Positions 1-64,000 of a stretch of 64,000 bases of DNA are shown here, in pieces. Numbering within the stretch: the first letter of the stretch is position 1; every line of letters begins with the position of its first letter. The notes below the pieces were generated by a model. The model saw only the letters and a program-made list of their open reading frames with translations, did not search any database and was not told the DNA's origin. This DNA comes from a virus. The translations under genes and the position numbers were made by a program. The DNA lies in IMG/VR virus record IMGVR_UViG_3300021962_000028, positions 64,001 to 128,000 of that record; one strand, written 5' to 3'.

Positions 1-882
1 AAATTTATTTGCAACACGTTGTACATAAGCTTCAACATCCTTATCGTCCATATTACCAACAAATACCTTAAAGATTCTTCTTTCAGGTGCTCTTGATGTA
101 CGATAGATTAACATTGCGTCTTCCGATAATAATAACTGTTTCCAAATACGTCTTGCTTTTTCTAACATAGAAGTACCATAAGGAAGTTTTCTATCATCAC
201 CCAATAATCTAAAGTGGGCAATTTCCCAAGTATTGAATGACATATCTTTATTCTTCCAATTGAATGCAAGTGCTTTTTGCTCACCTTCGCCACTGTCTAA
301 ATTAGATTTACCTTTCATACCTCTTTCAACCCTTTCAATCTCAATGTTAGGTAATTGCATACATCCAACAATTCCTTTCTCAGGGTCTAATTTAAGATAA
401 ACAAAATTATCACCGTACTTACAAGTGTTTCTAGTCCACATTGCAAGGTTAGTGTTAATATCTAACACATTGTTAAATAAATCAGCCAATACTGATTTAA
501 TACGTTTTGATTCTGAGTATATTTGTAGGATGTAACCGTTTTGGTCGGCAGTTGTAGATTCTTCGGCATAAATGTCTAACGCTGCGGAAATCTCAGGAGT
601 ATACTCCATAGATTCGTAGTCGTAATACGACGCCAATCTTGTTGGTTCAAAATAAACTCCTTGACTGTAGAGGTTATTTTCTATTTTAGTCCACTGATTT
701 GCAAGATAGAATGTTTGTTGGGCTTGTAATTTAGCCTTCTCATATTCTTGTGCATTTGTTGTTTTTAATAACTCTTTCTTATCGTATTTAAAAACGGGGT
801 AATCCTGATTCATTAAAGAATTAGGACCAAAGGTCTGTGATAACCTTTGCCAAACCGTTAAATCTCTATTTTCATTACTCAT
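1..882 (-). CDS. Portal protein, T4 gp20-like (partial, runs off the window start)
   Basis: Not in the ORF track. Manual translation MSNENRDLTVWQRLSQ...EISAALDIYAEE...CKYGDNF...PYGTSMLEKARRIWKQLLLSEDAMLIYRTSRAPERRIFKVFVGN matches T4-like portal motifs. Lies next to the terminase. Confidence 0.9.
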   Translation of the reverse strand, partial: MSNENRDLTVWQRLSQTFGPNSLMNQDYPVFKYDKKELLKTTNAQEYEKAKLQAQQTFYLANQWTKIENNLYSQGVYFEPTRLASYYDYESMEYTPEISAALDIYAEESTTADQNGYILQIYSESKRIKSVLADLFNNVLDINTNLAMWTRNTCKYGDNFVYLKLDPEKGIVGCMQLPNIEIERVERGMKGKSNLDSGEGEQKALAFNWKNKDMSFNTWEIAHFRLLGDDRKLPYGTSMLEKARRIWKQLLLSEDAMLIYRTSRAPERRIFKVFVGNMDDKDVEAYVQRVANKF

Positions 883-918
883 AATTAAAATTTAGTATAA
901 TTTAAAAATATATAAACA

Positions 919-2685
919 TTATCTCGACCTACCGAACAACCATAAATATTTTTGATAGTCATTTTTAGTCGCCTCGTTAGAATAATTCTGATGGTTAGGC
1001 ATTCCTGCAGGAATTACAGGATTAAACGACACCTGTCTACCAATTTCCTCATTATTATTTACCGTCCAAGAACTTAACATTGCTTTAGTCTGTTCTGTTA
1101 CTTTGGTCAGCTGATTAAATGAATTCTCACCAACATATGTTGCCATAGCAATTGCCATAATCAAATCATCGTGATGACCTTTTTGGTGGTCTGGTCTTCC
1201 GTTTATATATACAAAGGTATTCATCTCATTAAAGAGTCTATTACTATAGATTTTAAATCCGTGTCTCATAGATTCTTCAAATGAAGAAATTATTTGAACC
1301 CTCTTGTTATTAAAGTTTAACCCTGGAATCTTATCTAAAGCTTTAGGGTCGTATTTCCATTTATTACCCATTTCAACTCCATCAATATACAAGTTCTTAT
1401 AATTCATCTCCTGTAATTTTCGAGCAGTTGAAACCCCCATACCTCCTGTGATATCAATAACCACAAACGCACTATACATCATCGCCCATTTATAAGCAAT
1501 CTCTGCAGCTACGTCAGGTGGGATTTTACCTATGTATTCTAATACTTGTTCTCTTTCGTCAAAATCAATAATAATCATTGAAGTAAAGTCTTCAGAATCT
1601 CCTCTTGATACGTCAACACCCATAATATATTTATGACCTTCAACAGGTTCTTTCCACATCCATAATGCACCTCCCATCATTCTATTGGTAGGTTCTTTTA
1701 ACATATTTTGATGAATATCTTGTAATTGTTTTGAATCAAATACGTTATCACCAGAACCTAAGAAGTTACACTCTAACTCCTGAGACACTTTACGTTTATC
1801 GTATTTTAATTTTTTAACCATACCCTCAAACCAACTTGATGTAGGTTTATATCCGTCGGCAAGTTTTTGTTTGATTTCTTCAAAATCTCTTAATCTAGGG
1901 TCTATGGATGAATAATCGATAGTATCAATCTCCTTATATTCATCTCGATTTAAATAAAAGTGAATTAAGTCTTCAACTTTTAGTAATTTTAAATCTTTAG
2001 TGTATCTTGGGTCTTTAAACCAATACATCTCTGAGATTTTGAATTCATTCATACCTCGTAATGCTTGGTCATATATTTCATAGTAGATTGGGTCATAACC
2101 GTTAGGTGTTGATACCACAATCACTTTACCCCCTGTTGAAAGGGATGCCATACAAGCCGCCCAAAAATCTCCATCGGCTTCAATATATGCAGCTTCGTCA
2201 AATACAAGAATTGTTGGAGTATAACCCCTTAACGCATCTCGTGATGTTGCAACCGCCTTAACTTCACATCCGTTAGTTAACTTATAGTGTCTTTGTGAAT
2301 TTTTTTCACTTGAAAACCCTACACCTGTCCAATTAGGCCATTGTTCAGTAAAACCTCTAATCTTATTTGCCATCTCAACCGCAGTATCCAATTTGTTGGC
2401 GATGATTAGAATTTTTTCAGGTTTTTTCTTAGACGCAAATACTAAACGTTTTGACGCCCAAGCTGCGGTAACTGTAGATACTCCAGCTTGTCGGTATTTT
2501 AACGCAATATTTTCATTGTAATTCTCGTAATCCTCCAATAAGGTTACTTGGTCAGGAAATAATTCCAAAGGGACATACTGAGATACAGTATTGTCATAGG
2601 TCTGTAAATAAGTTTTAAGTGCGTAAGGAGTATTCTTTACGCACTTAGTATATTCTAATATTAATTGTTCTTTAGTAAAAGCCAT
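919..2685 (-). CDS. terL: Terminase large subunit (T4 gp17-like)
   Basis: KYRQAGVST Walker A variant, LVFDEAA Walker B, STPNG motif, nuclease GVDVSRG and HDDLIMA. Confidence 0.93.
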   Translation of the reverse strand: MAFTKEQLILEYTKCVKNTPYALKTYLQTYDNTVSQYVPLELFPDQVTLLEDYENYNENIALKYRQAGVSTVTAAWASKRLVFASKKKPEKILIIANKLDTAVEMANKIRGFTEQWPNWTGVGFSSEKNSQRHYKLTNGCEVKAVATSRDALRGYTPTILVFDEAAYIEADGDFWAACMASLSTGGKVIVVSTPNGYDPIYYEIYDQALRGMNEFKISEMYWFKDPRYTKDLKLLKVEDLIHFYLNRDEYKEIDTIDYSSIDPRLRDFEEIKQKLADGYKPTSSWFEGMVKKLKYDKRKVSQELECNFLGSGDNVFDSKQLQDIHQNMLKEPTNRMMGGALWMWKEPVEGHKYIMGVDVSRGDSEDFTSMIIIDFDEREQVLEYIGKIPPDVAAEIAYKWAMMYSAFVVIDITGGMGVSTARKLQEMNYKNLYIDGVEMGNKWKYDPKALDKIPGLNFNNKRVQIISSFEESMRHGFKIYSNRLFNEMNTFVYINGRPDHQKGHHDDLIMAIAMATYVGENSFNQLTKVTEQTKAMLSSWTVNNNEEIGRQVSFNPVIPAGMPNHQNYSNEATKNDYQKYLWLFGRSR

Positions 2686-2688
2686 AAA

Positions 2689-3975
2689 TTACTTAGGTCT
2701 TGAGATACCCAAGCCACCTAAGAAATCATCTAAACCGTCATCGTCATCGTCATCATCGTAGTCATCTTCATAACTTCCTAATGAATCTTCTAAATCACGT
2801 TTTTTCAAATCAGTAATAATATCTTTAACCATATCTTGTAAGAATTTCTCACCTTTAGGGTCTCCAGATAATATTTGTTTCGCAACTTCAAAAAACTGTT
2901 TTGTGTCTAACGCTGAAAATCTAGCGAACAGGTAGTGTTGGATATGTTTTTTATCTTCATCAAAGACTTCCATAGGATATGATTGAGAGAATTTCTCCCA
3001 AATAACAGGTCCCAATCTTAAGTCCCAAATCTCGTTAGGTAGAGTATCTGTACTTCCCATAATCATTTGTTGTGATTTAGGGTCATCTGGTAATCCGTGA
3101 GTACCAAAAACCTCCATAACTCCTTTAATAAGTTCGTGAATTAAAACAGGGAAAAATAATCCTCTCGCTTTAATTGTTGGTGGGTCAGTAGTATCGTCAA
3201 CTTCTTCTTTACCAGCCATACTTGACGGATTACCCGCCATCATTTGTACGGCTTCGTCAGGCATTAACCAATAAACTAAATCATTAATCGACATCAATAC
3301 CCCGTATAAGTTTAATAATTGAGGGTCAATTCTATTTAACTCAGCTCTAACCAATTCAAACATATAATGTCCTTTTTTAGAAGAACCTTGAATTAACGCA
3401 TTAATGAATCTACGTTTAGCCTTTTCTAAGTCAAACTTTTCCATTGCAGTCATAAAATCGTCTAAATCTTCTTCAGCATCTTGACTACCAAATTGTTGTT
3501 CAATCTCTTCTTCTTCTGGTTCCTCACCTTGTTGTTGGAATCTACTTTGGTCAATACCCCCCATACCAACTAGTTTGGCGTCAAATTGGAAAGACCCGTC
3601 AGGAATTCCCATTTCTTTGATAACTAAATCGACCGCTAATTTCTCAAGATATTCTTTATTTTGAGACTCAATTTGCATAACTCTTTGAACCGCACCCATT
3701 AGGGCTCTTTGTAGTTGCATAAAAGCGTTTTGTCCTGATATGTCTTCCATACCCGTATAACGTTTTACTCGTTCAACAACATCTTTAAATCTTTTAGATG
3801 CAACCAATTCTTCAAAGTTATCAGGAACACCGTTCTTATCCACATCAGGGAACGCGGGGTTTTTTGATAAACTTGTTGTTTGAGTTCTAAGTTTATTCTC
3901 CAAGTCAGGATTCATTCTTTCTCGTCCTTGACCGTAATCTATAGCTTCTTTAGCGTCTAATTTAAACTTTGCCAT
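2689..3975 (-). CDS. Hypothetical protein of the head-assembly module
   Basis: 428-aa ORF abutting terL, acidic C-terminus. Confidence 0.6.
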   Translation of the reverse strand: MAKFKLDAKEAIDYGQGRERMNPDLENKLRTQTTSLSKNPAFPDVDKNGVPDNFEELVASKRFKDVVERVKRYTGMEDISGQNAFMQLQRALMGAVQRVMQIESQNKEYLEKLAVDLVIKEMGIPDGSFQFDAKLVGMGGIDQSRFQQQGEEPEEEEIEQQFGSQDAEEDLDDFMTAMEKFDLEKAKRRFINALIQGSSKKGHYMFELVRAELNRIDPQLLNLYGVLMSINDLVYWLMPDEAVQMMAGNPSSMAGKEEVDDTTDPPTIKARGLFFPVLIHELIKGVMEVFGTHGLPDDPKSQQMIMGSTDTLPNEIWDLRLGPVIWEKFSQSYPMEVFDEDKKHIQHYLFARFSALDTKQFFEVAKQILSGDPKGEKFLQDMVKDIITDLKKRDLEDSLGSYEDDYDDDDDDDGLDDFLGGLGISRPK

Positions 3976-4880
3976 TATTTTTTTAATTTAATTCCGATAG
4001 TATCAAATGACATCCAAGACGGTAACTCTTTGTTAGTTCTCGCCTTAGGAGCTGGTGATGTTTTTGGTTTATAAGGACTATCCTTATCTGGTTTTGGTGG
4101 AGTTTTAATTCCAGGTTTTGTTGTTGGTTTAGTCGGAGCGGGAGCGTTCGCAACCATTGATTCTTTAGTCTCCGATTTTCTTGCTTTAGGAGCTGGTGAT
4201 GTTTTTGGTTTGTAAGGACTATCCTTATCAGGTTTTGACGGGGTTTTAACAGGAGTCTTCACAGGAGCCTCTTTAGTATTATTTTCCGTAACATCAATAG
4301 ACCCTAAAGTACCAATTGGTTTGTTAAGTGTTTTTTTTGTAATTAGATTCATTAAATCTCCTTTTTTCATTTTTGCATTTGAGTGTTTCTCAAGCAAATA
4401 TAGGATTTTATTTTCTAAAATCACAGAAGTAATATCTTTTCCCTCATTCATAGATTGTTTGATGGCTTTAACACATCTTTCATATTTGTTATTCTGTTTT
4501 GAATTCCACATATGTCTTTCAGTTGTACCAAATTCATTACCTAATTGAGAAGTACAAATTGCGAATGGATTAATCTTTTTAGTTTTTTTCTTTTTACCTT
4601 CAGACATTTCACCTTCATTGGTAACATCCATACTACCATCAGCATTCATTTTAACCGCTCTACCTCCTGGTAATGCCTTACCTTTACTCTTAGCATCTTG
4701 AACTTCGCTAGCCGAATATTTAGTGATACTAGTTTGTATTGTTTGAGCTTCTTTAGTTTCTTTCTTTTTACCTTCTACAAGGTTTCTATGTAATGTGTCA
4801 ATTTCTGACTCACTTAAAGTCATTAAGGTTTTTGGACTAAAACCAAAATCTACTAATTTTGAGTATTTGTTAGTTTTCAT
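3975..4880 (-). CDS. Hypothetical Lys/Pro-rich protein, possibly prohead core
   Basis: Duplicated KPDKDSPYKPKTSPAPKAR motif and many x-x-E-A/S sites. Confidence 0.55.
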   Translation of the reverse strand: MKTNKYSKLVDFGFSPKTLMTLSESEIDTLHRNLVEGKKKETKEAQTIQTSITKYSASEVQDAKSKGKALPGGRAVKMNADGSMDVTNEGEMSEGKKKKTKKINPFAICTSQLGNEFGTTERHMWNSKQNNKYERCVKAIKQSMNEGKDITSVILENKILYLLEKHSNAKMKKGDLMNLITKKTLNKPIGTLGSIDVTENNTKEAPVKTPVKTPSKPDKDSPYKPKTSPAPKARKSETKESMVANAPAPTKPTTKPGIKTPPKPDKDSPYKPKTSPAPKARTNKELPSWMSFDTIGIKLKK

Positions 4881-5280
4881 ATACTACTTTTTTTTCAAAT
4901 TCAAGAACGACATCTCGTTCGTATAATTTATTTTTAACCTCTTGTTCGGTTTCACCAAAATTAAATACTAATCGTTTAGTAACTGTAAAATCAGTATTTT
5001 CATTTTCTTTCTCCCAACCTAAGGCAATCACCCCATCCATACAATCCATAAAACTAAAAAAATCAGAGTTCTGTATTAATTCTAACTCTATTGAGGTATT
5101 TTTCAGTACTCCGACTTTTTTTATATAATCAAGTTCAGGTGGTTTAGGGTAACCGTTGGAAGGTTTTGCCTCCCAACTTTCATCCCAAATATCAGTTTTA
5201 TCTTCAGAAAAAATAAACTCATACATATTATCCCCTTTATAGTTAGGACCTAACCCATTTATAAAGACTAAATAACTCAT
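4870..5280 (-). CDS. Hypothetical protein
   Basis: 136-aa ORF overlapping neighbours in an operon. Confidence 0.6.
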   Translation of the reverse strand: MSYLVFINGLGPNYKGDNMYEFIFSEDKTDIWDESWEAKPSNGYPKPPELDYIKKVGVLKNTSIELELIQNSDFFSFMDCMDGVIALGWEKENENTDFTVTKRLVFNFGETEQEVKNKLYERDVVLEFEKKVVYEN

Positions 5281-6662
5281 ATAAGACTACCTTTAGGTGA
5301 TATTTTATATTGTTTATAACCTAATTCAAATACTAAGTTTTTCTTATTTGTTTTACCAACAAGTTTAGCGTTAACATTTTCTTTTAGGAATTTTTTAGCA
5401 CTAACCTCTTGTTGTATTGATTCAGATAGTCTTTTGATTTCACCATTTAATTCAGACAAAGTAATTTTAGTTTTTACTTTTCTTTCTTCATTAATTGTTT
5501 TGTTAAATTTCTTTTCACTTTCAGTTATAGTAAAATATTTCATTAACGTATCTTCAATTTTAGATTCGAACATTGAACTAGCGATACTATCTAAATGTTT
5601 AGAATCTTCACTCATCTCACCACCGTCAGAACCAAATCTTGCACCTGTTGCTTTTAATGCCGTTGTTTGTGCAATATCATTACCTAAGTCAGCCCAAGCG
5701 TTTTCTTCACTCATTTCTCCAAAACCAATAGGTTCTTCATCACCAGGAATTGGTTGTTCCTCGTCAAAATTATCTTCGTCATTTTCTTCGTCATCATTAC
5801 CAAATTTTTCTTCAGGATTGAATTCTTCTTCCGCACCTTCTAATTTGTTAACAATATCTTCCATATCGTCTTCATCTAATTTTTCCAAATCTAACGCAGA
5901 CAATATTGAATTAATAACGTACTTAATGTCTTTTGATGACATAGATTCTTCTTCATCTTCAGAAGAATTTAACGTTCTTAATTTTTGACCTAATTTACCT
6001 GTAAGTTTTTGTATTGTTTTGAATGTTACAACCTCGTCATTTTCTTCATTACCTTCCATATCATCCGTTCCCATATCGTCAGTTCCCATATCGTCAGTTC
6101 CCATATCATCCGTTCCCATATCACCTGTTGGTGATGGGGGTGGTGGTGGAACATCTCCCATATCATCTGTTGGAGCAGGAGGTGGAGGTGGGACATCCCC
6201 TAAAGGAGCCGCGGGTGGAGCTGGTGGTGGAGGTGGTACATTTTCTACCTCGTCGGTAGGGTTAGAATTTTTTTTTTCTGATTTCGGAGTTTTTAATGTA
6301 AATCTTTTTTGTTCCGAAAACAATGATGTACCTTCATCATTACCATATAATTCATTCATTTCTTTAGCCATTAAATTTAATCTTTTTAACGCTTGAGAAT
6401 ATGAATCATAATATTTTCTTTCTCTCATAGGTGCGATATAATCGACCTCTGATTCTGAAATAGTTTGTTTAATAATATAACCTGTCTTTTCTCTAACAAT
6501 TTGGTATTCATTACCGTCAGCAAGTTGAAGGCTATATTCGTTTTTAGACGTTTCATTAATTCGGGATGGGGTACTCTCGTTAAATCTTGCGATTTCAAGA
6601 ATCCTTTGTATTTTTTCCATACCTTGAAGTTTTTCACTTCCTATTGGTTTTAAATCTGCCAT
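5277..6662 (-). CDS. Acidic, Pro-rich protein, possible scaffold/prohead core
   Basis: Poly-Pro tracts, DDMGT repeats, many I/L-x-E-S sites, position in the head module. Confidence 0.5.
   Translation of the reverse strand: MADLKPIGSEKLQGMEKIQRILEIARFNESTPSRINETSKNEYSLQLADGNEYQIVREKTGYIIKQTISESEVDYIAPMRERKYYDSYSQALKRLNLMAKEMNELYGNDEGTSLFSEQKRFTLKTPKSEKKNSNPTDEVENVPPPPPAPPAAPLGDVPPPPPAPTDDMGDVPPPPPSPTGDMGTDDMGTDDMGTDDMGTDDMEGNEENDEVVTFKTIQKLTGKLGQKLRTLNSSEDEEESMSSKDIKYVINSILSALDLEKLDEDDMEDIVNKLEGAEEEFNPEEKFGNDDEENDEDNFDEEQPIPGDEEPIGFGEMSEENAWADLGNDIAQTTALKATGARFGSDGGEMSEDSKHLDSIASSMFESKIEDTLMKYFTITESEKKFNKTINEERKVKTKITLSELNGEIKRLSESIQQEVSAKKFLKENVNAKLVGKTNKKNLVFELGYKQYKISPKGSLI
6057..6121 (-). 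repeat. 15-nt tandem repeat encoding (DMGTD)n
   Basis: Repeated ccatatc(a/g)tc(c/a)gttc units. Confidence 0.8.
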
Positions 6663-6692
6663 TTTATTTTTATTTTAACTTTTTTTAATTTA

Positions 6693-6875
6693 TTAACTGT
6701 TTAACCCATTAGGTCCTCCTAATGTAACCATTTGTAATTGTACAACCGCATCACCAGCACCATTAGTGTATGTTGGATGTGGGGTGTCAACGTAAGTTGC
6801 AGTAGTCCCTTGGTCAGTGTCGCACACTACACAAATTTCGGACGTAAATGTTCCAGCGCTATATGTTGTTGCCAT
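6693..6875 (-). CDS. Small hypothetical protein
   Basis: 60-aa ORF downstream of a TATTTATA motif. Confidence 0.55.
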   Translation of the reverse strand: MATTYSAGTFTSEICVVCDTDQGTTATYVDTPHPTYTNGAGDAVVQLQMVTLGGPNGLNS

Positions 6876-6911
6876 AGTATTTTTTTATCTATAAATATAT
6901 CAAACTAACCA

Positions 6912-7697
6912 TTATTTCAAAGATTTGTTAATCTTCTCTTGTAATGATAGTCTTTCATCTGTTAGTTTATTTTCAAAATCATAAAGTTTTTCAATATACC
7001 CATTTCGTCTTAGTACCTTAAATACCAAGTTTTCGTTAGAATATTCTCCACCCTTTTCTAAACCACACTGTCTAAATTTCTTTATTTTTTCTTTATATTT
7101 TTTGATTAATTCTTTAGCATCCTCTAGTTCTTCATCTCCAGCGTTTTCAATTACACCGTCAATTATTTCCATCCATTGTTCTGATTTATGTTTAATCTCA
7201 TCAATGTTAATACTAACGTCTTCTTTTTTTGGTTTCTTAATCCACTCATCGAATAATACAGAATAAACCCCCGTACTTTCGTGAGGTTCCTTTTCATCTT
7301 GAGCATACAACTCAACTTCATATTTTTTTATAGTAATGTCGTGAGTGTTGTTGAACAACATTTTTTTAAGATTAAAAAGTTTTTGATATAACTCAACTGA
7401 TTCTTTTGGGAATTGGTCAAAGTCGATTAATAAGTGTAAATCAAAGTCTGAAAATTTTGACCAATTATAATTTGATAGTGACCCTGTTAGAATTATATCA
7501 CCAACAAATACTGGAACGTCTAAGAACTCTATAAATTCATAAGCTATCTCAAGTAGTCTTTCTCTAATTTCAGGTTTCATAGTTTCAACCTGTCCTTTAG
7601 GGTCGGACATAAATCTTTCGTTGGGTAATACCCAAACATCAGGATTTAATTCATCCTGCAATAAAAAACTTTTTAAAATTTCAGATTGTTGTCCCAT
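6912..7697 (-). CDS. Pol-beta superfamily nucleotidyltransferase
   Basis: GSLSNYNWSKFSDFDLH matches the GS...DxD motif, with a later E-L-Y acidic strand. Confidence 0.7.
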   Translation of the reverse strand: MGQQSEILKSFLLQDELNPDVWVLPNERFMSDPKGQVETMKPEIRERLLEIAYEFIEFLDVPVFVGDIILTGSLSNYNWSKFSDFDLHLLIDFDQFPKESVELYQKLFNLKKMLFNNTHDITIKKYEVELYAQDEKEPHESTGVYSVLFDEWIKKPKKEDVSINIDEIKHKSEQWMEIIDGVIENAGDEELEDAKELIKKYKEKIKKFRQCGLEKGGEYSNENLVFKVLRRNGYIEKLYDFENKLTDERLSLQEKINKSLK

Positions 7698-7727
7698 TAT
7701 ACATAAATACTTAAAAAGTTAACTTTG

Positions 7728-7982
7728 TTAAACCTTTTTGTATTTATGTACCTTAGAAATGTTTGTATTGAAAAACTTACCCTGTGATTCAGCCATTCTA
7801 AACTGAGTATAAGTTTTATGAGTAACGTCATCGTACTCATATTTAGTTCCATTTTTAAACTCAACAACAAGTTTACTTGTTTCAGTATCATACTCGGTTT
7901 TAACCAAATTTGTTGAGTCTATTTCGTTAATAATTTTAGTACCTAATATCGTTTCTTTTTTGATTCCCATATCATTAATCAT
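7728..7982 (-). CDS. KTSC-domain protein
   Basis: STNL...YD..T.KL.VEFKNG..YEY..V....Y..F..AESQGKFFN..I is the KTSC consensus. Confidence 0.85.
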   Translation of the reverse strand: MINDMGIKKETILGTKIINEIDSTNLVKTEYDTETSKLVVEFKNGTKYEYDDVTHKTYTQFRMAESQGKFFNTNISKVHKYKKV

Positions 7983-8280
7983 TTGGATTATTTAGTGGAG
8001 TTTCTTCATCAATGTGTTTCATCTCTTTCTTAAGATAATCAATAAACTCATTATGGTCAATATCAAAATACATCCTAACCTCATTAAATAACCTTTTATG
8101 TTCACTACTAAAGTCTTGATAATATTTCATAATATCTTGTGGATAATATGGAGGTTTAACTAAGTCTTCTTCGGACCATCCTTCTCGTTTAAAACAATGA
8201 CGTAATTTACGATAAATTTTTTGTAACTGACTATCAGCGTCAAGTTGTTTTATATATTTCTCAAAAGGTCTCATAGACAT
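7975..8280 (-). CDS. Hypothetical protein
   Basis: 101-aa ORF. Confidence 0.5.
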   Translation of the reverse strand: MSMRPFEKYIKQLDADSQLQKIYRKLRHCFKREGWSEEDLVKPPYYPQDIMKYYQDFSSEHKRLFNEVRMYFDIDHNEFIDYLKKEMKHIDEETPLNNPND

Positions 8281-8324
8281 AAATATATTAAAAATAAAAA
8301 ACCCCCATTGATTGGGGGTTTGTT

Positions 8325-8771
8325 TTATGACTTTAGTTTTTTCAACATATCTCTCAATTCAATCGACTTTTCAAAATCTTGGTCGTTTATAGATTTTTTA
8401 AGTTCTAGTTCTAATTTAGAAATCTCTTCTTGATTAGACTCGTATTTTTTAATTTGGTCTCTAAGTTTAACCGCTTCTTCAAATTTTTCAGATTCAACTG
8501 CAGATTTAAGTTTTCTTTTTAAATCATTAATTACTGAATCGTCGTTTGATTTTACATTTCTACTACCACCCGTTCTAATAAAACTTGTGACGTGTACAGA
8601 ACCATCATCAGAAATAAAAGTCTCTTTTGTCCAATTACCTAATTCGTCGGTTCCCTTCTCAACCTCACTTTTATTTGGTAGACCACCAAAAATTGAATCG
8701 AATTGACTAAACATTGAGTCGAATTCGTTAAATAAGTCATTAAAATTGTTTTTTCTTCTTCCGAAAATCAT
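8325..8771 (-). CDS. Protein with two UVR (UvrB/UvrC) coiled-coil motifs, candidate ClpC adaptor
   Basis: AVESEKFEEAVKLRDQI and SINDQDFEKSIELRDML; divergent from clpC. Confidence 0.75.
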   Translation of the reverse strand: MIFGRRKNNFNDLFNEFDSMFSQFDSIFGGLPNKSEVEKGTDELGNWTKETFISDDGSVHVTSFIRTGGSRNVKSNDDSVINDLKRKLKSAVESEKFEEAVKLRDQIKKYESNQEEISKLELELKKSINDQDFEKSIELRDMLKKLKS

Positions 8772-8878
8772 AGTTTTAAAATTTTGTTTTAAATTTATTT
8801 TTTATTTTCAATTATTCTATCTAAATTTGTACCGTAACAATAATAAAAGAAATATTGTCATAAGTCAATACCCTTATG

Positions 8879-8922
8879 TGACACAATGTCATATATAAAT
8901 ATTATCACCTGACATTATGTCA
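8879..8922. promoter_or_regulatory. Two TGACA-N3-TGTCA palindromes, candidate operator
   Basis: tgacacaatgtca at 8879-8891 and tgacattatgtca at 8910-8922, between the divergent UVR gene and clpC. Confidence 0.6.
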
Positions 8923-8948
8923 ATATTGGATTTTTAGAATAATTTTTG

Positions 8949-8956
8949 TACCTTTG
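8949..8956 (+). promoter_or_regulatory. Bacteroidota-type -7 promoter element (TAnnTTTG) for clpC
   Basis: tacctttg shortly upstream of the clpC ATG. Confidence 0.65.
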
Positions 8957-8973
8957 TAAAAAAATAAAATAAT

Positions 8974-10998
8974 ATGATAGAATCAATGGACAATGACAAC
9001 AGAAAAGAGAACAAACGACCTTCTGACTCATCAACACCCGCTTTAGACAATTTTAGTCGTGATTTGATTAAACTTGCCGAACAAGGTAAATTAGACCCTG
9101 TAGTAGGTAGAGAGAAAGAAATCTTACGTATTGCTCAAATACTTTCCCGTAGAAAGAAAAATAACCCAATTATCATTGGAGAACCTGGTTGTGGTAAAAC
9201 CGCAATTGTTGAAGGTTTGGCAATGAAAATCTATGAAGGGGATTGTCCAAGAAATCTAGCCGACAAAAGAATTCTTTCATTAGATATGACTTCGATTGTT
9301 GCTGGTACAAAATACCGTGGTCAATTTGAAGAAAGAATGAAAGTTCTTATTGAAGAACTTCAGGCCAACCCTGACATTATCATCTTTATTGATGAAATTC
9401 ATACAATAGTTGGTGCAGGTAATTCTTCAGGGTCGTTAGATGCTTCAAATATCTTTAAACCCGCACTCGCTCGTGGAGAAATCCAATGTATCGGAGCGAC
9501 AACATTAGACGAATATCGTAAAAACTTTGAAAAAGATGGGGCGTTAGAGCGTCGTTTTCAAAAGGTTATTGTTGATGGGGCAACTAAAGAAGAAACTTTG
9601 GTCATCCTTAAAAATCTTAAAGACAAGTATGAGGGGTTTCATAAGGTATCCTTCAGTGATGAAGTTCTTGAGACTTGTGTAACTTTGGCGGAACGTTATA
9701 TCACAGATAGAGAATTCCCTGATAAAGCAATTGATATTCTTGATGAGGTTGGGGCACGTAGTCAGGTTGATATGAAACTTCCTGAAATTATTGAAGAGTT
9801 AAAAACCAAAGCACTTGATATTAAGAACCAAAAGGTTGAGGTTGTTAAAAATCAACGTTATGAGGAGGCCGCAGAACTTAGAGATAAGGAGAGAAAGATT
9901 TTGTCAAAACTTGATGAGGAGAAGAAAAAATTCGAGCAAGATTTGACTACAAAACGTAAAGAAGTTTCTTTAGAATTAGTTTACGATGTTGTTTCTAATA
10001 TGACTAAAATCCCTGTTAGTAAATTGAATGCGGATGATACTAAGGCTTTAGTCGATTTAGATAAAACTTTAAATACCAAAGTTATTGGTCAAGAAGAGGC
10101 GGTTAAACGTATTGCAAAATCAATTAAAAGAAATCGTTTAGGTATTAAAGACCCAAATCGACCAATCGGTTCATTTATTTTCTTAGGGTCCACAGGTGTT
10201 GGTAAAACTTATTTAGCGAAACAATTAGCTAAAGAAGTGTTTGGTAGTGAAGATTCGTTAATCCGTGTGGATATGTCTGAGTACCAAGAGAAACATACCG
10301 TATCTCGTTTAATCGGAGCACCTCCAGGATATGTTGGTTATGATGAGGGAGGTCAATTAACTGAACAAGTTAAAAATAAACCTTATTCGGTAATCTTATT
10401 TGACGAGATTGAGAAGGCAAATAAAGATATTTTCTCATCTTTACTTCAAATGTTGGATGATGGACATATGACGGATGGTTTAGGTCGTAAAATTAACTTT
10501 AAGAATTGTATCATCATTATGACATCAAACTTAGGGGTTAAAAAATTACAAGACTTTGGTAATGGTGTTGGGTTCTCAAATTCTAATAACGCTTTTGTTA
10601 ACGAAGAATTAAGAAAACAAACACTACAGAAAGAATTGAAAAAATTCTTTTCACCTGAATTCTTAAACCGTATTGATGATACTATTATCTTTAATAGTTT
10701 AGGTCAAAACGACGTTGATAAAATTGTCGCTATCGAATTAGATAAGTTAAAAGTTCGTTTAGATAGTATGAAATATCAAATCACGTTTGATAAGTCAATT
10801 TCTGAAATGATTTCGAAAGTAGGTTTTGATGAAATGTACGGAGCACGTCCTCTAAAAAGAGCAATCCAAGATAAGGTTGAGGATTACATCTCGGAAGAAG
10901 TTCTTAGAAATAACATTAAAGAGGGTGTTAAATACGTTTTAACTACCGAAGATGGTGAGACTGTATCAATTCAGTCTAAAAAGAAAAAAGGGGTTTAA
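8974..10998 (+). CDS. clpC: ClpC-like AAA+ unfoldase lacking the N-terminal domain
   Basis: Two Walker A motifs ([16 protein letters not shown]), UVR M-domain ([11 protein letters not shown]), GVGF ClpP-docking-type loop, GARPLKR. Confidence 0.92.
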
Positions 10999-11213
10999 TA
11001 CCCCTTTTTTTTATCATTAATTTTGTCTTTTTTATAATCTAAAAAATCAAGAAAAAACCCAACACCTACAATAATATTCATTCCCACAGACATTAGTATT
11101 TCATAAATGTCTTCATAGACATTCATAGTTAAGTGAATATGACCAACAATCCAAAAAGGTATTGATAGGTTTTGTGATATCCAAGAAAGAGAGTATCTTA
11201 TAAAATATTTCAT
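10995..11213 (-). CDS. Small membrane protein
   Basis: Two hydrophobic segments; TATTTATA motif upstream. Confidence 0.5.
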   Translation of the reverse strand: MKYFIRYSLSWISQNLSIPFWIVGHIHLTMNVYEDIYEILMSVGMNIIVGVGFFLDFLDYKKDKINDKKKGY

Positions 11214-11267
11214 ACTATAAATACCCTTTAATTAAAAAACCCCTCCGTTTCCGAAGGGGTTTTATTT

Positions 11268-12098
11268 TTACCAATATCTAAAGGTTGATGATTTTTGTCT
11301 TTCGTGTGTATATTTTTGATACCCTAATGACTCTATCATTTGTTTACCCATATCAACACCATTAAACGTATCTTCAACCACAACATACTCTTGGTTAGTG
11401 TGGTATCGGTAATATCCGATTGAGAAGTTAATACAGGAGAAATCAAACTTAGTCTTCAATGCGTATACATCTGTGTATGGGTGTACCATATACTGACGTT
11501 TCTCATTCATACTTTCGGTTATTACCTTATCACATTTTTCAAAGAATTCCCCTTCTTTATCAAATAATCTAGCACCATAACAAGTTTCAGTTACCATCCA
11601 ATTTTCGGGAGCGTCGAATTGAATTGCATATCCAACGTTAGTAAAGAAACTTGGGTCTGCCATTTTTGAACCGTGACAACCTGTTTCTTCAGATACAAAA
11701 AATGCGGCTTTAAGGTTTGGAAGTTCTTTTAGTAATTCAAAACAGGCAAATACCCCGCATTTATCATCACCACCAATTCCTGTTGGTAGTCCGTTATCGT
11801 TGTACGCTTTTAGTGAAAGTTTTAAATCACCGTTAGAATTAGGCAACATTTCTTCTCTAACATTAATAGTATCTAATTTGTGAACCGTATCAGTATGTGC
11901 GACGACACAAGGAAAAACAAAGTCTTCAGGAAGTTCTCCTGTTTGTTTTATAGCGTAAACATTTAAATGTTCGTCAACGTAGTGTTCAATATTATTAGAC
12001 TTTAACCAGTCAACAATAAACTGAACCATTAAATCTTCTTGATATGTGTAAGTAGGCACTGAAAGTACTTCCTTAAGTAACTGCAAATCTCTTGCCAT
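11268..12098 (-). CDS. M28/M20-family zinc peptidase
   Basis: AHTDTV, GGDDKCG, SEETGC, QFD and YH metal-ligand motifs. Confidence 0.8.
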   Translation of the reverse strand: MARDLQLLKEVLSVPTYTYQEDLMVQFIVDWLKSNNIEHYVDEHLNVYAIKQTGELPEDFVFPCVVAHTDTVHKLDTINVREEMLPNSNGDLKLSLKAYNDNGLPTGIGGDDKCGVFACFELLKELPNLKAAFFVSEETGCHGSKMADPSFFTNVGYAIQFDAPENWMVTETCYGARLFDKEGEFFEKCDKVITESMNEKRQYMVHPYTDVYALKTKFDFSCINFSIGYYRYHTNQEYVVVEDTFNGVDMGKQMIESLGYQKYTHERQKSSTFRYW

Positions 12099-12136
12099 AA
12101 TTTTAGTATATTAGACACAAAGATAAGTAAAATAAT

Positions 12137-13165
12137 TTAATCAAACAACTCTGGGTGGTATAAAAAATTATTAAATTGTTCTAAATCATAATCACCACGT
12201 TTAAAATCCATAGTACCCTTTTTCTTATATTCTAGTTCTATTTTATTGGTTTCAGGATTTATTCTTATGACTTTAAACATCATTTTATTTTCATCCTTAG
12301 GTCTACCATACCAAACATTGTATTTAAATTTTTTGGTAACGTAAGTTACTAATTTTTTGTATTCATCCAAATCTGCAAACTTATCACCATCCTCCATATC
12401 TGAGATGATGTTCTCCAACTGGTATTTTACTGACCTATTAAATGATTCGGAATCAAATTCATTAGACCCCATATATTCATACATATTACTCCAATAATCG
12501 CCATCAACTGATTTGTCGTGACCAACAGTTTTTAATAACGTTAATAAATCACTATTTTTATTACCGTACTTATCGTATAACTTAATTAATGAATCTACGG
12601 TTGTCATATATTTGTAAAAACAACCTTGGGTATTGTGAATACCGTTTTCTAAAAAAATATCACATAATTCTTTAGTAATTTCTTTCTCCATTGAGTTTTT
12701 CATCCCTGAGTCCATCTCAGATTCGTAATCACCAATAATATAATCAACACGATTATTAAACAACTCCTCAAGTAATCTACAAAATTCAACCGCTTGAGCA
12801 TCATCCTGTAAGTTTAAATTTGGGGCAATTAATCTTTTAATTTCCTCCATTAATTCTTTATTCTCATCATTAAAGTATGGAAAAACATAACCTTCTCTCC
12901 AATCTTCTTCCGCTCTATAACTGTCAAAAACTTCTAAATTACCGTAAGACGAATATAGATTATTTAAAAACCAAACATCATCATCGGATAAGTCAAATAA
13001 TTTAAAATACTGTTCGTCGTTTTCAAATTTCAAAGTAATAATACCGTTATCTCTAACATTAAATATTAATTCGTCATTTATCCCTTTACCATCAACTAAT
13101 CCTCTCTTAAACATATGCAATTGCATATATAACCAATCGGGATTTGATTCTTTTAGTATTTTCAT
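12137..13165 (-). CDS. Hypothetical protein with MKILKES leader
   Basis: 342-aa ORF after a TATTTAT motif. Confidence 0.6.
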   Translation of the reverse strand: MKILKESNPDWLYMQLHMFKRGLVDGKGINDELIFNVRDNGIITLKFENDEQYFKLFDLSDDDVWFLNNLYSSYGNLEVFDSYRAEEDWREGYVFPYFNDENKELMEEIKRLIAPNLNLQDDAQAVEFCRLLEELFNNRVDYIIGDYESEMDSGMKNSMEKEITKELCDIFLENGIHNTQGCFYKYMTTVDSLIKLYDKYGNKNSDLLTLLKTVGHDKSVDGDYWSNMYEYMGSNEFDSESFNRSVKYQLENIISDMEDGDKFADLDEYKKLVTYVTKKFKYNVWYGRPKDENKMMFKVIRINPETNKIELEYKKKGTMDFKRGDYDLEQFNNFLYHPELFD

Positions 13166-13222
13166 CTATATTTACTTTAACAATAAATACAACAAACATT
13201 TGGATATTTAAAAAACAAATTG

Positions 13223-13243
13223 TATCTTTGTAATGTTCTTTGA
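13223..13243 (+). promoter_or_regulatory. TAnnTTTG promoter plus boxA-like GTTCTTTGA upstream of tmRNA
   Basis: tatctttg at 13223-13230 and gttctttga at 13235-13243. Confidence 0.7.
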
Positions 13244-13249
13244 AAATAT

Positions 13250-13635
13250 GGGGATGAATGGAATCGATTGGCATTGTTGCGTATCGGTGGCACGTCGGAA
13301 CTGAATTAATTCCGTAAAAACTGATTCAAAACTGTAAACGGCAACGTTTTAGACAAAATGGCTCTATTAGGTCTTGTTAAACAAGATGAGCTTGTTTCTG
13401 TAGCGTAAGCACAAAAACATTCGGGTCGGCGGACTTATAACCTAGGAACAGAAGTCTTTATAGGTGTGGTTTCTATCTTAAAAGGAACAAGTGGAGGATT
13501 AGTTCTCAGTAAACCGAACCACTATAAAATAAGGGAATTGTGAATTTCGGAACATTAGAAAATGTTGACCTAAACGTGTAGTCACTTATATGTGAAGTGA
13601 ACAAGACGAGAGTTCGAATCTCTCCATCTCCACCA
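13250..13635 (+). ncRNA. ssrA: tmRNA; tag (A)GNVLDKMALLGLVKQDELVSVA
   Basis: 5' GGGGATG pairs with CATCTCC-A-CCA and contains G3.U70. GAGAGTTCGAATCTCTC T-arm. Resume context TAAAC-GGC, tag ORF 13340-13408. Confidence 0.92.
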
Positions 13636-13756
13636 TTAGAAATAAGGGATTTAATTATCCCTTATTTTTTTTTACTTATTGACAAATAATAATTGACTAA
13701 CTATATTTATAATCTAATCTAAACAATAAAACTTAACTAAAAACAAAAATCAAACA

Positions 13757-13921
13757 ATGAAAAAAGTATTTTTTGCAATCGGGGTAGTGGCTTTTTTATC
13801 ATCTTGTGGTGGTAATGCGTCTAAAACAGAAGGAACAAACGTTGATTCAACTACAGTTTCAACTGACACTACTAAAATGGTTGTAGATTCAACAAAAGTT
13901 GACACTACGTCAGTAAAATAA
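13757..13921 (+). CDS. Small lipoprotein (54 aa)
   Basis: Not in the ORF track. MKKVFFAIGVVAFLSSC lipobox followed by a DST/T-rich tail; TATTTAT upstream and a terminator downstream. Confidence 0.75.
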   Translation: MKKVFFAIGVVAFLSSCGGNASKTEGTNVDSTTVSTDTTKMVVDSTKVDTTSVK

Positions 13922-13969
13922 TTATTACTGAGCCTAAATAATAAACCCTCCAATCGGAGGGTTTTTTTA

Positions 13970-14557
13970 TTATACTAATTTTGAAAAGAAATCTTTAATA
14001 CCTGTTGAGGCGTTTGACACTAAGTCCTTGAGTTTTGTATTTCCAACTTTATAATCCATTATTTTAGATAACAGATTTTCATCATCATCTGTTTTATAAT
14101 CAATTTTATAATTACCGTTGGCGTACTCCTCCTCAATCCACATAATTAATTCCACTATTTTTTCCTCATCGCCGCTAATATCAACACCAGCACCTACTTC
14201 AGGTTCTCCTGGAAATGTTTTATAATGGAAACTACCTACGGCGTGTACATTATCAACCTTACCATTTGGGTCTTTTTTAGCGTAAGGATTTTCGGTAGTT
14301 CTTAAACCCATACTATCCGCCTTATCAATTACCTTTATTGCAACATCTCTATCGGTAAATCCAAGGTGTAAATGGTCTTCGTGACCTGACCAAGTAATTC
14401 CGTTAATTCGAGTCCCGTGGTCATATCCGTGGCCAATTTCCCCTCCTGTCTTTGTCGCAGGATTATAAACTAACTCATCAACCCCCTCAATGTCTGATTC
14501 ATTGATGTTCATTAATTCTCTATTTCTTTTAATTTCTTCTATTAAATTCTGTCTCAT
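13970..14557 (-). CDS. Putative LAS-type Zn peptidase with N-terminal virion leader
   Basis: WSGHEDHLHLG and HAVGSFHY...GVDI motifs; MRQNLIEEIKRNRELMNINES leader. Confidence 0.5.
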   Translation of the reverse strand: MRQNLIEEIKRNRELMNINESDIEGVDELVYNPATKTGGEIGHGYDHGTRINGITWSGHEDHLHLGFTDRDVAIKVIDKADSMGLRTTENPYAKKDPNGKVDNVHAVGSFHYKTFPGEPEVGAGVDISGDEEKIVELIMWIEEEYANGNYKIDYKTDDDENLLSKIMDYKVGNTKLKDLVSNASTGIKDFFSKLV

Positions 14558-14574
14558 AATATTAAATATTTGTA

Positions 14575-15288
14575 TTAAACTAATCCTATTGATATTCTAA
14601 AAACTTCTTCCATCCAATAAGGTAAGTCAATACCTGCATCGTCAAAATAAAAGTTTCTTGGCCATTTATCGAAGGTATTAGATAGGGCTTCTTTTATATT
14701 TTTATATTCGGGGAAATTTTCTTGAATAAATTCTTCGTCAACATCTCCCTCTAATTGTTGTAAATCATATTCAATCTTAGGTTCAGTACCTTTAACTCTG
14801 AACGTTAAATCTAAAAATAATTCATCTCTAAAATCACTAACCCCTATTCTTGGAATAAATTTACCGAATATCTTAAGGTGTTCTTGTTTTCCGTGATGAT
14901 GGTTAACATTTAAAGTTGTAATATCTTGTAAGTTATGAAGTAACTCAGATTTAAATGAATTTGTTATATAAAATATTTCACTAAACGGGACCTCAGAACC
15001 CAGTATATGAAAAACGTCTTGAATTCCTTTTTGTTGGCCAACATAACTAACATATATATGGTTTGGTTCAAATGAAATATACTCTGAAAGTTTTTCAACT
15101 TCAGTTCTTAAATTAACCCCAATTATTAATAAGTTATATGGGACATCACCAACATTTTCAATATCAAATACGACTCTAATGTTATCATACATATCTGATT
15201 CAACGCTAAGAATATTAACTATTAGTCCTGGAGAAAATTCTTTCCCATTAATAAAGTGTTTAAGTATTTTTTCTAAACCTGTTACCAT
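14575..15288 (-). CDS. Hypothetical protein
   Basis: 237-aa ORF. Confidence 0.55.
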   Translation of the reverse strand: MVTGLEKILKHFINGKEFSPGLIVNILSVESDMYDNIRVVFDIENVGDVPYNLLIIGVNLRTEVEKLSEYISFEPNHIYVSYVGQQKGIQDVFHILGSEVPFSEIFYITNSFKSELLHNLQDITTLNVNHHHGKQEHLKIFGKFIPRIGVSDFRDELFLDLTFRVKGTEPKIEYDLQQLEGDVDEEFIQENFPEYKNIKEALSNTFDKWPRNFYFDDAGIDLPYWMEEVFRISIGLV

Positions 15289-15329
15289 ATGTTATAAATA
15301 CTGGTATTTATAATTAAATTAAAACTATA

Positions 15330-16109
15330 ATGAAACTATTAACCTTAGCGAAAGCCGTTCAGCCTTTTATTCAAAAAAATATCACATTAGAAGGGATATA
15401 TAAAGAAATTTTAACTAATAAATCATTACCTTTCACAACAATGTTAAAACCTATCGATTTGATTAAATTAGTTTTTTTAGCCAAAAAAGTATCAAACGGT
15501 GAAGACCCAAGAGAAATAATGACACAATTAGATAATAATATTTTTCTTTTCTCAACTGTAGAATTTGGAGATAATAACCAAACAATAGATTGTGAAGAAT
15601 GCCAAGGAGACCCTAGTGTTGAATGTACTTGGTGTGATGGTACTGGTGAAACCGATTGTGATGAATGTGATGGTTCAGGTGAGGATGAGGAAGGAAACTC
15701 GTGTGATGAATGTCAAGGAGGGGGTAAAGTTGAGTGTAATAACTGTGACGGTGAAGGGACTCAAGAGTGCGGATATTGTGATGGTCAAGGATATAATGAG
15801 ACTGAGGATTATACCCCATATGATATTGGGTACTATGTATCATATGATGAAACTCTTAAAAACTCATTACAACAAAGATTATTAAGAAATAACACTGAAG
15901 ACCCAATTTTTAATTCCAAAAAAACATTCTTACTGTCAGTTAATCAAATAGGTGTTGATGAGGGTGATAGTGAAAGTATTAAAGATAATTTCGCAAATAC
16001 AACACACTTATTAGAGATAAATGATGAAGAAGTAAGTGAAAGTCTAATTTATGGAAACGGTAGAATACTACCTACAGGGTTTTTTGATAGTTTAAGTGAA
16101 TTTATGTAA
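15330..16109 (+). CDS. Protein with DnaJ-type CxxCxGxG zinc-finger repeats
   Basis: Six CxxCxG(xG) repeats and no J-domain HPD motif. Confidence 0.7.
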   Translation: MKLLTLAKAVQPFIQKNITLEGIYKEILTNKSLPFTTMLKPIDLIKLVFLAKKVSNGEDPREIMTQLDNNIFLFSTVEFGDNNQTIDCEECQGDPSVECTWCDGTGETDCDECDGSGEDEEGNSCDECQGGGKVECNNCDGEGTQECGYCDGQGYNETEDYTPYDIGYYVSYDETLKNSLQQRLLRNNTEDPIFNSKKTFLLSVNQIGVDEGDSESIKDNFANTTHLLEINDEEVSESLIYGNGRILPTGFFDSLSEFM

Positions 16110-16715
16110 TTACTTCTCTAAATGACCCATCAAAACACCACCTATTGCGGTTGCGTGAACTTGTAAGTGATTTACAGATTCCATATCAAGTTTGGTCTTT
16201 CTTTTGGTAAAATCCAATCCTAAAGTACCAATAAATTTATCATCAATAGTTTTTATTGAAAATAAGAATCCTGATTTACATCCTGTATCTTCGGCAATAT
16301 ATTTTAAACCGTAGGTTGGGATTGTTTCATCTTTAAAATCAGGGATTTCAATCACATCGTTTTCGTATAATTGATTAATAGACTTGCTAAATAAATTAAC
16401 AGGGATATTTTGAAAATTTAATTGTATTGAATTTACGGAAGGTGATACCGTCTCATAGATAATACTAAATTTAGCCATCGATTTACCTGTTGGGTAAAAG
16501 TGTCCACCATTGTGAAATTGCATTATCCAAACTCTATCCGCTTTAAATTCTTCCTTAATATGTTCAATTTTTGAGGTAATTAATTCACTAACTTGTAGTG
16601 CCTCTTTAACCATATCAGGTTTTTCTTTTTTCTTTTCTAACTTACTCTTTAAGTATAAAAGAACCACAGGACCTAATACCCCCGTTATAAATGCTACAAT
16701 TACTTCACTTGACAT
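16110..16715 (-). CDS. N-terminal TM helix plus GAF-like domain (T4 holin T-like architecture)
   Basis: Hydrophobic N-terminus; ADRVWIMQFHNG...FIGTLGLDF GAF-like pattern. Confidence 0.55.
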   Translation of the reverse strand: MSSEVIVAFITGVLGPVVLLYLKSKLEKKKEKPDMVKEALQVSELITSKIEHIKEEFKADRVWIMQFHNGGHFYPTGKSMAKFSIIYETVSPSVNSIQLNFQNIPVNLFSKSINQLYENDVIEIPDFKDETIPTYGLKYIAEDTGCKSGFLFSIKTIDDKFIGTLGLDFTKRKTKLDMESVNHLQVHATAIGGVLMGHLEK

Positions 16716-16784
16716 TAACTAATCTTTTGTTTTATGTTTTATAAATATCCTATTATAAAAAAAAATACGACATTATGTCGTATT

Positions 16785-17867
16785 TTAAAGTTTTTCAAAT
16801 TTAGGTTTTAGATATTTCCATATCATATGGTCATATGGTTTTCTATCCCACATTGCAAAACATAGTGATTTAACCTTAGGGTGTACCTTATTAAGTTCTA
16901 AATGTTCCGCAAATTCTTTTTTAGTCGGCTCAACTTCTTTATCCCCATATTTACCATATCTAAAATAATCGTGCATCTTACCTGCGTATTCTGAGTAACG
17001 ATAATGGTTATAATTCAAAGTTGAAACATACTGTTTTACTTTTTTGTAAAATTCGTCAGGAACGTCTTTAAGATAGTCCTCCATTTTACCTCCAGAACTT
17101 AAAACTTCCCAAACACCAGTTGTAGATAGATTAGTCATTATTTTATGAAGACGAAGATATTCTTCACCTTTTATCTTCATTCTATCTCCATTAGAGAATC
17201 TAACGACAAACCCTTCTTTATTATCCGCAATGGCGTGTTTCAAGTAAGTGTAGTCAGAAATTCCATCGTATTTTCTAACAATATTAAATCCTAAGTTGTT
17301 CAGAAGGTTTTTAAACCTAACATCCTCATTATTACCTGAATGGATGTTAACCTCATCACCATCTTTAGTGTGTATCATCCCTAATAATACCAAATCTTCA
17401 AAATCGTAAGAACAAACTATTCTATTTTCAGGATAGATTATCTCAAACAAATAAGTATAGTCAGGGTTTAATCTGTTATAATCGTATTTCTGAAGTAACT
17501 TAGTACCTTTAACCGCTTGGTCAGAAGTAAAAGAACCACGAGTAGCAAGAACCCACTCACCTTTATAGTTGAACAGTATCCCTAAAGAACCATCCATTTT
17601 TTCATAAACATCAAACTCTTCAGTTGGGGTGTGTTGGTTTTCTTCTATGTTAAAAAACTTCTTAAATGGTCTTGCAACGACATTACCTTCATTATCAGTA
17701 ACCAAACCACGGCATTGTTTAGTAACGTCATCCCAAAATTTATATTGGTTGTTACCTTCACCGTATTGAACCTTTGGAGTGTAGTTCCATATAGTCAAAG
17801 GAAGGGTAGGATGCACTTGTTTTTGCACCAACTCTTTCTCATAATATTTGTTCAATTGTTCTAACAT
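16785..17867 (-). CDS. RNA ligase, T4 Rnl1 family
   Basis: QCRGL, PFKKFFN, EKMDGS adenylation motif, ATRGSF, FEII, EGFVV, KIK. Confidence 0.88.
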   Translation of the reverse strand: MLEQLNKYYEKELVQKQVHPTLPLTIWNYTPKVQYGEGNNQYKFWDDVTKQCRGLVTDNEGNVVARPFKKFFNIEENQHTPTEEFDVYEKMDGSLGILFNYKGEWVLATRGSFTSDQAVKGTKLLQKYDYNRLNPDYTYLFEIIYPENRIVCSYDFEDLVLLGMIHTKDGDEVNIHSGNNEDVRFKNLLNNLGFNIVRKYDGISDYTYLKHAIADNKEGFVVRFSNGDRMKIKGEEYLRLHKIMTNLSTTGVWEVLSSGGKMEDYLKDVPDEFYKKVKQYVSTLNYNHYRYSEYAGKMHDYFRYGKYGDKEVEPTKKEFAEHLELNKVHPKVKSLCFAMWDRKPYDHMIWKYLKPKFEKL

Positions 17868-17894
17868 ACTACAAAGATAATATTTTTTATTTAA

Positions 17895-18131
17895 TTACCA
17901 ACTATCAACGTCGGTTAAATCTAATTCTGTTCTTGTTTTGTGGCTATACACCGCAATTCCACTACCAATACCTGTTGGTGTTATTTTCCAAGTGAATGTA
18001 CCATATTCACCATAAATCGCTTTAATGTGTGATAACCACTCATCATACATTTTCTGTTGTTTCTCGCTGAGCTCCTCGTGTATCACGGTTTTTCTCGTAT
18101 TCTTTCCTCCCATCGCATTTAGTTTTTTCAT
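17895..18131 (-). CDS. Hypothetical protein (start uncertain)
   Basis: C-terminal TPTGIG...LDLTDVDSW resembles a recurring phage motif. Confidence 0.5.
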   Translation of the reverse strand: MKKLNAMGGKNTRKTVIHEELSEKQQKMYDEWLSHIKAIYGEYGTFTWKITPTGIGSGIAVYSHKTRTELDLTDVDSW

Positions 18132-18260
18132 TTATATTCCAAAGTTCTTTTCCTCCATTTTTCATATGACAGTTATGGGGTTTATCCATTCGTTTGGAGA
18201 ACCCAACAATCATATCATTATGTTTATTCCTTACAACCCAAGGACATTCTTTACAACTCA

Positions 18261-18920
18261 TTACCCTACAACCCCCGTTAATTCATCTAAGTGATGGTCG
18301 TTACCAATTTCAGACACTTTGTCTCTGTGACGTAATAATGGAACTACTTCTCTCATAACGTTGTACGGTCTGAACTCAGGGTGTCCATCCATCCCCACAT
18401 CCATACGTTGACCTTTACCAAATCTCAAACTAGTCGGTAGGTGACAATGTCCGTGAAGGTGCATAACACCCTTGTTTAATCCGTCCCAAGAGCTAATTGG
18501 GTAGTGCATCAAACGGAATGTGTGTTCTGCAATTTTCAAAGTGTTATAATGTGAAACACTTTTGAAATAACCTTGGCATCCTTGTCGGTTGTTTTCAATG
18601 TGGTGGTCGTGATTACCAAGAATAAGGTGAATGTTTTTACAAACAATTCGGTCCCAAAATTCTTTAATAGATTCAAACCCACCAAATGACCAGTCTCCAA
18701 GACAGATTAAGATGTCGTCTTGCATAACATTTTCATTAATGTTATTTACGATTGACGCATTCATTTTATCTAACGATTCAAAATCACGAGTCTGTGAAAT
18801 TGGAATCGACCCGTCAGGCATACGCCAATTTGTAGTGCCACGACATATGTTTTTGTGATTGTAATGTGGGTCTGAAAAAATCCACACATTACCTTTAAAA
18901 TCTTTATCTATTTTAATCAT
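18261..18920 (-). CDS. Calcineurin-like metallophosphoesterase
   Basis: SDPH, LGD, GNHD, MHYP, HGHCH motifs. Confidence 0.88.
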   Translation of the reverse strand: MIKIDKDFKGNVWIFSDPHYNHKNICRGTTNWRMPDGSIPISQTRDFESLDKMNASIVNNINENVMQDDILICLGDWSFGGFESIKEFWDRIVCKNIHLILGNHDHHIENNRQGCQGYFKSVSHYNTLKIAEHTFRLMHYPISSWDGLNKGVMHLHGHCHLPTSLRFGKGQRMDVGMDGHPEFRPYNVMREVVPLLRHRDKVSEIGNDHHLDELTGVVG

Positions 18921-18921
18921 C

Positions 18922-19383
18922 TTATTCCGCTAATTTCTTATTACTAAATTCTTTAATACCTGTAACCTCATATAATATTTCCTTCTCAATATATCTTGGA
19001 AAACTGATTTTATCGTTTAGGTCTTTTAATTCGACCTCTAAGATTATTATGTTAATTCCGTTATACTTGTCAATCTCAAATTTATGTCCCTTATATTTAA
19101 TTACGGTTCTTGTTTTATTTATATGTAACGAATTACTTAAATTTAATTCATTAAACTCTTCTTGAGTCAATGTTATCTCCTCCTCCTGATTAACACCTTT
19201 AGAGATATTTGTTTTTTTTGTTTTGAATATCTGTACGTCACCTGTAGGGGTCTCAACTTGATATCTATAACGATACCCATCTGAATGATACCACTGTTCA
19301 ATTTGATAAACAGTGTTAATTCTTTCTAATCTTGGGAATCTTTTTAACAAAAATTTTCGTTCTATCTCTTTAAATGTTTTCAT
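18922..19383 (-). CDS. CYTH-domain protein
   Basis: EIERKF N-terminal motif, K.R, EID, EVE, EVTG..EFSN..LA. Confidence 0.85.
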   Translation of the reverse strand: MKTFKEIERKFLLKRFPRLERINTVYQIEQWYHSDGYRYRYQVETPTGDVQIFKTKKTNISKGVNQEEEITLTQEEFNELNLSNSLHINKTRTVIKYKGHKFEIDKYNGINIIILEVELKDLNDKISFPRYIEKEILYEVTGIKEFSNKKLAE

Positions 19384-19868
19384 ACTAATTCCATTTCTTT
19401 TTTAAACCATTTAGGTGTTTCTCGATTTTTCCATACCGCGAATCCTGATTTTGCACCAATATAATAATTTCGATACGATTCAACAACGGATTTAACTTTA
19501 TACTCGTCAGGCATTGCTTTTGGTGGTTCAGTAAATCCTTTGTCACAAATGTTTGGTTTATTTGTTACACACCACTCAATCACATCCTGTGATTTATGTC
19601 GTTTTTCATATCGGTAAGTATACTCTTTACACAACTCTAAACCCAGTTCACAAAGATACAAATAATTTGTCAAACTTTCACGAGTCCATATCGCACAAGG
19701 ATGATTTTTATGTGATAATTTGTAAGGAACTTGTGGGGTAACTTGTGGGGTTAAATGGTGAACACCACACAATAATTGAGCGGTTTCAAGTATCATTTTA
19801 ACTACGTGTTTATCACAATGATATTCCGCACATTTTTTTAAATCAAAATCAAGAAAAAATATATTCAT
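19380..19868 (-). CDS. Pyrimidine-dimer DNA glycosylase/endonuclease V-like protein
   Basis: MNIFFLD...HCDKHVVKMILETAQLL...HKNHPC..W...EY..RY.K.H...YR.YY. Confidence 0.8.
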   Translation of the reverse strand: MNIFFLDFDLKKCAEYHCDKHVVKMILETAQLLCGVHHLTPQVTPQVPYKLSHKNHPCAIWTRESLTNYLYLCELGLELCKEYTYRYEKRHKSQDVIEWCVTNKPNICDKGFTEPPKAMPDEYKVKSVVESYRNYYIGAKSGFAVWKNRETPKWFKKEMELV

Positions 19869-20101
19869 TATGTATTAAATTGTTCCCACCAAGTAGGAAT
19901 GTTAACTAATATGGCAACCTCAACAATTACCATTAAAACTCTACCGAAAGTTGTTGTAAACGCCCACCAATGAAATGGATTAAAGTCCCAAGCTATAAAA
20001 CTACCAAGTAGGTAAAAAATCCCGTTAGCTATTACTAACGGGAGTGTTATCATCCAAATCACTTCTAAAAATGCGTTTATTTTATACTTCAACTTTTCCA
20101 T
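19868..20101 (-). CDS. Small membrane protein
   Basis: Two hydrophobic helices. Confidence 0.5.
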   Translation of the reverse strand: MEKLKYKINAFLEVIWMITLPLVIANGIFYLLGSFIAWDFNPFHWWAFTTTFGRVLMVIVEVAILVNIPTWWEQFNT

Positions 20102-20102
20102 A

Positions 20103-20513
20103 TTATACTGTGTGTTCTATTTGTACTCTAATACAATCTTGAGGTAATCGATTGATATGTCGGTAGTTATTAATATACCCCATCATATTTGCACTGCCAA
20201 TAGCATTCGCAGAGTGGACTACAACGTTCACAACAGGTTTACCGTCCATCCATTGTTCCACTAACCATTTAGTACAATCCATACCTGTTTTTTCGGTGAT
20301 GTTATCGTAGTTCAATTCGTAGTTATGGTAAACATTTTTATGCCACTCCGCCATTGCAGTGTCACCTAAATCGTGGTCCAAAGAAATCAAACTAATATTT
20401 TCCAATCCAATCTCGGTCACTTTTTCTACAAATTCATCGTAAGAACGAACAACAACCCATTGGTCTTTTTCAACAGGAGTTCTTACATCATCCAAATATA
20501 TTCTTTGTTTCAT
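20103..20513 (-). CDS. Cyclic-phosphate-processing receiver-like domain protein
   Basis: IYLDDVR...ISLDHDLG...TGMD...VHSAN..G; start reassigned to MKQRIY. Confidence 0.75.
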   Translation of the reverse strand: MKQRIYLDDVRTPVEKDQWVVVRSYDEFVEKVTEIGLENISLISLDHDLGDTAMAEWHKNVYHNYELNYDNITEKTGMDCTKWLVEQWMDGKPVVNVVVHSANAIGSANMMGYINNYRHINRLPQDCIRVQIEHTV

Positions 20514-20559
20514 ACTATAATTTTTTTTACTAATTTTCTTCATTTGACAAATATATGGA

Positions 20560-21060
20560 TTAACTACCAACTTTCCAAGCGAAGTTTACAATCTTTCTTT
20601 TTTTAACTGCGTCTTCAGTATTACCAATAACAACACCATCTTTAATTGTAAACGCGTGTCTACTAACACACATAACATAAGTTCCTTTTGGGTATTTTTT
20701 AATAAAAGTACCTACGGTCATTTTACGATTAACTTTCTTACCTTTTACTGTAACAGTATACTCAAGAGTGTTGAAAGACGAATGTTCAATAGGTTTCCCC
20801 ATTTCTTTACAACATTTACGACCAATACGAACACGGTCTTTAGCGAATTTATTCATTCCAGGAATGAATCCAAAAGTACCTTGTCTTGGTTTACGTCCAA
20901 ATTTATCAGCAACAAATTTATGAGCCTTATCATATTCAATATCAAATGCCGATGCTATCGCACGAACAACACAGTCATTAGTTTCAGATTTTGCGATAGA
21001 AGAATTATCATAACCTTTAATCGCTTCGGATGTCTTACAGTATGGTAGTTGATTTTTCAT
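20560..21060 (-). CDS. Hypothetical phage protein (DCVVRAI family)
   Basis: NDCVVRAI...H...DG Cys/His pattern. Confidence 0.55.
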   Translation of the reverse strand: MKNQLPYCKTSEAIKGYDNSSIAKSETNDCVVRAIASAFDIEYDKAHKFVADKFGRKPRQGTFGFIPGMNKFAKDRVRIGRKCCKEMGKPIEHSSFNTLEYTVTVKGKKVNRKMTVGTFIKKYPKGTYVMCVSRHAFTIKDGVVIGNTEDAVKKRKIVNFAWKVGS

Positions 21061-21105
21061 AAGACAAAGATATGAAGAATATTTTAATTGGCAAAGAAAA
21101 ATATG

Positions 21106-21191
21106 CGGAAGATGAGGGGCTCGAACCCTCGCGACTTTAACATCCTACCTGTTTAGCAAACAGGCCCCTTCACCAACTTGGGTAATCTTCC
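21106..21191 (-). tRNA. tRNA-Ser(GCT)
   Basis: Cloverleaf, CCTGT-TT-GCT-AA-ACAGG, long variable arm. Confidence 0.92.
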
Positions 21192-21196
21192 AATAG

Positions 21197-21268
21197 TAGT
21201 CCCTGAGGGATTCGAACCCCCACTAAAACATCCGTAGTGTTTCGTGCTCTCCGTTACACCAAGAGACT
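21197..21268 (-). tRNA. tRNA-Arg(ACG)
   Basis: AAACA-CT-ACG-GA-TGTTT. Confidence 0.9.
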
Positions 21269-21274
21269 GTACAT

Positions 21275-21478
21275 CTAATTAAAGGTATATTTCATATCTT
21301 CATTAAAGATAAAAACATTACCTTCTTGAGTTATACCTAACTTACTCAAAACAATATTAAATTCTTCTTGAGTGAAAAATTTAGATTGTACCAACCTGTA
21401 ATACGAGTTTAATAAATCAACTATCTCAGGTTCTGAAATTTGATGGGTGTTTAATAATTCATTTAATTTGTCTGTCAT
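21275..21478 (-). CDS. Small hypothetical protein
   Basis: Likely start MTDKLNELL; the upstream extension in the ORF track overlaps structured RNA. Confidence 0.5.
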   Translation of the reverse strand: MTDKLNELLNTHQISEPEIVDLLNSYYRLVQSKFFTQEEFNIVLSKLGITQEGNVFIFNEDMKYTFN

Positions 21479-21504
21479 ATATTTTAGGATTTTAAGTGTC
21501 AGAA

Positions 21505-21915
21505 TAAAAAGGTCCTGAATCATCCCTCCGCCTTCTGAGGAGAACCTTTTAGTTTTTAGTATAGTTTGGCGTTCATAGTATCCCACACCGATATGACTAA
21601 GATTCGTTAGCCCATAGTAACCATCCACGGTGGGTCTGTACTCTCACCCATATTTCAGGGTTACCCTCAGAACATCTTCACCCTACCCCCAAAGTTACGT
21701 GGCGAGTCTCACTCGGAAGACAGAGTGTGTATTGTAAGATTGTTCAGTGTTCTTACAACTTGTGGATTGTATTACGACTAATTAAAGCCCCTCACCCCCT
21801 TAATCCATAATGGGGAATCCTTGTTTGTTTGTGTAGCCTCCCCCATAGCCTTGAAGCCTTCAAGTCAGGTTCACACTCCATAACGGTAGGATATTTCCGT
21901 TAATCGTGGGGTCTT
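21505..21915 (-). ncRNA. Candidate structured non-coding RNA(s), about 410 nt
   Basis: GC-enriched spacer in the tRNA operon with hairpins such as TAACGG/CCGTTA, TTGTAAGA/TCTTACAA and AAAGGT/ACCTTT. Confidence 0.45.
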
Positions 21916-21918
21916 TTG

Positions 21919-22003
21919 CGGAGGAAGTAGGATTCGAACCTACGGTACCTTGCGGTACGCTAGTTTTCAAGACTAGTGCAATCGACCACTCTGCCATTCC
22001 TCC
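21919..22003 (-). tRNA. tRNA-Ser(TGA)
   Basis: CTAGT-CT-TGA-AA-ACTAG, long variable arm. Confidence 0.93.
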
Positions 22004-22102
22004 AATTTAGGTCGTCACGAACCCATCTGTGACTTATTACTAGATACTTGTAGTTTACTTACTATAGTTTAATCCGTTACTACAAGGGAACCCAACCTAT
22101 CG

Positions 22103-22176
22103 GGTGACTAACGGGAATCGAACCCGTGACAACTTGAACCACAATCAAGTGCTCTGCCTACTGAGCTATAGCCACC
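22103..22176 (-). tRNA. tRNA-His(GTG)
   Basis: CTTGA-TT-GTG-GT-TCAAG; encoded G-1 and C73. Confidence 0.92.
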
Positions 22177-22390
22177 ATATTAATCGTTCAATCATTTTTG
22201 ACTGTCCCCAATACCGAATTTCAGCGGCAACTCACTTTTGTGAGGGGTTAGAACTTGTGTGTTAACTTACTCCTGTTACTGGTACACTAACCAACCGACT
22301 TAGACTCAAGTAATCGGCTCAGGTCCCTATGGTTGTAACACCACTTCTCATCATTCGGGAGCAAACTAGTCGTGTACTACTCGACTCGTG

Positions 22391-22492
22391 TAGTCAGGAC
22401 AGGATTCGAACCTATTCCGTCTTTGCCATAAAGAGTCATCCGTACTGTTACTCAACCTTGGGGAGGTGACACCAACCAATGGTCTCCTGACT
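22391..22492 (-). ncRNA. tRNA-like RNA with non-canonical anticodon/variable region (102 nt)
   Basis: AGTCAGG/CCTGACT acceptor stem and GGTTCGAATCC T-arm, but no standard anticodon arm. Confidence 0.65.
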
Positions 22493-22497
22493 ATTTG

Positions 22498-22631
22498 TAA
22501 TCAAGGTCGGACTCGAACCGAATACCGTTCAAGACGGATTAGACAACCTTACGACTCCATAGACCCCACAAGTGTCTGGGACTATTGGTCTTGGGGACTC
22601 GGGCACCGTCCCTCATTACGCCCACTTGATT
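22498..22631 (-). ncRNA. tRNA-like RNA with enlarged body (134 nt)
   Basis: AATCAAG/CTTGATT acceptor, GGGC/GCCC D-like stem, TCGG-TTCGAGT-CCGA T-arm. Confidence 0.65.
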
Positions 22632-22706
22632 ATTTACCCCACTTCACCAGGTTAACGGACTGGCTGCCATATGGGAGTGGGGGTTTCCCGTTAATTCGGG
22701 ACTCCG

Positions 22707-22779
22707 TGGAACGGGGCGGAATCGAACCGCCGACACCTTGCTCTTCAGGCAAGTGCTCTACCAACTGAGCTACCGTTCC
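22707..22779 (-). tRNA. tRNA-Phe(GAA)
   Basis: CTTGC-CT-GAA-GA-GCAAG (G37). Confidence 0.92.
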
Positions 22780-22784
22780 AAGTA

Positions 22785-22921
22785 TGATAATGATGGAGTA
22801 CCCGTCTCGCTCCAATCTTAACTGCTTTCCTGAGTTTTAGGAGGCCTCGGCAGAAAGGGTGATGAACTATTTTTCCATTCGGAATTGTCGACATTCCATT
22901 GAATGGTAAGAACCATTATCA
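22785..22921 (-). ncRNA. Candidate multi-stem ncRNA, about 137 nt
   Basis: Closing stem TGATAATG/CATTATCA enclosing three hairpins. Confidence 0.55.
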
Positions 22922-22932
22922 ATATTTTAAAA

Positions 22933-23159
22933 ATTGGTGAGACCTTAAGATTTACTCATTCGTGGGTCACCCCATCCGTTCTACCTAGACCTCGCCTTTA
23001 ACATCCGTTCTACCCAAACCATCGTTTTTACCTGTTAACCTTTCGGAAAACTTTGAGTACCTCCTCAATGAGTTAATCTGATAGGGGCTCCATCTTGCTC
23101 GTCATTTCTGACTCCCTATGGGGTTCTGCTGATATAGGTCTATCTGCTATCTTACCAAT
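22933..23159 (-). ncRNA. Candidate structured ncRNA, about 227 nt, with a duplicated 13-mer
   Basis: Closing stem ATTGGTAAGA/TCTCACCAAT, inner stem AGATTAACTCATT/AATGAGTAAATCT, GGTAGAACGGATG twice. Confidence 0.55.
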
Positions 23160-23167
23160 CTAATTAT

Positions 23168-23245
23168 TCAAAGAACTCTTTTGACAGGGGAGTAGGTCAC
23201 CAACTTACCAACTACCTACCCCCCTTCAACCACATTACAAATGTA
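23168..23245 (-). promoter_or_regulatory. Internal TAnnTTTG promoter, leader hairpin and boxA-like element
   Basis: tacatttg (23238-23245), a GC-rich hairpin at 23187-23224, gttctttga (23168-23176). Confidence 0.6.
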
Positions 23246-23278
23246 CGGCAAATTATTTAATTCTCCAAACATTTTTTG

Positions 23279-23350
23279 TAGTTCCTGTAGGATTCGAACC
23301 TACGACAACTTGTATGTAAAACAAGGGCTCTTCCACTGAGCTAAGGAACT
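23279..23350 (-). tRNA. tRNA-Val(TAC)
   Basis: CTTGT-TT-TAC-AT-ACAAG. Confidence 0.92.
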
Positions 23351-23356
23351 GTTAAG

Positions 23357-23428
23357 TACCGATGGGAAGAATTGAACTTCCGACACCTTCCGTATGAAAG
23401 AAGTGCTCTACCACTGAGCTACATCGGT
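23357..23428 (-). tRNA. tRNA-Met(CAT), elongator type
   Basis: Paired 1-72; TT-CAT-AC loop as in bacterial elongator Met tRNAs. Confidence 0.8.
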
Positions 23429-23482
23429 ATTTTGGTGGACGTAGACTCATCACCTACTCTTGGGTTTCCACCGAACCCCTTG

Positions 23483-23553
23483 TTGTCCCTGAAGGATTCG
23501 AACCTCCACCGCGTGGACCAAAACCACGTGTCCTGCCATTAGACCAAAGGACA
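23483..23553 (-). tRNA. tRNA-Gln(TTG)
   Basis: CGTGG-TT-TTG-GT-CCACG; U1-A72. Confidence 0.92.
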
Positions 23554-23609
23554 GTTTGACTGTTTTTCCGATATTTATAGACTGGCATAAACCTTTAATC
23601 AAATTTATA

Positions 23610-23774
23610 ATGACTAAAGAACAAATCCAAGGTATCGTTAGACACGCACTTACTTTTGTGGGTGGTATCCTGATTATGAAAGGTCTTGCAACTGATTCAA
23701 CAGTTCAAGAACTTATCGGAGCTGCAGTTACATTAGTTGGTGGTGTATGGTCAATTATTGCTAAACAGAAATAA
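23610..23774 (+). CDS. Small two-TM holin-like protein
   Basis: MTKEQIQGIVRHALTFVGG...VGGVWS; TATTTATA upstream and a terminator downstream. Confidence 0.65.
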   Translation: MTKEQIQGIVRHALTFVGGILIMKGLATDSTVQELIGAAVTLVGGVWSIIAKQK

Positions 23775-23792
23775 TTGATAACGACCTAATCG

Positions 23793-23826
23793 AAAAAGAG
23801 GGGATTTATATCCCCTTTTTTATTTT
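23793..23826. terminator. Bidirectional intrinsic terminator
   Basis: aaaaagaggggat-ttat-atccccttttt. Confidence 0.7.
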
Positions 23827-23827
23827 G

Positions 23828-23908
23828 TGGGAGTGGAGGGATTCGAACCCCCAATGTCGTAAGACCACTGATTTACAGTCAGCTAAGCAACCGTTGCTCA
23901 ACACTCCC
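23828..23908 (-). tRNA. tRNA-Tyr(GTA)
   Basis: GCTGA-CT-GTA-AA-TCAGT, long variable arm. Confidence 0.9.
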
Positions 23909-23911
23909 AAT

Positions 23912-24048
23912 TTAGGAAAACAGAAGATGGTTCAGTGGACATCTGTTTTTACGATTAGCGTTACTCGGGTGAATACCTGCAAACTCCGATTATATTAGTC
24001 AGTATTCACTCTCGAACTATCAATACAATCATTCCCTAATCAACCTAA
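23912..24048 (-). ncRNA. Candidate structured ncRNA, about 137 nt
   Basis: TTAGG/CCTAA closing stem plus GATTAG/CTAATC, GTGAATAC/GTATTCAC and AAAACAGA/TCTGTTTT stems. Confidence 0.5.
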
Positions 24049-24056
24049 TTTTTTTG

Positions 24057-24128
24057 CGGCCAGGGAGAATTACGATATCTCGACCTATCGCTTAACAGGC
24101 GATTGCTCTTCCTCTGAGCTACCTGGCC
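24057..24128 (-). tRNA. tRNA-Asn(GTT)
   Basis: ATCGC-CT-GTT-AA-GCGAT; atypical T-loop ATCGTAA. Confidence 0.88.
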
Positions 24129-24133
24129 ATTTG

Positions 24134-24206
24134 CACGCCTACCAAGATTCGAACTTGGAACAACAGTTTTGGAGACTGTGATGATAAACCGTTTCACCAT
24201 AGACGT
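24134..24206 (-). tRNA. tRNA-Trp(CCA)
   Basis: ACAGT-CT-CCA-AA-ACTGT. Confidence 0.92.
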
Positions 24207-24211
24207 ATTTG

Positions 24212-24283
24212 AGGTCGGTACAGGAATCGAACCTGTGTAGATAGTTTTGCAGACTATCGCCTAAACCACTCGGCCAACCGACC
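24212..24283 (-). tRNA. tRNA-Cys(GCA)
   Basis: ATAGT-CT-GCA-AA-ACTAT; U73. Confidence 0.93.
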
Positions 24284-24289
24284 CTATTG

Positions 24290-24364
24290 TGTCCCCGACA
24301 GGACTCGAACCTGTGACTCCCTCATTAAAAGTGAGGTGCTCTAAACCAACTGAGCTACGAAGAC
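24290..24364 (-). tRNA. tRNA-Lys(TTT)
   Basis: CCTCA-CT-TTT-AA-TGAGG. Confidence 0.93.
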
Positions 24365-24370
24365 ATTAAG

Positions 24371-24444
24371 TTGTCACAGATGGGCTCGAACCATCGACCT
24401 TTCGCGTATCAGGCGAACGCTCTAACCAACTGAGCTATGTGACA
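24371..24444 (-). tRNA. tRNA-Ile(GAT)
   Basis: TTCGC-CT-GAT-AC-GCGAA. Confidence 0.92.
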
Positions 24445-24450
24445 ATGTTG

Positions 24451-24522
24451 TCGGGGTGGCGGGAGTCGAACCCGCCGCCTCGTGTTCCCAAAACACGCGT
24501 CTCTCCTCGAGACTACACCCCG
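24451..24522 (-). tRNA. tRNA-Pro(TGG)
   Basis: CGTGT-TT-TGG-GA-ACACG; C1-G72. Confidence 0.92.
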
Positions 24523-24543
24523 TTTACTTTTCTTACCAATATG

Positions 24544-24552
24544 TCAAAGAAC
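24544..24552 (-). promoter_or_regulatory. boxA-like element (GTTCTTTGA)
   Basis: Lies between attenuator terminator 1 and the first tRNA. Confidence 0.65.
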
Positions 24553-24562
24553 ACTTTATTAC

Positions 24563-24594
24563 AAAAAAAAATCCTGAACTTTTTGAGTTCAGGA
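24563..24594 (-). terminator. Attenuator terminator 1
   Basis: UCCUGAACU-caaaa-AGUUCAGGA followed by a U-tract. Confidence 0.8.
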
Positions 24595-24631
24595 CTTTGA
24601 TATATTTGTTGTATGTTTTTCTAAAATTACA

Positions 24632-24742
24632 TTACACTAAATCATCATTAACTGAACTTGTATGCGAAATACGCGGATACGAACAATTACTAAATTGTTG
24701 TTTCCAAATCACGACGTTCATATGTTTATTAGTGTTTTTCAT
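24632..24742 (-). CDS. Leader peptide 1 (36 aa) MKNTNKHMNVVIWKQQFSNCSYPRISHTSSVNDDLV
   Basis: Not in the ORF track. A-rich start context, TAnnTTTG promoter at 24788-24795, anti-terminator AGUUCAG (24652-24658); codons match the downstream tRNAs. Confidence 0.8.
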   Translation of the reverse strand: MKNTNKHMNVVIWKQQFSNCSYPRISHTSSVNDDLV

Positions 24743-24829
24743 TTTTTCTATTTGTTGTGGTATCTCTACCTGTTTCTATAATTACTACAAAGTTACGAAA
24801 AATTACGTAATTGTCAAATATTTTTTATT

Positions 24830-25414
24830 TTATTTTAAAAAAGATAATACTTTTTCTTTAATACCAGATTGTTTTAACCCTTCATTACCTCTTGGAGTCA
24901 ATACAAAATTTTCTAAACCCCAATCGTGAACCCATTTAATCGAATACGACATCCCTTCTTTACCCATATCAAGGTCGTCGATAGCTACCCACTCAGTAAC
25001 CTCAGGATGATTCTTTAAGTATTGGTTGATTTCCAATGTACGAGTCTGTTCTAAATCCCAATCTCTATTCCAAGGGAACGAACCATCGTAGTTATTACAT
25101 TCACTTAAGTTAGGTGTAAAGGCGATTGGTTTTTTATTAATTCCTTGGGACTCGTAATACTCTCCCATTTCCTCAACGGTACACCATCTTTTCCAATCTG
25201 ATGATACCACAATTTCCGCACCAGTTTTTTCCAAGATTTCGTTAAGAACTTTAATAGCTTTCTTATTGAAATTATCAAAACGGTATTCTAATGGCATTTC
25301 CTTTGGGGTCATTGATAACTTTTGACCGTCCCATTTATTTCGTTTCTTATAACGACCACCCCACTCTGTGGATAAACAGATTACTCCGTCGTGGTCTAAA
25401 AATATAACTTTCAT
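24830..25414 (-). CDS. HAD-family phosphatase (RNA-repair-associated HAD type)
   Basis: FLDHDGV, SSDWK and AIDD motifs; start reassigned to MKVIFLD. Confidence 0.8.
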   Translation of the reverse strand: MKVIFLDHDGVICLSTEWGGRYKKRNKWDGQKLSMTPKEMPLEYRFDNFNKKAIKVLNEILEKTGAEIVVSSDWKRWCTVEEMGEYYESQGINKKPIAFTPNLSECNNYDGSFPWNRDWDLEQTRTLEINQYLKNHPEVTEWVAIDDLDMGKEGMSYSIKWVHDWGLENFVLTPRGNEGLKQSGIKEKVLSFLK

Positions 25415-25686
25415 TTTTTTTCTATTTTTTTTAAAACCATAGACGACCATTTTTGTCTTGGCCCGTTTTTCATTAACACCTCGTTGATAAAAGTCTCAGC
25501 ATCAGGAAGATTGTTGAATTTTAGAACGGTGTTGTAAGACCCACTCTCATAACATTCTTTATACTTTACGTACGACCACCATTTAAACCATAAAAATTTT
25601 TTAGATTCTTTTATACAGAAATGAACTTGGTTACTAATACCATTCTCATTAAAATAATCTTCTCTAATAATCAGGTAACTTTTCAT
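25411..25686 (-). CDS. Hypothetical protein
   Basis: 91-aa ORF after a TAnnTTTG motif. Confidence 0.5.
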   Translation of the reverse strand: MKSYLIIREDYFNENGISNQVHFCIKESKKFLWFKWWSYVKYKECYESGSYNTVLKFNNLPDAETFINEVLMKNGPRQKWSSMVLKKIEKK

Positions 25687-25701
25687 AGTACAAATATACG
25701 A

Positions 25702-25869
25702 CTATTTTTTAATAATATAACCATATTGGTTTAAAATTAGAATAATCCCTAAAATGGATAAACCAAGACAAATTATTTTAACAATAACGTCAATGAATGT
25801 TTTCTTACTCCATATAACCCCAAAGATTAGGAATATAATTGTCGCAATAATATTGAATATAAGTTGCAT
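25702..25869 (-). CDS. Small two-TM membrane protein
   Basis: Likely start MQLIFN; the longer track ORF overlaps a tRNA. Confidence 0.5.
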   Translation of the reverse strand: MQLIFNIIATIIFLIFGVIWSKKTFIDVIVKIICLGLSILGIILILNQYGYIIKK

Positions 25870-25890
25870 ATTTGTTTTTTTAGATATTTG

Positions 25891-25964
25891 TGGTCCATAC
25901 AGGACTTGAACCTGTGACCTTCTCATTATGAGTGAGCTGCTCTAACCAACTGAGCTAAAGGACC
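25891..25964 (-). tRNA. tRNA-Ile2(CAT), probably lysidine-modified and reading AUA
   Basis: GGTCCTTTAGCTCAGTTGGTTAGAGCAG...CT-CAT-AA body resembles bacterial Ile2 tRNAs. Confidence 0.75.
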
Positions 25965-25970
25965 TATTTG

Positions 25971-26043
25971 AGCCTCCTGTAGGATTCGAACCTACGACCC
26001 CTTCATTACAAGTGAAGTGCTCTACCAGCTGAGCTAAGGAGGC
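25971..26043 (-). tRNA. tRNA-Thr(TGT)
   Basis: CTTCA-CT-TGT-AA-TGAAG. Confidence 0.93.
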
Positions 26044-26328
26044 CTATTTAATTTTCTTATATACGTAAGTTATTGTGTCCCCTATTTTGTAGATATCGTC
26101 CCTATCTGTTGAGAATGCTTGTCCGCACTCTGTTTTGTAGTAATATTTTGGAGTTAATTCATTAATTGCCACAGGTTGTTTAACCCAAGAACTATCTATA
26201 ACGCATTTAACAACTTTGTCCCCTGGTTCAATTTTATTTCTATTTTCACACCCTGTTAATACAAAGGCAATAATACCAATTAATAAAAACCAAATAATGG
26301 CAAATACGTACGGTGCGAACTTTTTCAT
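26044..26328 (-). CDS. Putative lipoprotein
   Basis: Hydrophobic signal ending in LTGC. Confidence 0.55.
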   Translation of the reverse strand: MKKFAPYVFAIIWFLLIGIIAFVLTGCENRNKIEPGDKVVKCVIDSSWVKQPVAINELTPKYYYKTECGQAFSTDRDDIYKIGDTITYVYKKIK

Positions 26329-26347
26329 ATATTATTTTTTTTGTAAT

Positions 26348-26602
26348 TTAAACAACCAAATACTTTATAGAATTTTTTTTAATCCATTCTGAATCATATT
26401 TAAACTCCTTCCAATTGTCGAAGTCCTTAAGTTCTTCTAATACCTCATTAGGTACTAATGTAAACCCTTCAGGTGCAATACCATCAAATTTATGATATGC
26501 AGAATGTTCTATTTTTTCTTTCATCATTTGACAGAATAACTCACTTTTGATAAACTCATTATGTTCTTCTTCAAATACAATATCTTGATTAATATCAACC
26601 AT
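26348..26602 (-). CDS. Hypothetical protein
   Basis: 84-aa ORF. Confidence 0.5.
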   Translation of the reverse strand: MVDINQDIVFEEEHNEFIKSELFCQMMKEKIEHSAYHKFDGIAPEGFTLVPNEVLEELKDFDNWKEFKYDSEWIKKNSIKYLVV

Positions 26603-26617
26603 AATTTCTTAATTTAG

Positions 26618-26689
26618 TAGCCCCACCAAGAATCGAACTTGGAACTAATCTTTAGAAGAGATTCGTTATATCCATTTAACTATGGAGCC
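26618..26689 (-). tRNA. tRNA-Arg(TCT)
   Basis: AATCT-CT-TCT-AA-AGATT. Confidence 0.92.
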
Positions 26690-26694
26690 ATTTG

Positions 26695-26871
26695 TTAGAC
26701 TTTTTTAACTAAGTAAACGTGACCTGAGTCTGAGTTTTTAGAAAAAATATCTCTCATTTTAATTGCTTCTTCCTCGGTTTCAAATTCCCATATTTCAGAG
26801 TGACCATCTAATATGATAACAGGAACTTTAACTCCGTTAAGACTTTCCATTAATTTTACAATTACCCACAT
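26695..26871 (-). CDS. Small hypothetical protein (58 aa)
   Basis: Manual translation MWVIVKLMESLNGVKVPVIILDGHSEIWEFETEEEA...; promoter motif at 26890-26897. Confidence 0.55.
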   Translation of the reverse strand: MWVIVKLMESLNGVKVPVIILDGHSEIWEFETEEEAIKMRDIFSKNSDSGHVYLVKKV

Positions 26872-27106
26872 AATATTTTATTTACACTACAAATTTAGTA
26901 AAAATTATCCGAATTTACAAATTAAAACAACTTTTAAGTGAAAATAATATAAAAAAAATTATTACTAACAGAATTGAGTAACCGAAAACTTTATTATTTC
27001 TTTCAACCTTTTCTTTTGAACGACCTTGCCATTCATCAGAATCCCATACTTCAGAATCCCATTCTTCATTTTCCATACTTAATAAGTATTACTAAATTTA
27101 TTTGTG

Positions 27107-27178
27107 CGGTCTATGAGGGAATCGAACCCTCCTCACTACCGTGACAGGGTAGCATCCTAGCCGATGAACGAATAGACC
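27107..27178 (-). tRNA. tRNA-Asp(GTC)
   Basis: CTACC-CT-GTC-AC-GGTAG; G73. Confidence 0.92.
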
Positions 27179-27186
27179 AATTTTTG

Positions 27187-27259
27187 CGGTCCCGACGGGA
27201 TTCGAACCCGTACCTCGCACCGTGACAGGGTGGAATTGTAACCATTCAACCACGGGACC
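27187..27259 (-). tRNA. tRNA-Asp(GTC), second divergent copy
   Basis: CCACC-CT-GTC-AC-GGTGC; G73. Confidence 0.9.
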
Positions 27260-27265
27260 TTTTTG

Positions 27266-27338
27266 AGCGGAAGACGGGACTCGAACCCGCAACCCCCGAC
27301 TTGGAAGGACGGTGCTCTACCAATTGAGCTACTTCCGC
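27266..27338 (-). tRNA. tRNA-Gly(TCC)
   Basis: CCGTC-CT-TCC-AA-GTCGG; U73. Confidence 0.92.
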
Positions 27339-27418
27339 ATTTTTGGGTAGAATCAGACGCGTTCTGTCTACCGAGACCTCGTCGTTAACTTTCGTCAGAG
27401 CGGACCGAGACACTTTTG

Positions 27419-27492
27419 TTGCGGGTGAGGGACTCGAACCCCCGTCTTTGGCTTATGAGACCAAGCTGGAACCACCTCCAGTCTAACCCACG
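27419..27492 (-). tRNA. Initiator-like tRNA-Met(CAT)
   Basis: C1.A72 mismatch; TTGGT-CT-CAT-AA-GCCAA. Confidence 0.8.
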
Positions 27493-27503
27493 ATATATTA
27501 TTT

Positions 27504-27593
27504 GTTATCACTTCAGCCACATCGTGAAAGCCGCCCCTCACGCGTTGTTTAAAGGAATCCGATTGCGGCCTCATCCTACTGAGTTATGATAAC
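27504..27593 (-). ncRNA. Candidate small structured RNA (90 nt)
   Basis: GTTATCA/TGATAAC closing stem and GCCGCA-ATCG/CGA-TGTGGC inner stem. Confidence 0.45.
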
Positions 27594-27597
27594 TTTG

Positions 27598-27669
27598 TTG
27601 CGGGAGGAGGATTCGAACCTCCGACCTCAAGGTTATGAGCCTTGCGAGCTACCACTGCTCTATCCCGCG
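27598..27669 (-). tRNA. Initiator tRNA-fMet(CAT)
   Basis: CGCGGGATAGAGCAG start, C1.A72 mismatch, CAAGG-CT-CAT-AA-CCTTG. Confidence 0.88.
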
Positions 27670-27675
27670 ATGTTG

Positions 27676-27749
27676 TGGAGATGGTGAGAATCGAACTCAC
27701 CCCAGATTGATTGCAAATCATTCTCGTCGGCCTTGAGACATACACCCCC
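27676..27749 (-). tRNA. tRNA-Ala(TGC)
   Basis: G3.U70 identity pair, TT-TGC-AA loop, atypical D and anticodon stems. Confidence 0.82.
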
Positions 27750-27756
27750 ATTTTTA

Positions 27757-28020
27757 TTATGAATACTTTTTAGCGATATTCATAATAGTATCTTCATCTT
27801 CTTTACTCATTCTATGATAAGAATTTGCTAAAACATCACAATAATCCCTATGAGTTTCCTCAATTAGTGTATATTGATTTGGTTTACCAGGACCCTTACT
27901 ATTTTTAGTTAAGTGACCTCTTTCGATTAATTCATCAATTAATTCATTAATTTCACTTTTAGAGCATTCATCAATAAATTCATAAACCTCTAAATCAATG
28001 TAAGTGCTAAATTCAGGCAT
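27757..28020 (-). CDS. Hypothetical protein
   Basis: 87-aa ORF within the tRNA operon. Confidence 0.55.
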   Translation of the reverse strand: MPEFSTYIDLEVYEFIDECSKSEINELIDELIERGHLTKNSKGPGKPNQYTLIEETHRDYCDVLANSYHRMSKEDEDTIMNIAKKYS

Positions 28021-28040
28021 AATAGTTATTTTTAAGTTTG

Positions 28041-28112
28041 TAGTCCCTACGGGAATCGAACCCGTCTTTTATCCGTGAAAGGGATATGTCCTAACCGATA
28101 GACGAAGGGACC
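28041..28112 (-). tRNA. tRNA-Glu(TTC)
   Basis: TATCC-CT-TTC-AC-GGATA. Confidence 0.93.
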
Positions 28113-28147
28113 ATTTTTAAATCTTTTACAAAGATACAACCAATATT

Positions 28148-28156
28148 TCAAAGAAC
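28148..28156 (-). promoter_or_regulatory. boxA-like element (GTTCTTTGA)
   Basis: Just downstream of attenuator terminator 2. Confidence 0.65.
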
Positions 28157-28170
28157 AAAATTTTACAAAT

Positions 28171-28200
28171 AAAAAAACCCATCTCTTTTGGAGATGGGTT
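28171..28200 (-). terminator. Attenuator terminator 2
   Basis: AACCCAUCUC-caaaa-GAGAUGGGUU followed by a U-tract. Confidence 0.82.
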
Positions 28201-28224
28201 CAGTGAATTCATAGTATAGGAATA

Positions 28225-28299
28225 TCACACCATCTCCATTGGAGTAGTCGCTTCAGTTCTATCTGTCCCGCCTATTAGTATGATATGTATTGTTTTCAT
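28225..28299 (-). CDS. Leader peptide 2 (24 aa) MKTIHIILIGGTDRTEATTPMEMV
   Basis: Not in the ORF track. Anti-terminator UGGAGAUGG (28230-28238) is complementary to the terminator 5' arm; codons match the downstream tRNAs. Confidence 0.8.
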   Translation of the reverse strand: MKTIHIILIGGTDRTEATTPMEMV

Positions 28300-28361
28300 T
28301 TGCAGTTTTACTTGTTTTTTATTAAATATACGTATGTAACGTAAAAAGTCAAATTTTATTT

Positions 28362-30152
28362 TTAAAAATTAAATCCTCCCCCTCTTTTTGTGTTAATTCC
28401 ACTTGTTCTACCCGTCTTTTTACCAGATGGGACGGTATATGGTATTACAACATCTCTACTATTCTGTCTTTTTTGGTCAATTAAATCCTTGTCAATTTTT
28501 TTAACAACTTTTTTATCGGACAATAATGATAAAATATTCTTACGAATATCTTCTACCGTACTATTATCTGACTTTTCAATTGATTTAGATGTAGCTTCAT
28601 TATTAGTATTGACTAACTTACTATCGGTATCTACAAACGTATTTTTAGAATAAACTTGTTTTAACGTATCAATAGTACTGTGTTGGGGGGTATCAATTAC
28701 GGGTTTAGTGGCCGTATTATAATAATAATTGATTTTACCGATGTCAGTTTTAGGGTAAATTCTAATAAAGGTAGAAGTCTTTAATTCATCTAATGGTCCA
28801 AAATTTGTTTTTGAATTTGTTAACTCAATATAATGTTTTCGTAATTTAGAACCATAGTTAGTTTCAGGATTAGTCGTTAATCCATTTTCGTGAATTCTTC
28901 GATAAAATAATGTTTCCTCAATTCGTTTAAAGGTCACACCATTTTTTTGGGTTCTAACCATAAAATCCGAATCTGCCGCACATCTCCAACCCTCAAAACC
29001 ATTAAAATGGTGAAAAATATGTTTTCTAATTCCAAAAACCCCTTCACCAAATAAATTAGAATATGTTTTATATTTTGGGTCATCGTAATTAATTTCTTCT
29101 TTAAAGTCGTGATACATAGGTTTAACACATTCATAATCAGTAAGGGTATTAATTATCTTGAAAACCATATCATCCGACATAACATCGTCAGAATCAAAAA
29201 ATATTAAATTTTCTGTTTTAGAAATTTTTGACAATGTATTCTTAATAACATAAGGACCAACATTTTCTTCAAAGTAAAATAACTTAATTCTAAAATCGAA
29301 TATGTTTTCTCGCACAAACTTTAAAGTTTTTTCACATTTATCAATTCCAACTAAGATTTCAAAGTTTTGTAATTGATTACAAGAATTAACTACAGAATCT
29401 AAACATTCTTTTAAAAAGTCCACATTATTAAATGTTGGTATAATAACCGAAACTTCTTTATCCAAATAGGATTCGTTAGTAAGGGTTGTTTGAATAAAAT
29501 CGGAACGTAAATCTTTTTCATAGATAGACCCTTCAAAATTTTGTTGGGTAACGTATCCGCTATTATGTTTTGCACATATAATATCAATGTTATTTTCTTT
29601 AGCATATTTACCAATCCATACATCCGCCATATTTGGTCTATCAAAATATTCTATTGGAACTTTAAATAAATCAGTATGGAAACACATAACACCTGTCCCA
29701 CCAAATTGAACTTTAGTATCTTGAGATAAAAGTTGTTTAAAGTGGTATACTGAAGTATTACGTCCATAAAAACTATTAATAGGAAATGAGTTAAATGTTC
29801 GAGCGTGTAAAGTAATAATCGACTTCCTTTTATATTGATTAACCTTATCAATCATATATTCAGTGTAGTTTTCAGGGTAAATTAAGTCGTCATCTATGGT
29901 GAAAAAATACCCGTCGGAATTCATTAAATTATAAAATTTATAAGCATCCCCTCTATCATTATCCGAAATAAATAAATTTATTTTTTTATCATACAGTTCA
30001 GGTGGAATCTCGGTATAATCATTTAATGCTACATTTATAATGTCAGATTGATTATAAATCGATTCAATAGTTTTAATCAGAGTATCCCCTCTTTTATAAC
30101 TGGCGACATTATATATTACTTTATCCATACTTTTTTTAAAATTATATTGCAA
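28362..30152 (-). CDS. Two-domain GT-A glycosyltransferase (GT2-like)
   Basis: FTIDDDLIYP in domain 1; VSVIIPTFN...FFDSDD...ADSDF in domain 2. Confidence 0.85.
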   Translation of the reverse strand: MQYNFKKSMDKVIYNVASYKRGDTLIKTIESIYNQSDIINVALNDYTEIPPELYDKKINLFISDNDRGDAYKFYNLMNSDGYFFTIDDDLIYPENYTEYMIDKVNQYKRKSIITLHARTFNSFPINSFYGRNTSVYHFKQLLSQDTKVQFGGTGVMCFHTDLFKVPIEYFDRPNMADVWIGKYAKENNIDIICAKHNSGYVTQQNFEGSIYEKDLRSDFIQTTLTNESYLDKEVSVIIPTFNNVDFLKECLDSVVNSCNQLQNFEILVGIDKCEKTLKFVRENIFDFRIKLFYFEENVGPYVIKNTLSKISKTENLIFFDSDDVMSDDMVFKIINTLTDYECVKPMYHDFKEEINYDDPKYKTYSNLFGEGVFGIRKHIFHHFNGFEGWRCAADSDFMVRTQKNGVTFKRIEETLFYRRIHENGLTTNPETNYGSKLRKHYIELTNSKTNFGPLDELKTSTFIRIYPKTDIGKINYYYNTATKPVIDTPQHSTIDTLKQVYSKNTFVDTDSKLVNTNNEATSKSIEKSDNSTVEDIRKNILSLLSDKKVVKKIDKDLIDQKRQNSRDVVIPYTVPSGKKTGRTSGINTKRGGGFNF

Positions 30153-30846
30153 TTAGTTTTTCTTGTTTTCTTAATTCAGGTAAAAACATTGATTCGTGGT
30201 CTCCGTGAGTTGTTAATGAATCAATTACGTGATACATATTCAAACCTTTGGAGAATAGTCTATTACTTATTTGGTCCCCAACTCCGCAACTAAGATTTGG
30301 GTTATTATCCCACCTATTTGGACTTATTGGATTTATATTAAAATCTAATGATTCAAAAAAGTTATACTTACATATGAATACTAATTCACACCACTGAGTT
30401 TTATAATATTCGTTATATTCTATCGGTAAAACTCCCGTCCATTTTGGTTGATTTCTTTGTGATTCTATCATAAGAGTACCCAAAGTCATTTTATTATCAT
30501 CAGGAATACTTTCAAAAATCCTAACACTTTCTTCAAAGAAATTATCTTTTAACCTTAAATCATCTTGTAAATAAACAAAATAATCTGAATTAATATTTTT
30601 ACAATATTTGAATGTGTCAGTAATGACTTTCCAAACATTTTTTAACCCATTATTTTTAATATACTTAATATATTTAACATCATAATCCTCAAGATTATAA
30701 GGTTCTTTACTTCCATCATCAAATACGGTCACCAATATATTATATTGGGTATTTTTGAATATATCATCTAAAAGATTTTTTAACATCTCCTCCCGATTAT
30801 AAGTTGTAATAATCACACAAAAATCGTATTTCTCTTTATCTTTCAT
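30142..30846 (-). CDS. GT2-family glycosyltransferase
   Basis: VIITTYNR, FDDGS, YLQDD. Confidence 0.85.
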   Translation of the reverse strand: MKDKEKYDFCVIITTYNREEMLKNLLDDIFKNTQYNILVTVFDDGSKEPYNLEDYDVKYIKYIKNNGLKNVWKVITDTFKYCKNINSDYFVYLQDDLRLKDNFFEESVRIFESIPDDNKMTLGTLMIESQRNQPKWTGVLPIEYNEYYKTQWCELVFICKYNFFESLDFNINPISPNRWDNNPNLSCGVGDQISNRLFSKGLNMYHVIDSLTTHGDHESMFLPELRKQEKLIAI

Positions 30847-31394
30847 TAATGTAATATTGTAAATGTTTTTTTATCTTCACAAATTATAGATGAAGTTATG
30901 TTTTTATTTAGTTTTTCTGATAAAAATATAGACATATTCTTATCATTTTCTCTATTAGTATCATCAATAATTATTGGTATGTCTGTTTTAAACATTTCAT
31001 AATTATTAATAATATTAACTCTGTTTTCCCCTATTGGACCGTCAATAAGTAATAAATTGTAATTGGTGGGTAATTCAGTTTTTAAAATTTCAACGTCGTA
31101 CCATCCATCTACTAAAGGTGCGTAGATATATTTTGAATCAGGTACTAAATCAACCCATTCAATATCGTGTTCAACACTATAAACATTATAAAATTTAACT
31201 AATTCTTTGGTACCATTACCACTACCTAATTCAAGAATAGTACTTCCTTTGGGTATGTTTTTAAAAATCCAATCAAACAGTTCTTTTGATATTGCCCAAC
31301 CGCCAAATGAATCATAATTAACCTCACGTTTTAAGTCAGTGTTAGTAACTACTCTTTTTGTACCTACAACTCTTTTGTTGTTTATTCTATTCAT
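30846..31394 (-). CDS. Class I SAM-dependent methyltransferase
   Basis: ILELGSG.GT, SVEHD..W, LLIDGP, IIDDT.R. Confidence 0.8.
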   Translation of the reverse strand: MNRINNKRVVGTKRVVTNTDLKREVNYDSFGGWAISKELFDWIFKNIPKGSTILELGSGNGTKELVKFYNVYSVEHDIEWVDLVPDSKYIYAPLVDGWYDVEILKTELPTNYNLLLIDGPIGENRVNIINNYEMFKTDIPIIIDDTNRENDKNMSIFLSEKLNKNITSSIICEDKKTFTILH

Positions 31395-31447
31395 TTAATA
31401 ACATTTCTATTTATAATTATAAGTATAATTATTTTTAAATCTATAAT

Positions 31448-32272
31448 ATGGTAAAAACAGTAGGAGTAGTTGGTAATGGTTTTGTTGGGGAAACTATTGC
31501 GTTTGCATTTAGCCCAACATCTAACGTAAAAATCTATGACGTTAACCCATTGAAAACAACCCATACATTAGAAGAGGTTATGGGACAAGAATTTATTTTT
31601 GTATGTCTACCAACCCCAATGTTAAGTGATGGGTCTCAAGACATTTCATTTATTGAAGACTTCTTCGGTAGTGTAATTTATAATGAAAATACTGTTTTTA
31701 TTATAAAATCAACTATACTACCAGGCACTACGGAGTCTTTAATTAAGAAGTACGGTCATAATATTGTTTTTTCACCTGAGTTTTTAACCGAGAGAACTGC
31801 TAAGTTAGATATGTTAACACAATCAAGAATTATTTTAGGAGGTGAACCATCTTTAACTAAACGAGTTGAAGAATTATTCAATGACCGATTTATGAATAGA
31901 CACATTATTCATACCGATTCTAAAACTGCTGAGTTTGTGAAATATATGAACAACACATTCTTTGCGGCAAAAGTTAGTTTGATGAACGAATATTATCGAC
32001 TAAGTCAATTAATTGGTGTTAATTGGGACGACGCACTTTATGGGTTCGCGTCCGATGGTAGAATTGGAGATTCCCACTTACACGTACCAGGTCCTGATGG
32101 TAAATTAGGGTTTGGAGGAACTTGTTTTCCAAAAGACATAAACGCACTTATCACAATGGCAAAAGAAGTGGGTTGTAATATGAATGTATTAGAGTCCGCG
32201 TGGAAAACTAATTTGGAAGTCAGACCTGAACAAGATTGGAAATCTTTAAAGGGTAGGGCGGTTTCAGAATAA
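31448..32272 (+). CDS. UDP-glucose/GDP-mannose dehydrogenase family protein (short form)
   Basis: GNGFVG, CLPTP, IKST, SPEFL, AE..KY..N.F, GFGGTCFPKD. Confidence 0.88.
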   Translation: MVKTVGVVGNGFVGETIAFAFSPTSNVKIYDVNPLKTTHTLEEVMGQEFIFVCLPTPMLSDGSQDISFIEDFFGSVIYNENTVFIIKSTILPGTTESLIKKYGHNIVFSPEFLTERTAKLDMLTQSRIILGGEPSLTKRVEELFNDRFMNRHIIHTDSKTAEFVKYMNNTFFAAKVSLMNEYYRLSQLIGVNWDDALYGFASDGRIGDSHLHVPGPDGKLGFGGTCFPKDINALITMAKEVGCNMNVLESAWKTNLEVRPEQDWKSLKGRAVSE

Positions 32273-32304
32273 GGACATATTTATAAGAAAGAAAACCGTA
32301 AATT

Positions 32305-32409
32305 ATGAAAACGTATAACAACACAGGTCTTTTGATACAGGATAACATTATCACATCGTTATGTGGCAATGGTATAGTGACCTTACGCGGTTTAGATAAA
32401 CAAAAATAA
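32305..32409 (+). CDS. Leader peptide 3 (34 aa) MKTYNNTGLLIQDNIITSLCGNGIVTLRGLDKQK
   Basis: Not in the ORF track. TATTTATA motif upstream; anti-terminator GUGACCUU (32377-32384). Confidence 0.65.
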   Translation: MKTYNNTGLLIQDNIITSLCGNGIVTLRGLDKQK

Positions 32410-32437
32410 GATTAGTTAAACTAAAAACGTATAAAAG

Positions 32438-32467
32438 AAAGGTCACAAGAAATTGTGACCTTTTTTT
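32438..32467 (+). terminator. Attenuator terminator 3
   Basis: AAAGGUCACAA-gaaa-UUGUGACCUUU followed by a U-tract. Confidence 0.8.
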
Positions 32468-32502
32468 GTTTTATTAAAAAAATGTATTAAATTTGTACAG
32501 TT

Positions 32503-33000
32503 ATGGATAGAGTATTAGTATTAAATGCGGATTACACTCCGTTAAACGTGACTTCGTCTCAAAGGGGATTCAAGTTAGTGTTTAAAGGTAAAGCGGAAGT
32601 CTTAAAGAGTTCCGATAACCCTATCTATGCAGGATATCAAAATTTTGTTCGTCCATTAATTATACGTTTATTGAAGTATGTAAAATACCGAGTTAGAAAT
32701 ATTAGGGTTAACAGAAATAGAATTTATAGACGGGATGGTGGAGAGTGTGTTTATTGTGGTTCAACAAAACAATTAACTTTGGACCACGTTATACCAAAGT
32801 CTAAAGGAGGTAAGAATACTTGGAGTAATTTGGTTACTTGTTGTCATAAGTGTAACTTATACAAAGCGGATAGAAATCCACAAGAAGCTGGTATGAATAT
32901 GAGGACAAAACCGTATGAACCAAGTCTGTTCTCAGACGTATTGAATAATTCAATTGAACGTGTGTGGATTGATTATAAAAGTTCGATGGGATTTGATTAA
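32503..33000 (+). CDS. HNH endonuclease
   Basis: VLVLNA.Y.P, RD...CVYCG, TLDHVIP.S.GG...W.NLVTCC..CN..K. Confidence 0.9.
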   Translation: MDRVLVLNADYTPLNVTSSQRGFKLVFKGKAEVLKSSDNPIYAGYQNFVRPLIIRLLKYVKYRVRNIRVNRNRIYRRDGGECVYCGSTKQLTLDHVIPKSKGGKNTWSNLVTCCHKCNLYKADRNPQEAGMNMRTKPYEPSLFSDVLNNSIERVWIDYKSSMGFD

Positions 33001-33015
33001 TCCAAATTTATTTCG

Positions 33016-33039
33016 TACATTTGTACCATAGTTCTTTGA
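33016..33039 (+). promoter_or_regulatory. TAnnTTTG promoter plus boxA-like element
   Basis: tacatttg at 33016-33023 and gttctttga at 33031-33039. Confidence 0.65.
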
Positions 33040-33042
33040 AAC

Positions 33043-33128
33043 GCTCGGGTGGTGGAATAGGTAGACACGTCAGACTTAAAATCTGATGGACCGTAAGGTC
33101 CGTGCGGGTTCGATTCCCGCCCCGAGTA
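33043..33128 (+). tRNA. tRNA-Leu(TAA)
   Basis: TCAGA-CT-TAA-AA-TCTGA, long variable arm. Confidence 0.93.
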
Positions 33129-33342
33129 CTAAGAGTAAGGGATACTCTGAAAGTTTGGTAACGTTCTTTATAAATGTTATAGTTGTCGCCTTCCACGACT
33201 TTAGAGAGGGGGTTCGTCGGATCCTGGACGTAACAAATCCACCGAGTATGTTTGACTTTTATGTGCGGGTAAGACCGTCTCGTGTTTTCAATAGGAAAAC
33301 AGAAGAAAAATCCACTCACCGTAATCTCAGGTGGGTACTCAC

Positions 33343-33422
33343 ATCAGAGTGGTGGAATTGGTAGACACGTATGCCTTAGGAGCATATGCTACGGCGTGAG
33401 GGTTCGAGTCCCTCCTCTGATA
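33343..33422 (+). tRNA. tRNA-Leu(TAG)
   Basis: TATGC-CT-TAG-GA-GCATA. Confidence 0.93.
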
Positions 33423-33441
33423 CTAAATTTAAAATTTAAAT

Positions 33442-34116
33442 ATGGATAACGCAAAAGAATTTAAATCGTACTACACGAAACACTTGTATAAACCATCAAG
33501 TCATTTGGATTACTACTCAAAACAAATTGAGAATTCTATGACTCCATACATTTTGGAAGAAAGAGAAATGAGGGCGACTCAAATCGACATCTTCTCAAGA
33601 TTAATGAGAGACCGTATCTTATGGGTCGCTGGTGAAGTTAATGATAATATGTCAACTATTGTTCAGGCTCAGTTAATGTTCTTGGATTCTGCGGACAGTA
33701 CAGACATCACAATGCACATTGATAGTCCAGGTGGGTCGGTTAAATCAGGTCTAAGTATGGTTGACGTTATGGATTACATTAAATGTGATATCCGTACAGT
33801 AAACACAGGTATGGCAGCATCAATGGGTTCAGTATTGTTAGGTGCAGGAACAAAGGGAAAACGTTCTTCATTACGTTTCTCAAGAACAATGTTACACCAA
33901 TCTTCAGGTGGGTTCCGTGGAAATATCCAAGATGCGGAAATCGATATGAAAGAATGGAAAAAAATCAACGAGACACTATTTGAATTACTTGGTAGTTACT
34001 GTGATAAAACGGCAAAACAAGTAATGAAAGATGCAAGTCGTGACTTATGGTTATCTTCACAAGAGGCACTTAATTACGGTATCATTGATGAAATCGTAAA
34101 ATCTAAGAAGGGGTAA
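33442..34116 (+). CDS. clpP: ATP-dependent Clp protease proteolytic subunit
   Basis: DIFSRL..RI, DSPGG, GMAASMGS (Ser), MLHQ (His), RD.W (Asp), YGIID. Confidence 0.95.
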   Translation: MDNAKEFKSYYTKHLYKPSSHLDYYSKQIENSMTPYILEEREMRATQIDIFSRLMRDRILWVAGEVNDNMSTIVQAQLMFLDSADSTDITMHIDSPGGSVKSGLSMVDVMDYIKCDIRTVNTGMAASMGSVLLGAGTKGKRSSLRFSRTMLHQSSGGFRGNIQDAEIDMKEWKKINETLFELLGSYCDKTAKQVMKDASRDLWLSSQEALNYGIIDEIVKSKKG

Positions 34117-34200
34117 AATGAAAAAAGGAGGTCAAATGACCTCCTTTTCCACAGGAAAAATTACCCTCCTTTTTTTTATCTATTTATAATAAACAATCAA

Positions 34201-34890
34201 TTACGATTGAGTATCCGAGTCAGCAGGAATCAAAGAAGATTTCATAGAATCTAATTGATTACCGAATTTTTCAGACATCTTATCCACTAATGGACAAACA
34301 ATACCTGAAATCTTTTCTTTAACTTTGTCACCAAAGTCACTACTTTTAATCACGTCATATAATGAATTTCTAACAAAGTCCATAAAATCACCGCCCATAC
34401 CTTTTTCATACTCTAATTGTCTTAGGTATGCCTCAGGAATAGATTCTGATATTTTTTCTGTTAAAAACTCACAATCTGAAAATAATTTAGGGACATCTTT
34501 TAAATCCGTATTACCTAAAGCGGTAATTAAGAAATTTTTAAGGAAATTGTTATCTTCAATTCCTAATTTTTCTAATATCCATCTAACTCCTTTTTCTTTA
34601 AATAATTCAACCACTGCATTAGTACTTCCACCAAATAAGTTACCTAAAACGGTGAAAACACTTTCAGCATTTTCTTTAATTAAATTACTATCAAAACCTT
34701 GTTTATGTAAGTAAATCATCTCAGAAAGAAGATTCACAAAAGTATCATCTAATTGTTTTTTAGTTTTAATCTTAGAAGATTCTGCAATCATTAAGAATCT
34801 TGTTTGAATTATCTTAGATTCACCTAACAATCGATTTTTACTTTCTTTAGTTTCGATTAACTGTTTTCTTATATTATTTTTAAGACTCAT
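34201..34890 (-). CDS. Hypothetical, probably virion-associated protein
   Basis: IRKQLIE..ES leader; last gene of a late operon. Confidence 0.5.
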   Translation of the reverse strand: MSLKNNIRKQLIETKESKNRLLGESKIIQTRFLMIAESSKIKTKKQLDDTFVNLLSEMIYLHKQGFDSNLIKENAESVFTVLGNLFGGSTNAVVELFKEKGVRWILEKLGIEDNNFLKNFLITALGNTDLKDVPKLFSDCEFLTEKISESIPEAYLRQLEYEKGMGGDFMDFVRNSLYDVIKSSDFGDKVKEKISGIVCPLVDKMSEKFGNQLDSMKSSLIPADSDTQS

Positions 34891-34907
34891 ATCTTTATAT
34901 TCTTTTT

Positions 34908-36524
34908 TTATTGTAATGGTGGTTGGTCCATAGACTTCATAGAAGCAAAAGATACTTTATATCTATCTTCTAATCCTTCATCAGACAACGCACTTATTTG
35001 ATTTCTATCTGTAATGATTCGTTTTCTAGCACAGTTAGCAACAACTTGTTTCATCGCTTTTAATTCACCAATTTCAAACGCTTCACAACTTGTAACACTT
35101 TCCGCTTTCTTCTTAAACAATCCTGTTTCTTGGTATTGTATACAATCTAATAATTTAGAAATTGTAGTTTTACAGAATTCTGCAGTTAACGTATTCCCTG
35201 CCATATATGCCGAAAGATTTTTATCGATATTTGTTGTCGCGGCAGTTGTCATATTCTGACCCTTTATCACATACGCAGTGAATGGAACCGTAAACGGAGC
35301 TTTATCGAACTTAACCTCAGTATAATTCATAATGTCTTGTTGAGGTGGGTTTGTTAAAGGATTCCAATTTGATTGATTACTTGTTTTCGCTAATTCGTTG
35401 GTTGCGGTAGTTATTGCACTTTTAAGTTGTGTAAAATTATCATTAACAACTGTAACATATCTTTGGTATTTTTCACCCATAGATGTATAAAAATCAATTA
35501 AATTTTCTAAGAAAGTCGCGTAATATCCGAAACCATTACTTCTATATTTTGAATTAATACCTGAAATAACCGCTTCAGTGGCTTGTGTCAACTCAACAGA
35601 ATTTAATCTATAATTACCTAAAATAATTTTAAGCCCTAAATAATCATTAGTCTCTTTTACCATATCATAAGTTTCTGATTGGTCAGGTGTTAAATTAGAC
35701 GCTTGATTACCTCCCATACCTACAGGACCTACCGTGTAAGACGCTCCGTTATTATCTGTAATTGTTAAACCATTATTACAATTGTATAATAGATTAACTT
35801 TACCATTATCACCTTTAACCCCAACAGGTCTTGATACCGCTAAGTAATTACCACCCTGTCTCGGAGTTTTGGTAAAATAGATATCAACTTCAACACCTTT
35901 ATTATCTTTTCCAACGGTATGGAACATTCCATAACCCTCAATTCTTTCAAATGACGTTACACAATTAGGGAAACCTGTTGCCCAATCACCTCCAGATGTT
36001 TGTTGATTAGTATTTGTACCACCATAAGTAACTCTAACATCGTTGTCTCCATTACACGACCAAGTACCTGATGAATTATCACTTGTTGTGAATTTACCAT
36101 CTTTACTGAATGTATATGTAACACTGTTAGCATTAACCACCCATTGTTTTTGAGTGTTTAATGAACCGCTTTGATTGTTAATATTAAGAATACATTTTTG
36201 AAAACCTTCTGCAGTACCCGCCTCAATATTACTTCTATTGGTGACATTAGAATTGTTTTGATTTTGATTTTGGTTTTGATTTTGGTTCTGATTTTGGTTC
36301 TGATTTTGGTTTTGATTTTGGTTTTGATTTTGGTTTTGATTTTGGTTAGTATTTCCTCCTTGGTCAAAAGGATTTCCCCCTTGGTCAAAAGGATTCCCCC
36401 CTTGGTCAAAAGGATTTTGTTCTACTAATACTTTACGCATACCCTCTATGTTATTTGGATTTTCATTTTCAAATAACTTATTAATGATTGAGGTTACGTT
36501 TGTTTTTTTATTTTTGTATCGCAT
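34908..36524 (-). CDS. Asn/Gln-repeat protein, possible virion or ejection protein (start uncertain)
   Basis: (NPFDQGG)3 and (NQ)n repeats. Confidence 0.55.
   Translation of the reverse strand: MRYKNKKTNVTSIINKLFENENPNNIEGMRKVLVEQNPFDQGGNPFDQGGNPFDQGGNTNQNQNQNQNQNQNQNQNQNQNQNQNQNQNQNNSNVTNRSNIEAGTAEGFQKCILNINNQSGSLNTQKQWVVNANSVTYTFSKDGKFTTSDNSSGTWSCNGDNDVRVTYGGTNTNQQTSGGDWATGFPNCVTSFERIEGYGMFHTVGKDNKGVEVDIYFTKTPRQGGNYLAVSRPVGVKGDNGKVNLLYNCNNGLTITDNNGASYTVGPVGMGGNQASNLTPDQSETYDMVKETNDYLGLKIILGNYRLNSVELTQATEAVISGINSKYRSNGFGYYATFLENLIDFYTSMGEKYQRYVTVVNDNFTQLKSAITTATNELAKTSNQSNWNPLTNPPQQDIMNYTEVKFDKAPFTVPFTAYVIKGQNMTTAATTNIDKNLSAYMAGNTLTAEFCKTTISKLLDCIQYQETGLFKKKAESVTSCEAFEIGELKAMKQVVANCARKRIITDRNQISALSDEGLEDRYKVSFASMKSMDQPPLQ
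36255..36420 (-). repeat. 6-nt (NQ)n microsatellite and 21-nt NPFDQGG x3 repeat
   Basis: Tandem ttttga/ttttgg units; ccttggtcaaaagga three times. Confidence 0.85.
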
Positions 36525-38373
36525 AAGTCCCATCAGATTGTTTTTTAAATTTAAGTTCAATTTCAACTCCTTGACTATTTTTACCTTTAGCGATAATTAA
36601 AGTCTTATCTGACCCGTCAATTTCATATGATGTCATAACATTTTTATACGTTGGGTACTGTTGGTCAAACCACGTTTTAAATTCTTGTTTGTTTGCATCA
36701 CCCGTTTGATTTTGGTTTTTATTTTGGTTTGGGTCAGGAGGTGTGCTAGATACCGTAGACATTTTATGAGGTGTTAGACTCTCACTTCCAGCACCAATCG
36801 CGGCGTCACTAGGTTCAAATTTAAAAGTTGTATAAAGTTTACCATCAACCGAAATCCCTGGGTCTAACTGTATAGTACCTTCTTTAGCGGATAATACAGT
36901 AACCTTAGGTGTTTCGGTTCTTAAACCAGCGTTTGCCGATGCGTCTTTAGCACCGAAAATTGATGTTCCGTTAATTTTTGGGTCATCATATTTTAAAAAT
37001 TCACCAACTTTTTCAGTTATTTGTTCGTTTGAAAGTGGGGTTAAATCATCAATATACCCTGTAAATTTTTCTACAGTTTGTCCACTCTTCTTCCACATCC
37101 ATCCGATAGCTCCCGTAAATAAAACCGCACTATGTAGACAAACTACACCAAACGCTTTCCACCATTCCTTAGTTCCCATTTCACCAAGTTGAATCACTTT
37201 TACGTAATTTTTACTTAGACCCTCAAAGAAATTTCTTGTTTGACCACCTAATTTAGTAAGTGTTGTAGGAGCTTTAAATCCTTTACTTTCCAAATACTTT
37301 TCAAATGTGGGGAATTTTTGTTTTTCTCTAAAATTTGTATATTTTTTATCGTATTCAGCCCATTGAGTTAGTAAATTCGCGGTATCTTTAATACTTGGAG
37401 AATCTAAGGTAATTAATCTAATTTGTTCTTGAGTGAAAGCCCCTTTTTCACTTAACTGTATAAACCAAGCTGCTTCCTCTTCACTAAGTTTTGTAAAATC
37501 TTTACCTTTTAATTTGTTAAACCATTCATTCGCACTAACCTTTAACTCAGAAGCGTTCATATTTGATATTTTCTCAGCGATTAATTCACTTGTACTTAAT
37601 TCTTCAACAGTCTCTTCAGCCTCTTTTTCTCCGTTTTCAATAACATCGTTAATAATTTCGTCATTAATTTCACCTTCAATTTCACCTTCAATTTCACCTT
37701 CAATACCTTGTTCTACCGATTTACCAAAAGGAGTTCCTCCCGCTTCCTCAACATTTTTACTAATTTTTGCAATTGCATTATCTAAATCATCGGTTAATTC
37801 TTTCTTAACAACGTCTGATAAATCTACTTGAGATTCTACAGATTTTCTTAATTTAGTTAAATCTTCTAAAGTTTCGTTGGCAAAACCAATATATTCCGAA
37901 TCAACTTTAGTTCCGAAAGATTCCATACTCGCAGCAACTTCACCTCTAACTTTTGTAAATGCGTTTGAGTTACGTACTCCAGTATTTAATATTTTTTCAA
38001 TGGCTCCTGAACCTCCTGATTGTTCCAATTCTTTAAGTGCTTGTTTAACAAACGCGTTTTTAATTGTCGCTACTTCAGCTCTTTCAATTCCTTTCTCACC
38101 AATTTTCGCCAAATCTTCTAAAGTTCTAATCCCTGCCGATTCAAGTTTTTTAGATATACCTGATTCAGTATCTTTACTTAACGCCTCAATCGCTCTTTCG
38201 CCTGCTTGGGTTAAGGAGGTTTTTTCGGCAGATTCAATACCTTTTTCAGTACCTAAAAATAGTTTTTCAAGGGCACTTTCTCCGTATTTCGATAATGGAG
38301 ATTCGGTTAATAATTTAATACCCATCATTTCTCTTATTCGGGATACTTCAGTAAGTAACATATTATTTTTCAT
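36508..38373 (-). CDS. Helical protein with one TM segment, possible ejection protein
   Basis: LLTEVSRIREMMGIKLLTES leader; hydrophobic AFGVVCLHSAVLFTGAIGWMW. Confidence 0.55.
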   Translation of the reverse strand: MKNNMLLTEVSRIREMMGIKLLTESPLSKYGESALEKLFLGTEKGIESAEKTSLTQAGERAIEALSKDTESGISKKLESAGIRTLEDLAKIGEKGIERAEVATIKNAFVKQALKELEQSGGSGAIEKILNTGVRNSNAFTKVRGEVAASMESFGTKVDSEYIGFANETLEDLTKLRKSVESQVDLSDVVKKELTDDLDNAIAKISKNVEEAGGTPFGKSVEQGIEGEIEGEIEGEINDEIINDVIENGEKEAEETVEELSTSELIAEKISNMNASELKVSANEWFNKLKGKDFTKLSEEEAAWFIQLSEKGAFTQEQIRLITLDSPSIKDTANLLTQWAEYDKKYTNFREKQKFPTFEKYLESKGFKAPTTLTKLGGQTRNFFEGLSKNYVKVIQLGEMGTKEWWKAFGVVCLHSAVLFTGAIGWMWKKSGQTVEKFTGYIDDLTPLSNEQITEKVGEFLKYDDPKINGTSIFGAKDASANAGLRTETPKVTVLSAKEGTIQLDPGISVDGKLYTTFKFEPSDAAIGAGSESLTPHKMSTVSSTPPDPNQNKNQNQTGDANKQEFKTWFDQQYPTYKNVMTSYEIDGSDKTLIIAKGKNSQGVEIELKFKKQSDGTYAIQK

Positions 38374-38444
38374 ATCAATATTTTTTATTTATAAATACCT
38401 TAATAGGTCTAAATGTTTATTCTAATAGTTTATAATCTTTATAT

Positions 38445-40121
38445 TTAGTCAAAAGGGTTCGTCTCTGAATTTTGAGTTACAGGTGGTATTACCTGACTTT
38501 TAGACTTAGCAATTGAATCCATAGCTTGTTGTCTCCTAATTCTATTTTTTTCAAATTCGTCAGCACTATTTTCAATATTTTGTAATTGTACTGAATAATA
38601 TTCTTCAGCCGCCAACTTACTCTGTTTTACATCGGTTGACGTTTCTTCCCCAATTTTCTGAGCCGCCTCATAATTTTGTTTAATATTATCTAAATAAGTA
38701 ATAGCCTCTTCTTGAGTAGGTTTACTTTCAGCCTCTTGTTTAATCTTAGTAAGTTCCTCTTGAGGCATTTCCTTACCGTAAAGTTTTTTGTAGGCAATTT
38801 TTACTCCTTCAGCACCTAATATAATAGGTGTATCTACAGTTACTACTGCTTTACCCATTTTAACACTACCTTCTTTAATCTTAATACCAAATTTAGAAGC
38901 CTTTTGTGCAAAAGTTTTACCGACAGTTGGATTTGTTGCGGCTTTAGCTGCATTAACCTTGTAAACTTCTTGAATAACCGTTTTAAATCCGTCGGGTTTT
39001 GTTTTTGCGGCTTTAGCAACAGTTTCATATAATTCTTGTGCGGGTTTTGACATACCTTCAAAAATCAATGGATTTGTACCATCAAACTTTCCTAAAGTTT
39101 CGACTATTTCTTTACATTCCGCTTCACCATATTTAACGGTGTTACCCAACCAACCTCTAATACCTGGTGCGTTATGTATAAGTGGTAACGCGGCAAATAC
39201 AAATGACACTGTTGGGTCTAAACCTCTGTCCATTTCATATAACCCGATACCTACGTTGAATGCTGCCTGAGTTAAGAAATCTAAACCTATCGTCACTAAC
39301 TTGGCATTATTCATCACACTTAAGGCGGATGTTATTTCGGCCGATGCCGCAGTTGCAACCGCAACTCCTTCAGCTACCGCAACTCCCTCCGCAACAAAAT
39401 AAGCCCCTACAATAATATCCGCAATACCTGCAGTTGCAATACCAATTAAAATTGCCCCACCAATCTGAACAATCCAACCGTATTCATCCCACCATTTATC
39501 ACCAGTACTTCTTAAGTCGTCAGATGTCGGGGGTGAATAAGATACTTCTTTACCTCCTTCGGTTTTATAGTACCAAGGTTGCATAATCCAACCTCTATCA
39601 TCCCTATCATTTTCGTTTTTATAATGAATAGTCGCCCAATCGTAATTTTCGTCTTTTAATTCGATTAAGAAATGATAATTTTCGCCATTTTCGTGAGTAA
39701 CTGTTGGTCCTGTTTTAAAGGATTTAGGCCAATTCATCGCTGCAATTTCTTGCCAATACTTATTCGTCGGGAAAAATACTTTAGTCCCGTCATTCATTAA
39801 TTTATACCAACCATATTTTGGGTCTTCTTTTAAACCTGGAAATAAAGTACCTGATGTGTCTGTATCTTTAAACATATCCCATTTAGTACCTTCAACTACG
39901 TCAATTTCTTGACCATTTAAATAAGGCATTTTAATAGTAGTTCTTCTAGTCAAATAAGAACCGTCAGTGGTACCTCCAGGATTTTCTATAACACCATAGT
40001 TAGGTGCTCCTAAAACTGATTCGAGTATATTGATTTTTTTAATATTCTCGGTTAAAGTATCACCTACAGAATATTTCATTAATAATTTAATCCTATCTAA
40101 AGATTGTTCTTTATCACTCAT
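38445..40121 (-). CDS. Protein with Ala/Gly-rich hydrophobic helices, possible ejection or pore protein
   Basis: LDRIKLLMKY...TLTEN leader; long hydrophobic Ala-rich segment. Confidence 0.55.
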   Translation of the reverse strand: MSDKEQSLDRIKLLMKYSVGDTLTENIKKINILESVLGAPNYGVIENPGGTTDGSYLTRRTTIKMPYLNGQEIDVVEGTKWDMFKDTDTSGTLFPGLKEDPKYGWYKLMNDGTKVFFPTNKYWQEIAAMNWPKSFKTGPTVTHENGENYHFLIELKDENYDWATIHYKNENDRDDRGWIMQPWYYKTEGGKEVSYSPPTSDDLRSTGDKWWDEYGWIVQIGGAILIGIATAGIADIIVGAYFVAEGVAVAEGVAVATAASAEITSALSVMNNAKLVTIGLDFLTQAAFNVGIGLYEMDRGLDPTVSFVFAALPLIHNAPGIRGWLGNTVKYGEAECKEIVETLGKFDGTNPLIFEGMSKPAQELYETVAKAAKTKPDGFKTVIQEVYKVNAAKAATNPTVGKTFAQKASKFGIKIKEGSVKMGKAVVTVDTPIILGAEGVKIAYKKLYGKEMPQEELTKIKQEAESKPTQEEAITYLDNIKQNYEAAQKIGEETSTDVKQSKLAAEEYYSVQLQNIENSADEFEKNRIRRQQAMDSIAKSKSQVIPPVTQNSETNPFD

Positions 40122-40132
40122 ACTTTTAAATA

Positions 40133-40372
40133 TTACGTTAATTGATTTGCAGGACCATCTCTTTTAACCCTATCAGGTCTTTTCTCATTTGAAATCGGGT
40201 TTGCAGGACCTCTTGTTAGTTTAGAACCAACAATTCCTGACCAAGTTGTAACGTTACTTCCACCACCAGTTGACCCTCCAGCAGGAGCGTCTTCCTCCTC
40301 AATTTCGGTCTTATCATTTGATGTGGTGTATTTTTCCATCAAACGTATTAAATAATCAACGTCTATCCTCAT
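40133..40372 (-). CDS. Small hypothetical protein
   Basis: RGPAN.I / RDGPANQL repeat; TATTTATA upstream. Confidence 0.55.
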   Translation of the reverse strand: MRIDVDYLIRLMEKYTTSNDKTEIEEEDAPAGGSTGGGSNVTTWSGIVGSKLTRGPANPISNEKRPDRVKRDGPANQLT

Positions 40373-40424
40373 AATTATCTATAAATATTTTGTTTTTATG
40401 GAAAAAAATCAATACATTTGTCAT

Positions 40425-40931
40425 ATGAAAAATTTATTATTATTATTCGGGATTTTTGGTTTACTAATTTCTTGTGAGAAATACGAACAACCAACACTAT
40501 TAAGTTTAAGTGGTGAGTATGTGATTGATAAAATTACATTTGAAAAAATAGATAACGCGGTAACTCCTGACGATACCATTTATCAACCTGGTACAATGTA
40601 TATAAATCCTTTGGAAAGATTTCCTATGGATAGTATTAGTGTTGGGTTTACCAAATGGCATTTGGATTATTCAGTGATATCTATGAAACCAATACCGACA
40701 AATACGGGTCAATATATTTGGACCAAACAATATTTCTATTCTGTAATTAACCATTATTCAAATTATGATTTAGGTTATTTAGATTTTAATTGTGAAGGTA
40801 GTAGACGAGTATTTAAAATTATTGATGACCAAGCTGAGAGTATAACCTTAAGGTCCACAGGTCAGTGGGGTTATGCGGAAATAGGTCCTGATATTTCGGT
40901 TACATTACATTTAACCAGAATTGGTCCATAA
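40425..40931 (+). CDS. Lipoprotein
   Basis: MKNLLLLFGIFGLLISC lipobox after a TAnnTTTG promoter. Confidence 0.7.
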   Translation: MKNLLLLFGIFGLLISCEKYEQPTLLSLSGEYVIDKITFEKIDNAVTPDDTIYQPGTMYINPLERFPMDSISVGFTKWHLDYSVISMKPIPTNTGQYIWTKQYFYSVINHYSNYDLGYLDFNCEGSRRVFKIIDDQAESITLRSTGQWGYAEIGPDISVTLHLTRIGP

Positions 40932-40961
40932 AAAAACCCTCAGAAATGAGGGTTTTTTATT

Positions 40962-41258
40962 TTAGTATAAGTCTTTAGTTGGTAGTCTTTCAGGGTATAT
41001 CATATAGTATTCATTTAAGAATGCCAATAATTCATCTTCATCAACACCATCGTCTAAGTTCTCAACATCATCTTCGTCATCTTCATCATAGAAGTCTAAA
41101 TCTTCCATTATTAGATTATAACCAAAATCATCAGATTCACTTAATTCTATTTCATCGACACGAATCTCGTCGTTATTGTCTTCATTAAGTCTAAACTTTA
41201 CTTCAATAGTATCTATTGAATGATTAACGTAGTATGATATAATTTCTACTATTTCCAT
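40962..41258 (-). CDS. Acidic hypothetical protein
   Basis: 98 aa, very Asp/Glu-rich. Confidence 0.55.
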   Translation of the reverse strand: MEIVEIISYYVNHSIDTIEVKFRLNEDNNDEIRVDEIELSESDDFGYNLIMEDLDFYDEDDEDDVENLDDGVDEDELLAFLNEYYMIYPERLPTKDLY

Positions 41259-41309
41259 AAAATATTATTTATAACAATAAAATATCTCAAAAAAATTAAA
41301 AATCCACTT

Positions 41310-41765
41310 TTAATTATATTTTTTAAATCTTTTGAACATATCTAAAGATTCCTGTAATTTCTCTTTGAAGTTGTCTTCTACTGAATCGTCCTCTAAGTAT
41401 TCCGAGTTCATTTCTTCTTCCATTCCACCACATTCAGTACATTCTTCTTCCTCAACGTAGTCAAACTCATCAGAACCTCCAATACCTTTAACTTGACCGT
41501 GTCCACATTCACAAACCTCTTCGTATAATCCACACTCATCACAAACGTTCTTAGATTCTTTCATATACATTTTATTGTTGTATTTTGACACATTACCTAA
41601 ATGGTCTATCTGTAACCCATCTTTGTCATTTGCAAAATCTTGGGTATATAATGGAGTCATATTAGATTGTTGGTTATTTGTTGCATAACCGTCATACACT
41701 GTTTTGTGTTTATCTAATATGTTCTCTTTTTCTTCTTTTGTTATTGCTAAAAATAATCCGCTCAT
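41310..41765 (-). CDS. Hypothetical protein with CxxCG motifs
   Basis: CDECG, CECG, CTECGG; ITKEEK.NIL..H leader. Confidence 0.55.
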   Translation of the reverse strand: MSGLFLAITKEEKENILDKHKTVYDGYATNNQQSNMTPLYTQDFANDKDGLQIDHLGNVSKYNNKMYMKESKNVCDECGLYEEVCECGHGQVKGIGGSDEFDYVEEEECTECGGMEEEMNSEYLEDDSVEDNFKEKLQESLDMFKRFKKYN

Positions 41766-41829
41766 AATTTTTGTTTTTTTATATAAATATATTGACCTCT
41801 TGATTAATGTTTGTTATGTTTGATATATA

Positions 41830-41904
41830 AGAATTGGGGAAGGGTTTTTGGTTTAATATCTTGGTAACTTATTTCTCTTTAATACTCTTCCCATTCTTTC
41901 TTTT
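41830..41904 (+). ncRNA. Candidate trans-antisense sRNA
   Basis: TATGTTTG promoter (41815-41822). Stem AGAAT-tg-GGGAAG/CTTCCC-ATTCT plus U-tract encloses 25 nt matching 56923-56947 at 24/25. Confidence 0.6.
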
Positions 41905-42484
41905 AGTGGATTTTAATCCAATAATTGAGCATTAGGGATGCGTACCTTTGAATATATCGATTAATTACGTTAATATCCATCTCTTTACCCTCTTTCTCAA
42001 GAACTTTCATAACACCTTTAACCATTTCGTGTTGAGCTTTGTCTGCTAAGTCCAAAACTTCTTCAAATGATTCTTCATCACCAATATTCTTGTATTTAAA
42101 TTCGTGTTCAATTCTTTCTTTACCAAGATAAAGATACGGGGAAGCCCCGAACATATTAGTTATTCCTGACTCTCTTACCTTTTCCAAATATTGACCCAAA
42201 AATCTTGTATTAAAATTTTCAACAATAGTTTTATTGTCAATAAACCATTTTGCTTTATCAAATGAATTTTCTTGAATAGGCTCTAATTTTCTCCAAGCGT
42301 CTGTTACAGATAATAAAGATAATTGACTACCGTCCTCCCATCTAACACTATAAATCACTCCGTCCTTCTCAAAAGGGTCTCTACTTACTTTAATGACAGT
42401 ACCTTTACTACCTGGCGACATCATTTCACCTTCCATATGTAGTAACATTACTTTATCATCAACTTGTAACTCGGGATTTATCAT
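41903..42484 (-). CDS. Hypothetical protein
   Basis: SH3-like N-terminus (G.V..V...V.W.DGS.L.L) and ESG.TNMFGA.PYL motif. Confidence 0.55.
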   Translation of the reverse strand: MINPELQVDDKVMLLHMEGEMMSPGSKGTVIKVSRDPFEKDGVIYSVRWEDGSQLSLLSVTDAWRKLEPIQENSFDKAKWFIDNKTIVENFNTRFLGQYLEKVRESGITNMFGASPYLYLGKERIEHEFKYKNIGDEESFEEVLDLADKAQHEMVKGVMKVLEKEGKEMDINVINRYIQRYASLMLNYWIKIH

Positions 42485-42527
42485 ATCTTTTTTTAATAAT
42501 AAATATATTCATTATATTTATTGTTGT

Positions 42528-43148
42528 ATGAAAGTATTAATAACAGAGAATCAATATCGAACAATTCTATTAGAATCGTCTAAAAACTCATTAAATAATG
42601 TTTTAGAGGATTTAAAAGAGTTTGCAACAATGGTTATTGAAAAAACTCAACAGGATGTTGGAGTTAACTTAAAGATGTTATTAATATGGGGTGCTGGTGT
42701 AGGTGGAGTAATGGCTCCGTTAAATGAATTCATTCAGAATGGTGACTTCAATTTAAATGATTTTCAAATCGCATCTATATTATGTGCAACTACGGCAATT
42801 CTTTATGGTGAAAGTAAAAGTGTTATAAACGAATTACTTAAAGTTATAAAAGACGAGGGGATTGTAGATGAATTCAACAGAGTTTTATCGAAAGGTACTA
42901 AATTAAAGAAAGTATTTCTTAATTTCATTCAAAGTCTTAATATGACTTTATCAAGTGTAACTAACATTATGAGTTACGCATTTATTATCCCTATTTTACC
43001 TATATTATGGGATATGTCTCAAACAGGTGTTACTAAACCAGAGGTTAAAGAAATTGTGATTAGATTAATGTCATTTGGGTTAACCGCAATTTCAGGGAAC
43101 ACATTAAGAGAACTAGTGACAAAATTAGTCAACCGATTTAGGGACTAA
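42528..43148 (+). CDS. Membrane-associated hypothetical protein with MKVLITENQ leader
   Basis: Start reassigned; hydrophobic segments. Confidence 0.55.
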   Translation: MKVLITENQYRTILLESSKNSLNNVLEDLKEFATMVIEKTQQDVGVNLKMLLIWGAGVGGVMAPLNEFIQNGDFNLNDFQIASILCATTAILYGESKSVINELLKVIKDEGIVDEFNRVLSKGTKLKKVFLNFIQSLNMTLSSVTNIMSYAFIIPILPILWDMSQTGVTKPEVKEIVIRLMSFGLTAISGNTLRELVTKLVNRFRD

Positions 43149-43925
43149 TTTTCTAAAGTACTCTTCAATTTCATTCTCATCCATATCACCACCAGAATAT
43201 AAATGAACTTTTTTACCACATATTCTTTCAGGTATCAAATATAATGACAGATAATTTTCTTCGGTTTCACCCATACTAAACGCATCTGAAAATACCTGAC
43301 GATAGGCCTCACCTTCCATAAAATATCTAAGTTCTTCTAACTCGGTGTCGGTACTTTCCATCAATAATGTATATAACGACTCAACTAAATCTTGACTTAC
43401 TGAAGTAATAACAACTTTTTTATCTGAGTCATATCGTTTTAGTATTATTTTATCAATATTAAAACCACAATTAACAGTCACCTGATAGGAATGATTTTCA
43501 ATATCATATAACCCGTCATACTTAACAATGAACATAACACCAAAGTCCTGATATGAAATACCAAAATCAGGTATTTTCTTAAACATACTTTCTAACTTAT
43601 TCTCAAGTTTTAAAGGTAGATAATAGTCACTTCCTTTAATTGGGGTCCCATTAACATAAATCCTATCTAAATTTACTGTCATATTACCTGACGAATCAAT
43701 AAATTTAATTTTTTCATTAATTATGTTATAAGCAAAAAATTCTAACATATAATGATTCCATCCTCTACCTTCAGGTACGGTACAATTAACATCTATTGAT
43801 AATGTATCTTTTTTATGACCAGTATTATGAAACTTAAAGATAATTCCATTATCTTCATAATCTTTATGTGTCAATAACCTCTCAAGTAACTTGTACTCAT
43901 TATCAGGAATATAATTATTTTCCAT
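43125..43925 (-). CDS. Hypothetical protein
   Basis: 266-aa ORF. Confidence 0.5.
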   Translation of the reverse strand: MENNYIPDNEYKLLERLLTHKDYEDNGIIFKFHNTGHKKDTLSIDVNCTVPEGRGWNHYMLEFFAYNIINEKIKFIDSSGNMTVNLDRIYVNGTPIKGSDYYLPLKLENKLESMFKKIPDFGISYQDFGVMFIVKYDGLYDIENHSYQVTVNCGFNIDKIILKRYDSDKKVVITSVSQDLVESLYTLLMESTDTELEELRYFMEGEAYRQVFSDAFSMGETEENYLSLYLIPERICGKKVHLYSGGDMDENEIEEYFRKLVPKSVD

Positions 43926-44904
43926 CTCGATAGTACTGTAATATTCTTTGGATTACCTTTTCTTGATGTTTATCATCTAAGGTATGTTTAGACTTGTTAT
44001 TATTAAACCATTCCCGAGCACTTTGCTCAAACGGTTGTTTTCTTAACTTAGATATCCTTTTAAGACCCGCAACCTGAGCGTCTAACTCGTGTGGTTGTAC
44101 GTAGTATTTTTTAGGGTTATTTGTAGTTTTTTTAGGTTTTTCATCACCTCTCTCCGCCTGTATTAAATGTTGTAGTTCGTGTCTAACTGTCTCATTTAAA
44201 CTACCAACCAAGTCGTACATTTTTTGGGGGAAGTCGTTTTCATTATAAACTATTTCAATTTCCATAGTATCCTCATCATCATAATACCCCCCATCAAGTT
44301 CATAACCATCTACATCATCCGACTTAACAATAGTTAGCTCAAGATTAAAATTAGTTTTTAAATTTGGGAAAGAATATGTGATGTCTTCACTAATATCTTC
44401 AGGTAATACATAATCACCTTCGCCCTGGCTTTTAAACACCCTAACGATGTCCTCAACAACTTTTCTAACTACGTTTCTTTTTTCTGATTTAGTTTCTTTA
44501 ATCATTTCAGGATTTGATTCAAATGGGTTATATTGTTTACCAACATATTCAATAGATTCTACACTAGGGTCGTCTTTAATACTAAAATGTTGTAAAACTC
44601 TCCAAATATATTGTGTTAACTCTCTAGTAAAATGATAGGACCTGTCCCAACATTTATTTCTTGTATCACAGTTGTCAAGTAAATCTGATAATTGGTGTGG
44701 AGTAAATTCTGTAACATAAACTTTTACCCCTACGTGATTTCTTGGTTCTCCCATATGTAATAATTCCACATCATTAACCAATTCTATCTTAAATGAACAT
44801 TTAATAATGAAGTCAGGGGCTCCACTAACAAATGGACCCTCATATTGAAAGACTTTGTCTTTTATTACTCTATTAACTATTTTATATAAATCTTCATTAT
44901 TCAT
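43915..44904 (-). CDS. Protein with C-terminal HExxH zincin-like domain
   Basis: VRHELQHLIQ...YY..P.ELDA. Confidence 0.6.
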   Translation of the reverse strand: MNNEDLYKIVNRVIKDKVFQYEGPFVSGAPDFIIKCSFKIELVNDVELLHMGEPRNHVGVKVYVTEFTPHQLSDLLDNCDTRNKCWDRSYHFTRELTQYIWRVLQHFSIKDDPSVESIEYVGKQYNPFESNPEMIKETKSEKRNVVRKVVEDIVRVFKSQGEGDYVLPEDISEDITYSFPNLKTNFNLELTIVKSDDVDGYELDGGYYDDEDTMEIEIVYNENDFPQKMYDLVGSLNETVRHELQHLIQAERGDEKPKKTTNNPKKYYVQPHELDAQVAGLKRISKLRKQPFEQSAREWFNNNKSKHTLDDKHQEKVIQRILQYYRDGK

Positions 44905-44915
44905 ACTAATAAATA

Positions 44916-45374
44916 CTATCGATAGTAGGTTCCGTACCTATAAGGAATAGAAATTCCAAAACCAATATACGGTATGTCACTAACACCAACAGTAACAGAT
45001 ACATCCCATATGTCCTTATTACGGGTTAAAAGTTTTATTGGTTGTAGTTTAACCATAACATCAGGGTAAAAAACAGGGTCTGGACCAATAGTTAAATCTG
45101 TTTTAACTCCTGCACCTAAAACCACTCCACACTTTAAAAGTCCATAGGTTATACCTATTCTGTTAAAATAAGCATAAGGTGTGCGATAGATATAAGGATT
45201 TGAAGTCGCACCTATCTTATAGTAAGCGCCAATATAAAACCCAAAGTTATCATCGTTGATATTTTCAAACGAACAGATTACACTTCTATCTTCAGGAATA
45301 ACGGTTAAACCTGAATATTGTCCGTACGACGGAACACTAATTAAAATCAAAAGGAATAATATTATTTTTTTCAT
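44916..45374 (-). CDS. Secreted or outer-membrane beta-rich protein
   Basis: Signal peptide and alternating hydrophobic strands. Confidence 0.55.
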   Translation of the reverse strand: MKKIILFLLILISVPSYGQYSGLTVIPEDRSVICSFENINDDNFGFYIGAYYKIGATSNPYIYRTPYAYFNRIGITYGLLKCGVVLGAGVKTDLTIGPDPVFYPDVMVKLQPIKLLTRNKDIWDVSVTVGVSDIPYIGFGISIPYRYGTYYR

Positions 45375-45430
45375 ACTACAAAAATACGATTTTATTTCTT
45401 ATTTTACAAAAATATTTATAACTTTGTACT

Positions 45431-45661
45431 ATGAATAAACAAAATAACATTAAACCAGAGAAACCTACTAAATTCGAGAGAGTTTATGAGGATGAAGATA
45501 CGATTAGTATTTGGAAATATGATTTGAAAAAAACAACAACAGGTCCTGTTGAGGTTGAGATTAAATATAAGAAGGGGTATGTTCATCCTAAACCTGAGAA
45601 GAAAAAAACTTTAAAGGATTTGGTTGATGAGGAGAAAAAGTCTAAGAAGAAAGGGTCTTAA
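45431..45661 (+). CDS. Small basic hypothetical protein
   Basis: TATTTATA motif directly upstream. Confidence 0.55.
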   Translation: MNKQNNIKPEKPTKFERVYEDEDTISIWKYDLKKTTTGPVEVEIKYKKGYVHPKPEKKKTLKDLVDEEKKSKKKGS

Positions 45662-46229
45662 TTCTTTGTTCTATGGATTTTTTCATTATTAACAAATCCT
45701 GTAACTCTCTATTTTGAGATTCTGTTAAAACTTTTTTAGGCTTTCTTGACTCAACTAATGATGGTTTTCCAATATCATAAATTTCCCAATCACCTGATTC
45801 TGAGTCATATGTATCTTCATCTCTAAATTCACCATCATAGTAATCAAATCCGTGTGGGTCGTTATAAATGAACCCACTAACATAATCTTTAGAATAAGTA
45901 TTAATACGATGTAAATATTTTTCTGTCGAAGATTTTCTAACGTCAACAGTTATGATAACAGGAAACACCATCATTTTAGGGATAGTAATGTCACCCTCAC
46001 CATTAAAGTTATGGTTGTCCTGATATAATTTCCAAAAAAACCCGTAGTCCTCCCAATTAATATCCATAATACCAAATTTCTTAAGCGAGGTATCAATTAA
46101 CCCTAAAATAGTGTCATCATAAACCTCATCATCAGTCCAACTAATATTTTCTTCAGTTGCTTGTTTATCGATTTCTTTGATAATCATTTTCAATATTGAT
46201 ACGGGTAATTCGTTTTCAAATCGTCTCAT
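45642..46229 (-). CDS. Hypothetical protein
   Basis: 195-aa ORF. Confidence 0.5.
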   Translation of the reverse strand: MRRFENELPVSILKMIIKEIDKQATEENISWTDDEVYDDTILGLIDTSLKKFGIMDINWEDYGFFWKLYQDNHNFNGEGDITIPKMMVFPVIITVDVRKSSTEKYLHRINTYSKDYVSGFIYNDPHGFDYYDGEFRDEDTYDSESGDWEIYDIGKPSLVESRKPKKVLTESQNRELQDLLIMKKSIEQRIKTLSS

Positions 46230-46276
46230 ACAAATAAATACTTTGGAAATAAAAAAACCACCCGAAGGTGGTTCTT

Positions 46277-46975
46277 TTAATCATTACCCAAAAAAGTAAC
46301 TTTGTTTGTGATTGGGTCCCAATCAATATTCCAAGGAGTATGAGCGTAAAGATATCTTTCGTTCAATACTGATGCGTTGAAGTAATGAGTGTGTCCGTCA
46401 AAGTAGTGACCGTACCCAGTGTGGATATGACCACAAACGTGAATCTTTGGTTTGATAGTTTTAATTCTTTCAGCCAATAATTCACAACCTAAATGGTCTC
46501 CTCTGCGACCTTCAACATCATCCAAGAACCCCCAAGCTGGACCGTGAGTGATTAGGATGTCAGTATCCTCAGGAATCGCATTCCATTTTTCTAATAACTC
46601 AGAACCATTTTTAGGTAAATTGAACGCCCAATTATAAAATTCAGGTTGCCAAGGACTACCGTAAACTTTAACCATTTGTTTGTCATCACCAACTTTCAAC
46701 CAATCATCTTGTAAATAATCAACTGTTTTGTAAGAGTTTACAATTTGCATTGCTTTCTCAACGTTGTTTTGGAATCCCCAATCGTGATTACCCGCAATAA
46801 AGATTTTATGGTCGTAATTATCGATTTTATCAAACCATTTACAAAATTCGGTAATCTCGTGCTCATAACCCATAGAAGACATATCCCCTGCGTGGATTAA
46901 CAAATCACCACCAGGTAAATCCTGAGTTATGTGTTTGTGTTTTGTGTGCGTATCTGATATAAATGTTATTTTCAT
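46277..46975 (-). CDS. Metallophosphoesterase
   Basis: SDTH, HAGD, AGNHD, THGP, CGHIH. Confidence 0.9.
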   Translation of the reverse strand: MKITFISDTHTKHKHITQDLPGGDLLIHAGDMSSMGYEHEITEFCKWFDKIDNYDHKIFIAGNHDWGFQNNVEKAMQIVNSYKTVDYLQDDWLKVGDDKQMVKVYGSPWQPEFYNWAFNLPKNGSELLEKWNAIPEDTDILITHGPAWGFLDDVEGRRGDHLGCELLAERIKTIKPKIHVCGHIHTGYGHYFDGHTHYFNASVLNERYLYAHTPWNIDWDPITNKVTFLGND

Positions 46976-46998
46976 AGTACAAATATAATAAAATTATT

Positions 46999-47598
46999 TT
47001 AATCCCACCAACCTTTTATTCCCGAACCATCAAATTGTTCGTACCAATCTTTATCTTTATCAAATTTTGAAGTGTCTTGACCTTTCAAAATTGTAAAAAG
47101 TTCATCCCATTCCTGATTCTCAATTTCACGAGCCCTGTCAAATACTTTACGATTGTGAATTTTTTCTTCTTCAGTATCTTTATCGATTAAACGACTATAA
47201 CCTGGTTTATCCTCAATAGGTTCAAACTCCCAATCGTGATGTACTATTTCACCAAGTTCTTTTTCCGCCATCTCAATGTAGTTATCCTGATTGTAATTTT
47301 TAATTAACTCAATCGCTCTACGCATCGCGGCAACTTTCTTTAAACGAGATTCATCAATTTCATTTCCGTGTTTCTCAACAGTGTCAGAAATGTTAGTTAG
47401 ACCAATCTCAAGGAATTTTAAAGTTCCGTGATGGTCAAACCAATAATGACTCCATAACGCTTTTCTAAATGTCCAAACATTCTTGAAAAATCTTGGTAAG
47501 TCATATCTGAATAACTCGTATGTTTTATACCACCAAGTTTGGTGTCGTATTAATGTCTTAAGACTATCCCCAAAACTATCTGCAAATCCTACCTTCAT
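46999..47598 (-). CDS. Hypothetical phage protein (WWD C-terminus)
   Basis: 199-aa ORF after a TAnnTTTG motif. Confidence 0.55.
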   Translation of the reverse strand: MKVGFADSFGDSLKTLIRHQTWWYKTYELFRYDLPRFFKNVWTFRKALWSHYWFDHHGTLKFLEIGLTNISDTVEKHGNEIDESRLKKVAAMRRAIELIKNYNQDNYIEMAEKELGEIVHHDWEFEPIEDKPGYSRLIDKDTEEEKIHNRKVFDRAREIENQEWDELFTILKGQDTSKFDKDKDWYEQFDGSGIKGWWD

Positions 47599-47747
47599 AA
47601 CTTTAATTTTTTACAAAGATAGTAAATTTAAACCAAATACCAAATAAAAAAGACCTAAGATTTCTCTCAGGTCTTTCGATACAGGATATATATAGACACC
47701 CAAAGAAGGGCGGATGTTTTAATAAATATAACAAATTTTTAAAAAAA

Positions 47748-48182
47748 TCAATCTTCAGAGTCTTCTAAACCCAATTTTTTTGATATTTGGGGTAATAATT
47801 CTTCATTAAACTCAATACCGTGTCTTTCTTTGAAGTGTTTCAATAATAATTCAATAGGTTTTTCATATCCGTGATGTTGTAAAATAACGTACGCACCTAA
47901 ATCCGCTTCAAGTTCTTCTCTCTCGTCTCTTGGGCCTGAATGGTCTAAAAGTATGTGAGAAACTTCGTGAGCTTCAATGAATTTTAAAACTCCCTCATTA
48001 CCCTCGTCCATTAATACCTCACCATCAATAATGACCAAATTTTTATTTGGTACCATAAACCCGTAACCATATTCGTTAAAATATTCTTTCACTTGAGGGT
48101 ATAATGGGTCGTCATTGAATACCACAACGATAGTTACGTCTGGTAAAAACTCGCTTTTATATTCTAATTGTGTTTGTTCCAT
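47748..48182 (-). CDS. HExxH metallopeptidase-like protein
   Basis: AHEVSHILLDH...ELEAD. Confidence 0.65.
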   Translation of the reverse strand: MEQTQLEYKSEFLPDVTIVVVFNDDPLYPQVKEYFNEYGYGFMVPNKNLVIIDGEVLMDEGNEGVLKFIEAHEVSHILLDHSGPRDEREELEADLGAYVILQHHGYEKPIELLLKHFKERHGIEFNEELLPQISKKLGLEDSED

Positions 48183-48202
48183 AATTTAAAAAATGGGGTG
48201 GT

Positions 48203-48460
48203 TTAGTTCCACCCCAAGGTATTTCTTTTGTGCGCTAAGATAATCTGAAACTTTTCATCATATTCGTATGTTAGTTTATCCATTTGACTATCCTTTGATT
48301 TCAATAAATTTGACCATTTATATTTAAATTGTTTATAACACTTTTCAGTGGTGTCTAACTGACCTTGTTTTGTACAAGACTCTAATACGTTGATTATCCA
48401 ATCATAATCTTTTTTGAAATTTTCAATCATATATGTGTTATTATTAATTATACAAAACAA
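48203..48460 (-). CDS. Hypothetical protein
   Basis: 85-aa ORF. Confidence 0.45.
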   Translation of the reverse strand: MFCIINNNTYMIENFKKDYDWIINVLESCTKQGQLDTTEKCYKQFKYKWSNLLKSKDSQMDKLTYEYDEKFQIILAHKRNTLGWN

Positions 48461-48492
48461 AGATACGTATTTTTTTTTAAATCAACTAAATT

Positions 48493-49314
48493 TTATACTA
48501 AAAGTGAATAATATTCTTTAAAATGTTTTAATCTGTCGGCTAAACCGATTGTTCCACCATTAACTCTTTTTGTCACCGCAGTAACTGTTGCATCATCAGC
48601 ACCTTTATCACATATCGCCCATAACTTGTTAGAATCAAAGAAAAAAGCCGCAGATGCTAAAGGATATTTTGTCGCAACTAAATCAGGATTTGATACCGTA
48701 TCTTCACCAATAAATTTTGCGAAGTTAGTATAGTTTGATTTACCTGTTAATTGAATGTATCCTCTACCACGGAATTTATAACCTTCTTTAGACGCTTCAT
48801 CACCATTACCCATTCTACTACCGTAAACACGAGATGCAATTTTTTCAGGTTGTCTTGCATAAGACTCTGCTAAGTTACCTGGAAAATATTTGCCAAAGAT
48901 TTTTTTAAGACCATCAGCAGAATAATTAACGTTTTCACTAACCGCTTTGAACCCTCCACTCTCGTGACCACATTGTGCTAAGAAATGTGCTAATCTTAAT
49001 GGTGTGGTAATATTGAATTTAGCTGCGGTTTCAGGAATCTGAGCAATAACCGCATCAGGAATATGACCTTTTAATTTTTCTAATTTTAATGGACCTCCTG
49101 TTGGGATTACAACATCTTCTTTAATTACCTCACCCGCAAACATTTTACTCCAAGTGCCATCACCAACGATACCATCGGCGGTTAATCCATTGGCCGCCTG
49201 CCATTGTTTAACTTTTGTTTCAGTACCAGGACCAAAATCTCCATCGGCAGTTAGACCTAATTTTGATTGTAATTTTTTTACGTCTTCACCTTTAGAACCT
49301 TTTTTTAATAACAT
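48493..49314 (-). CDS. Endolysin: peptidoglycan-binding domain plus GH19 catalytic domain
   Basis: LKKGSKGEDVKKLQ..L...DG.FGP.T...V..WQ...GL.ADGIVG..T; FLAQ..HES, RGRGYIQLTG..NY, T..VNGG..GL.DR. Confidence 0.92.
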   Translation of the reverse strand: MLLKKGSKGEDVKKLQSKLGLTADGDFGPGTETKVKQWQAANGLTADGIVGDGTWSKMFAGEVIKEDVVIPTGGPLKLEKLKGHIPDAVIAQIPETAAKFNITTPLRLAHFLAQCGHESGGFKAVSENVNYSADGLKKIFGKYFPGNLAESYARQPEKIASRVYGSRMGNGDEASKEGYKFRGRGYIQLTGKSNYTNFAKFIGEDTVSNPDLVATKYPLASAAFFFDSNKLWAICDKGADDATVTAVTKRVNGGTIGLADRLKHFKEYYSLLV

Positions 49315-49373
49315 TGTTTTAATATTTTATAATAGTTTATTTACTATAAATATTTAAAAAACAACATTATATC

Positions 49374-49775
49374 CTATATTACACCTTTTCTCTTTAAATA
49401 CGCTCTACATTTTGGGTACTGTGATTTCTCAAACTTCCTCGCGTCAATTTCTAAAGGATGGTTTTCATAATCATACTCCTCACACAATTTAGAATATTGT
49501 GACATATTATTTATTTTAGGCATTTGTAGAAAATGTCTATATTCGTGAATAACTGTTCGGATAATTAACGTCTCAGTTTCACATACTAACGGGAAAACAG
49601 TTATAACTCTATTATAATATAAACCGTAATTATATTTGTTGGATTTATTGAATGAGACCTTTAAAGAGGGTTCCAATGTTTTAAGTGGGTTACCAAACTT
49701 GCTAAGACACCATATGAAAGTTTCTTTAGCGATTTCTTTACATTGTTGTTTAGTTAAAAATTTTCCCGTTTTCAT
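49374..49775 (-). CDS. HExxH zincin-like protein
   Basis: TVIHEYRHFLQ...Y..HPLE..A. Confidence 0.6.
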   Translation of the reverse strand: MKTGKFLTKQQCKEIAKETFIWCLSKFGNPLKTLEPSLKVSFNKSNKYNYGLYYNRVITVFPLVCETETLIIRTVIHEYRHFLQMPKINNMSQYSKLCEEYDYENHPLEIDARKFEKSQYPKCRAYLKRKGVI

Positions 49776-49818
49776 AACACAAAGATACGAAAAATGGTTT
49801 AAATTAACAAAAAAACTT

Positions 49819-51516
49819 TTAATAACCTAAAATAGTGTTATTTGAATATCCTGTGTTAATTAAATAATAATTTGCACTACCTCCACTCACTGGTGATGAA
49901 ATGGTAATACTTTGTACACCTGGATATGTACTTCTTAAGTCATTTGTTGACGTATTAATTATTGAAAATTGGGATGAGGTAAATAATCTAACGCTTGGTA
50001 GTGAGGGTCCCCAACTTGAAAATCTTCCATTCTTTTTCATAAAAATGTAATACTCGTCAGATACCGTAATATTACCATCATTATTAACATCGTACTTATA
50101 AAAATCTAAAGAAGTGAAGGACCTAGTTATTGCTTTTGTAGCGGCACCTATTGCGTCAATATTTTGTAGACCTGTAATTGTGGTAGGAGCGTCTAATTGA
50201 ATATACCACTCAACTGATGGGTTAGTGGATTCATTAATTGTGTATTTACCTGTAACATCCGTATATACGGTTTTAAATAACACCCAAGGTGTGAAGGTAA
50301 CTATATAATCAAATTCAAGTACATAAGGTAACGAAACATTATTAGGTAAGTCGTTCCATAGACCCGCACCAACGAATTGTGCGTAATCTTCACCCCCCGC
50401 ATTATTTGGTTCTCCACCATTCCAAGATAGATATGGGTTTATACCAAACCTGTAAGATAGTGACATATAATTTCTATTTATCTCATCCGAAGTTAAAGAA
50501 GTGTTATATACTTGGAATGAGCCTAATCTGAACGACCCATAACCACCGTGACCCATATGAGTCCCATCCGCCAATCCTAGTGCAAACACTTGGTCACCCC
50601 CACCATTTAAATGAGGTGCTAATCTATTAAACGTTGAACTACCAAAAGACACTCCATTTTTATATCCTGTCATTGTTGACCCATCATAGGTTAACGCCAC
50701 CATACACCACTGATTTAATGTAATACTTGTGGATATTTGAGTAATTCCCGTTCCATTCCAAAAACCACATCTTAATGTATTACCACCTGTAATTTCAATA
50801 ACTGACTCGTGCCATCCTGAGGTTGTCGATGTCGTACCCAATTCATCTAATATAATACCATTACCTGTTGGGTACACCCATAGTATTAATGTAATGACTT
50901 TTGAATTTGTGAAATGACTTGTTAAACTTGGTGTAATACCATAGTTATTAACACCATTAAATGTTAGGTATTTTCCCCCGCCTGTAGTTAGAACTGGTGA
51001 ATTATATAATGTAATATTTTTTGAATTTTTTAAATCCGTTAAAACACTACCTGAATTATAACTATTAACATCGTAATTGTTGGTTTGAGTGGTTGTTACA
51101 TAATTCTCAGTCCACCTCCACCCACCTAAGGGTTCTGAATAAAAGGCTCCTGTTTTATCCTGATAATAACCTATCCACCCTGAAGGCCAAGTGTTAAAAA
51201 GAAAATTTTTCTCGGAAACATCTGATATTGTCGCCAAATGCCCGTTCATATTTTCACAAGCGGTTTTTGCATCTAACCAAAACATTGAGCCTGTTGAACG
51301 ATAATATGAGTGACCGTTATAGTTGGTTTGAGACGTAAATCCGTTTAATGATGGTGTTGTTCGCTTATATAATTTCACAGGAACATTCGACGCTCCAACC
51401 CCATTTGAATTGTAGATATACCCTGAATAAGTAAAATTTTGACCCATCACAACATTGGTGAAGAACAAAACCAAAACACATATAATGTTTCTAACCTTAG
51501 ATTTTATTAACTGCAT
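49819..51516 (-). CDS. Secreted lectin-like protein: C-type lectin domain interrupted by a LamG domain, plus a dockerin-like C-terminus
   Basis: NGHSYY...W.DA...C....GHLATI...E..F and later W..GEPNN.GGED...WND; LamG W..VA.TYDG....Y.NG; DVNNDGNITVSD. Confidence 0.75.
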   Translation of the reverse strand: MQLIKSKVRNIICVLVLFFTNVVMGQNFTYSGYIYNSNGVGASNVPVKLYKRTTPSLNGFTSQTNYNGHSYYRSTGSMFWLDAKTACENMNGHLATISDVSEKNFLFNTWPSGWIGYYQDKTGAFYSEPLGGWRWTENYVTTTQTNNYDVNSYNSGSVLTDLKNSKNITLYNSPVLTTGGGKYLTFNGVNNYGITPSLTSHFTNSKVITLILWVYPTGNGIILDELGTTSTTSGWHESVIEITGGNTLRCGFWNGTGITQISTSITLNQWCMVALTYDGSTMTGYKNGVSFGSSTFNRLAPHLNGGGDQVFALGLADGTHMGHGGYGSFRLGSFQVYNTSLTSDEINRNYMSLSYRFGINPYLSWNGGEPNNAGGEDYAQFVGAGLWNDLPNNVSLPYVLEFDYIVTFTPWVLFKTVYTDVTGKYTINESTNPSVEWYIQLDAPTTITGLQNIDAIGAATKAITRSFTSLDFYKYDVNNDGNITVSDEYYIFMKKNGRFSSWGPSLPSVRLFTSSQFSIINTSTNDLRSTYPGVQSITISSPVSGGSANYYLINTGYSNNTILGY

Positions 51517-51949
51517 TAATTAAAGCCTTTTTCAAACCTGCCGAAAATGAAGATTTTTCAAATGGTATATTTTCATCTTGTAATTCAATAAAAGTTGATT
51601 TGACATCAATTTTACTCTCCCCAACACCAATATAATCTTTATCGTCGATAGTCACTCTTAATGTTACTATAGTAACCTTTCTTTTTTTCTCGAATGGACC
51701 TATTGAGATACCAGTAGTTGGTGCCTCAATACTTTCAATCACAACTGAAACAGGTTTACCGTCTTCACATATGGAATATTTTTCAGATAATACCTCTTCA
51801 GTTATTTGTTTTACCCCCAATGTAAATCGTTTAGGGCTAATCCCTTGAATACTGTCTTTAGTTTGAACACTTTTAACAGTAAAACACGACTGAGAGTAAG
51901 ATGTTATTGACATTAAAGTCGTCAATGTAATTAATAATAATATTTTCAT
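51497..51949 (-). CDS. Secreted hypothetical protein
   Basis: Signal peptide; C-terminus resembles the end of the CsgG-like gene product. Confidence 0.55.
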   Translation of the reverse strand: MKILLLITLTTLMSITSYSQSCFTVKSVQTKDSIQGISPKRFTLGVKQITEEVLSEKYSICEDGKPVSVVIESIEAPTTGISIGPFEKKRKVTIVTLRVTIDDKDYIGVGESKIDVKSTFIELQDENIPFEKSSFSAGLKKALINAVNKI

Positions 51950-51950
51950 T

Positions 51951-53543
51951 TTATAATAAAGCTTTAGCTCCAAGTAATACTTGGTAATTTAATGTGGCAT
52001 CTTTTACTTGTTGTACACCACTGAAACTTAAATTTAATTTAAATTTACTACTTATTCGATAATCAAATGCGGTGAATGGTACTGCTAACCATCCTGATTC
52101 GTACCACAACCCTTCATAATAATATACATATGGTGAGTATACAAATACTAACATAGTTGTGTTATTTATTTTTTTAGTAACTTTAAAAGTACCTATTAAT
52201 CCACCTAATGCCGATAAACTTTGGAATCTTGCGGAACCTAAGTTACCTGTCGTGTAATTAACCCCTAAAGTACCTGTAATATTTTTATATTTATAAGATT
52301 CCATTATTGAGGTTGTGTTGAAAAAATCCTTTTCAAAGTTCAACATTGATGAATTAGCAATAATTGATGTTAAATTTTTTCTTCGGTATCCCGCGAAAAA
52401 AGTGATGTTTGAATTGTTAATAGAACTAGTAAAATTAAGTAACGCACCTCTAACAAATGTATTATCGGTGTTTGACTTTGTGAAACTCATATTAACTCTA
52501 AACTGTTGAGCTTCGTCACCCGACGCACTACTAATCGCTACAATATCACCCGTTAATAAAATCCCACCTTGTTTTGCATTCGCAACTTTAGATTTAACTT
52601 GGGCCGAGTTAGATGATGAGGTTTTGGTCATATCATTTAACTTATCCTCATTTGGGGTTTCATTCCCGTTGTTAGTAGTGTTACCACCTGAACCTTGAGA
52701 ATTACCTCCATTTGTCGTTACAGACGATTGAGTCGTTTGACTTCCTCCTTGAGTTGGGTTACCTGTATTTGTAGTGTTTCCTCCTGTTGTTGACGTTGTA
52801 GTTCCTTGACTTGAATTACCTCCTCCAGTGTTTTGGTTATTTCCATTACTTGTTTGTGATTGCGGGTTCGTTTGATTTCCTCCAGAAGTAGATGAACCTC
52901 CTCCATTGTTATTTGTGGTACCATTATTTTGTGTTTGATTGTTAATGGTCGACGAACCTGAATTTGAGGTTGTCTGACCGTTAGAACCACCACTTTGATT
53001 TGAATTTCCGTTGGTTGTTCCGTTGGTTGTTTGAGGACTAGACCCCTGAGAACCACCATTTTGTGTGGTTGTCTGTGTATTCCCTCCGATGGTTGATGAA
53101 CCCTGATTAGGTTTAGATTTATTATCTTCAGAGTTGGACTTTTCCTTAGCTTCGATAATACCTCCGATATTCGAACCACCGATTGATGATATGTCGTTTA
53201 ACGCGGATAAAACATTTGTTAAAACCGCAATATTGTTAGCCGCAATAATTGCATTCATTGTTGTATTTTGATATAATGCAACACCACTACAAGGACCCGA
53301 AGGATTTGATGAATTAATTTGAGTAATCCATTGCTCCAAAGCACCTGATTGTAATTGAGTGGGGGTAAAACTTTGCACCTGACCATAATACATTAAGGCA
53401 ACATTTCCATTAGGGTTATTAATGAAAAGTTCTTTAATTTTATTAGTACAGGGGTCCGTATATGTATACGAAAACCCCTGTCCAAATACCATTAATGTTG
53501 TGAACAGAAAACTTAGTGTTATTAAAATTTTCTTAATGTTCAT
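51951..53543 (-). CDS. Secreted protein with a G/N/T/S/Q-rich linker and probable C-terminal beta-barrel
   Basis: Signal peptide MNIKKILITL, low-complexity linker, amphipathic strands ending LGAKALL. Confidence 0.6.
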   Translation of the reverse strand: MNIKKILITLSFLFTTLMVFGQGFSYTYTDPCTNKIKELFINNPNGNVALMYYGQVQSFTPTQLQSGALEQWITQINSSNPSGPCSGVALYQNTTMNAIIAANNIAVLTNVLSALNDISSIGGSNIGGIIEAKEKSNSEDNKSKPNQGSSTIGGNTQTTTQNGGSQGSSPQTTNGTTNGNSNQSGGSNGQTTSNSGSSTINNQTQNNGTTNNNGGGSSTSGGNQTNPQSQTSNGNNQNTGGGNSSQGTTTSTTGGNTTNTGNPTQGGSQTTQSSVTTNGGNSQGSGGNTTNNGNETPNEDKLNDMTKTSSSNSAQVKSKVANAKQGGILLTGDIVAISSASGDEAQQFRVNMSFTKSNTDNTFVRGALLNFTSSINNSNITFFAGYRRKNLTSIIANSSMLNFEKDFFNTTSIMESYKYKNITGTLGVNYTTGNLGSARFQSLSALGGLIGTFKVTKKINNTTMLVFVYSPYVYYYEGLWYESGWLAVPFTAFDYRISSKFKLNLSFSGVQQVKDATLNYQVLLGAKALL

Positions 53544-53544
53544 C

Positions 53545-53913
53545 TTAAACGTCTGTAGTGTTCGATAAAGACACACCGTCTTCTTCGTCAACCTTTTGAA
53601 TTAACATTTTATCTCTGTCCTCAGAATTGAACCAGTAATCAACAACTTTATTTAAGTTACCTACGAATGCTCCTAAAAGGATTAATAACATTTCTTTCCA
53701 ATCCTCTTTAATTTCAATACCAAAGAATACCGCGGAATTAATTCCTGCAATTATAAAGAAAAACAAACCTAATACGATGGCAGTAATTCTCCAACGATTA
53801 GATTGCATTTGTTGTAACATATAATAGAAACGATTTTTATCTTCTACTTTCACCATTTTGGTTTCACCCATTAATAAACTTTTTAAACTCATTTTTTTAA
53901 GATTTAAAGACAC
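53545..53913 (-). CDS. Two-TM membrane protein
   Basis: LLILLGAFVG...VVDYWF holin-like helical hairpin. Confidence 0.55.
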   Translation of the reverse strand: MSLNLKKMSLKSLLMGETKMVKVEDKNRFYYMLQQMQSNRWRITAIVLGLFFFIIAGINSAVFFGIEIKEDWKEMLLILLGAFVGNLNKVVDYWFNSEDRDKMLIQKVDEEDGVSLSNTTDV

Positions 53914-54613
53914 CCTTTTTTATTAATTTTGACACAACTCTTGACGATGCCGTTTCAAGAGCCTTTTTTGTCGAAATACCTATAGTTGATTGATTAAATT
54001 TGATATCATCAACATCTGACAACAATGATGATGTTTTAACCGTTGACGCCTCACCTAAACCACTACCTGTGTAAATTTCGCCCGTTTCAGCGTCCACAAA
54101 TCTTACTTGTAAACCTAAACGAGTTATTTGAGTTGTTTTTGCACCATCAGAAGCTTTAATGACTTCATCTTCAGACACTGAAAAATCATATACTTCGATG
54201 TACACAAAATATTTAGCTAAAATTACATTACCTTTAACTTCTATTTTATTACTCGAAATCCCTTTATCTGATGCTTTGTCTTGAGCAATCATTTTTTGTT
54301 TAATTTCCTCTTTATCTTCAGTAAATTTAAATCTATCTGTTGATTCAAGATATTCTAAAACTATGTTAGCAACACCTAATCCCACTCTTTTATCTTTAAG
54401 TTCAGGATACATAGAATATAGTTCTTCATTAATACCAATTTTAAGAACTTGGATAGGTATTACGATAGTATCAGTATAGTCTGATACTACAGAAATGGAT
54501 TGTTTCTTTTCAAAATCCGCTTGATACTGTTCGGTTTTAACCGTACCTATTTGACCACTTACTTTACAAGAAAGTAATATTATGGGTAATAGGGTATACA
54601 ATAACTTTTTCAT
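53897..54613 (-). CDS. CsgG/HfaB-like protein
   Basis: LG..NI....L..TDRF...E, VYDF, LGLQVRFVDAETGEI; signal peptide with LSC. Confidence 0.65.
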   Translation of the reverse strand: MKKLLYTLLPIILLSCKVSGQIGTVKTEQYQADFEKKQSISVVSDYTDTIVIPIQVLKIGINEELYSMYPELKDKRVGLGVANIVLEYLESTDRFKFTEDKEEIKQKMIAQDKASDKGISSNKIEVKGNVILAKYFVYIEVYDFSVSEDEVIKASDGAKTTQITRLGLQVRFVDAETGEIYTGSGLGEASTVKTSSLLSDVDDIKFNQSTIGISTKKALETASSRVVSKLIKKGVFKS

Positions 54614-54951
54614 TACCAAGAATCCTCTTCTTTTTTAACAGGTTTAGCAGGTTCAGTTGTCTGAGCTGCAGGTTTTTCAATAATACGTTCTTTAATGATT
54701 GTATTTGTACCACCACCGTTTTCAACTTTTTGTTTATTTTCTTGATTTTGTTGTACGTTAACTATAACTGGTGCGGGTGCCGCAGTTTGTTCTGTTTTAG
54801 GTTCTTCTTTTTCTTCTGAATGACCACCAAATAACATTGTTGATACCCATACCCCACCGCCAGCAATTACTGTAGTTAGTGTTCCGATTATTGTTTTCTT
54901 TAACCCTGACCAAGTTCCATCTGATTCAGGTACGTTTGTTTCCTCTGACAT
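54613..54951 (-). CDS. Single-TM protein
   Basis: N-terminal TM and low-complexity tail. Confidence 0.55.
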   Translation of the reverse strand: MSEETNVPESDGTWSGLKKTIIGTLTTVIAGGGVWVSTMLFGGHSEEKEEPKTEQTAAPAPVIVNVQQNQENKQKVENGGGTNTIIKERIIEKPAAQTTEPAKPVKKEEDSW

Positions 54952-55019
54952 AATATTTGTTTGTTTTAATTTAGTTTATTGTTTAAAGGCTAAGAGGTCA
55001 CAAATTGTGACCTCATTTA

Positions 55020-56921
55020 TTATTTTAAAATTATTTTACTTGTTAGTTGTATGTCACTTCGTTTAAGAACCGCAACATAAACACCTGCAGGTAAATAACC
55101 AAGGTTAGTACTGTACTGATAATCACCTTCAGGCATCTTATCATTAACCATTACTTTATATTCTTTACCATCAACACCGTAAACCGATAACCTAACGTTA
55201 CCATATTCTTTTACTTCAAATTTAACAGTAACATAATCTTGGGTCGGGTTAGGGTACACTATCATACCATCAATACTTGTCATATTTCCATTTATCATTT
55301 TGTAAACTTGAATAACTCCGTTAGTAGGTGTTATTTCCAAATCTTTACATTGGTTGTCACCAGCGAATTTATCGGTAGTCCAAAGAGGACTTTCGTCCCA
55401 TAAATTTTGTGGTTGTTTTGCGATAAATTTTAAAGTCACCACTTCATCGTTATTACGAATAGGTTTTAAATGATTACTATTATCGTAACCACCCCAAGTA
55501 ATAATGTTATCATTAGTATTCAAGTATGTTAACCAACTTGATGCTGATGATTTAGAATCAATACCTTTGAATTCTAATAATGTGTCATTATATTTTAACC
55601 CAAACTGTAATGAACCTAAGTCAGTACCACTTGTAAAAACTTTTACAGGTATATTAACTAGATTACCTTCTTGTACTGATAATCTCGGTACGTTAACTTC
55701 TATCGAAGTTGTTGGGAAATCATACTCAACTCTATTGTCAATCACATTATATATTTGAGATTCAACACCAGGTTGAGGGTTAATTAAAACCTCAATCGGG
55801 GTCACACGAGCCATATGATAACCTGTTCCGTTAGCGTCACCAGGTACTAACACGTAGAATGTTGGGGATGGTGCTCCCGCAATAATATTAAATGTGAAGT
55901 TGGTTGTACCAGGGATTGATGACAAATAGTTTGTGGATGAACCGTTAATTGTCGTGTATTCAGACGCAGTGAAGAATTTAACATCTTTAACACTGTTAGG
56001 CCAAACTGAGAATCTACCTGAGATTCTACCAAATACACCGTAAGCGTCCGATATAGTTATATTATTATCACCGTTAACATCCGCAGCGTAGTAATCAAAC
56101 CCTGTCGGTGTTTGAGTTCCTAATACATAGTCATTAACTTTTTGAGCATCAGCCGTAGAAATAACATTACCTACTGACATAGTATCACCAACAATTTTAA
56201 TACGAACATCATAACCTGTAGTATCAACCGCAATATCGTTAAACGCGAAGATACCTGAGTTATTAGTTAATGTACTAGTTACTGATGTCCAAGACCCACT
56301 AGGTCTAAGTTTTTTCTCAAGACCAACTGTTAAGTTTTTAGCCCCTGTACCTGTAACGTTTGTAAACGTACCCGTAAAAGAAAATGTCTGAGGTAACATA
56401 ACCCCACCAAAGTTTTGTAAGGTTAACGAATTATCAGTACCATCTTGTTTTGTAGAAATAGATGGATATGTGTTTATACCACTAAACGACATATTACCTA
56501 CAGATGTTAATGATGAGAATCCTGCGATATGTTGTAATTTCAATTGTACAAATGCACCGTCAGGAATCTCAAAAGTAGATAAACTACCTGTATAAGATAA
56601 TGTAATTGTTACATAACCATTTGCAGGGTTATCTACATATTGTAAATACTGAGAATACGATGTGTTTAATGAGGTAACTGTGTCGACACCTGAAAAGGCA
56701 AGTTTGTCGTAGTATACTCTGAATTGAGCCGCGGTAATTAGAGTTGTAGTGTTATTGTAGAAACACAAACCTACGTTAGTAAAACCAGCTGCCGACGGTG
56801 CCAATTGGTAATTTGAATCTAACGTAACGAAGACCCCTGTTGTGGTCGGGGTAGGACACGTTTGAGAGAATCCGATTGCACTCATTAATAGAAATGAGGC
56901 AACCGCTAAGAGTTTTTTCAT
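55020..56921 (-). CDS. Secreted cohesin/dockerin-like protein with T9SS type-A C-terminal sorting domain
   Basis: Signal peptide; cohesin-like V..G..V.IPV...LGSLQF.L.Y...LL.F; DVNGDNNITISD; VYPNP...LPAGVY...K C-terminal domain. Confidence 0.78.
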   Translation of the reverse strand: MKKLLAVASFLLMSAIGFSQTCPTPTTTGVFVTLDSNYQLAPSAAGFTNVGLCFYNNTTTLITAAQFRVYYDKLAFSGVDTVTSLNTSYSQYLQYVDNPANGYVTITLSYTGSLSTFEIPDGAFVQLKLQHIAGFSSLTSVGNMSFSGINTYPSISTKQDGTDNSLTLQNFGGVMLPQTFSFTGTFTNVTGTGAKNLTVGLEKKLRPSGSWTSVTSTLTNNSGIFAFNDIAVDTTGYDVRIKIVGDTMSVGNVISTADAQKVNDYVLGTQTPTGFDYYAADVNGDNNITISDAYGVFGRISGRFSVWPNSVKDVKFFTASEYTTINGSSTNYLSSIPGTTNFTFNIIAGAPSPTFYVLVPGDANGTGYHMARVTPIEVLINPQPGVESQIYNVIDNRVEYDFPTTSIEVNVPRLSVQEGNLVNIPVKVFTSGTDLGSLQFGLKYNDTLLEFKGIDSKSSASSWLTYLNTNDNIITWGGYDNSNHLKPIRNNDEVVTLKFIAKQPQNLWDESPLWTTDKFAGDNQCKDLEITPTNGVIQVYKMINGNMTSIDGMIVYPNPTQDYVTVKFEVKEYGNVRLSVYGVDGKEYKVMVNDKMPEGDYQYSTNLGYLPAGVYVAVLKRSDIQLTSKIILK

Positions 56922-57142
56922 AGTTTAATATCTTGGTAATTTATTTCCTAATAAATATTTTATTTATACGGATTATTACATTAAACTATTAAACTATTTC
57001 TAAAAATGGGAAAATTATTACTTTAAAAGTAATTATATGTGTAAAAATTATGAGAAGTATTATATATAAAACCTACCTTACCACTACAAGAGTAATGATT
57101 TACTCAATTGACATTATGCAAAGATTTTTTTTAATTTAAAAA

Positions 57143-57934
57143 TTACACCATACCCGTGGTTTGGTAATAGTTTTTAAGGTCACCAACTGTTAGGGGAGTT
57201 CCTTTTTCCTTACCTAAAACTCTATTAAACACAGGATTAGCATCCGCAACTGTTTTTGCCGATAAATCTCTACTTTTTAAAACAAAATCGTCCGATTTAC
57301 CTGCTGCAATAGGGAAAAAATTATATATGTATAAATCTTCAGGTTCTTTTATCTTACCATTCTCATAACCTTTAACCCAAAAGTCTTTAATTGCATCCAT
57401 CTGAGCACTTAAATCATTTCTTAGGTCTTCTAAAGAGTATGATTTACCATTAATTGTTTTTGTACCTCCACCACTAGGACAAAATTGAATTAAACCAACA
57501 CAACCAATACTATTTTTGATTTTAGGGTCTAATCCCGATTCGTGGTTCATTAACTTAATTATATATTTTTCATCAATATTAATTGCGTTGGATATTTCTT
57601 CTAACTTTTCTTGGAAAATCTTATTATCAAGTAATTTTTGACCTTTTTCACTAATGTTATCCAATTCTAAATCTTTTAATTCTTTTTCTGAATCAGGACC
57701 TTTGAATAAATCTTTTAGTTTTTTAATAATACTAGTTTCCTCATCTTTTTTATCACCATCTAAGTCAATTGATTTAATTTTTTTAACTAAATCAGTGCCT
57801 TTCAAATAATCAACGGCTTTTGACCCTAAGTCTTTAATATCATCAATTAAATCTTCATTAACTGAAGATTCTTGCAAATTAGATAGTTTTCTAAATCGAT
57901 TTATCTCTTCTAATATTTTCTTATTGTCATTCAT
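57143..57934 (-). CDS. Lytic transglycosylase-like protein with virion leader
   Basis: LMNHESGLDP...N..G.VGLIQF; ILEEINRFRKLSNLQES leader. Confidence 0.7.
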   Translation of the reverse strand: MNDNKKILEEINRFRKLSNLQESSVNEDLIDDIKDLGSKAVDYLKGTDLVKKIKSIDLDGDKKDEETSIIKKLKDLFKGPDSEKELKDLELDNISEKGQKLLDNKIFQEKLEEISNAINIDEKYIIKLMNHESGLDPKIKNSIGCVGLIQFCPSGGGTKTINGKSYSLEDLRNDLSAQMDAIKDFWVKGYENGKIKEPEDLYIYNFFPIAAGKSDDFVLKSRDLSAKTVADANPVFNRVLGKEKGTPLTVGDLKNYYQTTGMV

Positions 57935-57939
57935 AGTAT

Positions 57940-58158
57940 CTACTCTTTTTTAGAATAAATATCATCAGGATTAGAATTATCAAGAATCTTAACTACATAC
58001 AAATCTAATAACAACGCATAAACGTACCACTGAGCCTCATCTAAAGAAATTTCTGGATTATTAAACGACACCTTTAAATAATAGAATAATTTAAAAACCA
58101 GATACAACCTAACCACAACTATCAATGCGGTAAACATTATTTTAAGTATTCTTATCAT
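57940..58158 (-). CDS. Small membrane protein
   Basis: Hydrophobic helices. Confidence 0.45.
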   Translation of the reverse strand: MIRILKIMFTALIVVVRLYLVFKLFYYLKVSFNNPEISLDEAQWYVYALLLDLYVVKILDNSNPDDIYSKKE

Positions 58159-58562
58159 AATTTAAATTCAAATCTATTACGCATTATTTCTAATTTATCT
58201 TCAGGAACTCCGTGTACATTTTCACCACCGTGTCTATTTTCAACCACAATAGTAAAAACAGTATATCCCCATTCTTTCGCCATTTCAATATACGGGACCA
58301 TTTCCCATTCTTGAGTAAATGTGTTAGACACCACAATTACATTGTTTAGGTTACCTGTTGTGTAGTTAATTAACATCGCGTTACTAACTTGTCCCTGACA
58401 CCATTTATGGGCATCTTTTAATTTAGTCACGTCAAATTTATATTCTCCGTCAACCATAAAATATTGGTCGGCCTCAAAATGAACACCACCTAATGTTTTT
58501 GCAAAAGTAGTTTTACCACTACCTGGTATCCCTCTAACTATATATAATATTTTTTTTCCCAT
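58155..58562 (-). CDS. P-loop kinase (AAA_33, polynucleotide-kinase-like)
   Basis: RGIPGSGKTT, EADQYF, AH.WC, SNTF, HGVP. Confidence 0.8.
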   Translation of the reverse strand: MGKKILYIVRGIPGSGKTTFAKTLGGVHFEADQYFMVDGEYKFDVTKLKDAHKWCQGQVSNAMLINYTTGNLNNVIVVSNTFTQEWEMVPYIEMAKEWGYTVFTIVVENRHGGENVHGVPEDKLEIMRNRFEFKL

Positions 58563-58633
58563 ATTTTAGTATTTAACCACAAATGTAATGTTTTATTATG
58601 GTTAAATCAAATAATTCCGATATTTATTTTAAA

Positions 58634-59008
58634 ATGAAAACTATGGACTTAGAAAGTATAATCAAACAAGTTTTACGTGAAGAATTTGGAACTAATAAAT
58701 TCATTTATGAAGATGAATTTGGTTCAGTAGAACAAACAACAATAACTGAAGCTGAGTATAAAGGAAGAAAAGTTCAGTTAGGTAAAATAATGCAAGGTGA
58801 CGTTAAGAAATTTAAAGTATACGTTAAAAACGATAAAGGAAACGTTGTTAAAGTTAACTTTGGGTTTGGTGGTAAATCTGCCAAGGGTAAACGAATGGTC
58901 ATCAAGAAAAATAACCCTGAAAGAAGAAAAAGTTTTAGAGCGAGAATGAGATGTGATAATCCAGGTCCTAGATGGAAACCACGTTATTGGGCGTGTAGAA
59001 CTTGGTAA
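58634..59008 (+). CDS. Basic hypothetical protein with acidic N-terminal leader
   Basis: KKFKVYV...VKVNFG...NPERRKSFRAR..C...YWAC..W; IIKQVLREE and ITEA leader. Confidence 0.65.
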   Translation: MKTMDLESIIKQVLREEFGTNKFIYEDEFGSVEQTTITEAEYKGRKVQLGKIMQGDVKKFKVYVKNDKGNVVKVNFGFGGKSAKGKRMVIKKNNPERRKSFRARMRCDNPGPRWKPRYWACRTW

Positions 59009-59043
59009 TAATATAAAAACCCCCTTAATTGGGGGTTTTTTAT

Positions 59044-60183
59044 TTATATCGATTCCCGAGGTACATCATCGGGATACATTTGAACAACTCTCCCACCATT
59101 TTCTTGGTGTGTTCTCTCCACCAAATTCTCAAGTATATTATTCAGTCTATTAATTATAGGCTCCCCAACGTCATAACCCATAGATTCTTCCATAGATTCT
59201 TCCATAGATTCTTCCATAGATTCTTCCATTACCATTTCACCTATTGACCTATCTATCTCCTCATTTGTTATATCAACTTGGATATTTTCCAAAATTCTCA
59301 AAGGCCTTTCAATATCCATACCCACGGCTCTTGGAATCTCCCTATTAGACATTCTCTTTTGACCATAATATTCGTTTTCTAACCACAATAGTTGTCTATT
59401 TCGTTCTTCGTCAGTTAAACTATTCCAATTAGATACTTTGACATTATGGAATTGGTCTTTAAAGATATCCATAATATTATTAGGTAATCCTGTTTCTAAC
59501 GAGTCAATTCTTTGGTCCACAATATCCCAAAAAGAAGTTTCTCTTTCGTACGATGAATCAAGGTTTTTGAACCCCGCAACTTTATTTCCTGTTTTTTTAT
59601 TAATTACATAGATTAAGATACCTCTTTTTACGTATTTGTAATAGTAGTCAGGTTCTCTATCAGATGCGGTACACCATTTAGTAGACGCTCCGTATTTTTT
59701 AGATGATAAGTAGGATAAAGGTTTTAAAACTAACCATTCATCATTTTCAAACAATTTTTCAATTTGTTTTTCCATTTCTTTGTCAACTAATTTTAAGTCG
59801 GCTAAAGACATTTGTAACTCTAATTCTTCAAATGTTTTATATGAAGTTAAATCGGAATTTTCAATTAACTTTCTTTCATTCATCTCAATGAATTTAGTTA
59901 AAGTTGTATAGTTACTATACCCGATAAAATCACTAATAACTCTATGATAATTTTGTAATTCAAAAAATGACATATCATTAACTTTATCTTCAGATATTTT
60001 GTATTCACGTATTAATTCGTTACGAATATCACTAGCGTGAGATTCTTTAGATTCAAACTTATGTTTGATTAAATTAACCATCATCTCAGTATATTTTGGT
60101 TTAATTACCAAATTATTCATAAGGTCAATAAGATTAATCCCGAATAAAGGATTTTGTTTTTTTAATTCATCAATTCTAGACAT
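59044..60183 (-). CDS. Hypothetical protein (YG..TKWC motif family)
   Basis: W....P....S.KYGASTKWCT...L.Y.I.K; MEES repeats. Confidence 0.6.
   Translation of the reverse strand: MSRIDELKKQNPLFGINLIDLMNNLVIKPKYTEMMVNLIKHKFESKESHASDIRNELIREYKISEDKVNDMSFFELQNYHRVISDFIGYSNYTTLTKFIEMNERKLIENSDLTSYKTFEELELQMSLADLKLVDKEMEKQIEKLFENDEWLVLKPLSYLSSKKYGASTKWCTASDREPDYYYKYVKRGILIYVINKKTGNKVAGFKNLDSSYERETSFWDIVDQRIDSLETGLPNNIMDIFKDQFHNVKVSNWNSLTDEERNRQLLWLENEYYGQKRMSNREIPRAVGMDIERPLRILENIQVDITNEEIDRSIGEMVMEESMEESMEESMEESMGYDVGEPIINRLNNILENLVERTHQENGGRVVQMYPDDVPRESI
59178..59229 (-). repeat. 12-nt tandem repeat encoding (MEES)n
   Basis: ccatagattctt repeated. Confidence 0.85.
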
Positions 60184-60195
60184 TTTTAATATATA

Positions 60196-61221
60196 TTATT
60201 TGTTAAAACGTTTAAGTGCGTTTTCAGTTATGAAAACAAATTCAGAATCTTTAAATGATTCTAATGTTAGTGAGTTAGTGTATGACATCGCAGATTTCAA
60301 ATAATCCTTGAAGTTTGTAACCCATTGCTCCAAAGTATAATCAATTTTATTTGATTTAGAAATACCCTCTGAGGTTTTTAACACTCCTTTATTCCATTTT
60401 CTCTGAACATCTTTAGTACTCATTCCTCTAAAAGATTTGTACATATATTTTCTAAATTTAGGGTATCTATACCATATGTATTCTGACTGACTATTGGTTA
60501 AGTTGATTTTATTAAACAATCTAGTTTGTCCGCAAGATTCTAAACATTTATTTAAAACTCCTCCCAACATAACATAATCAGCACCTAACGCAAGAGCTTT
60601 AATTATATCATCATAATTTCTAAACCCTCCATCAGCAACAATTTTAGTATCATACCCATTCTCTTTTTTAATCTGATAACATTCGTGAATTAATGATGCC
60701 ATAGGATAATGAATACCTGTATTTGCCGAGGTCAAACAACCTGAACCTCCACCAATTCCCACTCTCACATAATCAACTCCAATTTTTGAAAGTTGTTTAT
60801 ACGTTTTAGGATTGGCAATATTCCCAACCATTAAAGTATGTAATGATTTATCTCTGTTTTTGATGAATTTTTTACATAAATCGTGTAATTTTTTAATATG
60901 ACCATTGGCAATATCTACTAAAATATTAACCTTCATATTAATCTCTTCTCTTAAATAAAAATTAACAATGGTCTCGAATTCATCTAATGAAACTGAATAA
61001 AATGTATCGTCAACCATATCTTCACCTCTAGGTAAACACACAGGAATTTTTTGGTTTAAATATTTTCTATAGTTGTCTAAATCAACAACGGTATCCATAG
61101 GGGATACCATTATAGGTAATTCTCCATTTTCATTTAAAATATTAACTTCACTTCTACTACTAATTGAGGAAATTGTTTCTGGAATTATTGTTATGTCTTT
61201 AAAGTCAAATTTTTTTTTCAT
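60196..61221 (-). CDS. GMP reductase / IMP dehydrogenase family enzyme
   Basis: SPMDTV, DIANGH, VGIGGGSGCLT, ADGG, KALALGAD.VMLG, GMS, SAMSY. Confidence 0.88.
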   Translation of the reverse strand: MKKKFDFKDITIIPETISSISSRSEVNILNENGELPIMVSPMDTVVDLDNYRKYLNQKIPVCLPRGEDMVDDTFYSVSLDEFETIVNFYLREEINMKVNILVDIANGHIKKLHDLCKKFIKNRDKSLHTLMVGNIANPKTYKQLSKIGVDYVRVGIGGGSGCLTSANTGIHYPMASLIHECYQIKKENGYDTKIVADGGFRNYDDIIKALALGADYVMLGGVLNKCLESCGQTRLFNKINLTNSQSEYIWYRYPKFRKYMYKSFRGMSTKDVQRKWNKGVLKTSEGISKSNKIDYTLEQWVTNFKDYLKSAMSYTNSLTLESFKDSEFVFITENALKRFNK

Positions 61222-61290
61222 TATCTTTTTTTATTATTTGTTTTGTTTGGAATATACAACATATTCAATCATATAAAACTATTTATTAGT

Positions 61291-61379
61291 AAACAAGCCT
61301 CCTCATTAAATTGGGGACTTTTAGGACCGTTACCGTTGTGGTAACAAACGAAAAGGGGAATTCGCTACTCCCCTTTTTA
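61291..61379 (+). ncRNA. Candidate small RNA
   Basis: TATTTAT motif, two hairpins and a terminator; no ORF. Confidence 0.4.
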
Positions 61380-61552
61380 CTTTAAAAAAATACCCCCCAA
61401 ATCTTTAAGAAGACCCACTTAGCAATATACACACAAGACATTAGCATTACTAATGACAAACCAACTATTAATCCGACTAAACTTAGTCCGACAGTTGTTA
61501 ATCCTATTTTCATCAATTTTGAGTTCATACTGCTAAGATATAATAATTTTTT

Positions 61553-61966
61553 TTATTCGCCAAAATTATTTTCCTCAATTAATCTTGCAATTCTACTTCT
61601 ACCCTTTTCATTAATTGGGATTGGATTACCTTCCTCGTCAATTCTAACAAATCTGATATGTGTTTTTAAAACAACCGCCTGATTACCTGTGTAAACATTA
61701 TGGGCTCTTGCCTCCATATATAAACTAACTGAAGTATTACCTAATTTACTTGGGTACCCATAGATTTTTAAAAGTTGACCCTCTTTTGCGGGTTTCTCAA
61801 AAAAACATTTATCGATAGATACTGTGACCATTCTTGGTGAGTCACATAATTGCATTGAATAACCCGCGGCTGCGGCGTCAATCCAGGCCAAAAGTTTTCC
61901 TCCAAATAAGTTTCCGTGAAAACCTAAATCGGATTTTTTAATTGGGTGAGTGTTTAAAAGTTCCAT
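61553..61966 (-). CDS. Hotdog-fold acyl-CoA thioesterase
   Basis: HGNLFGG.LL.WID.AA...VT.....F..P...G..S...FV.IDE.G.P. Confidence 0.88.
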   Translation of the reverse strand: MELLNTHPIKKSDLGFHGNLFGGKLLAWIDAAAAGYSMQLCDSPRMVTVSIDKCFFEKPAKEGQLLKIYGYPSKLGNTSVSLYMEARAHNVYTGNQAVVLKTHIRFVRIDEEGNPIPINEKGRSRIARLIEENNFGE

Positions 61967-62032
61967 AACCCAAATATAATAAAAAACCCCCGATGAATCA
62001 AAGGGGGTTTTAATTTTTTTAGAAGAAATATA

Positions 62033-62305
62033 TTAATTAGTTTCCTCTTCTTTAGTTGCGTTTGCAACATCTTTTTTCATTGCAATAAATTTATCCGCAG
62101 AAGATAAACCTAAACAACCAAATGCTAATAATGCAACTGCGTTAACTAAAGAATCCGCAGGTTTAATATCCCCGTGAGAATAACTGTTCACATACATAGT
62201 AATACATAGTGTTAATGCACATACAATACCTACAAATCTTTTAGATGAAGGTATTCCGTTTTCGTCTTTAAAAAGTCCTGAGACCCAGTCAATAATTTTT
62301 TTCAT
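62033..62305 (-). CDS. Two-TM holin-like protein
   Basis: SSKRF.G motif plus two TM helices; TATTTATA upstream. Confidence 0.6.
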   Translation of the reverse strand: MKKIIDWVSGLFKDENGIPSSKRFVGIVCALTLCITMYVNSYSHGDIKPADSLVNAVALLAFGCLGLSSADKFIAMKKDVANATKEEETN

Positions 62306-62346
62306 ATCTTGGTAGTTTTTATACCTATAAATACTTTCAAAAACTA

Positions 62347-62640
62347 AAAAAGGGAGACCGTCGTCTCCCTTGTACTTTCCCCGTCAGGAAATTTTTAGAA
62401 ATTTTACTTAGGACTTCTTAGTTCCTGTGTGGGTTGAACATCCACCACTTTTATTTAGGAAGAAAAGTGAGTAAAAAACCTGGCAACTTTAAACTTATTT
62501 TAGTGTACACTAGGATGTAGTTAAGGTATTTCCAACCTATAAACCTTATCACTTTGCGTTCGTTTTGTCTTTTAGTTTTGAGAGGTTGGACAAAATCTGC
62601 GGGTGTAGTGATTGAAAACCCTTGAAAAAGAATACCTCTG
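62347..62640 (-). ncRNA. Candidate multi-hairpin ncRNA, about 290 nt, ending in a terminator
   Basis: Stems ATCACT/AGTGAT, TTTTGTC/GACAAAA, CACTTTT/AAAAGTG and TTTTACT/AGTAAAA; GGGAGAC/GTCTCCC terminator. Confidence 0.45.
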
Positions 62641-62692
62641 TTCAATATTTAAATGATAAGTACATTATTTTAAAATGTCAAATCTTTTTTTG

Positions 62693-62766
62693 TGGTAGGG
62701 ATTGGAATCGAACCAATGGCACACCGTTGTTCAAACGGATGCTCTGCCTTCTGAGCTACCTCTACC
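62693..62766 (-). tRNA. Atypical tRNA (Phe-like GAA, C37, bulged acceptor stem)
   Basis: Canonical D and T arms; loop TT-GAA-CA; boxA-like element at 62774-62782. Confidence 0.6.
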
Positions 62767-62847
62767 AAATGTTTTAAAGAACAACAATATAAAGATAATA
62801 ACTTTTTTTCAATCAGTCAAATTTTAAACAAAAAAAAAGGAAGATTT

Positions 62848-62979
62848 TCATCTTCCTTGTCCTCTGTAATTTTTTTCAGATTTGTCGTGTTTGTTACGTT
62901 TTTTTTGGTACTTACCTTTTTTCTTTTTACCGAAAGAAACTTTCATACCATTAGATGAACTGCCTTTAGTCTTCGCCAT
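62848..62979 (-). CDS. Small basic protein (43 aa) ending YRGQGR
   Basis: Manual translation MAKTKGSSSNGMKVSFGKKKKGKYQKKRNKHDKSEKNYRGQGR. Confidence 0.65.
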   Translation of the reverse strand: MAKTKGSSSNGMKVSFGKKKKGKYQKKRNKHDKSEKNYRGQGR

Positions 62980-62991
62980 TTTCTAATTTTA

Positions 62992-63999
62992 TTACTCAAA
63001 TTTTATGTGAACGTATTCACCTAGTGGACCTGCGGCTTTTAACACATAAGGAGCACTATTCAATTCGGGAATTGCGTTTTTCAACTCATTATACGTTTTA
63101 TATGCCTTAGCCTTACACAACTGTAGATTACCTGTTCCATCGTCATTGTTTCCAACAACTAAATCATCATAGTTCATAGTATCCGACCACTTTGGTTTAG
63201 TCCCGTCATTATCAATATGTCCAGCAGGTACTTTAGATGTTGATGCGTTAATCATAAGTCGATTAATTTTACCCCCATCCGCAATATGTTTTTTAATAGT
63301 GTCAATAAATGATGCGGTATGTAAATTGTGAGGAGTATCACTATTTTCCGCGAAAAAATCACCAATATTATACGTTTTTGGTAATTTTAACATATTTTGA
63401 TTAACCCCAAAATCTTTTAAAGATATTGGTTGTCCGTGCATTGAGACCTCAAGTCGAATACCATAATCCTTACCGTGTTTAAATGCCGATTGTTGGAAGA
63501 ATATCTTATTTCCTGGTTTTGCGTCGATGGTATTTAATCTACCCTCAACACCATCAGGGAATTCTGTACCAACAACAAACCCACCTAAGGTTGGTGCCAT
63601 ATATTTTTGAGAATAAAACACAATTGGTAACATACTACCGAAGTTGGCAATCGCTTCATTTTTACCGTAGATATACTTACCGTAATTAATTGCATTTTTC
63701 ATTTTTTGGTCAAAATTAAGACCTGATAATTCTTTCCCTTTAATATTTTCATCGTCAACTTCTTGAGTCTTTTGAGTCCACTCTGCGGATATTTCATTTG
63801 TGGACGGGAATTCAACTGACATATTAGGACTTAACTCTCCTGTTGATTTATCCGCCAAACACATTCTACCATTATCAACATAAAAATAAAAACCACCAAG
63901 AGCGAAATATTCCCCTGCGTGATTTAAACTGTCATCGTGTTCCTTAATAACTCTAGTGACAATTCTTCTTAAGTCAGATTCGGTTAATTTTATAATTTT
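62992..63999 (-). CDS. Hypothetical virion-leader protein (5' end outside the window)
   Basis: Frame open to the window end: KIIKLTESDLRRIVTRVIKE... Confidence 0.65.
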   Translation of the reverse strand, partial: KIIKLTESDLRRIVTRVIKEHDDSLNHAGEYFALGGFYFYVDNGRMCLADKSTGELSPNMSVEFPSTNEISAEWTQKTQEVDDENIKGKELSGLNFDQKMKNAINYGKYIYGKNEAIANFGSMLPIVFYSQKYMAPTLGGFVVGTEFPDGVEGRLNTIDAKPGNKIFFQQSAFKHGKDYGIRLEVSMHGQPISLKDFGVNQNMLKLPKTYNIGDFFAENSDTPHNLHTASFIDTIKKHIADGGKINRLMINASTSKVPAGHIDNDGTKPKWSDTMNYDDLVVGNNDDGTGNLQLCKAKAYKTYNELKNAIPELNSAPYVLKAAGPLGEYVHIKFE

Positions 64000-64000
64000 T

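Follow-up and report, generated by a model that had tools for sequence, protein, structure and literature searches.

The window analysed here, 64,000 nt of viral DNA, is part of a 158.6-kb IMG/VR fragment of an uncultured phage of about 300 kb, whose host probably belongs to the Bacteroidota and possibly to the Flavobacteriaceae. ARAGORN detected 27 tRNA genes between positions 21105 and 33423 (Table 1); two of them, both Leu, are on the plus strand and the other 25 on the minus strand. The Rfam model RF00005 matched 26 of the 27 above the gathering score; tRNA-Ala(TGC) gave no match to this model, even at E≤1. The genes are arranged in three blocks, the third of which lies between an HNH gene and clpP. 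With 27 genes in 12.3 kb (2.2 per kb), the array is a viral tRNA gene cluster in the sense of Morgado and Vicente (2019), whose definition asks for 15 or more tRNA genes at a density of 2 or more per kb. A terminator, a mini-gene on the plus strand and long spacers that are conserved break up block 1, which also contains two tRNA-shaped RNAs without an anticodon loop. A 28th tRNA gene, a second and aberrant Phe-GAA with C37, lies at a distance from the array.

Table 1. Positions, in window coordinates, of the tRNA genes, leaders, motifs and neighbouring genes.
Feature	Position	Strand	Basis or remark
tmRNA	13250-13635	+	101.8 bits
Rnl1-type RNA ligase	16788-17867	-	RNA_lig_T4_1, 68.7 bits
Metallophosphoesterase	18264-18920	-	Metallophos, 31.7 bits
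cREC_REC	20106-20570	-	78.2 bits
Block 1 tRNA-Pro(TGG), first gene	24450-24522	-	ARAGORN; Rfam 53.7 bits
Five close-packed block 1 tRNAs	24056-24444	-	ARAGORN, Rfam; spacers 4-5 nt
tRNA-Ile(GAT)	24370-24444	-	close-packed group
tRNA-Lys(TTT)	24289-24364	-	close-packed group
tRNA-Cys(GCA)	24211-24283	-	close-packed group
tRNA-Trp(CCA)	24133-24206	-	close-packed group
tRNA-Asn(GTT)	24056-24128	-	close-packed group
tRNA-Tyr(GTA)	23827-23908	-	ARAGORN; followed by terminator-like hairpin 23816-23799
tRNA-Gln(TTG)	23482-23553	-	ARAGORN
Elongator tRNA-Met(CAT)	23356-23428	-	ARAGORN, reference match, acceptor features
tRNA-Val(TAC)	23278-23350	-	ARAGORN
tRNA-Phe(GAA)	22706-22779	-	ARAGORN; G37 in anticodon loop
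tRNA-His(GTG)	22102-22175	-	ARAGORN; encoded G-1 opposite C73
tRNA-Ser(TGA)	21918-22003	-	ARAGORN, Rfam
tRNA-Arg(ACG)	21196-21268	-	ARAGORN, Rfam
tRNA-Ser(GCT), last of block 1	21105-21191	-	ARAGORN, Rfam
Block 2 tRNA-Glu(TTC), first gene	28040-28112	-	ARAGORN, Rfam
tRNA-Ala(TGC)	27675-27749	-	ARAGORN, not Rfam; divergent D arm, G3:U70 kept
Initiator tRNA-fMet(CAT)	27597-27669	-	ARAGORN; C1xA72
Second initiator-like CAU tRNA	27418-27492	-	Rfam 38 bits; odd D arm (5-bp stem, 6-nt loop); conserved in relatives
tRNA-Gly(TCC)	27265-27338	-	ARAGORN, Rfam
tRNA-Asp(GTC), two divergent genes	27186-27259, 27106-27178	-	ARAGORN, Rfam
tRNA-Arg(TCT)	26617-26689	-	ARAGORN, Rfam
tRNA-Thr(TGT)	25970-26043	-	ARAGORN
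tRNA-Ile2(CAT), last of block 2	25890-25964	-	ARAGORN, reference match; lysidine type, AUA reader; C4-G69, C5-G68
Block 3 tRNA-Leu(TAA)	33043-33129	+	ARAGORN, Rfam
Block 3 tRNA-Leu(TAG)	33343-33423	+	ARAGORN, Rfam
Second tRNA-Phe(GAA)	62692-62766		distant from array
Leader ORF 1, 36 codons, before block 1	24632-24742	-	codon-match statistics
Terminator-like hairpin between leader 1 and tRNA-Pro	24568-24598	-	sequence
Leader ORF 2, 24 codons, before block 2	28225-28299	-	codon-match statistics
Terminator-like hairpin after leader 2	28175-28201	-	sequence
Promoter motif ahead of leader 1	24788-24817	-	motif search
Similar promoter motifs	28129-28158, 32466-32495, 17872-17901	-, +, -	motif search
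9-mer GTTCTTTGA just upstream of first tRNA	24544-24552	-	motif count
Copies of GTTCTTTGA	28148-28156, 33031-33039, 23168-23176	-, +, -	motif count
Copy of GTTCTTTGA before tmRNA	13235-13243	+	motif count
HAD_SAK_2 RNA-repair phosphatase-family gene, between blocks 1 and 2	24833-25450	-	77.6 bits
AAA_33 kinase	58239-58547		35.2 bits

The four CAT genes were assigned from acceptor features and the best match to Flavobacteriaceae reference tRNAs, yielding an elongator Met, an Ile2, an initiator and a second initiator-like gene. Together with the 22 non-CAT anticodons this gives 25 decoding types in 27 genes, and all 20 isotypes are represented; Asp and the initiator are doubled (two genes each). 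Each of seven four-codon boxes (Val, Pro, Thr, Ala, Gly, Ser-UCN and Leu-CUN) is read by a single U34 tRNA, the anticodon table of the 27 genes showing no G34 or C34 isoacceptor for any of them, and the CGN box is left to Arg-ACG, the pattern of a minimal, anticodon-sparing set. In the remaining boxes the NNY pairs have G34 tRNAs and the NNR pairs have U34 tRNAs; Trp-CCA, elongator Met, Ile2 and the initiators are also present. When 27 genes were drawn at random from the 31 Flavobacteriaceae-reference tRNA types, the 20 amino acids were covered with P = 4.5e-5, and the draws that covered them always included some G34 or C34 isoacceptor. The description given in the initial annotation (27 tRNAs of 25 types for 20 amino acids, four-codon boxes with U34 only or Arg-ACG, and three blocks that share no type) was thus reproduced, the last point given the CAT assignments used.

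CCA is encoded in none of the 27 tRNA genes, nor in the 28th. C74 follows the discriminator in every tRNA gene, and C75 and A76 alone are absent. The tmRNA ends in an encoded CCACCA, in agreement with the contrast first noted between the tRNAs and the tmRNA. The absence of encoded CCA is not specific to the phage: all 31 tRNA genes read from Psychroflexus, a reference chosen only as the nearest bacterial ClpP relative (49% identity) and which may not be the host, have the same kind of 3' end. The tRNAs carry bacterial-type identity elements (Ala G3:U70, His G-1:C73, Cys and Gly U73, Trp G73, Pro C1-G72), with long variable arms of bacterial type in Ser, Leu and Tyr. Neither a CCA-adding enzyme nor TilS was found in five records of the clade, including those that are 97% and 92% complete; the tRNAs would therefore still depend on the host for maturation, and their autonomy would be partial. 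In the pathway we propose, polycistronic transcripts would be cut by the RNase P and 3' nucleases of the host to release the tRNAs, the host CCA-adding enzyme would complete them from the encoded C74, TilS and TadA of the host would modify Ile2 and Arg-ACG, respectively, and host synthetases would charge them.

Fifteen loci or records with at least 22 tRNAs were collected, among them relatives 324 kb and 288 kb long (97% and 92% complete, respectively). The anticodon list is common to the 15, with extra Gly-GCC in 7, Ile-TAT in 11, and Gly-ACC and Pro-CGG in one each; among eleven relatives the gene order is shuffled and the anticodon list nearly constant. For 11 non-duplicate clade members, tRNAs were compared by type and are not necessarily strict orthologues. 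Standard pairs occupied 98.7% of the acceptor, anticodon and T-stem cells, a figure inflated by ARAGORN detection, which favours good stems, and compensatory changes were seen at 303 of 408 stem positions. The kept anticodon list, the standard pairing and the compensatory changes indicate that the tRNA genes are functional and selected as a set. A reading in which most of them are decaying or hitch-hiking copies that play no part in translation, such as relics left by captured host tRNA clusters or by integration sites, is very improbable. The intact identity elements and the constant list despite shuffled order speak against decay, as do the stems, and of the aberrant genes that might suggest it (Ala-TGC, missed by Rfam; the second initiator, at 38 bits; the distant Phe-GAA with C37), the Ala and initiator-like genes are conserved in relatives with compensatory stem changes.

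The codon usage of the phage is close to that of the Flavobacteriaceae sample (RSCU correlation, r = 0.85). Five of the 7 U34-only boxes have NNU as their top codon and not NNA, which pairs directly with the phage's own tRNA, so plain codon-bias matching accounts for little. C-ending codons make up 7.8% in the U34-only boxes of the phage versus 12.6% in the reference, and 31.9% versus 29.3% in two-codon boxes. The share of phage codons readable by the phage's own set is 82.2% with U34 limited to A and G, rises to 97.4% when U is read as well, and reaches 99.96% under superwobble, in which CGG alone (1.3% of Arg codons) goes unread. Given broad U34 wobble, the set could thus read 97.4–99.96% of phage codons in the absence of host tRNAs; if U34 is restricted to A and G in the host, 17.8% would need host tRNAs.

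These data bear on the possibility of a plain supply boost, in which the tRNAs supplement those still present in the host so that AT-rich, highly expressed late genes are translated faster, neither defence nor depletion plays a part, and completeness reflects the large protein demand of a 300-kb phage. We consider this rather unlikely. The resemblance to the reference codon usage and the preference for NNU are not expected from it, and the set includes tRNAs for Trp, Cys and Met, single-codon or rare, where there is nothing to tune; the gating by each block's own codons and the adjoining repair genes (see below) suggest a response to shortage instead. It does accord with the match between U34 and NNR-reading tRNAs and A-ending codons, which are frequent in the phage genome (32% GC), with AGA, TCA, ATA and GCG being commoner than in the reference sample, with host-like anticodon loops, and with the general growth of tRNA number with phage size (PMC6409571).

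Blocks 1 and 2 are each preceded by a short codon-enriched ORF and then an intrinsic terminator, the arrangement of an attenuator. The 35 sense codons after the start of leader 1 include a codon for all 15 block 1 species (coverage P = 2e-4), and 30 of the 35 are in-block (P = 2.7e-4); the AGTTCAG of the 3' arm of its terminator recurs in leader codons 28–31, a candidate element for an antiterminator pairing set by the position of the ribosome. Leader 2 covers 7/7 non-initiator species of block 2 (joint P = 7e-4) and contains ATA three times, in line with the assignment of a CAT gene of this block as the AUA-reading Ile2. The starts of units are marked by the Bacteroidota-type promoter motif TTG-N19-TAnnTTTG (9 matches versus 2.3 expected) and by GTTCTTTGA (5 matches versus 0.93 expected; 0/100 shuffles reach 5). 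The genes would be transcribed from such promoters as polycistronic units, and each large block would be raised when ribosomes stall for want of that block's tRNAs, if the direction of the switch is as we infer. A tRNA set placed behind codon-listing leaders with terminators is consistent with a reserve called on when tRNAs become scarce, and this predicted gating favours a conditional spare set over wholesale, constitutive replacement. We know of no published case of a demand-sensing attenuator that controls tRNA genes themselves.

RNA-repair genes and the tmRNA flank or interrupt the array, and the ClpP gene is nearby. At the level of domain matches, with predicted functions, the heal-and-seal set is complete (Rnl1 ligase, 3'-phosphoesterase and 5'-kinase). 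In phage T4, Pnk and Rnl1 mend tRNA-Lys cut by PrrC (summarised in PMC10264068). T4 resembles the present phage in its U34-type tRNAs, in stable RNAs of no assigned role within the cluster, and in having end-healing enzymes alongside a ligase of the Rnl1 family; however, its eight tRNAs are an incomplete set, and here healing is split over the HAD_SAK, cREC, metallophosphoesterase and AAA_33 genes. The tRNAs mended by these genes might just as well be those of the host. The nearest cultured relative of the RNA ligase is less than 37% identical. Tentatively, the non-overlapping blocks may be separate regulons, each with its own leader that senses a lack of just the tRNAs encoded in its block, in an integrated island of Bacteroidota jumbo phages that, with the heal-and-seal enzymes, tmRNA, ClpP and the anticodon-less, Leu-tRNA-shaped RNAs, would detect and repair attack on the tRNA pool.

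Most types, among them Lys-UUU (the classic target of PrrC), have anticodon loops identical to those of Psychroflexus; Arg-ACG, Phe (G37), Val, elongator Met, Thr and Glu differ. The comparison for nuclease-escape changes proposed in the initial annotation thus gave no general sign of them, against a reference that may not be the host, and the phage tRNAs may, judged by their loops, be as cleavable as those of the host.

Overall, the array is probably the working tRNA complement of this uncultured jumbo phage, conserved across its clade, and its most likely role is that of a spare pool. Such a pool would keep phage translation going when tRNA-cutting defences or shut-off deplete the host tRNAs, or when late demand outruns them. 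The earlier reading of the set as a wholesale replacement of the host pool rather than codon tuning is borne out in part. The complete set, the codon usage (r = 0.85), the repair genes, the tmRNA and the codon-matched leaders argue for it; the host-like loops, the lack of CCA-adding enzyme and TilS, and the conditional gating argue against it. Depletion counteraction has been put forward for phage tRNAs before (PMC10264068), and phage tRNAs, among them individual T5 tRNAs (Lys, Tyr), restore infection against tRNA cleavage by PARIS and a retron (PMC11464382, PMC11555353).

Complete phage tRNA sets are already known (T5, XacN1 and eight of 228 clusters), and the present one is unusually tidy. 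T5 and the Demerecviridae (23 tRNAs) are likewise virulent phages with a large array for most or all amino acids, although from another phage lineage with hosts of another phylum. The T5 tRNA-Lys anticodon stem-loop differs from that of the host, whereas the loops here are mostly host-like with respect to the reference; moreover, unlike in T5, the array is split into units, two with codon-matched leaders, amid RNA-repair genes. The mycobacteriophages of cluster C1 (~33 tRNAs) share a near-complete set, a codon usage the same as that of the host and a proposed anti-tRNase role (PMC10264068), but in C1 the anticodon loops are changed where VapC is known to act and the targeted anticodons are avoided, a pattern not seen here against Psychroflexus.

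All 20 isotypes are held by 8 of 228 viral tRNA clusters (PMC6409571), and the Xanthomonas jumbo phage XacN1 has 56 tRNA genes for all 20 amino acids (PMC5852040). Like the present phage these are large or jumbo, with about 2 genes per kb; XacN1 is highly redundant, with tRNAs in its terminal repeats, whereas 25 types in 27 genes is near the theoretical minimum. A wide host range has been associated with XacN1 and its 56 tRNAs (PMC5852040), and a self-sufficient set might, in principle, free a phage from the tRNA pool or modification enzymes of any one host across the Bacteroidota. Such insurance would suit a repertoire kept across many relatives from different metagenomes, in which the TilS-dependent Ile2 is replaced or supplemented by Ile-UAU, which needs no lysidine. 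It is nevertheless improbable as the main role, as the tRNAs still need synthetases, CCA addition and modification from the host, and the repair genes and the gating would go unexplained. Mollicutes and plastids also combine U34-only boxes with Arg-ACG for CGN and a nearly unused CGG (PMC4014445, PMC8877259); for these cellular or organelle genomes, measurements have shown U34 to be unmodified and to read four ways, whereas in the phage such reading would be a possibility and host tRNAs coexist in the cell.

The tRNA genes of the window form three groups: blocks 1 and 2 on the minus strand, and block 3, with two Leu genes, on the plus strand. ARAGORN reported 27 genes at 21105–33423 and one further gene at a distance (see the table). 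The Rfam tRNA model recovered 26 of the 27 and also the tmRNA (101.8 bits), which ARAGORN missed. The gene missed by Rfam, Ala-TGC, has an unusual D arm with G3:U70 kept, and its relatives carry compensatory changes in the anticodon stem; it was accepted as a genuine tRNA. The four genes with a CAT anticodon were assigned from acceptor features and the best match among the three CAT tRNAs of a Flavobacteriaceae genome. Overall, the 27 genes represent 25 types and all 20 amino acids, in agreement with the count in the initial annotation. Val, Pro, Thr, Ala, Gly, Ser-UCN and Leu-CUN are each served by a single tRNA with U at anticodon position 34 (U34), and CGN by Arg-ACG alone, so that the anticodon table bore out the proposed rule of one U34 tRNA or Arg-ACG per four-codon box. 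NNY pairs are read by G34 tRNAs, and Leu-UUR, Gln, Lys, Glu and Arg-AGR by U34 tRNAs; Trp-CCA and the four CAT genes complete the set. With the CAT genes assigned as described, no type is shared between the three blocks, as had also been claimed. If 27 tRNAs are drawn at random from the 31 types found in the reference bacterium, all 20 amino acids are obtained with a probability of 4.5e-5, and the set is therefore not a chance collection.

Positions of the main features in the window
Feature	Position	Strand	Remarks
tmRNA	13250–13635	plus	G3:U70; encoded CCA
GTTCTTTGA sites	13235, 23168, 24544, 28148, 33031		all in sense orientation
Rnl1-type ligase	16788–17867	minus	domain match
Metallophosphoesterase	18264–18920	minus	domain match
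cREC_REC	20106–20570	minus	domain match
Long spacers	21482–21917, 22184–22389, 22780–22933, 23909–24055	minus	150–430 nt, ORF-free
tRNA-shaped RNAs X1 and X2	22497–22631, 22390–22492	minus	within block 1
tRNA-Phe	22706–22779	minus	G37
Elongator Met	23356		73% identity to reference
Small ORF	23556–23774	plus	between Tyr and Gln
Two-way terminator hairpin	23794–23821		adjoins small ORF
Block-1 leader ORF	24742–24632		36 codons
Terminator hairpin	24598–24568	minus	after block-1 leader ORF
HAD_SAK_2	24833–25450	minus	between blocks 1 and 2; domain match
Ile2, lysidine type	25890		84% identity to reference; C4-G69 and C5-G68
Second initiator-like CAT gene	27418–27492	minus	acceptor features and reference match
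Initiator	27597		80% identity to reference; C1xA72
Ala-TGC	27675–27749		missed by Rfam
Block-2 leader ORF	28299–28225		24 codons
Hairpin	28201–28175	minus	after block-2 leader ORF
UDP-glucose dehydrogenase-like ORF, then HNH gene	31448–32997	plus	ORF of 274 aa
clpP	33442–34113	plus	directly after Leu tRNAs
AAA_33 kinase	58239–58547		domain match
Second tRNA-Phe(GAA)	62692–62766	minus	29 kb from array

The genes appear sound. Bacterial identity elements are intact (Ala G3:U70, His G-1:C73, Cys and Gly U73, Trp G73, Pro C1-G72, Gln U1-A72), and the Ser, Leu and Tyr tRNAs have long variable arms of the bacterial type. In a comparison of 11 clade members (duplicates removed) covering 24 anticodon types, standard pairs occupy 98.7% of the acceptor, anticodon-stem and T-stem cells, a figure somewhat inflated by the preference of ARAGORN for good stems. 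The same sample shows compensatory double changes at 303 of 408 stem positions, which that preference does not explain. That the array has no function is very improbable. Relaxed ARAGORN searches (intron, mitochondrial and low-threshold) gave weak calls of 'Arg-CCG' (22497–22573), 'Thr-AGT' (22316–22409) and permuted tmRNAs, none of which was accepted as a tRNA. An alternative genetic code or suppressor tRNAs were likewise rejected; stop codons are ordinary (TAA 175, TGA 14, TAG 12) and a suppressor anticodon is absent.

The parent record is linear, 158,622 bp long and 53% complete by CheckV (IMG/VR), and is therefore a fragment of a phage of ∼300 kb; its GC content is ∼32%. No close cultured phage was found: megablast of 20000–34000 against GenBank phages gave single-tRNA matches only, and the RNA ligase, as a tblastn query, reached no more than 37% identity, to Streptomyces phages. 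With the HAD_SAK protein as query, 205 related loci were retrieved from IMG/VR. One of these, L001, is collinear with the window at ∼87% nucleotide identity and carries the same 27 tRNAs plus Gly-GCC. Near-complete relatives have 26 Rfam tRNA matches in 324 kb (97% complete) and 24 in 288 kb (92%), in one cluster each. In the 15 loci that carry 22 or more tRNAs, the anticodon list is near-invariant, the sole extras being Gly-GCC (7/15), Ile-TAT (11/15), one Gly-ACC and one Pro-CGG, and the gene order is thoroughly shuffled. Selection thus confines the repertoire to the minimum needed for decoding but leaves gene order unconstrained, a pattern that argues for spare translation capacity over codon tuning. 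The nearest bacterial relatives of the phage ClpP are from Flavobacteriaceae (Psychroflexus, 47–49%); matches at 73–76% lie on contigs of ∼250 kb binned into Flavobacteriaceae or Bacteroidetes MAGs, which are probably related phages. The Bacteroidota promoter pattern TTG-N19-TAnnTTTG was observed 9 times versus 2.3 expected, with copies preceding blocks 1 and 2, the HNH-Leu unit and the RNA ligase. Insurance for a broader host range is an unlikely purpose of the array.

Short leader ORFs precede blocks 1 and 2. The one ahead of block 1 contains a codon for each of the 15 tRNA species of that block (15/15, P = 2e-4), and in-block codons make up 30 of its 35 (P = 2.7e-4); that ahead of block 2 covers 7/7 non-initiator species of its block, with ATA three times (joint P = 7e-4). 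Since the leader codons match the content of their own block, the non-overlapping partition is meaningful. With a hairpin following each leader, the layout would fit a putative shortage-sensing switch. In addition, five copies of the 9-mer GTTCTTTGA were counted in the window, versus 0.93 expected. Every copy closely precedes a unit of stable RNA, namely the tmRNA, Pro, Glu, Leu-TAA or the module preceding Phe; the 9-mer may serve in processing or as a boxA-like signal for antitermination.

Codon usage was counted in those of the 201 phage ORFs called in the record that have at least 100 codons. The phage set could read 82.2% of the phage codons if U34 reads A and G only, 97.4% if it reads A, G and U, and 99.96% if it reads all four; in the last case only CGG (1.3% of Arg codons) is unread. 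Synonymous usage correlates with that of a Psychroflexus sample of 15.7 thousand codons (r = 0.85; a reference, not a proven host). For each of Ala, Gly, Leu-CUN, Pro and Thr, this reference carries both a G34 and a U34 tRNA (Ala-TGC was assumed, not captured among the tRNAs read there), whereas the phage has the U34 member only. NNU, and not the directly cognate NNA, is the top phage codon in five of the seven boxes that have a U34 tRNA only. In these boxes the phage uses fewer C-ending codons than the reference does (7.8% vs 12.6%), but not in the G34-read two-codon boxes (31.9% vs 29.3%), which is weak evidence for co-adaptation to the phage's own tRNA set. The usage correlation, the NNU preference and the C-ending pattern argue against simple bias matching, with the proviso that the reference is not a proven host; plain boosting of tRNA supply is a possible but rather doubtful explanation of the array.

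The initial annotation had proposed comparing anticodon loops for nuclease-escape changes. Loops are kept within the clade and most types, Lys-UUU among them, are identical to the Psychroflexus reference (not a proven host), so no general anticodon-loop escape was seen. Only Arg-ACG, Phe, Val, elongator Met, Thr and Glu differ; the Phe of this sub-clade has G37 instead of the usual A37, as do 4 of 12 clade Phe genes in all. Loop escape has been described for mycobacteriophages (PMC10264068) and for T5 tRNA-Lys (PMC11464382).

All 28 phage tRNA genes end in N73-C74 followed by a non-C base, with C75 and A76 never encoded, whereas the tmRNA ends in CCACCA; the reported difference between the two is thus real. 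The same ending was found in all 31 readable tRNA genes of Psychroflexus planctonicus; therefore the absence of CCA is a habit of the lineage and was rejected as a phage peculiarity. It implies that finishing would fall to the host CCA-adding enzyme. Searches of five clade records for such an enzyme (PF01743) and for TilS (PF01171) were both negative. In relatives, the full CCA is encoded by a minority of the genes.

The proposal that the array replaces the host pool and does not supplement codons is thus partly upheld. In its favor are the complete minimal set kept clade-wide, codon usage near that of the reference, and the putative gating; against it stand the host-like loops and the failure to find a CCA-adding enzyme or TilS. 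Phages with large tRNA arrays are already familiar: T5 carries 23 tRNAs (PMC11464382), XacN1 has 56 covering all 20 amino acids (PMC5852040), and 8 of 228 surveyed viral tRNA clusters hold all 20 isotypes (PMC6409571). That such arrays counter host tRNA depletion has also been published (PMC10264068, PMC11555353). The window set is a real, neat and clade-wide example, and a spare pool responding to depletion is the reading we consider reasonably probable. A widespread uncultured jumbo-phage clade (>200 related IMG/VR loci) joins the short list of viruses with a complete tRNA complement. Given a fixed repertoire that argues for spare capacity, the clade offers a clean natural test of phage tRNAs answering host tRNA depletion, especially useful because the arrays adjoin RNA-repair genes and stand behind codon-matched leaders. 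The fixed anticodon list and common 3' design (C74, no CCA) could aid host assignment and phage annotation.

The array is set within an island of stable-RNA and RNA-repair genes, with the tmRNA upstream. PHROGs searches on ten neighboring proteins gave function-unknown families only. The tmRNA tag, read by eye from the Rfam alignment, has a GGC resume codon and ∼22 residues ending in ...SVA rather than ...LAA. The HNH gene lies directly upstream of the Leu tRNAs, and the short dehydrogenase-like ORF before it lacks the start of the NAD-binding domain. The small ORF that breaks the minus-strand array is 98.9% identical in L001, and its product is hydrophobic and membrane-protein-like (by eye).

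Several minor features of the tRNAs were observed. The second CAU tRNA, with a 5-bp D stem and 6-nt D loop, is kept in the related loci L001, L003/L004 and L052/L053/L055; its anticodon stem shows a compensatory change. At position 1:72 it has CxA in the window and U-A in L052/L053/L055, near whose copies no ordinary elongator Met was found; this CAU tRNA may have an elongator or dual role. Most relatives (among them L004, L043, L055, L057, L072, L082, L084) carry an Ile-UAU reading AUA, which probably arose by a G34-to-U change, because it is closest to the Ile-GAU of the same relatives (up to 79% identity); in the window AUA is read by the TilS-dependent Ile2 only. The lone second Phe has C37, an acceptor-stem mismatch and an Rfam score of only 41.8 bits.

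The two tRNA-shaped RNAs, which the 'Arg-CCG' and 'Thr-AGT' calls overlap, combine a standard T arm and an A73-C74 end with an acceptor stem of 7 bp (AAUCAAG in X1, AGUCAAG in its relatives, AGUCAGG in X2). Members of this family are 79–160 nt long with unrelated middles and occur in 20 of 85 related loci, with at most 4 copies per locus; most have a Leu-tRNA-like D arm, a conserved anticodon loop is absent from all, and compensatory changes are present in the 135-nt form. The long spacers are GC-richer than their surroundings, are 93–97% identical to L001 versus 86–87% for flanking genes, and reappear, individually and in rearranged order, in up to 17 related loci; they probably represent additional structured RNAs. 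An Rfam scan of them at E≤1 gave no credible family, and no group I intron, RNase P RNA, GOLLD, ROOL or YrlA. Finally, avoidance of short palindromes is extreme throughout the 158.6-kb record: CATG occurs 0 times (380 expected), CCGG 0 (151), GATC 1 (450) and GCGC 10 (70). The GC dinucleotide reaches 0.54 of its expected frequency and the codons TGC, GGC, AGC, CGC, CTC and CTG are near-absent; the depletion looks like restriction-site avoidance.

Follow-up and report, generated by a model that had tools for sequence, protein, structure and literature searches.

Amino-acid operons are the textbook setting of leader-peptide attenuation. In enterobacteria this mechanism is represented by trpL, hisL, pheL and leuL and by multivalent leaders, those of thr (Thr, Ile) and ilvGMEDA (Ile, Leu, Val). 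In attenuators generally, the choice between terminator and anti-terminator is kinetic, and the leading edge of a stalled ribosome is expected to cover about 12 nt. T-boxes act without a ribosome and bind uncharged tRNA directly. The purpose of the tRNA arrays carried by phages is debated, the proposals being compensation of codon usage versus replacement of tRNAs destroyed in infection.

Here we analyse a tRNA locus in the 159-kb genome of a phage with a Bacteroidota-type host; the window, that is, the whole stretch of DNA analysed, has 64,000 nucleotides. On the minus strand, a promoter is followed by a 36-codon open reading frame (ORF; leader 1), a terminator, a boxA and 15 tRNAs. A preliminary description of this DNA had interpreted the arrangement as an attenuator, an interpretation favoured by all of the checks made, on random ORFs, relatives, co-variation, folds and boxA. 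We put the probability that the locus is a ribosome-mediated (leader-peptide) transcription attenuator controlling the phage tRNA array at roughly 0.8. Its sequence is best read as a trp/his-type attenuator transferred to tRNA genes, one in which the products feed back on the tRNA pool. Since the sensor codons are those read by the array's own tRNAs, this feedback on the usable pool (host plus phage) would be direct, and the 15 tRNAs would probably be made only if ribosomes slow at leader codons.

The locus resembles the enterobacterial leaders in its promoter-proximal short ORF, in regulatory codons lying 5' of a segment able to pair with the terminator 5' arm and in its U-run intrinsic terminator; as in the multivalent leaders, more than one input would be read by one ribosome. 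It would work like the leaders of amino-acid biosynthesis but is not a member of that group in the strict sense. Unlike in trpL- and hisL-type leaders, the regulated genes are 15 tRNAs rather than biosynthetic enzymes, and the product would feed the signal back. There are 15 inputs, with just 1-3 scattered codons for each tRNA, whereas enterobacterial leaders, his and phe included, have codon runs for 1-3 amino acids, a difference that counts against an attenuator. Further differences are the carrier, a Bacteroidota phage, the downstream boxA and a weak 1:2 pairing.

Other described systems share parts of the design. Like pheST (with its pheM leader) and the T-box, the locus would couple expression of a translation component with the status of the cognate tRNA through a terminator/anti-terminator choice. 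The targets of those systems are aminoacyl-tRNA synthetases or amino-acid genes, however, and each senses one tRNA, whereas the targets here are tRNA genes and leader 1 would sense fifteen. As in rrn boxA/Nus antitermination (rrnTAC), a 20-mer of rRNA operons heads an untranslated stable-RNA operon and, as at the lambda nut sites, a phage would borrow the Nus machinery of its host, to judge from the sequence. Unlike in rrn and lambda, the phage boxA lies 3' of a regulated intrinsic terminator, so that only polymerases that have passed the attenuator would be modified and, unlike in lambda, neither an N-like protein nor a boxB was identified. In the literature we found no description of leader-peptide attenuation of tRNA genes, nor of a leader peptide sampling as many as 15 different tRNAs.

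Anatomy of the locus

The coordinates of the features are collected in Table 1. Judged by its sequence, the promoter of leader 1 is of the Bacteroidota sigma-A type, for which the consensus is TTTG/TANNTTTG (PMC6847099); the TAnnTTTG element of the preliminary description is present as its -7 box. The combination TTGAC..TAnnTTTG occurs in an intergenic context only here in the whole genome, and the promoter is kept in the relatives L001, L003 and L004. The 36-codon ORF was found where it had been reported. Its ATG lies about 41 nt 3' of the predicted transcription start, in an A-rich region (positions -1 to -5 are all A) that has no Shine-Dalgarno sequence and is single-stranded in the minimum-energy fold. 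Bacteroidota mRNAs are described as being without Shine-Dalgarno sequences (PMC6847099). Despite 31% DNA divergence, the ORF is uninterrupted in all relatives found.

Table 1. Features of the two leader loci and of the contrast units, with coordinates in the window.
Feature	Position	Strand	Details
Promoter, leader 1	24818-24788	minus	-33 TTTGACA 24818-24812; 19-nt spacer; -7 TAACTTTG 24795-24788
Leader ORF 1	24742-24632	minus	ATG 24742; stop 24634-24632; 36 codons + stop (MKNTNKHMNVVIWKQQFSNCSYPRISHTSSVNDDLV)
Sensor codons 2-24	24739-24671	minus	at least 1 cognate codon per downstream tRNA, 15/15
Candidate region 1, UGAAC	24720-24716	minus	codons 8-9; pairs with anti-terminator segment in full-length minimum-energy fold
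Anti-terminator segment AGTTCAG	24658-24652	minus	codons 29-31; complementary to CTGAACT 24592-24586, terminator 5' arm
Intrinsic terminator 1	24598-24560	minus	13-pair hairpin 24598-24568, then nine-T run
boxA 20-mer	24552-24533	minus	GTTCTTTGACATATTGGTAA; between terminator 1 and first tRNA
Array 1	24522-21105	minus	15 tRNAs: Pro, Ile, Lys, Cys, Trp, Asn, Tyr, Gln, Met(CAT), Val, Phe, His, Ser-TGA, Arg-ACG, Ser-GCT
Promoter 2	28353-28323	minus	TTTGAC 28353-28348; TATATTTA 28330-28323
Leader ORF 2	28299-28225	minus	24 codons, MKTIHIILIGGTDRTEATTPMEMV
Anti-terminator 2	28236-28230	minus	GAGATGG
Terminator 2	28201-28175	minus	
boxA 2	28156-28140	minus	GTTCTTTGAAATATTGG
Array 2	28112-25890	minus	Glu, Ala, CAT, CAT, Gly-TCC, Asp, Asp, Arg-TCT, Thr-TGT, CAT
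Contrast unit without attenuator	33016-33423	plus	promoter TACATTTG 33016-23; short boxA-like GTTCTTTGAAAC 33031-42; tRNA-Leu-TAA, tRNA-Leu-TAG
Contrast unit without attenuator	62692-62860	minus	promoter; boxA-like TGTTCTTTAAAAC; second tRNA-Phe-GAA

A gene for an RNA-repair-type HAD phosphatase lies directly 5' of leader 1. The protein matches of the gene upstream of leader 1 are merely 26-29% identical. Close relatives were not found among GenBank phages, where the matches were to generic tRNA only, and megablast of 20 kb of the window gave zero matches.

The boxA 20-mer also occurs between tRNA-Ala and 23S rRNA in the bacterial contigs L108 and L129. It matched 68 stretches of genome contigs, mostly in or beside rRNA operons (16S-23S spacers, 16S leaders), and most of the record titles name Bacteroidota taxa. 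This identity with the rRNA-spacer boxA of Bacteroidota confirms the element that had been called boxA-like. By analogy, it is presumably the box of host stable-RNA operons at which Nus factors load; we propose Nus loading at the phage element because such loading is established for the rrn operons of E. coli, where boxA binds NusB/NusE and yields a termination-resistant polymerase (PMC10250234). A promoter role for the 20-mer was considered and rejected, there being no TAnnTTTG between boxA and tRNA, and the 40 nt that separate the T-run from the first tRNA leave no room for a promoter. No host tRNA operon with such an attenuator was seen among the 68 genome matches.

All 15 tRNAs of the reported 15-tRNA operon are there, but the operon is not uninterrupted. 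Array 1 is broken by inserted ORFs, among them a holin gene in antisense orientation that has a bidirectional hairpin, and has two tRNA-free gaps of about 500 nt each; a hairpin followed by a T-rich stretch inside it (23816-23799) speaks against the attenuator. Its CAT tRNA resembles the elongator type and may be Met or Ile2 (lysidine). An Rfam scan of positions 20000-29000 at E-values up to 1 returned only tRNAs and chance-level matches, with no T-box or other cis-regulator.

The preliminary description had missed a second, complementary putative attenuator, at 28353-28140 in the window. This unit has its own promoter, 24-codon leader (leader 2), anti-terminator, terminator, boxA and tRNA array (array 2).

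Codon content of the leaders in the window and in relatives

Codons were matched to tRNAs under strict wobble rules. The claim that leader 1 contains a cognate codon for every downstream tRNA held for all 15 within codons 2-24, and the codons reported as missing (Gly, Ala, Glu, ATA and AGA) are indeed missing. That ACT is the sole unserved codon is not strictly true, because GTC (codon 10) would be read by Val-TAC only with relaxed wobble. The tail of the ORF has Thr, Asp and Leu codons, which are served by other tRNAs. Among the codons of leader 1 that match tRNAs of its array are rare synonymous ones, namely CCG, TCG, GTG and CGT (6%, 7%, 9% and 15% of their synonymous families, respectively). 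In leader 2, the codons ACA, GGG, GAT, AGA, GAA/GAG, GCG and ATG represent 7/7 classes of array 2. The two leaders are complementary, each covering 100% of its own array and just 40-43% of the other. Many codons of leader 2 are unserved by array 2 (precision 0.43), which counts against an attenuator.

About a dozen unrelated leader families, from phages and metagenome contigs, have a matching architecture. The independent families were recruited via boxA and hairpin and not by codon content, and further relatives were sought by DNA pattern. Leader, terminator and boxA are conserved in relatives, a check that the preliminary description had proposed. In L003 and L004 (69% DNA identity) all 15 codon classes are kept, with the positions of TGG and TCG swapped; in L003 the codon set is retained while the order is permuted. 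The L003/L004 array includes tRNA-Trp. That L003 might have TGG without a tRNA-Trp was rejected, as Rfam finds a tRNA with anticodon CCA at 7061-7132 that ARAGORN missed.

The same correspondence is found in the other families. The leader of L216 covers 14/14 classes of its own array and the first leader of L248 10/10; under strict wobble, the figures are 10/11 for L225 and 9/10 for L165. The L160 leader is rich in Ser and Ile codons, and Ser, Ile and Ile tRNAs follow it. The array of L137 lacks Pro and Ser tRNAs, and the sensor part of its leader lacks those codons; L288 has no Glu codon and, in the available part of its array, no Glu tRNA, while its relative L165 has both. Among 40,320 permutations, the true pairing of leaders with arrays alone ranks first by recall, precision and F and, with 12 leader/array pairs, none of 200,000 random permutations reached the true pairing. 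Co-variation of leader codons with array tRNAs, also suggested earlier as a check, therefore holds across independent families. On the other side of the ledger, several arrays contain one tRNA that is unrepresented in the leader under strict wobble, the leader of L244 is much richer than its downstream array, and the close relatives L381-L394 have an additional promoter, placed 3' of the terminator and 5' of a boxA variant, which means that their arrays need not rely on read-through.

The proposed switch and competing explanations

The terminator that had been placed downstream of the leader ORF was confirmed as a hairpin, and its stem co-varies in L003, L104 and L137. The complementarity of AGUUCAG (codons 29-31) to the terminator 5' arm, another feature of the preliminary description, was likewise found. 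In a transcript without the 3' arm, the minimum-energy fold is the anti-terminator AGUUCAG:CUGAACU. When the 3' parts of the leaders were compared with their own terminator 5' arms, the longest complementary runs summed to 81, versus 53.4 ± 3.0 in shuffles (maximum 65 in 2000); the mean longest run was 6.75 with own arms versus 4.5 with the arms of other families. The 7-bp core of the anti-terminator is unbroken in 9 relatives, with both sides changed at 3 positions. The pair AGATTCAG:CTGAATCT of L383 is compensatory, and the 3' arm there is still AGTTCAGG. Compensatory pairs were counted by a script anchored on the GTTC/GAAC cores, because the MAFFT alignment of the leader region left the terminator 5' arm out of register. 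Folding of the alternative structures thus gave an anti-terminator that exists in this locus and co-varies in relatives. Anatomy, codon matching, this alternative pairing with its covariation and the identity of boxA are all read from sequence and comparison.

The last first-occurrence sensor codon ends 12 nt 5' of the anti-terminator in three divergent A-family relatives. In leader 2 and its relatives (second-type leaders), the anti-terminator lies right next to the stop codon, an arrangement known from trp. In leader 1 the anti-terminator ends 17 nt 5' of the stop codon, so that a ribosome waiting at the stop would cover the inner stem only and not AGUUCAG, a point against the attenuator. 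Also against it, the candidate 1:2 (anti-anti-terminator) pairing UGAAC:GUUCA of the full-length fold, of the kind that secures termination once no ribosome is present, is only 5 bp long, and on this modelled pairing region 1 is a weak candidate for a part of the switch. In equilibrium folds with ribosome masking, the terminator wins whenever the 3' arm is present; the choice must therefore be kinetic, and these folds do not tell which way the switch works.

The same hardware could follow another logic. Read-through might need translation of the leader, a positive feedback in which the array is made only if its tRNAs already work, or the device might report general translation capacity or transcription-translation coupling rather than how well these specific tRNAs are supplied. 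We consider this unlikely, although it would fit the AGUUCAG segment left uncovered by a ribosome on the stop codon in the window, the truncated transcript that adopts the anti-terminator fold with no ribosome present, and the many codons in leader 2 that its array does not serve. Against it, the sensor codons lie upstream of the anti-terminator, and the 12-nt gap in the three A-family members is about the expected edge of a stalled ribosome; the trp-like position of the anti-terminator in second-type leaders points the same way. A general sensor, moreover, needs no array-specific codon set, down to the synonymous codon. Another idea is that the ORF, with a promoter and terminator of its own, is a normal small phage gene encoding a functional peptide, and that the array relies on leaky read-through or other promoters for its expression. 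An N-terminal pattern, MK..NKH/MK.LHI, does recur in many leader families, even without a downstream tRNA-His, and some relatives have a promoter 3' of the terminator. Yet neither leader peptide (leader 1 or leader 2) has a family match in Pfam or PHROGs, the order of the peptide is permuted between relatives that retain the codon set, its composition tracks the downstream tRNAs in unrelated families and, as RNA, the 3' end of the ORF and the terminator arm co-vary. A peptide-coding gene of this kind is very improbable.

Chance, in the form of a spurious ORF in an AT-rich spacer before the terminator of the upstream gene, is effectively refuted. AT-rich genomes are rich in short ORFs, and in this genome ATG ORFs of 25-80 codons number 460. 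The probability of 15/15 classes in 23 random codons, however, lies between 1 × 10−7 and 2 × 10−6: 1.2 × 10−7 with the codon usage of the genome's genes, 1.7 × 10−6 with small-ORF usage and 2.1 × 10−6 with mononucleotide frequencies. The other 459 ORFs reach 12/15 at best, and the best of 40,992 windows of 23 codons in long ORFs reaches 13/15, so that random ORFs, the comparison the preliminary description had called for, do not attain 15 classes. Also against chance, the second locus in the window and about a dozen families elsewhere repeat the pattern, and the ORF is separated from the upstream gene by a promoter of its own.

Proposed mechanism and significance

For the leader-peptide attenuator, we infer from these features leader translation, which way the switch works, the loading of Nus factors and a physiological trigger. 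Host RNA polymerase would initiate at the Bacteroidota-type promoter and transcribe the 36-codon leader, which a ribosome would translate as the polymerase proceeds to the terminator. If codons 2-24 are all decoded fast, the ribosome would reach codons 27-37 and cover or unwind the anti-terminator (AGUUCAG plus inner stem); the terminator hairpin would then form and transcription end. Slow decoding at any sensor codon, or in sum, would make the ribosome lag, allowing AGUUCAG to pair with the emerging terminator 5' arm and the polymerase to read through. At boxA the polymerase would presumably become a Nus-factor antitermination complex and, so modified, transcribe the untranslated 15-tRNA array. 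The other tRNA block would be governed by the second, complementary attenuator. The preliminary description spoke of an OR gate; the device may perhaps be better called an integrator of decoding time over all codons.

As for the trigger, the preliminary description had proposed anticodon nucleases or starvation, and it may be either cleavage of host tRNAs or simply the balance of tRNA supply and demand. We tentatively suggest that in Bacteroidota phages each array might be switched on when the matching tRNAs of the host fail, through anticodon-nuclease cleavage or host shut-off by the phage, and off once phage tRNAs restore decoding. If this reading is true, the leader would serve in counter-defence, as a sensor to which each tRNA contributes one input.

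A short ORF and hairpin before a phage tRNA array would, as a rule of annotation, mark a regulator and not a hypothetical protein. The locus would also offer a compact multi-input translation sensor, as an engineering part, for hosts without Shine-Dalgarno-led initiation. For the phages themselves, it suggests that they borrow the rRNA boxA of the host, and a circuit reading the decoding speed of exactly the codons of its array would tell what the phage measures.

Leader units and their tRNA arrays

The window lies on a single 158,622-bp contig (32.5% G+C), and all 28 of the contig's tRNA genes fall inside it. The preliminary description had placed a promoter, a 36-codon ORF (leader 1), a terminator and a boxA-like element before the 15-tRNA array, and its coordinates for these features proved correct when the sequence was re-read. 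The second tRNA block is preceded by a matching promoter, ORF (leader 2), terminator and boxA. Two Leu tRNAs and a second Phe tRNA are arranged differently: each unit has a promoter and a short boxA-like box, and neither an ORF nor a hairpin separates that promoter from the tRNA.

Features of the window (positions in nucleotides)
Feature	Position	Strand	Remark
Upstream gene, 206 aa	24830-25450	-	directly precedes leader 1 unit
Leader 1 promoter, -33	24818-24812	-	TTTGACA; 19-nt spacing
Leader 1 promoter, -7	24795-24788	-	TAACTTTG
Leader 1 ORF	24742-24632	-	ATG start, 36 codons
Leader 1 anti-terminator	24658-24652	-	AGTTCAG, codons 29-31
Leader 1 terminator	24598-24560	-	13-pair GC-containing hairpin, nine-T run
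Leader 1 boxA 20-mer	24552-24533	-	GTTCTTTGACATATTGGTAA; between terminator and tRNA-Pro
15-tRNA array	ends 21105	-	tRNA-Pro first, 10 nt past boxA 20-mer
Holin gene	23556-23774	+	Phage_holin_10, E = 2e-17
Holin terminator hairpin	23794-23821		bidirectional
Array stretches	22176-22705, 22780-23277	-	~500 nt each
Leader 2 promoter	28353-28323	-	TTTGAC, 19 nt, TATATTTA
Leader 2 ORF	28299-28225	-	24 codons, MKTIHIILIGGTDRTEATTPMEMV
Leader 2 terminator	28201-28175	-	
Leader 2 boxA	28156-28140	-	GTTCTTTGAAATATTGG
Second tRNA block	28112-25890		
Region of tRNA-Gly-TCC	27339-27417		
CAT tRNAs with C1/A72	27418-27492, 27597-27669	-	
CAT tRNA, candidate Ile2	25890-25964		
Two Leu tRNAs	33043		
Second Phe tRNA	62692		

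The leader 1 promoter is of the TTTG/TANNTTTG type, which belongs to the primary sigma factor in Bacteroidetes; mRNAs of this group have no Shine-Dalgarno sequence and favour start regions rich in A (PMC6847099). In leader 1, positions -1 to -5 are all A, and the predicted fold leaves the start region unpaired.

In the upstream gene the HAD domain of 'Swiss Army Knife' RNA-repair proteins is recognised (PF18143, E = 1.6e-21), along with a weak match to a polynucleotide-kinase PHROG. This RNA-repair-type phosphatase gene stands between the two arrays. IMG/VR contains over 200 relatives, most of them with no tRNAs close by. Its position beside the leader fits a tRNA-damage theme and proves nothing. 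Within the 15-tRNA array, a holin gene lies antisense between tRNA-Tyr and tRNA-Gln, a position at which the related locus L003 has no gap. The two array stretches contain no convincing ORF and received no ARAGORN or Rfam calls; remnants of tRNA genes or RNAs of an unknown kind may lie here, the first stretch showing T-arm-like motifs (GGTTCGAATCC, GGTTCGAGTCC) and a fold z-score of only -0.96.

Codon content of leaders and tRNA content of arrays

As the preliminary description had claimed, leader 1 offers a cognate codon for every tRNA of its array: under strict wobble rules, codons 2-24 (the sensor part) cover 15 of 15. GTC, on its list of served codons, is read under relaxed wobble only. 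The tRNA listed there as elongator Met is elongator-like, its CAT anticodon being accompanied by the paired 1:72 end that is a feature of elongator tRNAs; it may be Met or Ile2. Exact inclusion-exclusion gave the chance of such coverage in 23 codons as 1.2e-7 with the codon usage of the genome's genes, 1.7e-6 with that of small ORFs, which are mostly non-coding, and 2.1e-6 when just base composition is used; across all 35 codons it is still 4e-5 to 5e-4. Elsewhere in the genome the best of 459 other ATG ORFs of 25-80 codons reached 12 of 15 classes, and the best of 40,992 23-codon windows from 166 long ORFs reached 13. The synonymous choices are also unusual: CCG, TCG, GTG and CGT, which make up 6%, 7%, 9% and 15% of their own families in this genome, are read by the array's Pro-TGG, Ser-TGA, Val-TAC and Arg-ACG, respectively. 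The ORF tail (codons 28-36) includes Thr, Asp and Leu codons.

Leader 2 has codons for all seven classes of its own array (ACA, GGG, GAT, AGA, GAA/GAG, GCG and ATG). It also has three ATA codons, and one CAT tRNA of its block may be Ile2. That both leaders merely mirror phage codon usage is ruled out, since coverage is 100% for a leader and its own array but falls to 40-43% when the arrays are exchanged. Two CAT tRNAs of the block carry C1 opposite A72, a mismatch typical of bacterial initiator tRNA, and one of them scores just 38 bits with Rfam. The relatives L001 (4029-4102) and L004 (2961) have tRNA-Gly-GCC beside Gly-TCC, where the window has Gly-TCC only; leader 2 nevertheless retains a GGC codon (GGT in L004), and it looks as if tRNA-Gly-GCC was lost recently, the leader codons lagging behind.

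Among 80 IMG/VR loci found with the upstream gene as query, synteny is kept in three. Across the leader region, identity to the window is 95% in L001 and 69% in L003 and L004. The latter two have the leader MRTNKQHMSIINVVKQFSNCWYPRMAFIGSVVDETN, whose codons 2-24 again contain all 15 classes, with TGG at codon 21 instead of 13 and TCG at 9 instead of 21. The codon set is conserved and the codon order is not. In L003, tRNA-Trp (7061-7132) was missed by ARAGORN and found by Rfam, and a 182-aa HNH-endonuclease-like ORF (7204-7752, +) is inserted between it and tRNA-Asn. In further close relatives of leader 1 (L381-L394, on contigs 37-322 kb long), the arrays comprise much the same tRNAs in another order, and an additional TTTG..TAccTTTG promoter lies between the terminator and a boxA variant, GTTATTTGAMATATTGG (in L382, read in minus-strand orientation, just past the leader ORF).

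Scans with the boxA 20-mer were run over metagenome and viral collections, and the sites described here are among the matches listed. A blind pipeline (boxA; hairpin and T-run at most 45 nt upstream; closest ATG ORF with 18 codons or more; ARAGORN tRNAs downstream) returned at least 43 sites, at least 31 of them non-redundant.

Leaders of other loci and the tRNAs that follow them
Locus	Leader	tRNAs
L216	MKTYNIHTQNISQKDFYPVWGMFWLGE	K V W Y I P Q H N E M D T G M
L225	MKQNSKHNVTNLPINVGQTWFTIKGQDCRKFRVLNKM	N K W T I F G G D Q L
L248, first	MKTFSKHMISSKQSQIVIVYRSWSPCGSYDSPKCFIS	S Q V H R S P I W Y
L248, second	MKNLNNILNARTEGDNPTVTEMV	T L E D L G A
L165	MKTTTTYKLEVVKTEMGADSLTQGPGMLCKS	S D V E T K M M A G L
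L137	MTLVNKHNVNQFKQFCIQNWYIRMFNSSGDLG	F I Q K V Y C H R W L F N M
L160	Ser/Ile-rich	Ser-TGA, Ile-TAT, Ile-GAT

When the leaders and arrays of eight families are permuted in all 40,320 ways, the true pairing alone scores highest in recall, precision and F, and for twelve pairs none of 200,000 random permutations equals it; true pairs (the diagonal) have a mean recall of 0.95, off-diagonal pairs one of 0.73. L137 lacks Pro and Ser tRNAs in its array and Pro and Ser codons in its sensor part, and L288 lacks Glu codons and, in the available part of its array, a Glu tRNA, both present in its relative L165. Gain and loss of tRNAs and of leader codons go together. Counter-examples are L244, whose leader is richer than the short array behind it, L197, with a CAT tRNA downstream and no internal ATG, and several arrays with one tRNA unrepresented under strict wobble. 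Most leader families start MK(x)1-3(N/x)KH or MKNLHI (window, L087, L101, L117, L167, L216, L225, L230), and most carry CAT or CAC for His at about codon 5-7, even without a downstream tRNA-His. This shared pattern may act at the RNA level, as part of region 1 (the 5' side of the leader-internal pairing), or reflect an initiation or early-elongation requirement.

Alternative pairing and the boxA element

The complementarity first noted between AGUUCAG and the terminator 5' arm (CTGAACT) was confirmed. When the transcript stops before the 3' arm, the minimum-energy fold has the AGTTCAG:CTGAACT helix, which encloses an inner stem. Once the transcript is complete the terminator is favoured, and AGUUC is weakly paired with UGAAC of codons 8-9 (region 1:2). 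Over twelve families, complementarity of leaders to their own 5' arms sums to 81, against 53.4 +/- 3.0 for shuffles (maximum 65 in 2000), and is 6.75 for own arms versus 4.5 for those of other families; the complementary segment is always in the last codons of the ORF. The 7-bp core is broken in none of nine relatives of leader 1, and three of its positions have changed on both sides (A:T to G:C twice, G:C to A:T once). In L383 the leader (AGATTCAG) and 5' arm (CTGAATCT) have changed together while the 3' arm is still AGTTCAGG, so it is the anti-terminator helix itself that covaries. The last sensor codon and the anti-terminator are 12 nt apart in three divergent relatives, roughly as far as the leading edge of a stalled ribosome would extend, judging by known footprint sizes. 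In the window the anti-terminator ends 17 nt upstream of the stop codon, so a terminating ribosome would mask the inner stem only.

The boxA-like element of the preliminary description is judged a genuine boxA, a 20-mer that also occurs in Bacteroidota rRNA operons. It sits between tRNA-Ala and 23S rRNA in the bacterial contigs L108 and L129 and matches 68 stretches of species-representative genomes, most with titles naming Bacteroidota taxa (Bacteroides, Chitinophagaceae, Saprospiraceae, Lewinellaceae, Sphingobacteriales). These matches are mostly in or beside rRNA operons, past tRNA-Ile/tRNA-Ala or ahead of 16S, and none of the 68 has a tRNA array behind it. In E. coli, boxA follows the rrn promoter and precedes 23S, and for the Nus antitermination complex it is both necessary and sufficient (PMC10250234). 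The phage has thus taken over the rRNA boxA of its host and set it downstream of the proposed attenuator, where, we infer, it would protect the long untranslated tRNA array, including the stretch with the antisense holin gene and its bidirectional hairpin.

A proposed attenuator for tRNA genes

Taken together, the leaders are best read as trp/his-type attenuation in which the regulated product would be the tRNA array. Slow decoding of array-cognate codons would leave the anti-terminator free and allow read-through; with fast decoding the ribosome would cover the anti-terminator and transcription would terminate. Weak points of this attenuator reading are the region 1:2 pairing of just 5 bp, the 17 nt between anti-terminator and stop codon in the window and the extra promoter past the terminator in some close relatives. 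Because each tRNA has only one to three codons, leader 1 may integrate decoding time rather than be strictly the OR gate first proposed. Leader-peptide attenuation is a classical mechanism, and full-text literature searches found no published description of leader-peptide control of tRNA genes; what is new lies in the kind of gene controlled, in how many inputs are read, in direct feedback by the product, in the setting of a phage and Bacteroidota, and in the link with boxA.

Follow-up and report, generated by a model that had tools for sequence, protein, structure and literature searches.

Leader-peptide attenuation is a textbook mechanism for the control of amino-acid biosynthesis. In the trpL, thr (Thr and Ile codons) and ilvGMEDA (Ile, Leu and Val codons) leaders of enterobacteria, a short translated leader and an intrinsic terminator precede the first regulated gene. 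The antiterminator overlaps the 3′ end of the ORF, an upstream segment can sequester this antiterminator, and the regulatory codons, which may cover several amino acids in one leader, are located where a stalled ribosome frees it. We describe a phage locus, leader 2, that presents a like arrangement, with a candidate for the sequestering segment. However, the enterobacterial leaders control biosynthetic enzymes, whereas the phage leader precedes tRNA genes, such that the output would be the sensed molecule itself. The phage leader is also without runs of a single codon and instead samples 7–8 codon families, one to five times each. Finally, the phage module carries a boxA element after the terminator, and its translation would be of the Bacteroidota type, without Shine-Dalgarno sequence. 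Homology between the phage leader and the enterobacterial leaders was neither expected nor seen.

Three other described systems share part of this design. In T-box riboswitches, tRNA status is likewise sensed through the choice between an antiterminator and a terminator, but T-boxes bind uncharged tRNA directly, act independently of translation and control aminoacyl-tRNA synthetase or amino-acid genes; the phage element is too small for a T-box and has no T-box match. In attenuators of the pyrBI/pyrE type, the outcome is set by how closely the ribosome trails RNA polymerase through the leader ORF, as it would be in the phage. There, however, the ORF enters the terminator and the ribosome blocks the terminator, whereas the phage stop codon lies 23 nt before the terminator stem and the ribosome would block the antiterminator. 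The third likeness is to the boxA of rrn operons (the NusB/NusE site) and to the nut sites of lambda: the 18-mer found in the phage is identical, bar one position, to a bacterial rrn spacer element. Unlike the rrn boxA, the phage copy, a putative Nus site, lies behind a terminator that would be conditional and before tRNA or tmRNA genes, and at leader 2 it falls within the spacer of a promoter.

To our knowledge, no case of leader-peptide attenuation controlling tRNA genes has been described, and a full-text literature search yielded no account of one. Our computational analysis supports the use of this known mechanism for a new purpose, the control of phage tRNA genes. We consider it likely that leader 2 is a ribosome-mediated leader-peptide transcription attenuator that controls read-through into the tRNA genes downstream (tRNA block 2), as had been proposed in an earlier note based on the sequence alone. 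This reading was strengthened by the comparison of homologs: terminator and antiterminator are both conserved with compensatory changes in 16 homologous sequences, and an equivalent complementarity is found in nearly all other leader families.

The window that we analyzed is a stretch of 64,000 nucleotides corresponding to bases 64001–128000 of the 158,622-bp IMG/VR virus record IMGVR_UViG_3300021962_000028. CheckV estimated this record to be ~53% complete, which fits a whole phage of roughly 300 kb. That this uncultured giant phage has a Bacteroidota-type host is suggested by three observations. The promoter pattern TTTG-N18-20-TAnnTTTG was found 17 times in the window relative to 2.3 expected, a count reached by no shuffle; a Shine-Dalgarno core was detected in just one of the 48 long ORFs of the window, and their start regions contain 47% A; and the boxA 18-mer is found mainly in Bacteroidota genomes. 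A megablast search against INPHARED returned tRNA-sized matches only and no close cultured relative.

All the elements of leader 2 are encoded on the minus strand, in the order promoter, 24-codon ORF, intrinsic terminator, rrn-type boxA and a block of ten tRNAs. The features are as follows, from upstream to downstream:

28362, minus strand: stop of the glycosyltransferase gene (Pfam Glycos_transf_2), upstream of the leader promoter
28323..28353, minus strand: predicted leader promoter, with TTTG at −33 (28353-28350), a 19-nt spacer and the −7 box TATATTTA (28330-28323)
28225..28299, minus strand: leader ORF, 24 codons and TGA, peptide MKTIHIILIGGTDRTEATTPMEMV
28276..28286, minus strand: region 1, AUAUCAUACUA, codons 5–8, the 5′ strand of helix P1 in the minimum-energy fold
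28222..28238, minus strand: region 2, in which UGGAGAUGG (28238-28230), the antiterminator 5′ strand, overlaps UGGUGUGAUAU (28232-28222), the P1 3′ strand
28171..28201, minus strand: predicted intrinsic terminator, stem 28201-28191 with 28185-28175, loop CAAAA, U-tract 28177-28171
28140..28157, minus strand: rrn-type boxA, the 18-mer TGTTCTTTGAAATATTGG, by sequence match to the rrn spacer element
28129..28159, minus strand: predicted internal promoter, TTTG-N19-TATCTTTG, a full Bacteroidota-type consensus with TATCTTTG at 28136-28129
25890..28112, minus strand: tRNA block 2 (ARAGORN and Rfam), with small ORFs interspersed
26921-26890, minus strand: further promoter pattern inside block 2

The leader promoter, which can also be read as TTGACT-N16-TATATT, begins immediately after the glycosyltransferase stop codon, and no terminator separates the two. 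The 5′ UTR of the leader ORF is A-rich and contains no Shine-Dalgarno sequence. As 47 of the 48 long ORFs of the window also lack one, this is no argument against translation of the leader. When re-read from the sequence, the ORF, its peptide and its codons were exactly as the earlier note had listed them: ATA three times, GGC and GGG, ACA twice and ACT three times, GAT, AGA, GAA (in addition to GAG) and GCG. The codons said to be missing (Asn, Trp, Gln, Phe, Ser, Cys and Tyr) are indeed all absent from the ORF.

Block 2 begins with tRNA-Glu at 28112, 17 nt after the end of the internal promoter, and comprises Glu-TTC, Ala-TGC, CAT, CAT, Gly-TCC, Asp-GTC twice, Arg-TCT, Thr-TGT and CAT. The last CAT tRNA (25890-25964) is Ile2-like by sequence, as its best E. 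coli matches are annotated tRNA-Ile (82.7% identity over the full length). The CAT tRNAs at 27597 and 27418 present the initiator C1xA72 mismatch, and the one at 27597 matches the four-copy E. coli tRNA-Met. ARAGORN, Rfam and these comparisons therefore uphold the tRNA content previously assigned to the block (Glu, Ala, Gly, two Asp, Arg-TCT, Thr, Ile2 and two fMet). As the elongator-type Met tRNA is located in block 1, block 2 does not serve the ATG codons found at two internal positions of leader 2. Downstream of leader 2, the next terminator predicted on the minus strand is found only at 24598-24568.

We then analyzed the structures that the leader RNA may adopt. The predicted fold of the full leader (−36.9 kcal/mol, z = −4.3) consists of helix P1, inner hairpins and the terminator. 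P1 is an 11-bp helix that pairs 28286-28276 with 28232-28222, the latter spanning the last leader codons, the stop and three further nucleotides. The terminator is composed of an 11-bp stem, a 5-nt loop and a U7 tract, with a hairpin energy of −15.9 kcal/mol. When its 3′ arm is withheld, the minimum-energy fold becomes the antiterminator, a 9-bp helix between UGGAGAUGG (28238-28230) and CCAUCUCCA (28197-28189), the latter belonging to the 5′ arm and loop of the terminator. An exact 9-nt complement within ~70 nt has a chance expectation of ~3e-4. Across the 16 sequences of the type-A alignment (A3) used for the structure tests, the terminator was 98% paired with three compensatory pairs. The pairing of the ORF end with the terminator, already pointed out from the window, was paired in 93% of cells with two compensatory pairs; its covariation score was reached by none of 500 shuffles, and sliding the partner reduced the pairing to 40–60%.

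It had also been suggested that CUCC-AAU-GGAG acts as the competing hairpin. Although this hairpin is part of the minimum-energy fold, it is just 70% paired in the homologs, and we rejected it as the main competitor given its weak conservation. P1 is the more likely region 1:2 helix and the better candidate anti-antiterminator: it is 87% paired across the 16 homologs, and its 22 changes are all one-sided and preserve pairing, with no double compensatory change among these sequences. P1 shares only three nucleotides with the antiterminator strand. The three domains are near-equal in stability (−15.9, −16.5 and −16.7 kcal/mol). In the partial transcript, the antiterminator is predicted to be more stable than P1 (respectively, −21.6 and −17.3 kcal/mol), and RNA that is not translated may either terminate through P1 or be read through. 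In a simple model of the ribosome footprint, the antiterminator remained intact with the A site at codons 2–16, retained seven of nine pairs at codon 17 and was gone from codon 18 to the stop.

These structures suggest how the attenuator would operate. It would act on transcripts that start at the leader promoter as well as on those that arrive from the glycosyltransferase operon upstream. A ribosome positioned at the stop codon would cover region 2 (28238-28222), the terminator would form and transcription would end. A ribosome delayed at any of codons 2–17 would leave region 2 free to pair with the 5′ arm of the terminator, and RNA polymerase would continue. The read-through RNA would carry boxA and would probably load Nus factors, whose binding is putative, allowing processive transcription of the untranslated array. 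The outcome would be a negative feedback in which a shortage of Thr, Ile(AUA), Gly, Asp, Arg(AGA), Glu or Ala tRNA in its charged form raises the output of these phage tRNAs. To judge from the leader sequence, the phage probably makes more block 2 tRNAs when their codons are decoded slowly. That the initiator tRNAs could be sensed at initiation, as was also suggested, is speculation.

We searched for relatives of this module in IMG/VR. Using the glycosyltransferase as a probe recovered one locus, and the HAD_SAK_2 gene, which lies between the two tRNA blocks, recovered more than 200 relatives. The same layout is present in two contigs, L009/L010 and L012/L013. The 260-nt module, from the promoter to tRNA-Glu, is in L009 and L013 ~98% identical to that of the window, whereas the flanking sequences differ: the glycosyltransferase is just 77% identical in L009 and the upstream gene of L013 is unrelated. 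The ORFs of these three sequences differ only at codon 4 (ATA, ACA, TTA) and by a change from GGC to GGT. Both L009 and L013 possess a Gly-GCC tRNA that was lost from the window.

A scan for the boxA 18-mer returned more than 119 phage contigs, in which it was found behind terminators, between tRNAs and before tRNAs. We then searched for terminators next to boxA together with ORFs ending 10–45 nt before them. This recovered modules of type A, which resemble leader 2 and have a consensus near MKNLHIILLGGLAIAEDRSYMEMV, and about nine other leader families, one of which includes leader 1 of the window. In nearly all of these other families, the 3′ part of the ORF is complementary to the 5′ arm of its own terminator (−9 to −19 kcal/mol), even though the terminator sequences differ between families. 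In leader 1, a comparison of the window with L013 shows that the ORF segment and both terminator arms, 5′ and 3′, differ in concert.

A second scan with the start sequence of type A yielded 25 distinct type-A leaders. All of them precede tRNAs drawn from Leu-TAA/TAG, initiator Met, Ile-TAT/Ile2, Gly, Glu, Asp, Ala, Arg-TCT and Thr. The promoter CTTGACA...TATATTTA is a shared upstream feature of all type-A leaders. The start, frame and stop position of the ORF are kept in 15 of the 16 aligned homologs, with indels that are multiples of three; the variant L108 is frameshifted. The type-A peptides present a conserved N-terminus, MK(N/T)LHII, and a conserved C-terminus, EMV, both of which coincide with RNA helices. 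Conservation of the N-terminal codons serves structure, and the tRNAs of the block do not read these codons. Between the two ends, the peptide sequence is free to change, whereas the class of its codons is kept. The 21-nt start of the type-A leaders was absent from 401 sampled bacterial genomes (the phylum of a Chitinophagaceae genome), with the exception of a single match within a coding region, which we discarded as a chance match.

To compare leader codons with the downstream tRNAs, cognate codons were counted under strict wobble, where U34 reads A and G, and at the box level, where U34 reads all four codons of family boxes. The expected counts were derived from phage genes, and the CAT tRNAs of the downstream blocks were typed by their similarity to the three kinds present in the window. 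Across 19 modules, we counted 285 cognate codons relative to 172 expected under strict wobble and 315 relative to 205 expected at the box level, and all 19 modules were above expectation. The excess was small in some type-A leaders, such as L110 (4/22 relative to 3.5 expected) and L135b (8/22 relative to 6.2 expected). When the pairings of leaders and blocks were permuted, the observed excess was reached in none of 20000 permutations with all modules and in 1–2 of 20000 with one representative per family. In-frame codons were 51% cognate, compared to 26–30% for shuffled sequences and for the five remaining frames (two forward and three reverse). The excess was also concentrated in the sensing zone (218 relative to 114 expected; 1.9x) rather than in the tail (67 relative to 58; 1.15x; Fisher P = 6e-6). 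Type-A leaders are homologous to one another, and so are their tRNA blocks; part of the codon match is therefore inherited and not independent.

For leader 2 itself, 11 of 23 codons are cognate to block 2 under strict wobble, a modest match (expected 0.26; P = 0.02), and 15 of 23 at the box level (expected 0.34; P = 0.002), which agrees with the match between leader and block that had originally been noticed. In the sensing zone (codons 2–17), these values are 10/16 (P = 0.002) and 12/16 (P = 0.001), respectively. An earlier statistic that treated all CAT tRNAs as elongator Met gave P = 0.05 for leader 2 and was replaced after the CAT tRNAs were typed. The two leaders of the window were also said to have complementary codon sets. 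The match of each leader to its own block was 0.77 for leader 1 and 0.65 for leader 2, and that to the other block was 0.11 and 0.30, respectively. For four codons of leader 2 (ACT three times and GGC), decoding by block 2 requires U34 superwobble in this phage. The codons for K and H, ATC, CTA, CCA and, in the tail, M, M and V are served by other tRNAs only. The unmatched K, H, ATC, L, P and V codons had been acknowledged from the outset; that list was correct but incomplete, as the internal ATG codons are likewise unserved by block 2.

The codon choice of type-A leaders appears to follow the tRNA content of their blocks. Ile codons outside of P1 are ATA 17 times, ATT 4 times and ATC once among the 25 leaders; in the background, ATA accounts for 29%. 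Where the block contains Arg-TCT, the leaders (five of five) use AGA only, whereas the ten leaders with no Arg-TCT in at least 1.9 kb of visible downstream sequence all use CGT or CGG. Free variation of ATA with ATT or of AGA with CGN, which the earlier note had proposed to look for in homologs, was thus not seen (ATA 17/22). Thr codons are more common in leaders that precede a Thr tRNA. In the lineage of the window, the Leu tRNAs were relocated to the opposite strand, where they have promoters of their own, and the TTA/TTG codons were lost from the leader, whereas other type-A leaders keep them. These comparisons rest on 3–5 lineages each and are suggestive only. As a separate observation, GGC makes up 29% of leader Gly codons and 2% of Gly codons in phage genes.

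We further analyzed the boxA element and the promoters around it. A C-variant of the 18-mer is located between a spacer tRNA and the 23S rRNA in L308, L322 and L247 (confirmed with Rfam), where the spacer boxA of rrn operons lies, and its genome matches are mostly in Bacteroidota. The 18-mer also resembles the E. coli boxA UGCUCUUUAACAA. In the window, related motifs lie directly before tRNA-Leu, tRNA-Phe and the phage tmRNA, each behind a consensus promoter, which suggests that boxA marks stable-RNA transcription units. At leader 2, boxA (28157-28140) lies in the spacer of the internal promoter (28159-28129), and only the read-through RNA therefore carries it, in agreement with its initial placement behind the terminator, upstream of 28129-28136 and within the read-through transcript.

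The two internal promoter motifs reported previously, at 28129 and 26890, were also recovered, the former with a full consensus and the latter as the pattern at 26921-26890. The internal promoter at 28159-28129 probably adds basal expression of block 2, and given its full consensus after the terminator, leader 2 may modulate rather than strictly gate the block. This promoter is conserved in L009 and L013 and is absent in most other family members. Four of them (L108, L110, L117 and L128) also present a promoter between terminator and boxA, so that in these modules, as in the window, read-through is not the sole route to the tRNAs. In L127, L131, L135b, L136 and L141, the terminator touches boxA, which is ~12 nt from the first tRNA; there is no room for a promoter after the terminator, and these tRNAs must come from read-through.

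These data bear on other explanations of the locus. The leader could be a genuine translation-coupled attenuator that reports general translation capacity, or the coupling of ribosome and RNA polymerase, with a codon match that is merely the inherited composition of the family. We regard this as unlikely, yet as the most serious alternative. The conserved ORF and alternative structures would be expected under it as well, type-A peptides are alike whatever their exact block, L110 and L135b show little codon excess, and in L142 and L193 the module first precedes a promoter and a protein ORF. However, inherited composition does not readily account for an excess that is specific to the reading frame and to the sensing zone, nor for the permutation of own and other blocks at the family level (1–2 of 20000). 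Moreover, unrelated leader families match quite different blocks: the L158 leader is rich in D/E/V/L/A/W and is followed by Asp, Asp, Glu, Val, Leu, Leu, Ala and Trp tRNAs, and the L140 leader has 26 cognate codons out of 33. The use of AGA or CGN and the preference for ATA also track the tRNAs of the block.

An independent small gene or small RNA could happen to lie upstream of the tRNAs, with internal promoters driving the tRNAs and the hairpin merely ending the leader and glycosyltransferase transcripts. The strong terminator, the conserved peptide ends and the consensus promoter after the terminator in the window, L108, L110, L117 and L128 are all compatible with such a gene. We nevertheless hold it to be improbable, as no promoter fits between terminator and tRNA in five family members and a plain terminator would have no use for an antiterminator that is conserved and covaries. 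Moreover, the middle of the peptide is free in sequence and constrained in codon class, its conserved ends coincide with RNA helices, and the type-A start is absent, one chance match apart, from the 401 bacterial genomes sampled. Lastly, an RNA switch that binds a ligand, a protein or a tRNA (for example, T-box-like), with an incidental ORF, would account for two mutually exclusive structures, for the UGG motifs in the antiterminator strand and for the strong nucleotide conservation. Such a switch is very improbable: the element is just ~150 nt long, without Stem I or specifier architecture, and no Rfam family, T-box included, matched the leader (E ≤ 1 over 20000–34000; gathering mode over the whole window). 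An incidental ORF is also difficult to reconcile with a conserved start, frame and stop, with in-frame indels and with a codon enrichment confined to the frame of the ORF.

The preferred reading of leader 2 as an attenuator of block 2 can be placed in the context of its neighborhood. The tRNA array is flanked by genes for an Rnl1-type RNA ligase, a metallophosphoesterase, a cREC_REC protein and the HAD_SAK_2 protein, and a tmRNA and ClpP are encoded nearby. RNA-repair genes, tmRNA and ClpP fit a phage that invests in sustained translation. We tentatively propose, as a possibility that falls somewhat short of even chances, that the tRNA arrays of giant Bacteroidota phages are regulons controlled by demand. 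Each block would have a leader-peptide sensor for its own codons and would be switched on upon depletion or cleavage of host tRNAs, for example by anticodon-nuclease defenses or host shut-off. The arrays, in combination with the tmRNA, ClpP and the neighboring repair genes (ligase, phosphoesterase, cREC and HAD), would constitute a self-regulating translation-rescue island. If true, this would be the first attenuation system to sense the very tRNA that it produces.

If the mechanism works as we infer, it would explain when phages express their tRNA arrays, through a direct feedback of decoding speed for each codon family. It would link phage tRNAs, in a testable manner, to host defenses that target tRNAs and would help to explain why phage tRNA genes are stably divided into blocks. 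Such leaders would also be natural, compact and re-codable sensors of how much of an individual tRNA is available. Also of interest is that the rrn boxA of the host is reused behind a terminator that would be conditional. Elsewhere in the window, the 460-nt non-coding stretch at 23240-22780 showed no evident structure (fold z = −0.8).

Identical short contigs from the tRNA region were found in one metatranscriptome; these contigs carry no information on RNA starts, ends or levels. The DNA of the phage was present in 20 sequencing runs from 10 studies, which correspond to freshwater, wastewater and estuary metagenomes.

The type-A leaders, the 25 distinct leaders resembling leader 2, seem to favour rare codons. 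We observed that GGC represents 29% of the Gly codons in these leaders (L009-L354) and 2% of those in the phages' genes, and that CGG, which accounts for 1% of Arg codons, is present in three type-A leaders. One variant on another contig (L108:1054-1206) carries a +1 insertion, such that its ORF stops at a TAG located 13 nt short of the normal stop codon and upstream of the antiterminator strand. This variant may represent a decayed or a differently wired copy.

Leader 1, which belongs to a different family and precedes tRNA block 1, presents a complete module, and the downstream block of leader 2 contains an additional initiator-like gene:

24562-24818, minus strand: leader 1 module, with promoter, 36-codon ORF, terminator and boxA, then tRNA-Pro
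27418-27492, minus strand: second initiator-like CAT tRNA, with C1xA72

The promoter box of leader 1 (TAACTTTG) is perfect, and the codon match of this leader to block 1 amounts to 0.71-0.77. Relative to the close relative L013, the ORF segment AGTTCAG (GGTTCGG in L013) and the 5' and 3' arms of the terminator change jointly. The D-arm of the second CAT tRNA is unusually long, and the gene scores low as a tRNA (38 bits). This gene is kept in the close relative L009, and resembling genes were found in several other type-A blocks.

Promoters and boxA-like motifs were also observed at the tmRNA and tRNA-Phe loci, and a promoter precedes two tRNA-Leu genes:

13199-13230, plus strand: consensus promoter directly before the tmRNA
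within 13199-13635, plus strand: boxA-like TGTTCTTTGAAAATATGG, touching the 5' end of the tmRNA
13250-13635, plus strand: tmRNA gene
about 13645-13670, downstream of the tmRNA: terminator
23269-23238, minus strand: consensus promoter, within the region ahead of tRNA-Phe (23269-22780)
within 23269-22780, minus strand: 12-bp G+C-rich hairpin and boxA-like GTTCTTTGAATAATTAG, then a non-coding stretch
32503-33000, plus strand: HNH endonuclease gene, directly upstream of the promoter for two tRNA-Leu genes
62849-62977, minus strand: small, very basic ORF (42 aa; Lys-, Arg- and Gly-rich) with its own terminator

The tmRNA was identified with Rfam (RF00023; 101.8 bits) and was absent from the output of ARAGORN. 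About 380 nt of non-coding, G+C-richer sequence separate GTTCTTTGAATAATTAG from tRNA-Phe; Rfam matched nothing in this stretch and folding gave no sign of structure (z = -0.8), and it may represent either an insert that has decayed or an RNA of unknown type. Directly downstream of the basic ORF are a promoter, a boxA-like motif and a second, isolated tRNA-Phe. The two tRNA-Leu genes lie on the strand opposite to the main tRNA arrays and are adjoined by a ClpP gene.

The tRNA arrays are flanked by RNA-repair and rescue genes (16785-20570, 24830-25450 and 33442-34116). This set includes the above ClpP, an RNA ligase of the Rnl1 type, a calcineurin-like phosphoesterase and a cREC_REC cyclic-phosphate-processing protein, as well as a HAD_SAK_2 protein encoded between blocks 1 and 2.

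Finally, the same boxA 18-mer was found in Bacteroidales genomes (L210, L211, L219, L223, L236, L248 and others) inside a longer repeated element, composed of the 18-mer and ATTACCG or TTTACACG. This element is located outside rrn operons, often just upstream of a TAnnTTTG promoter.
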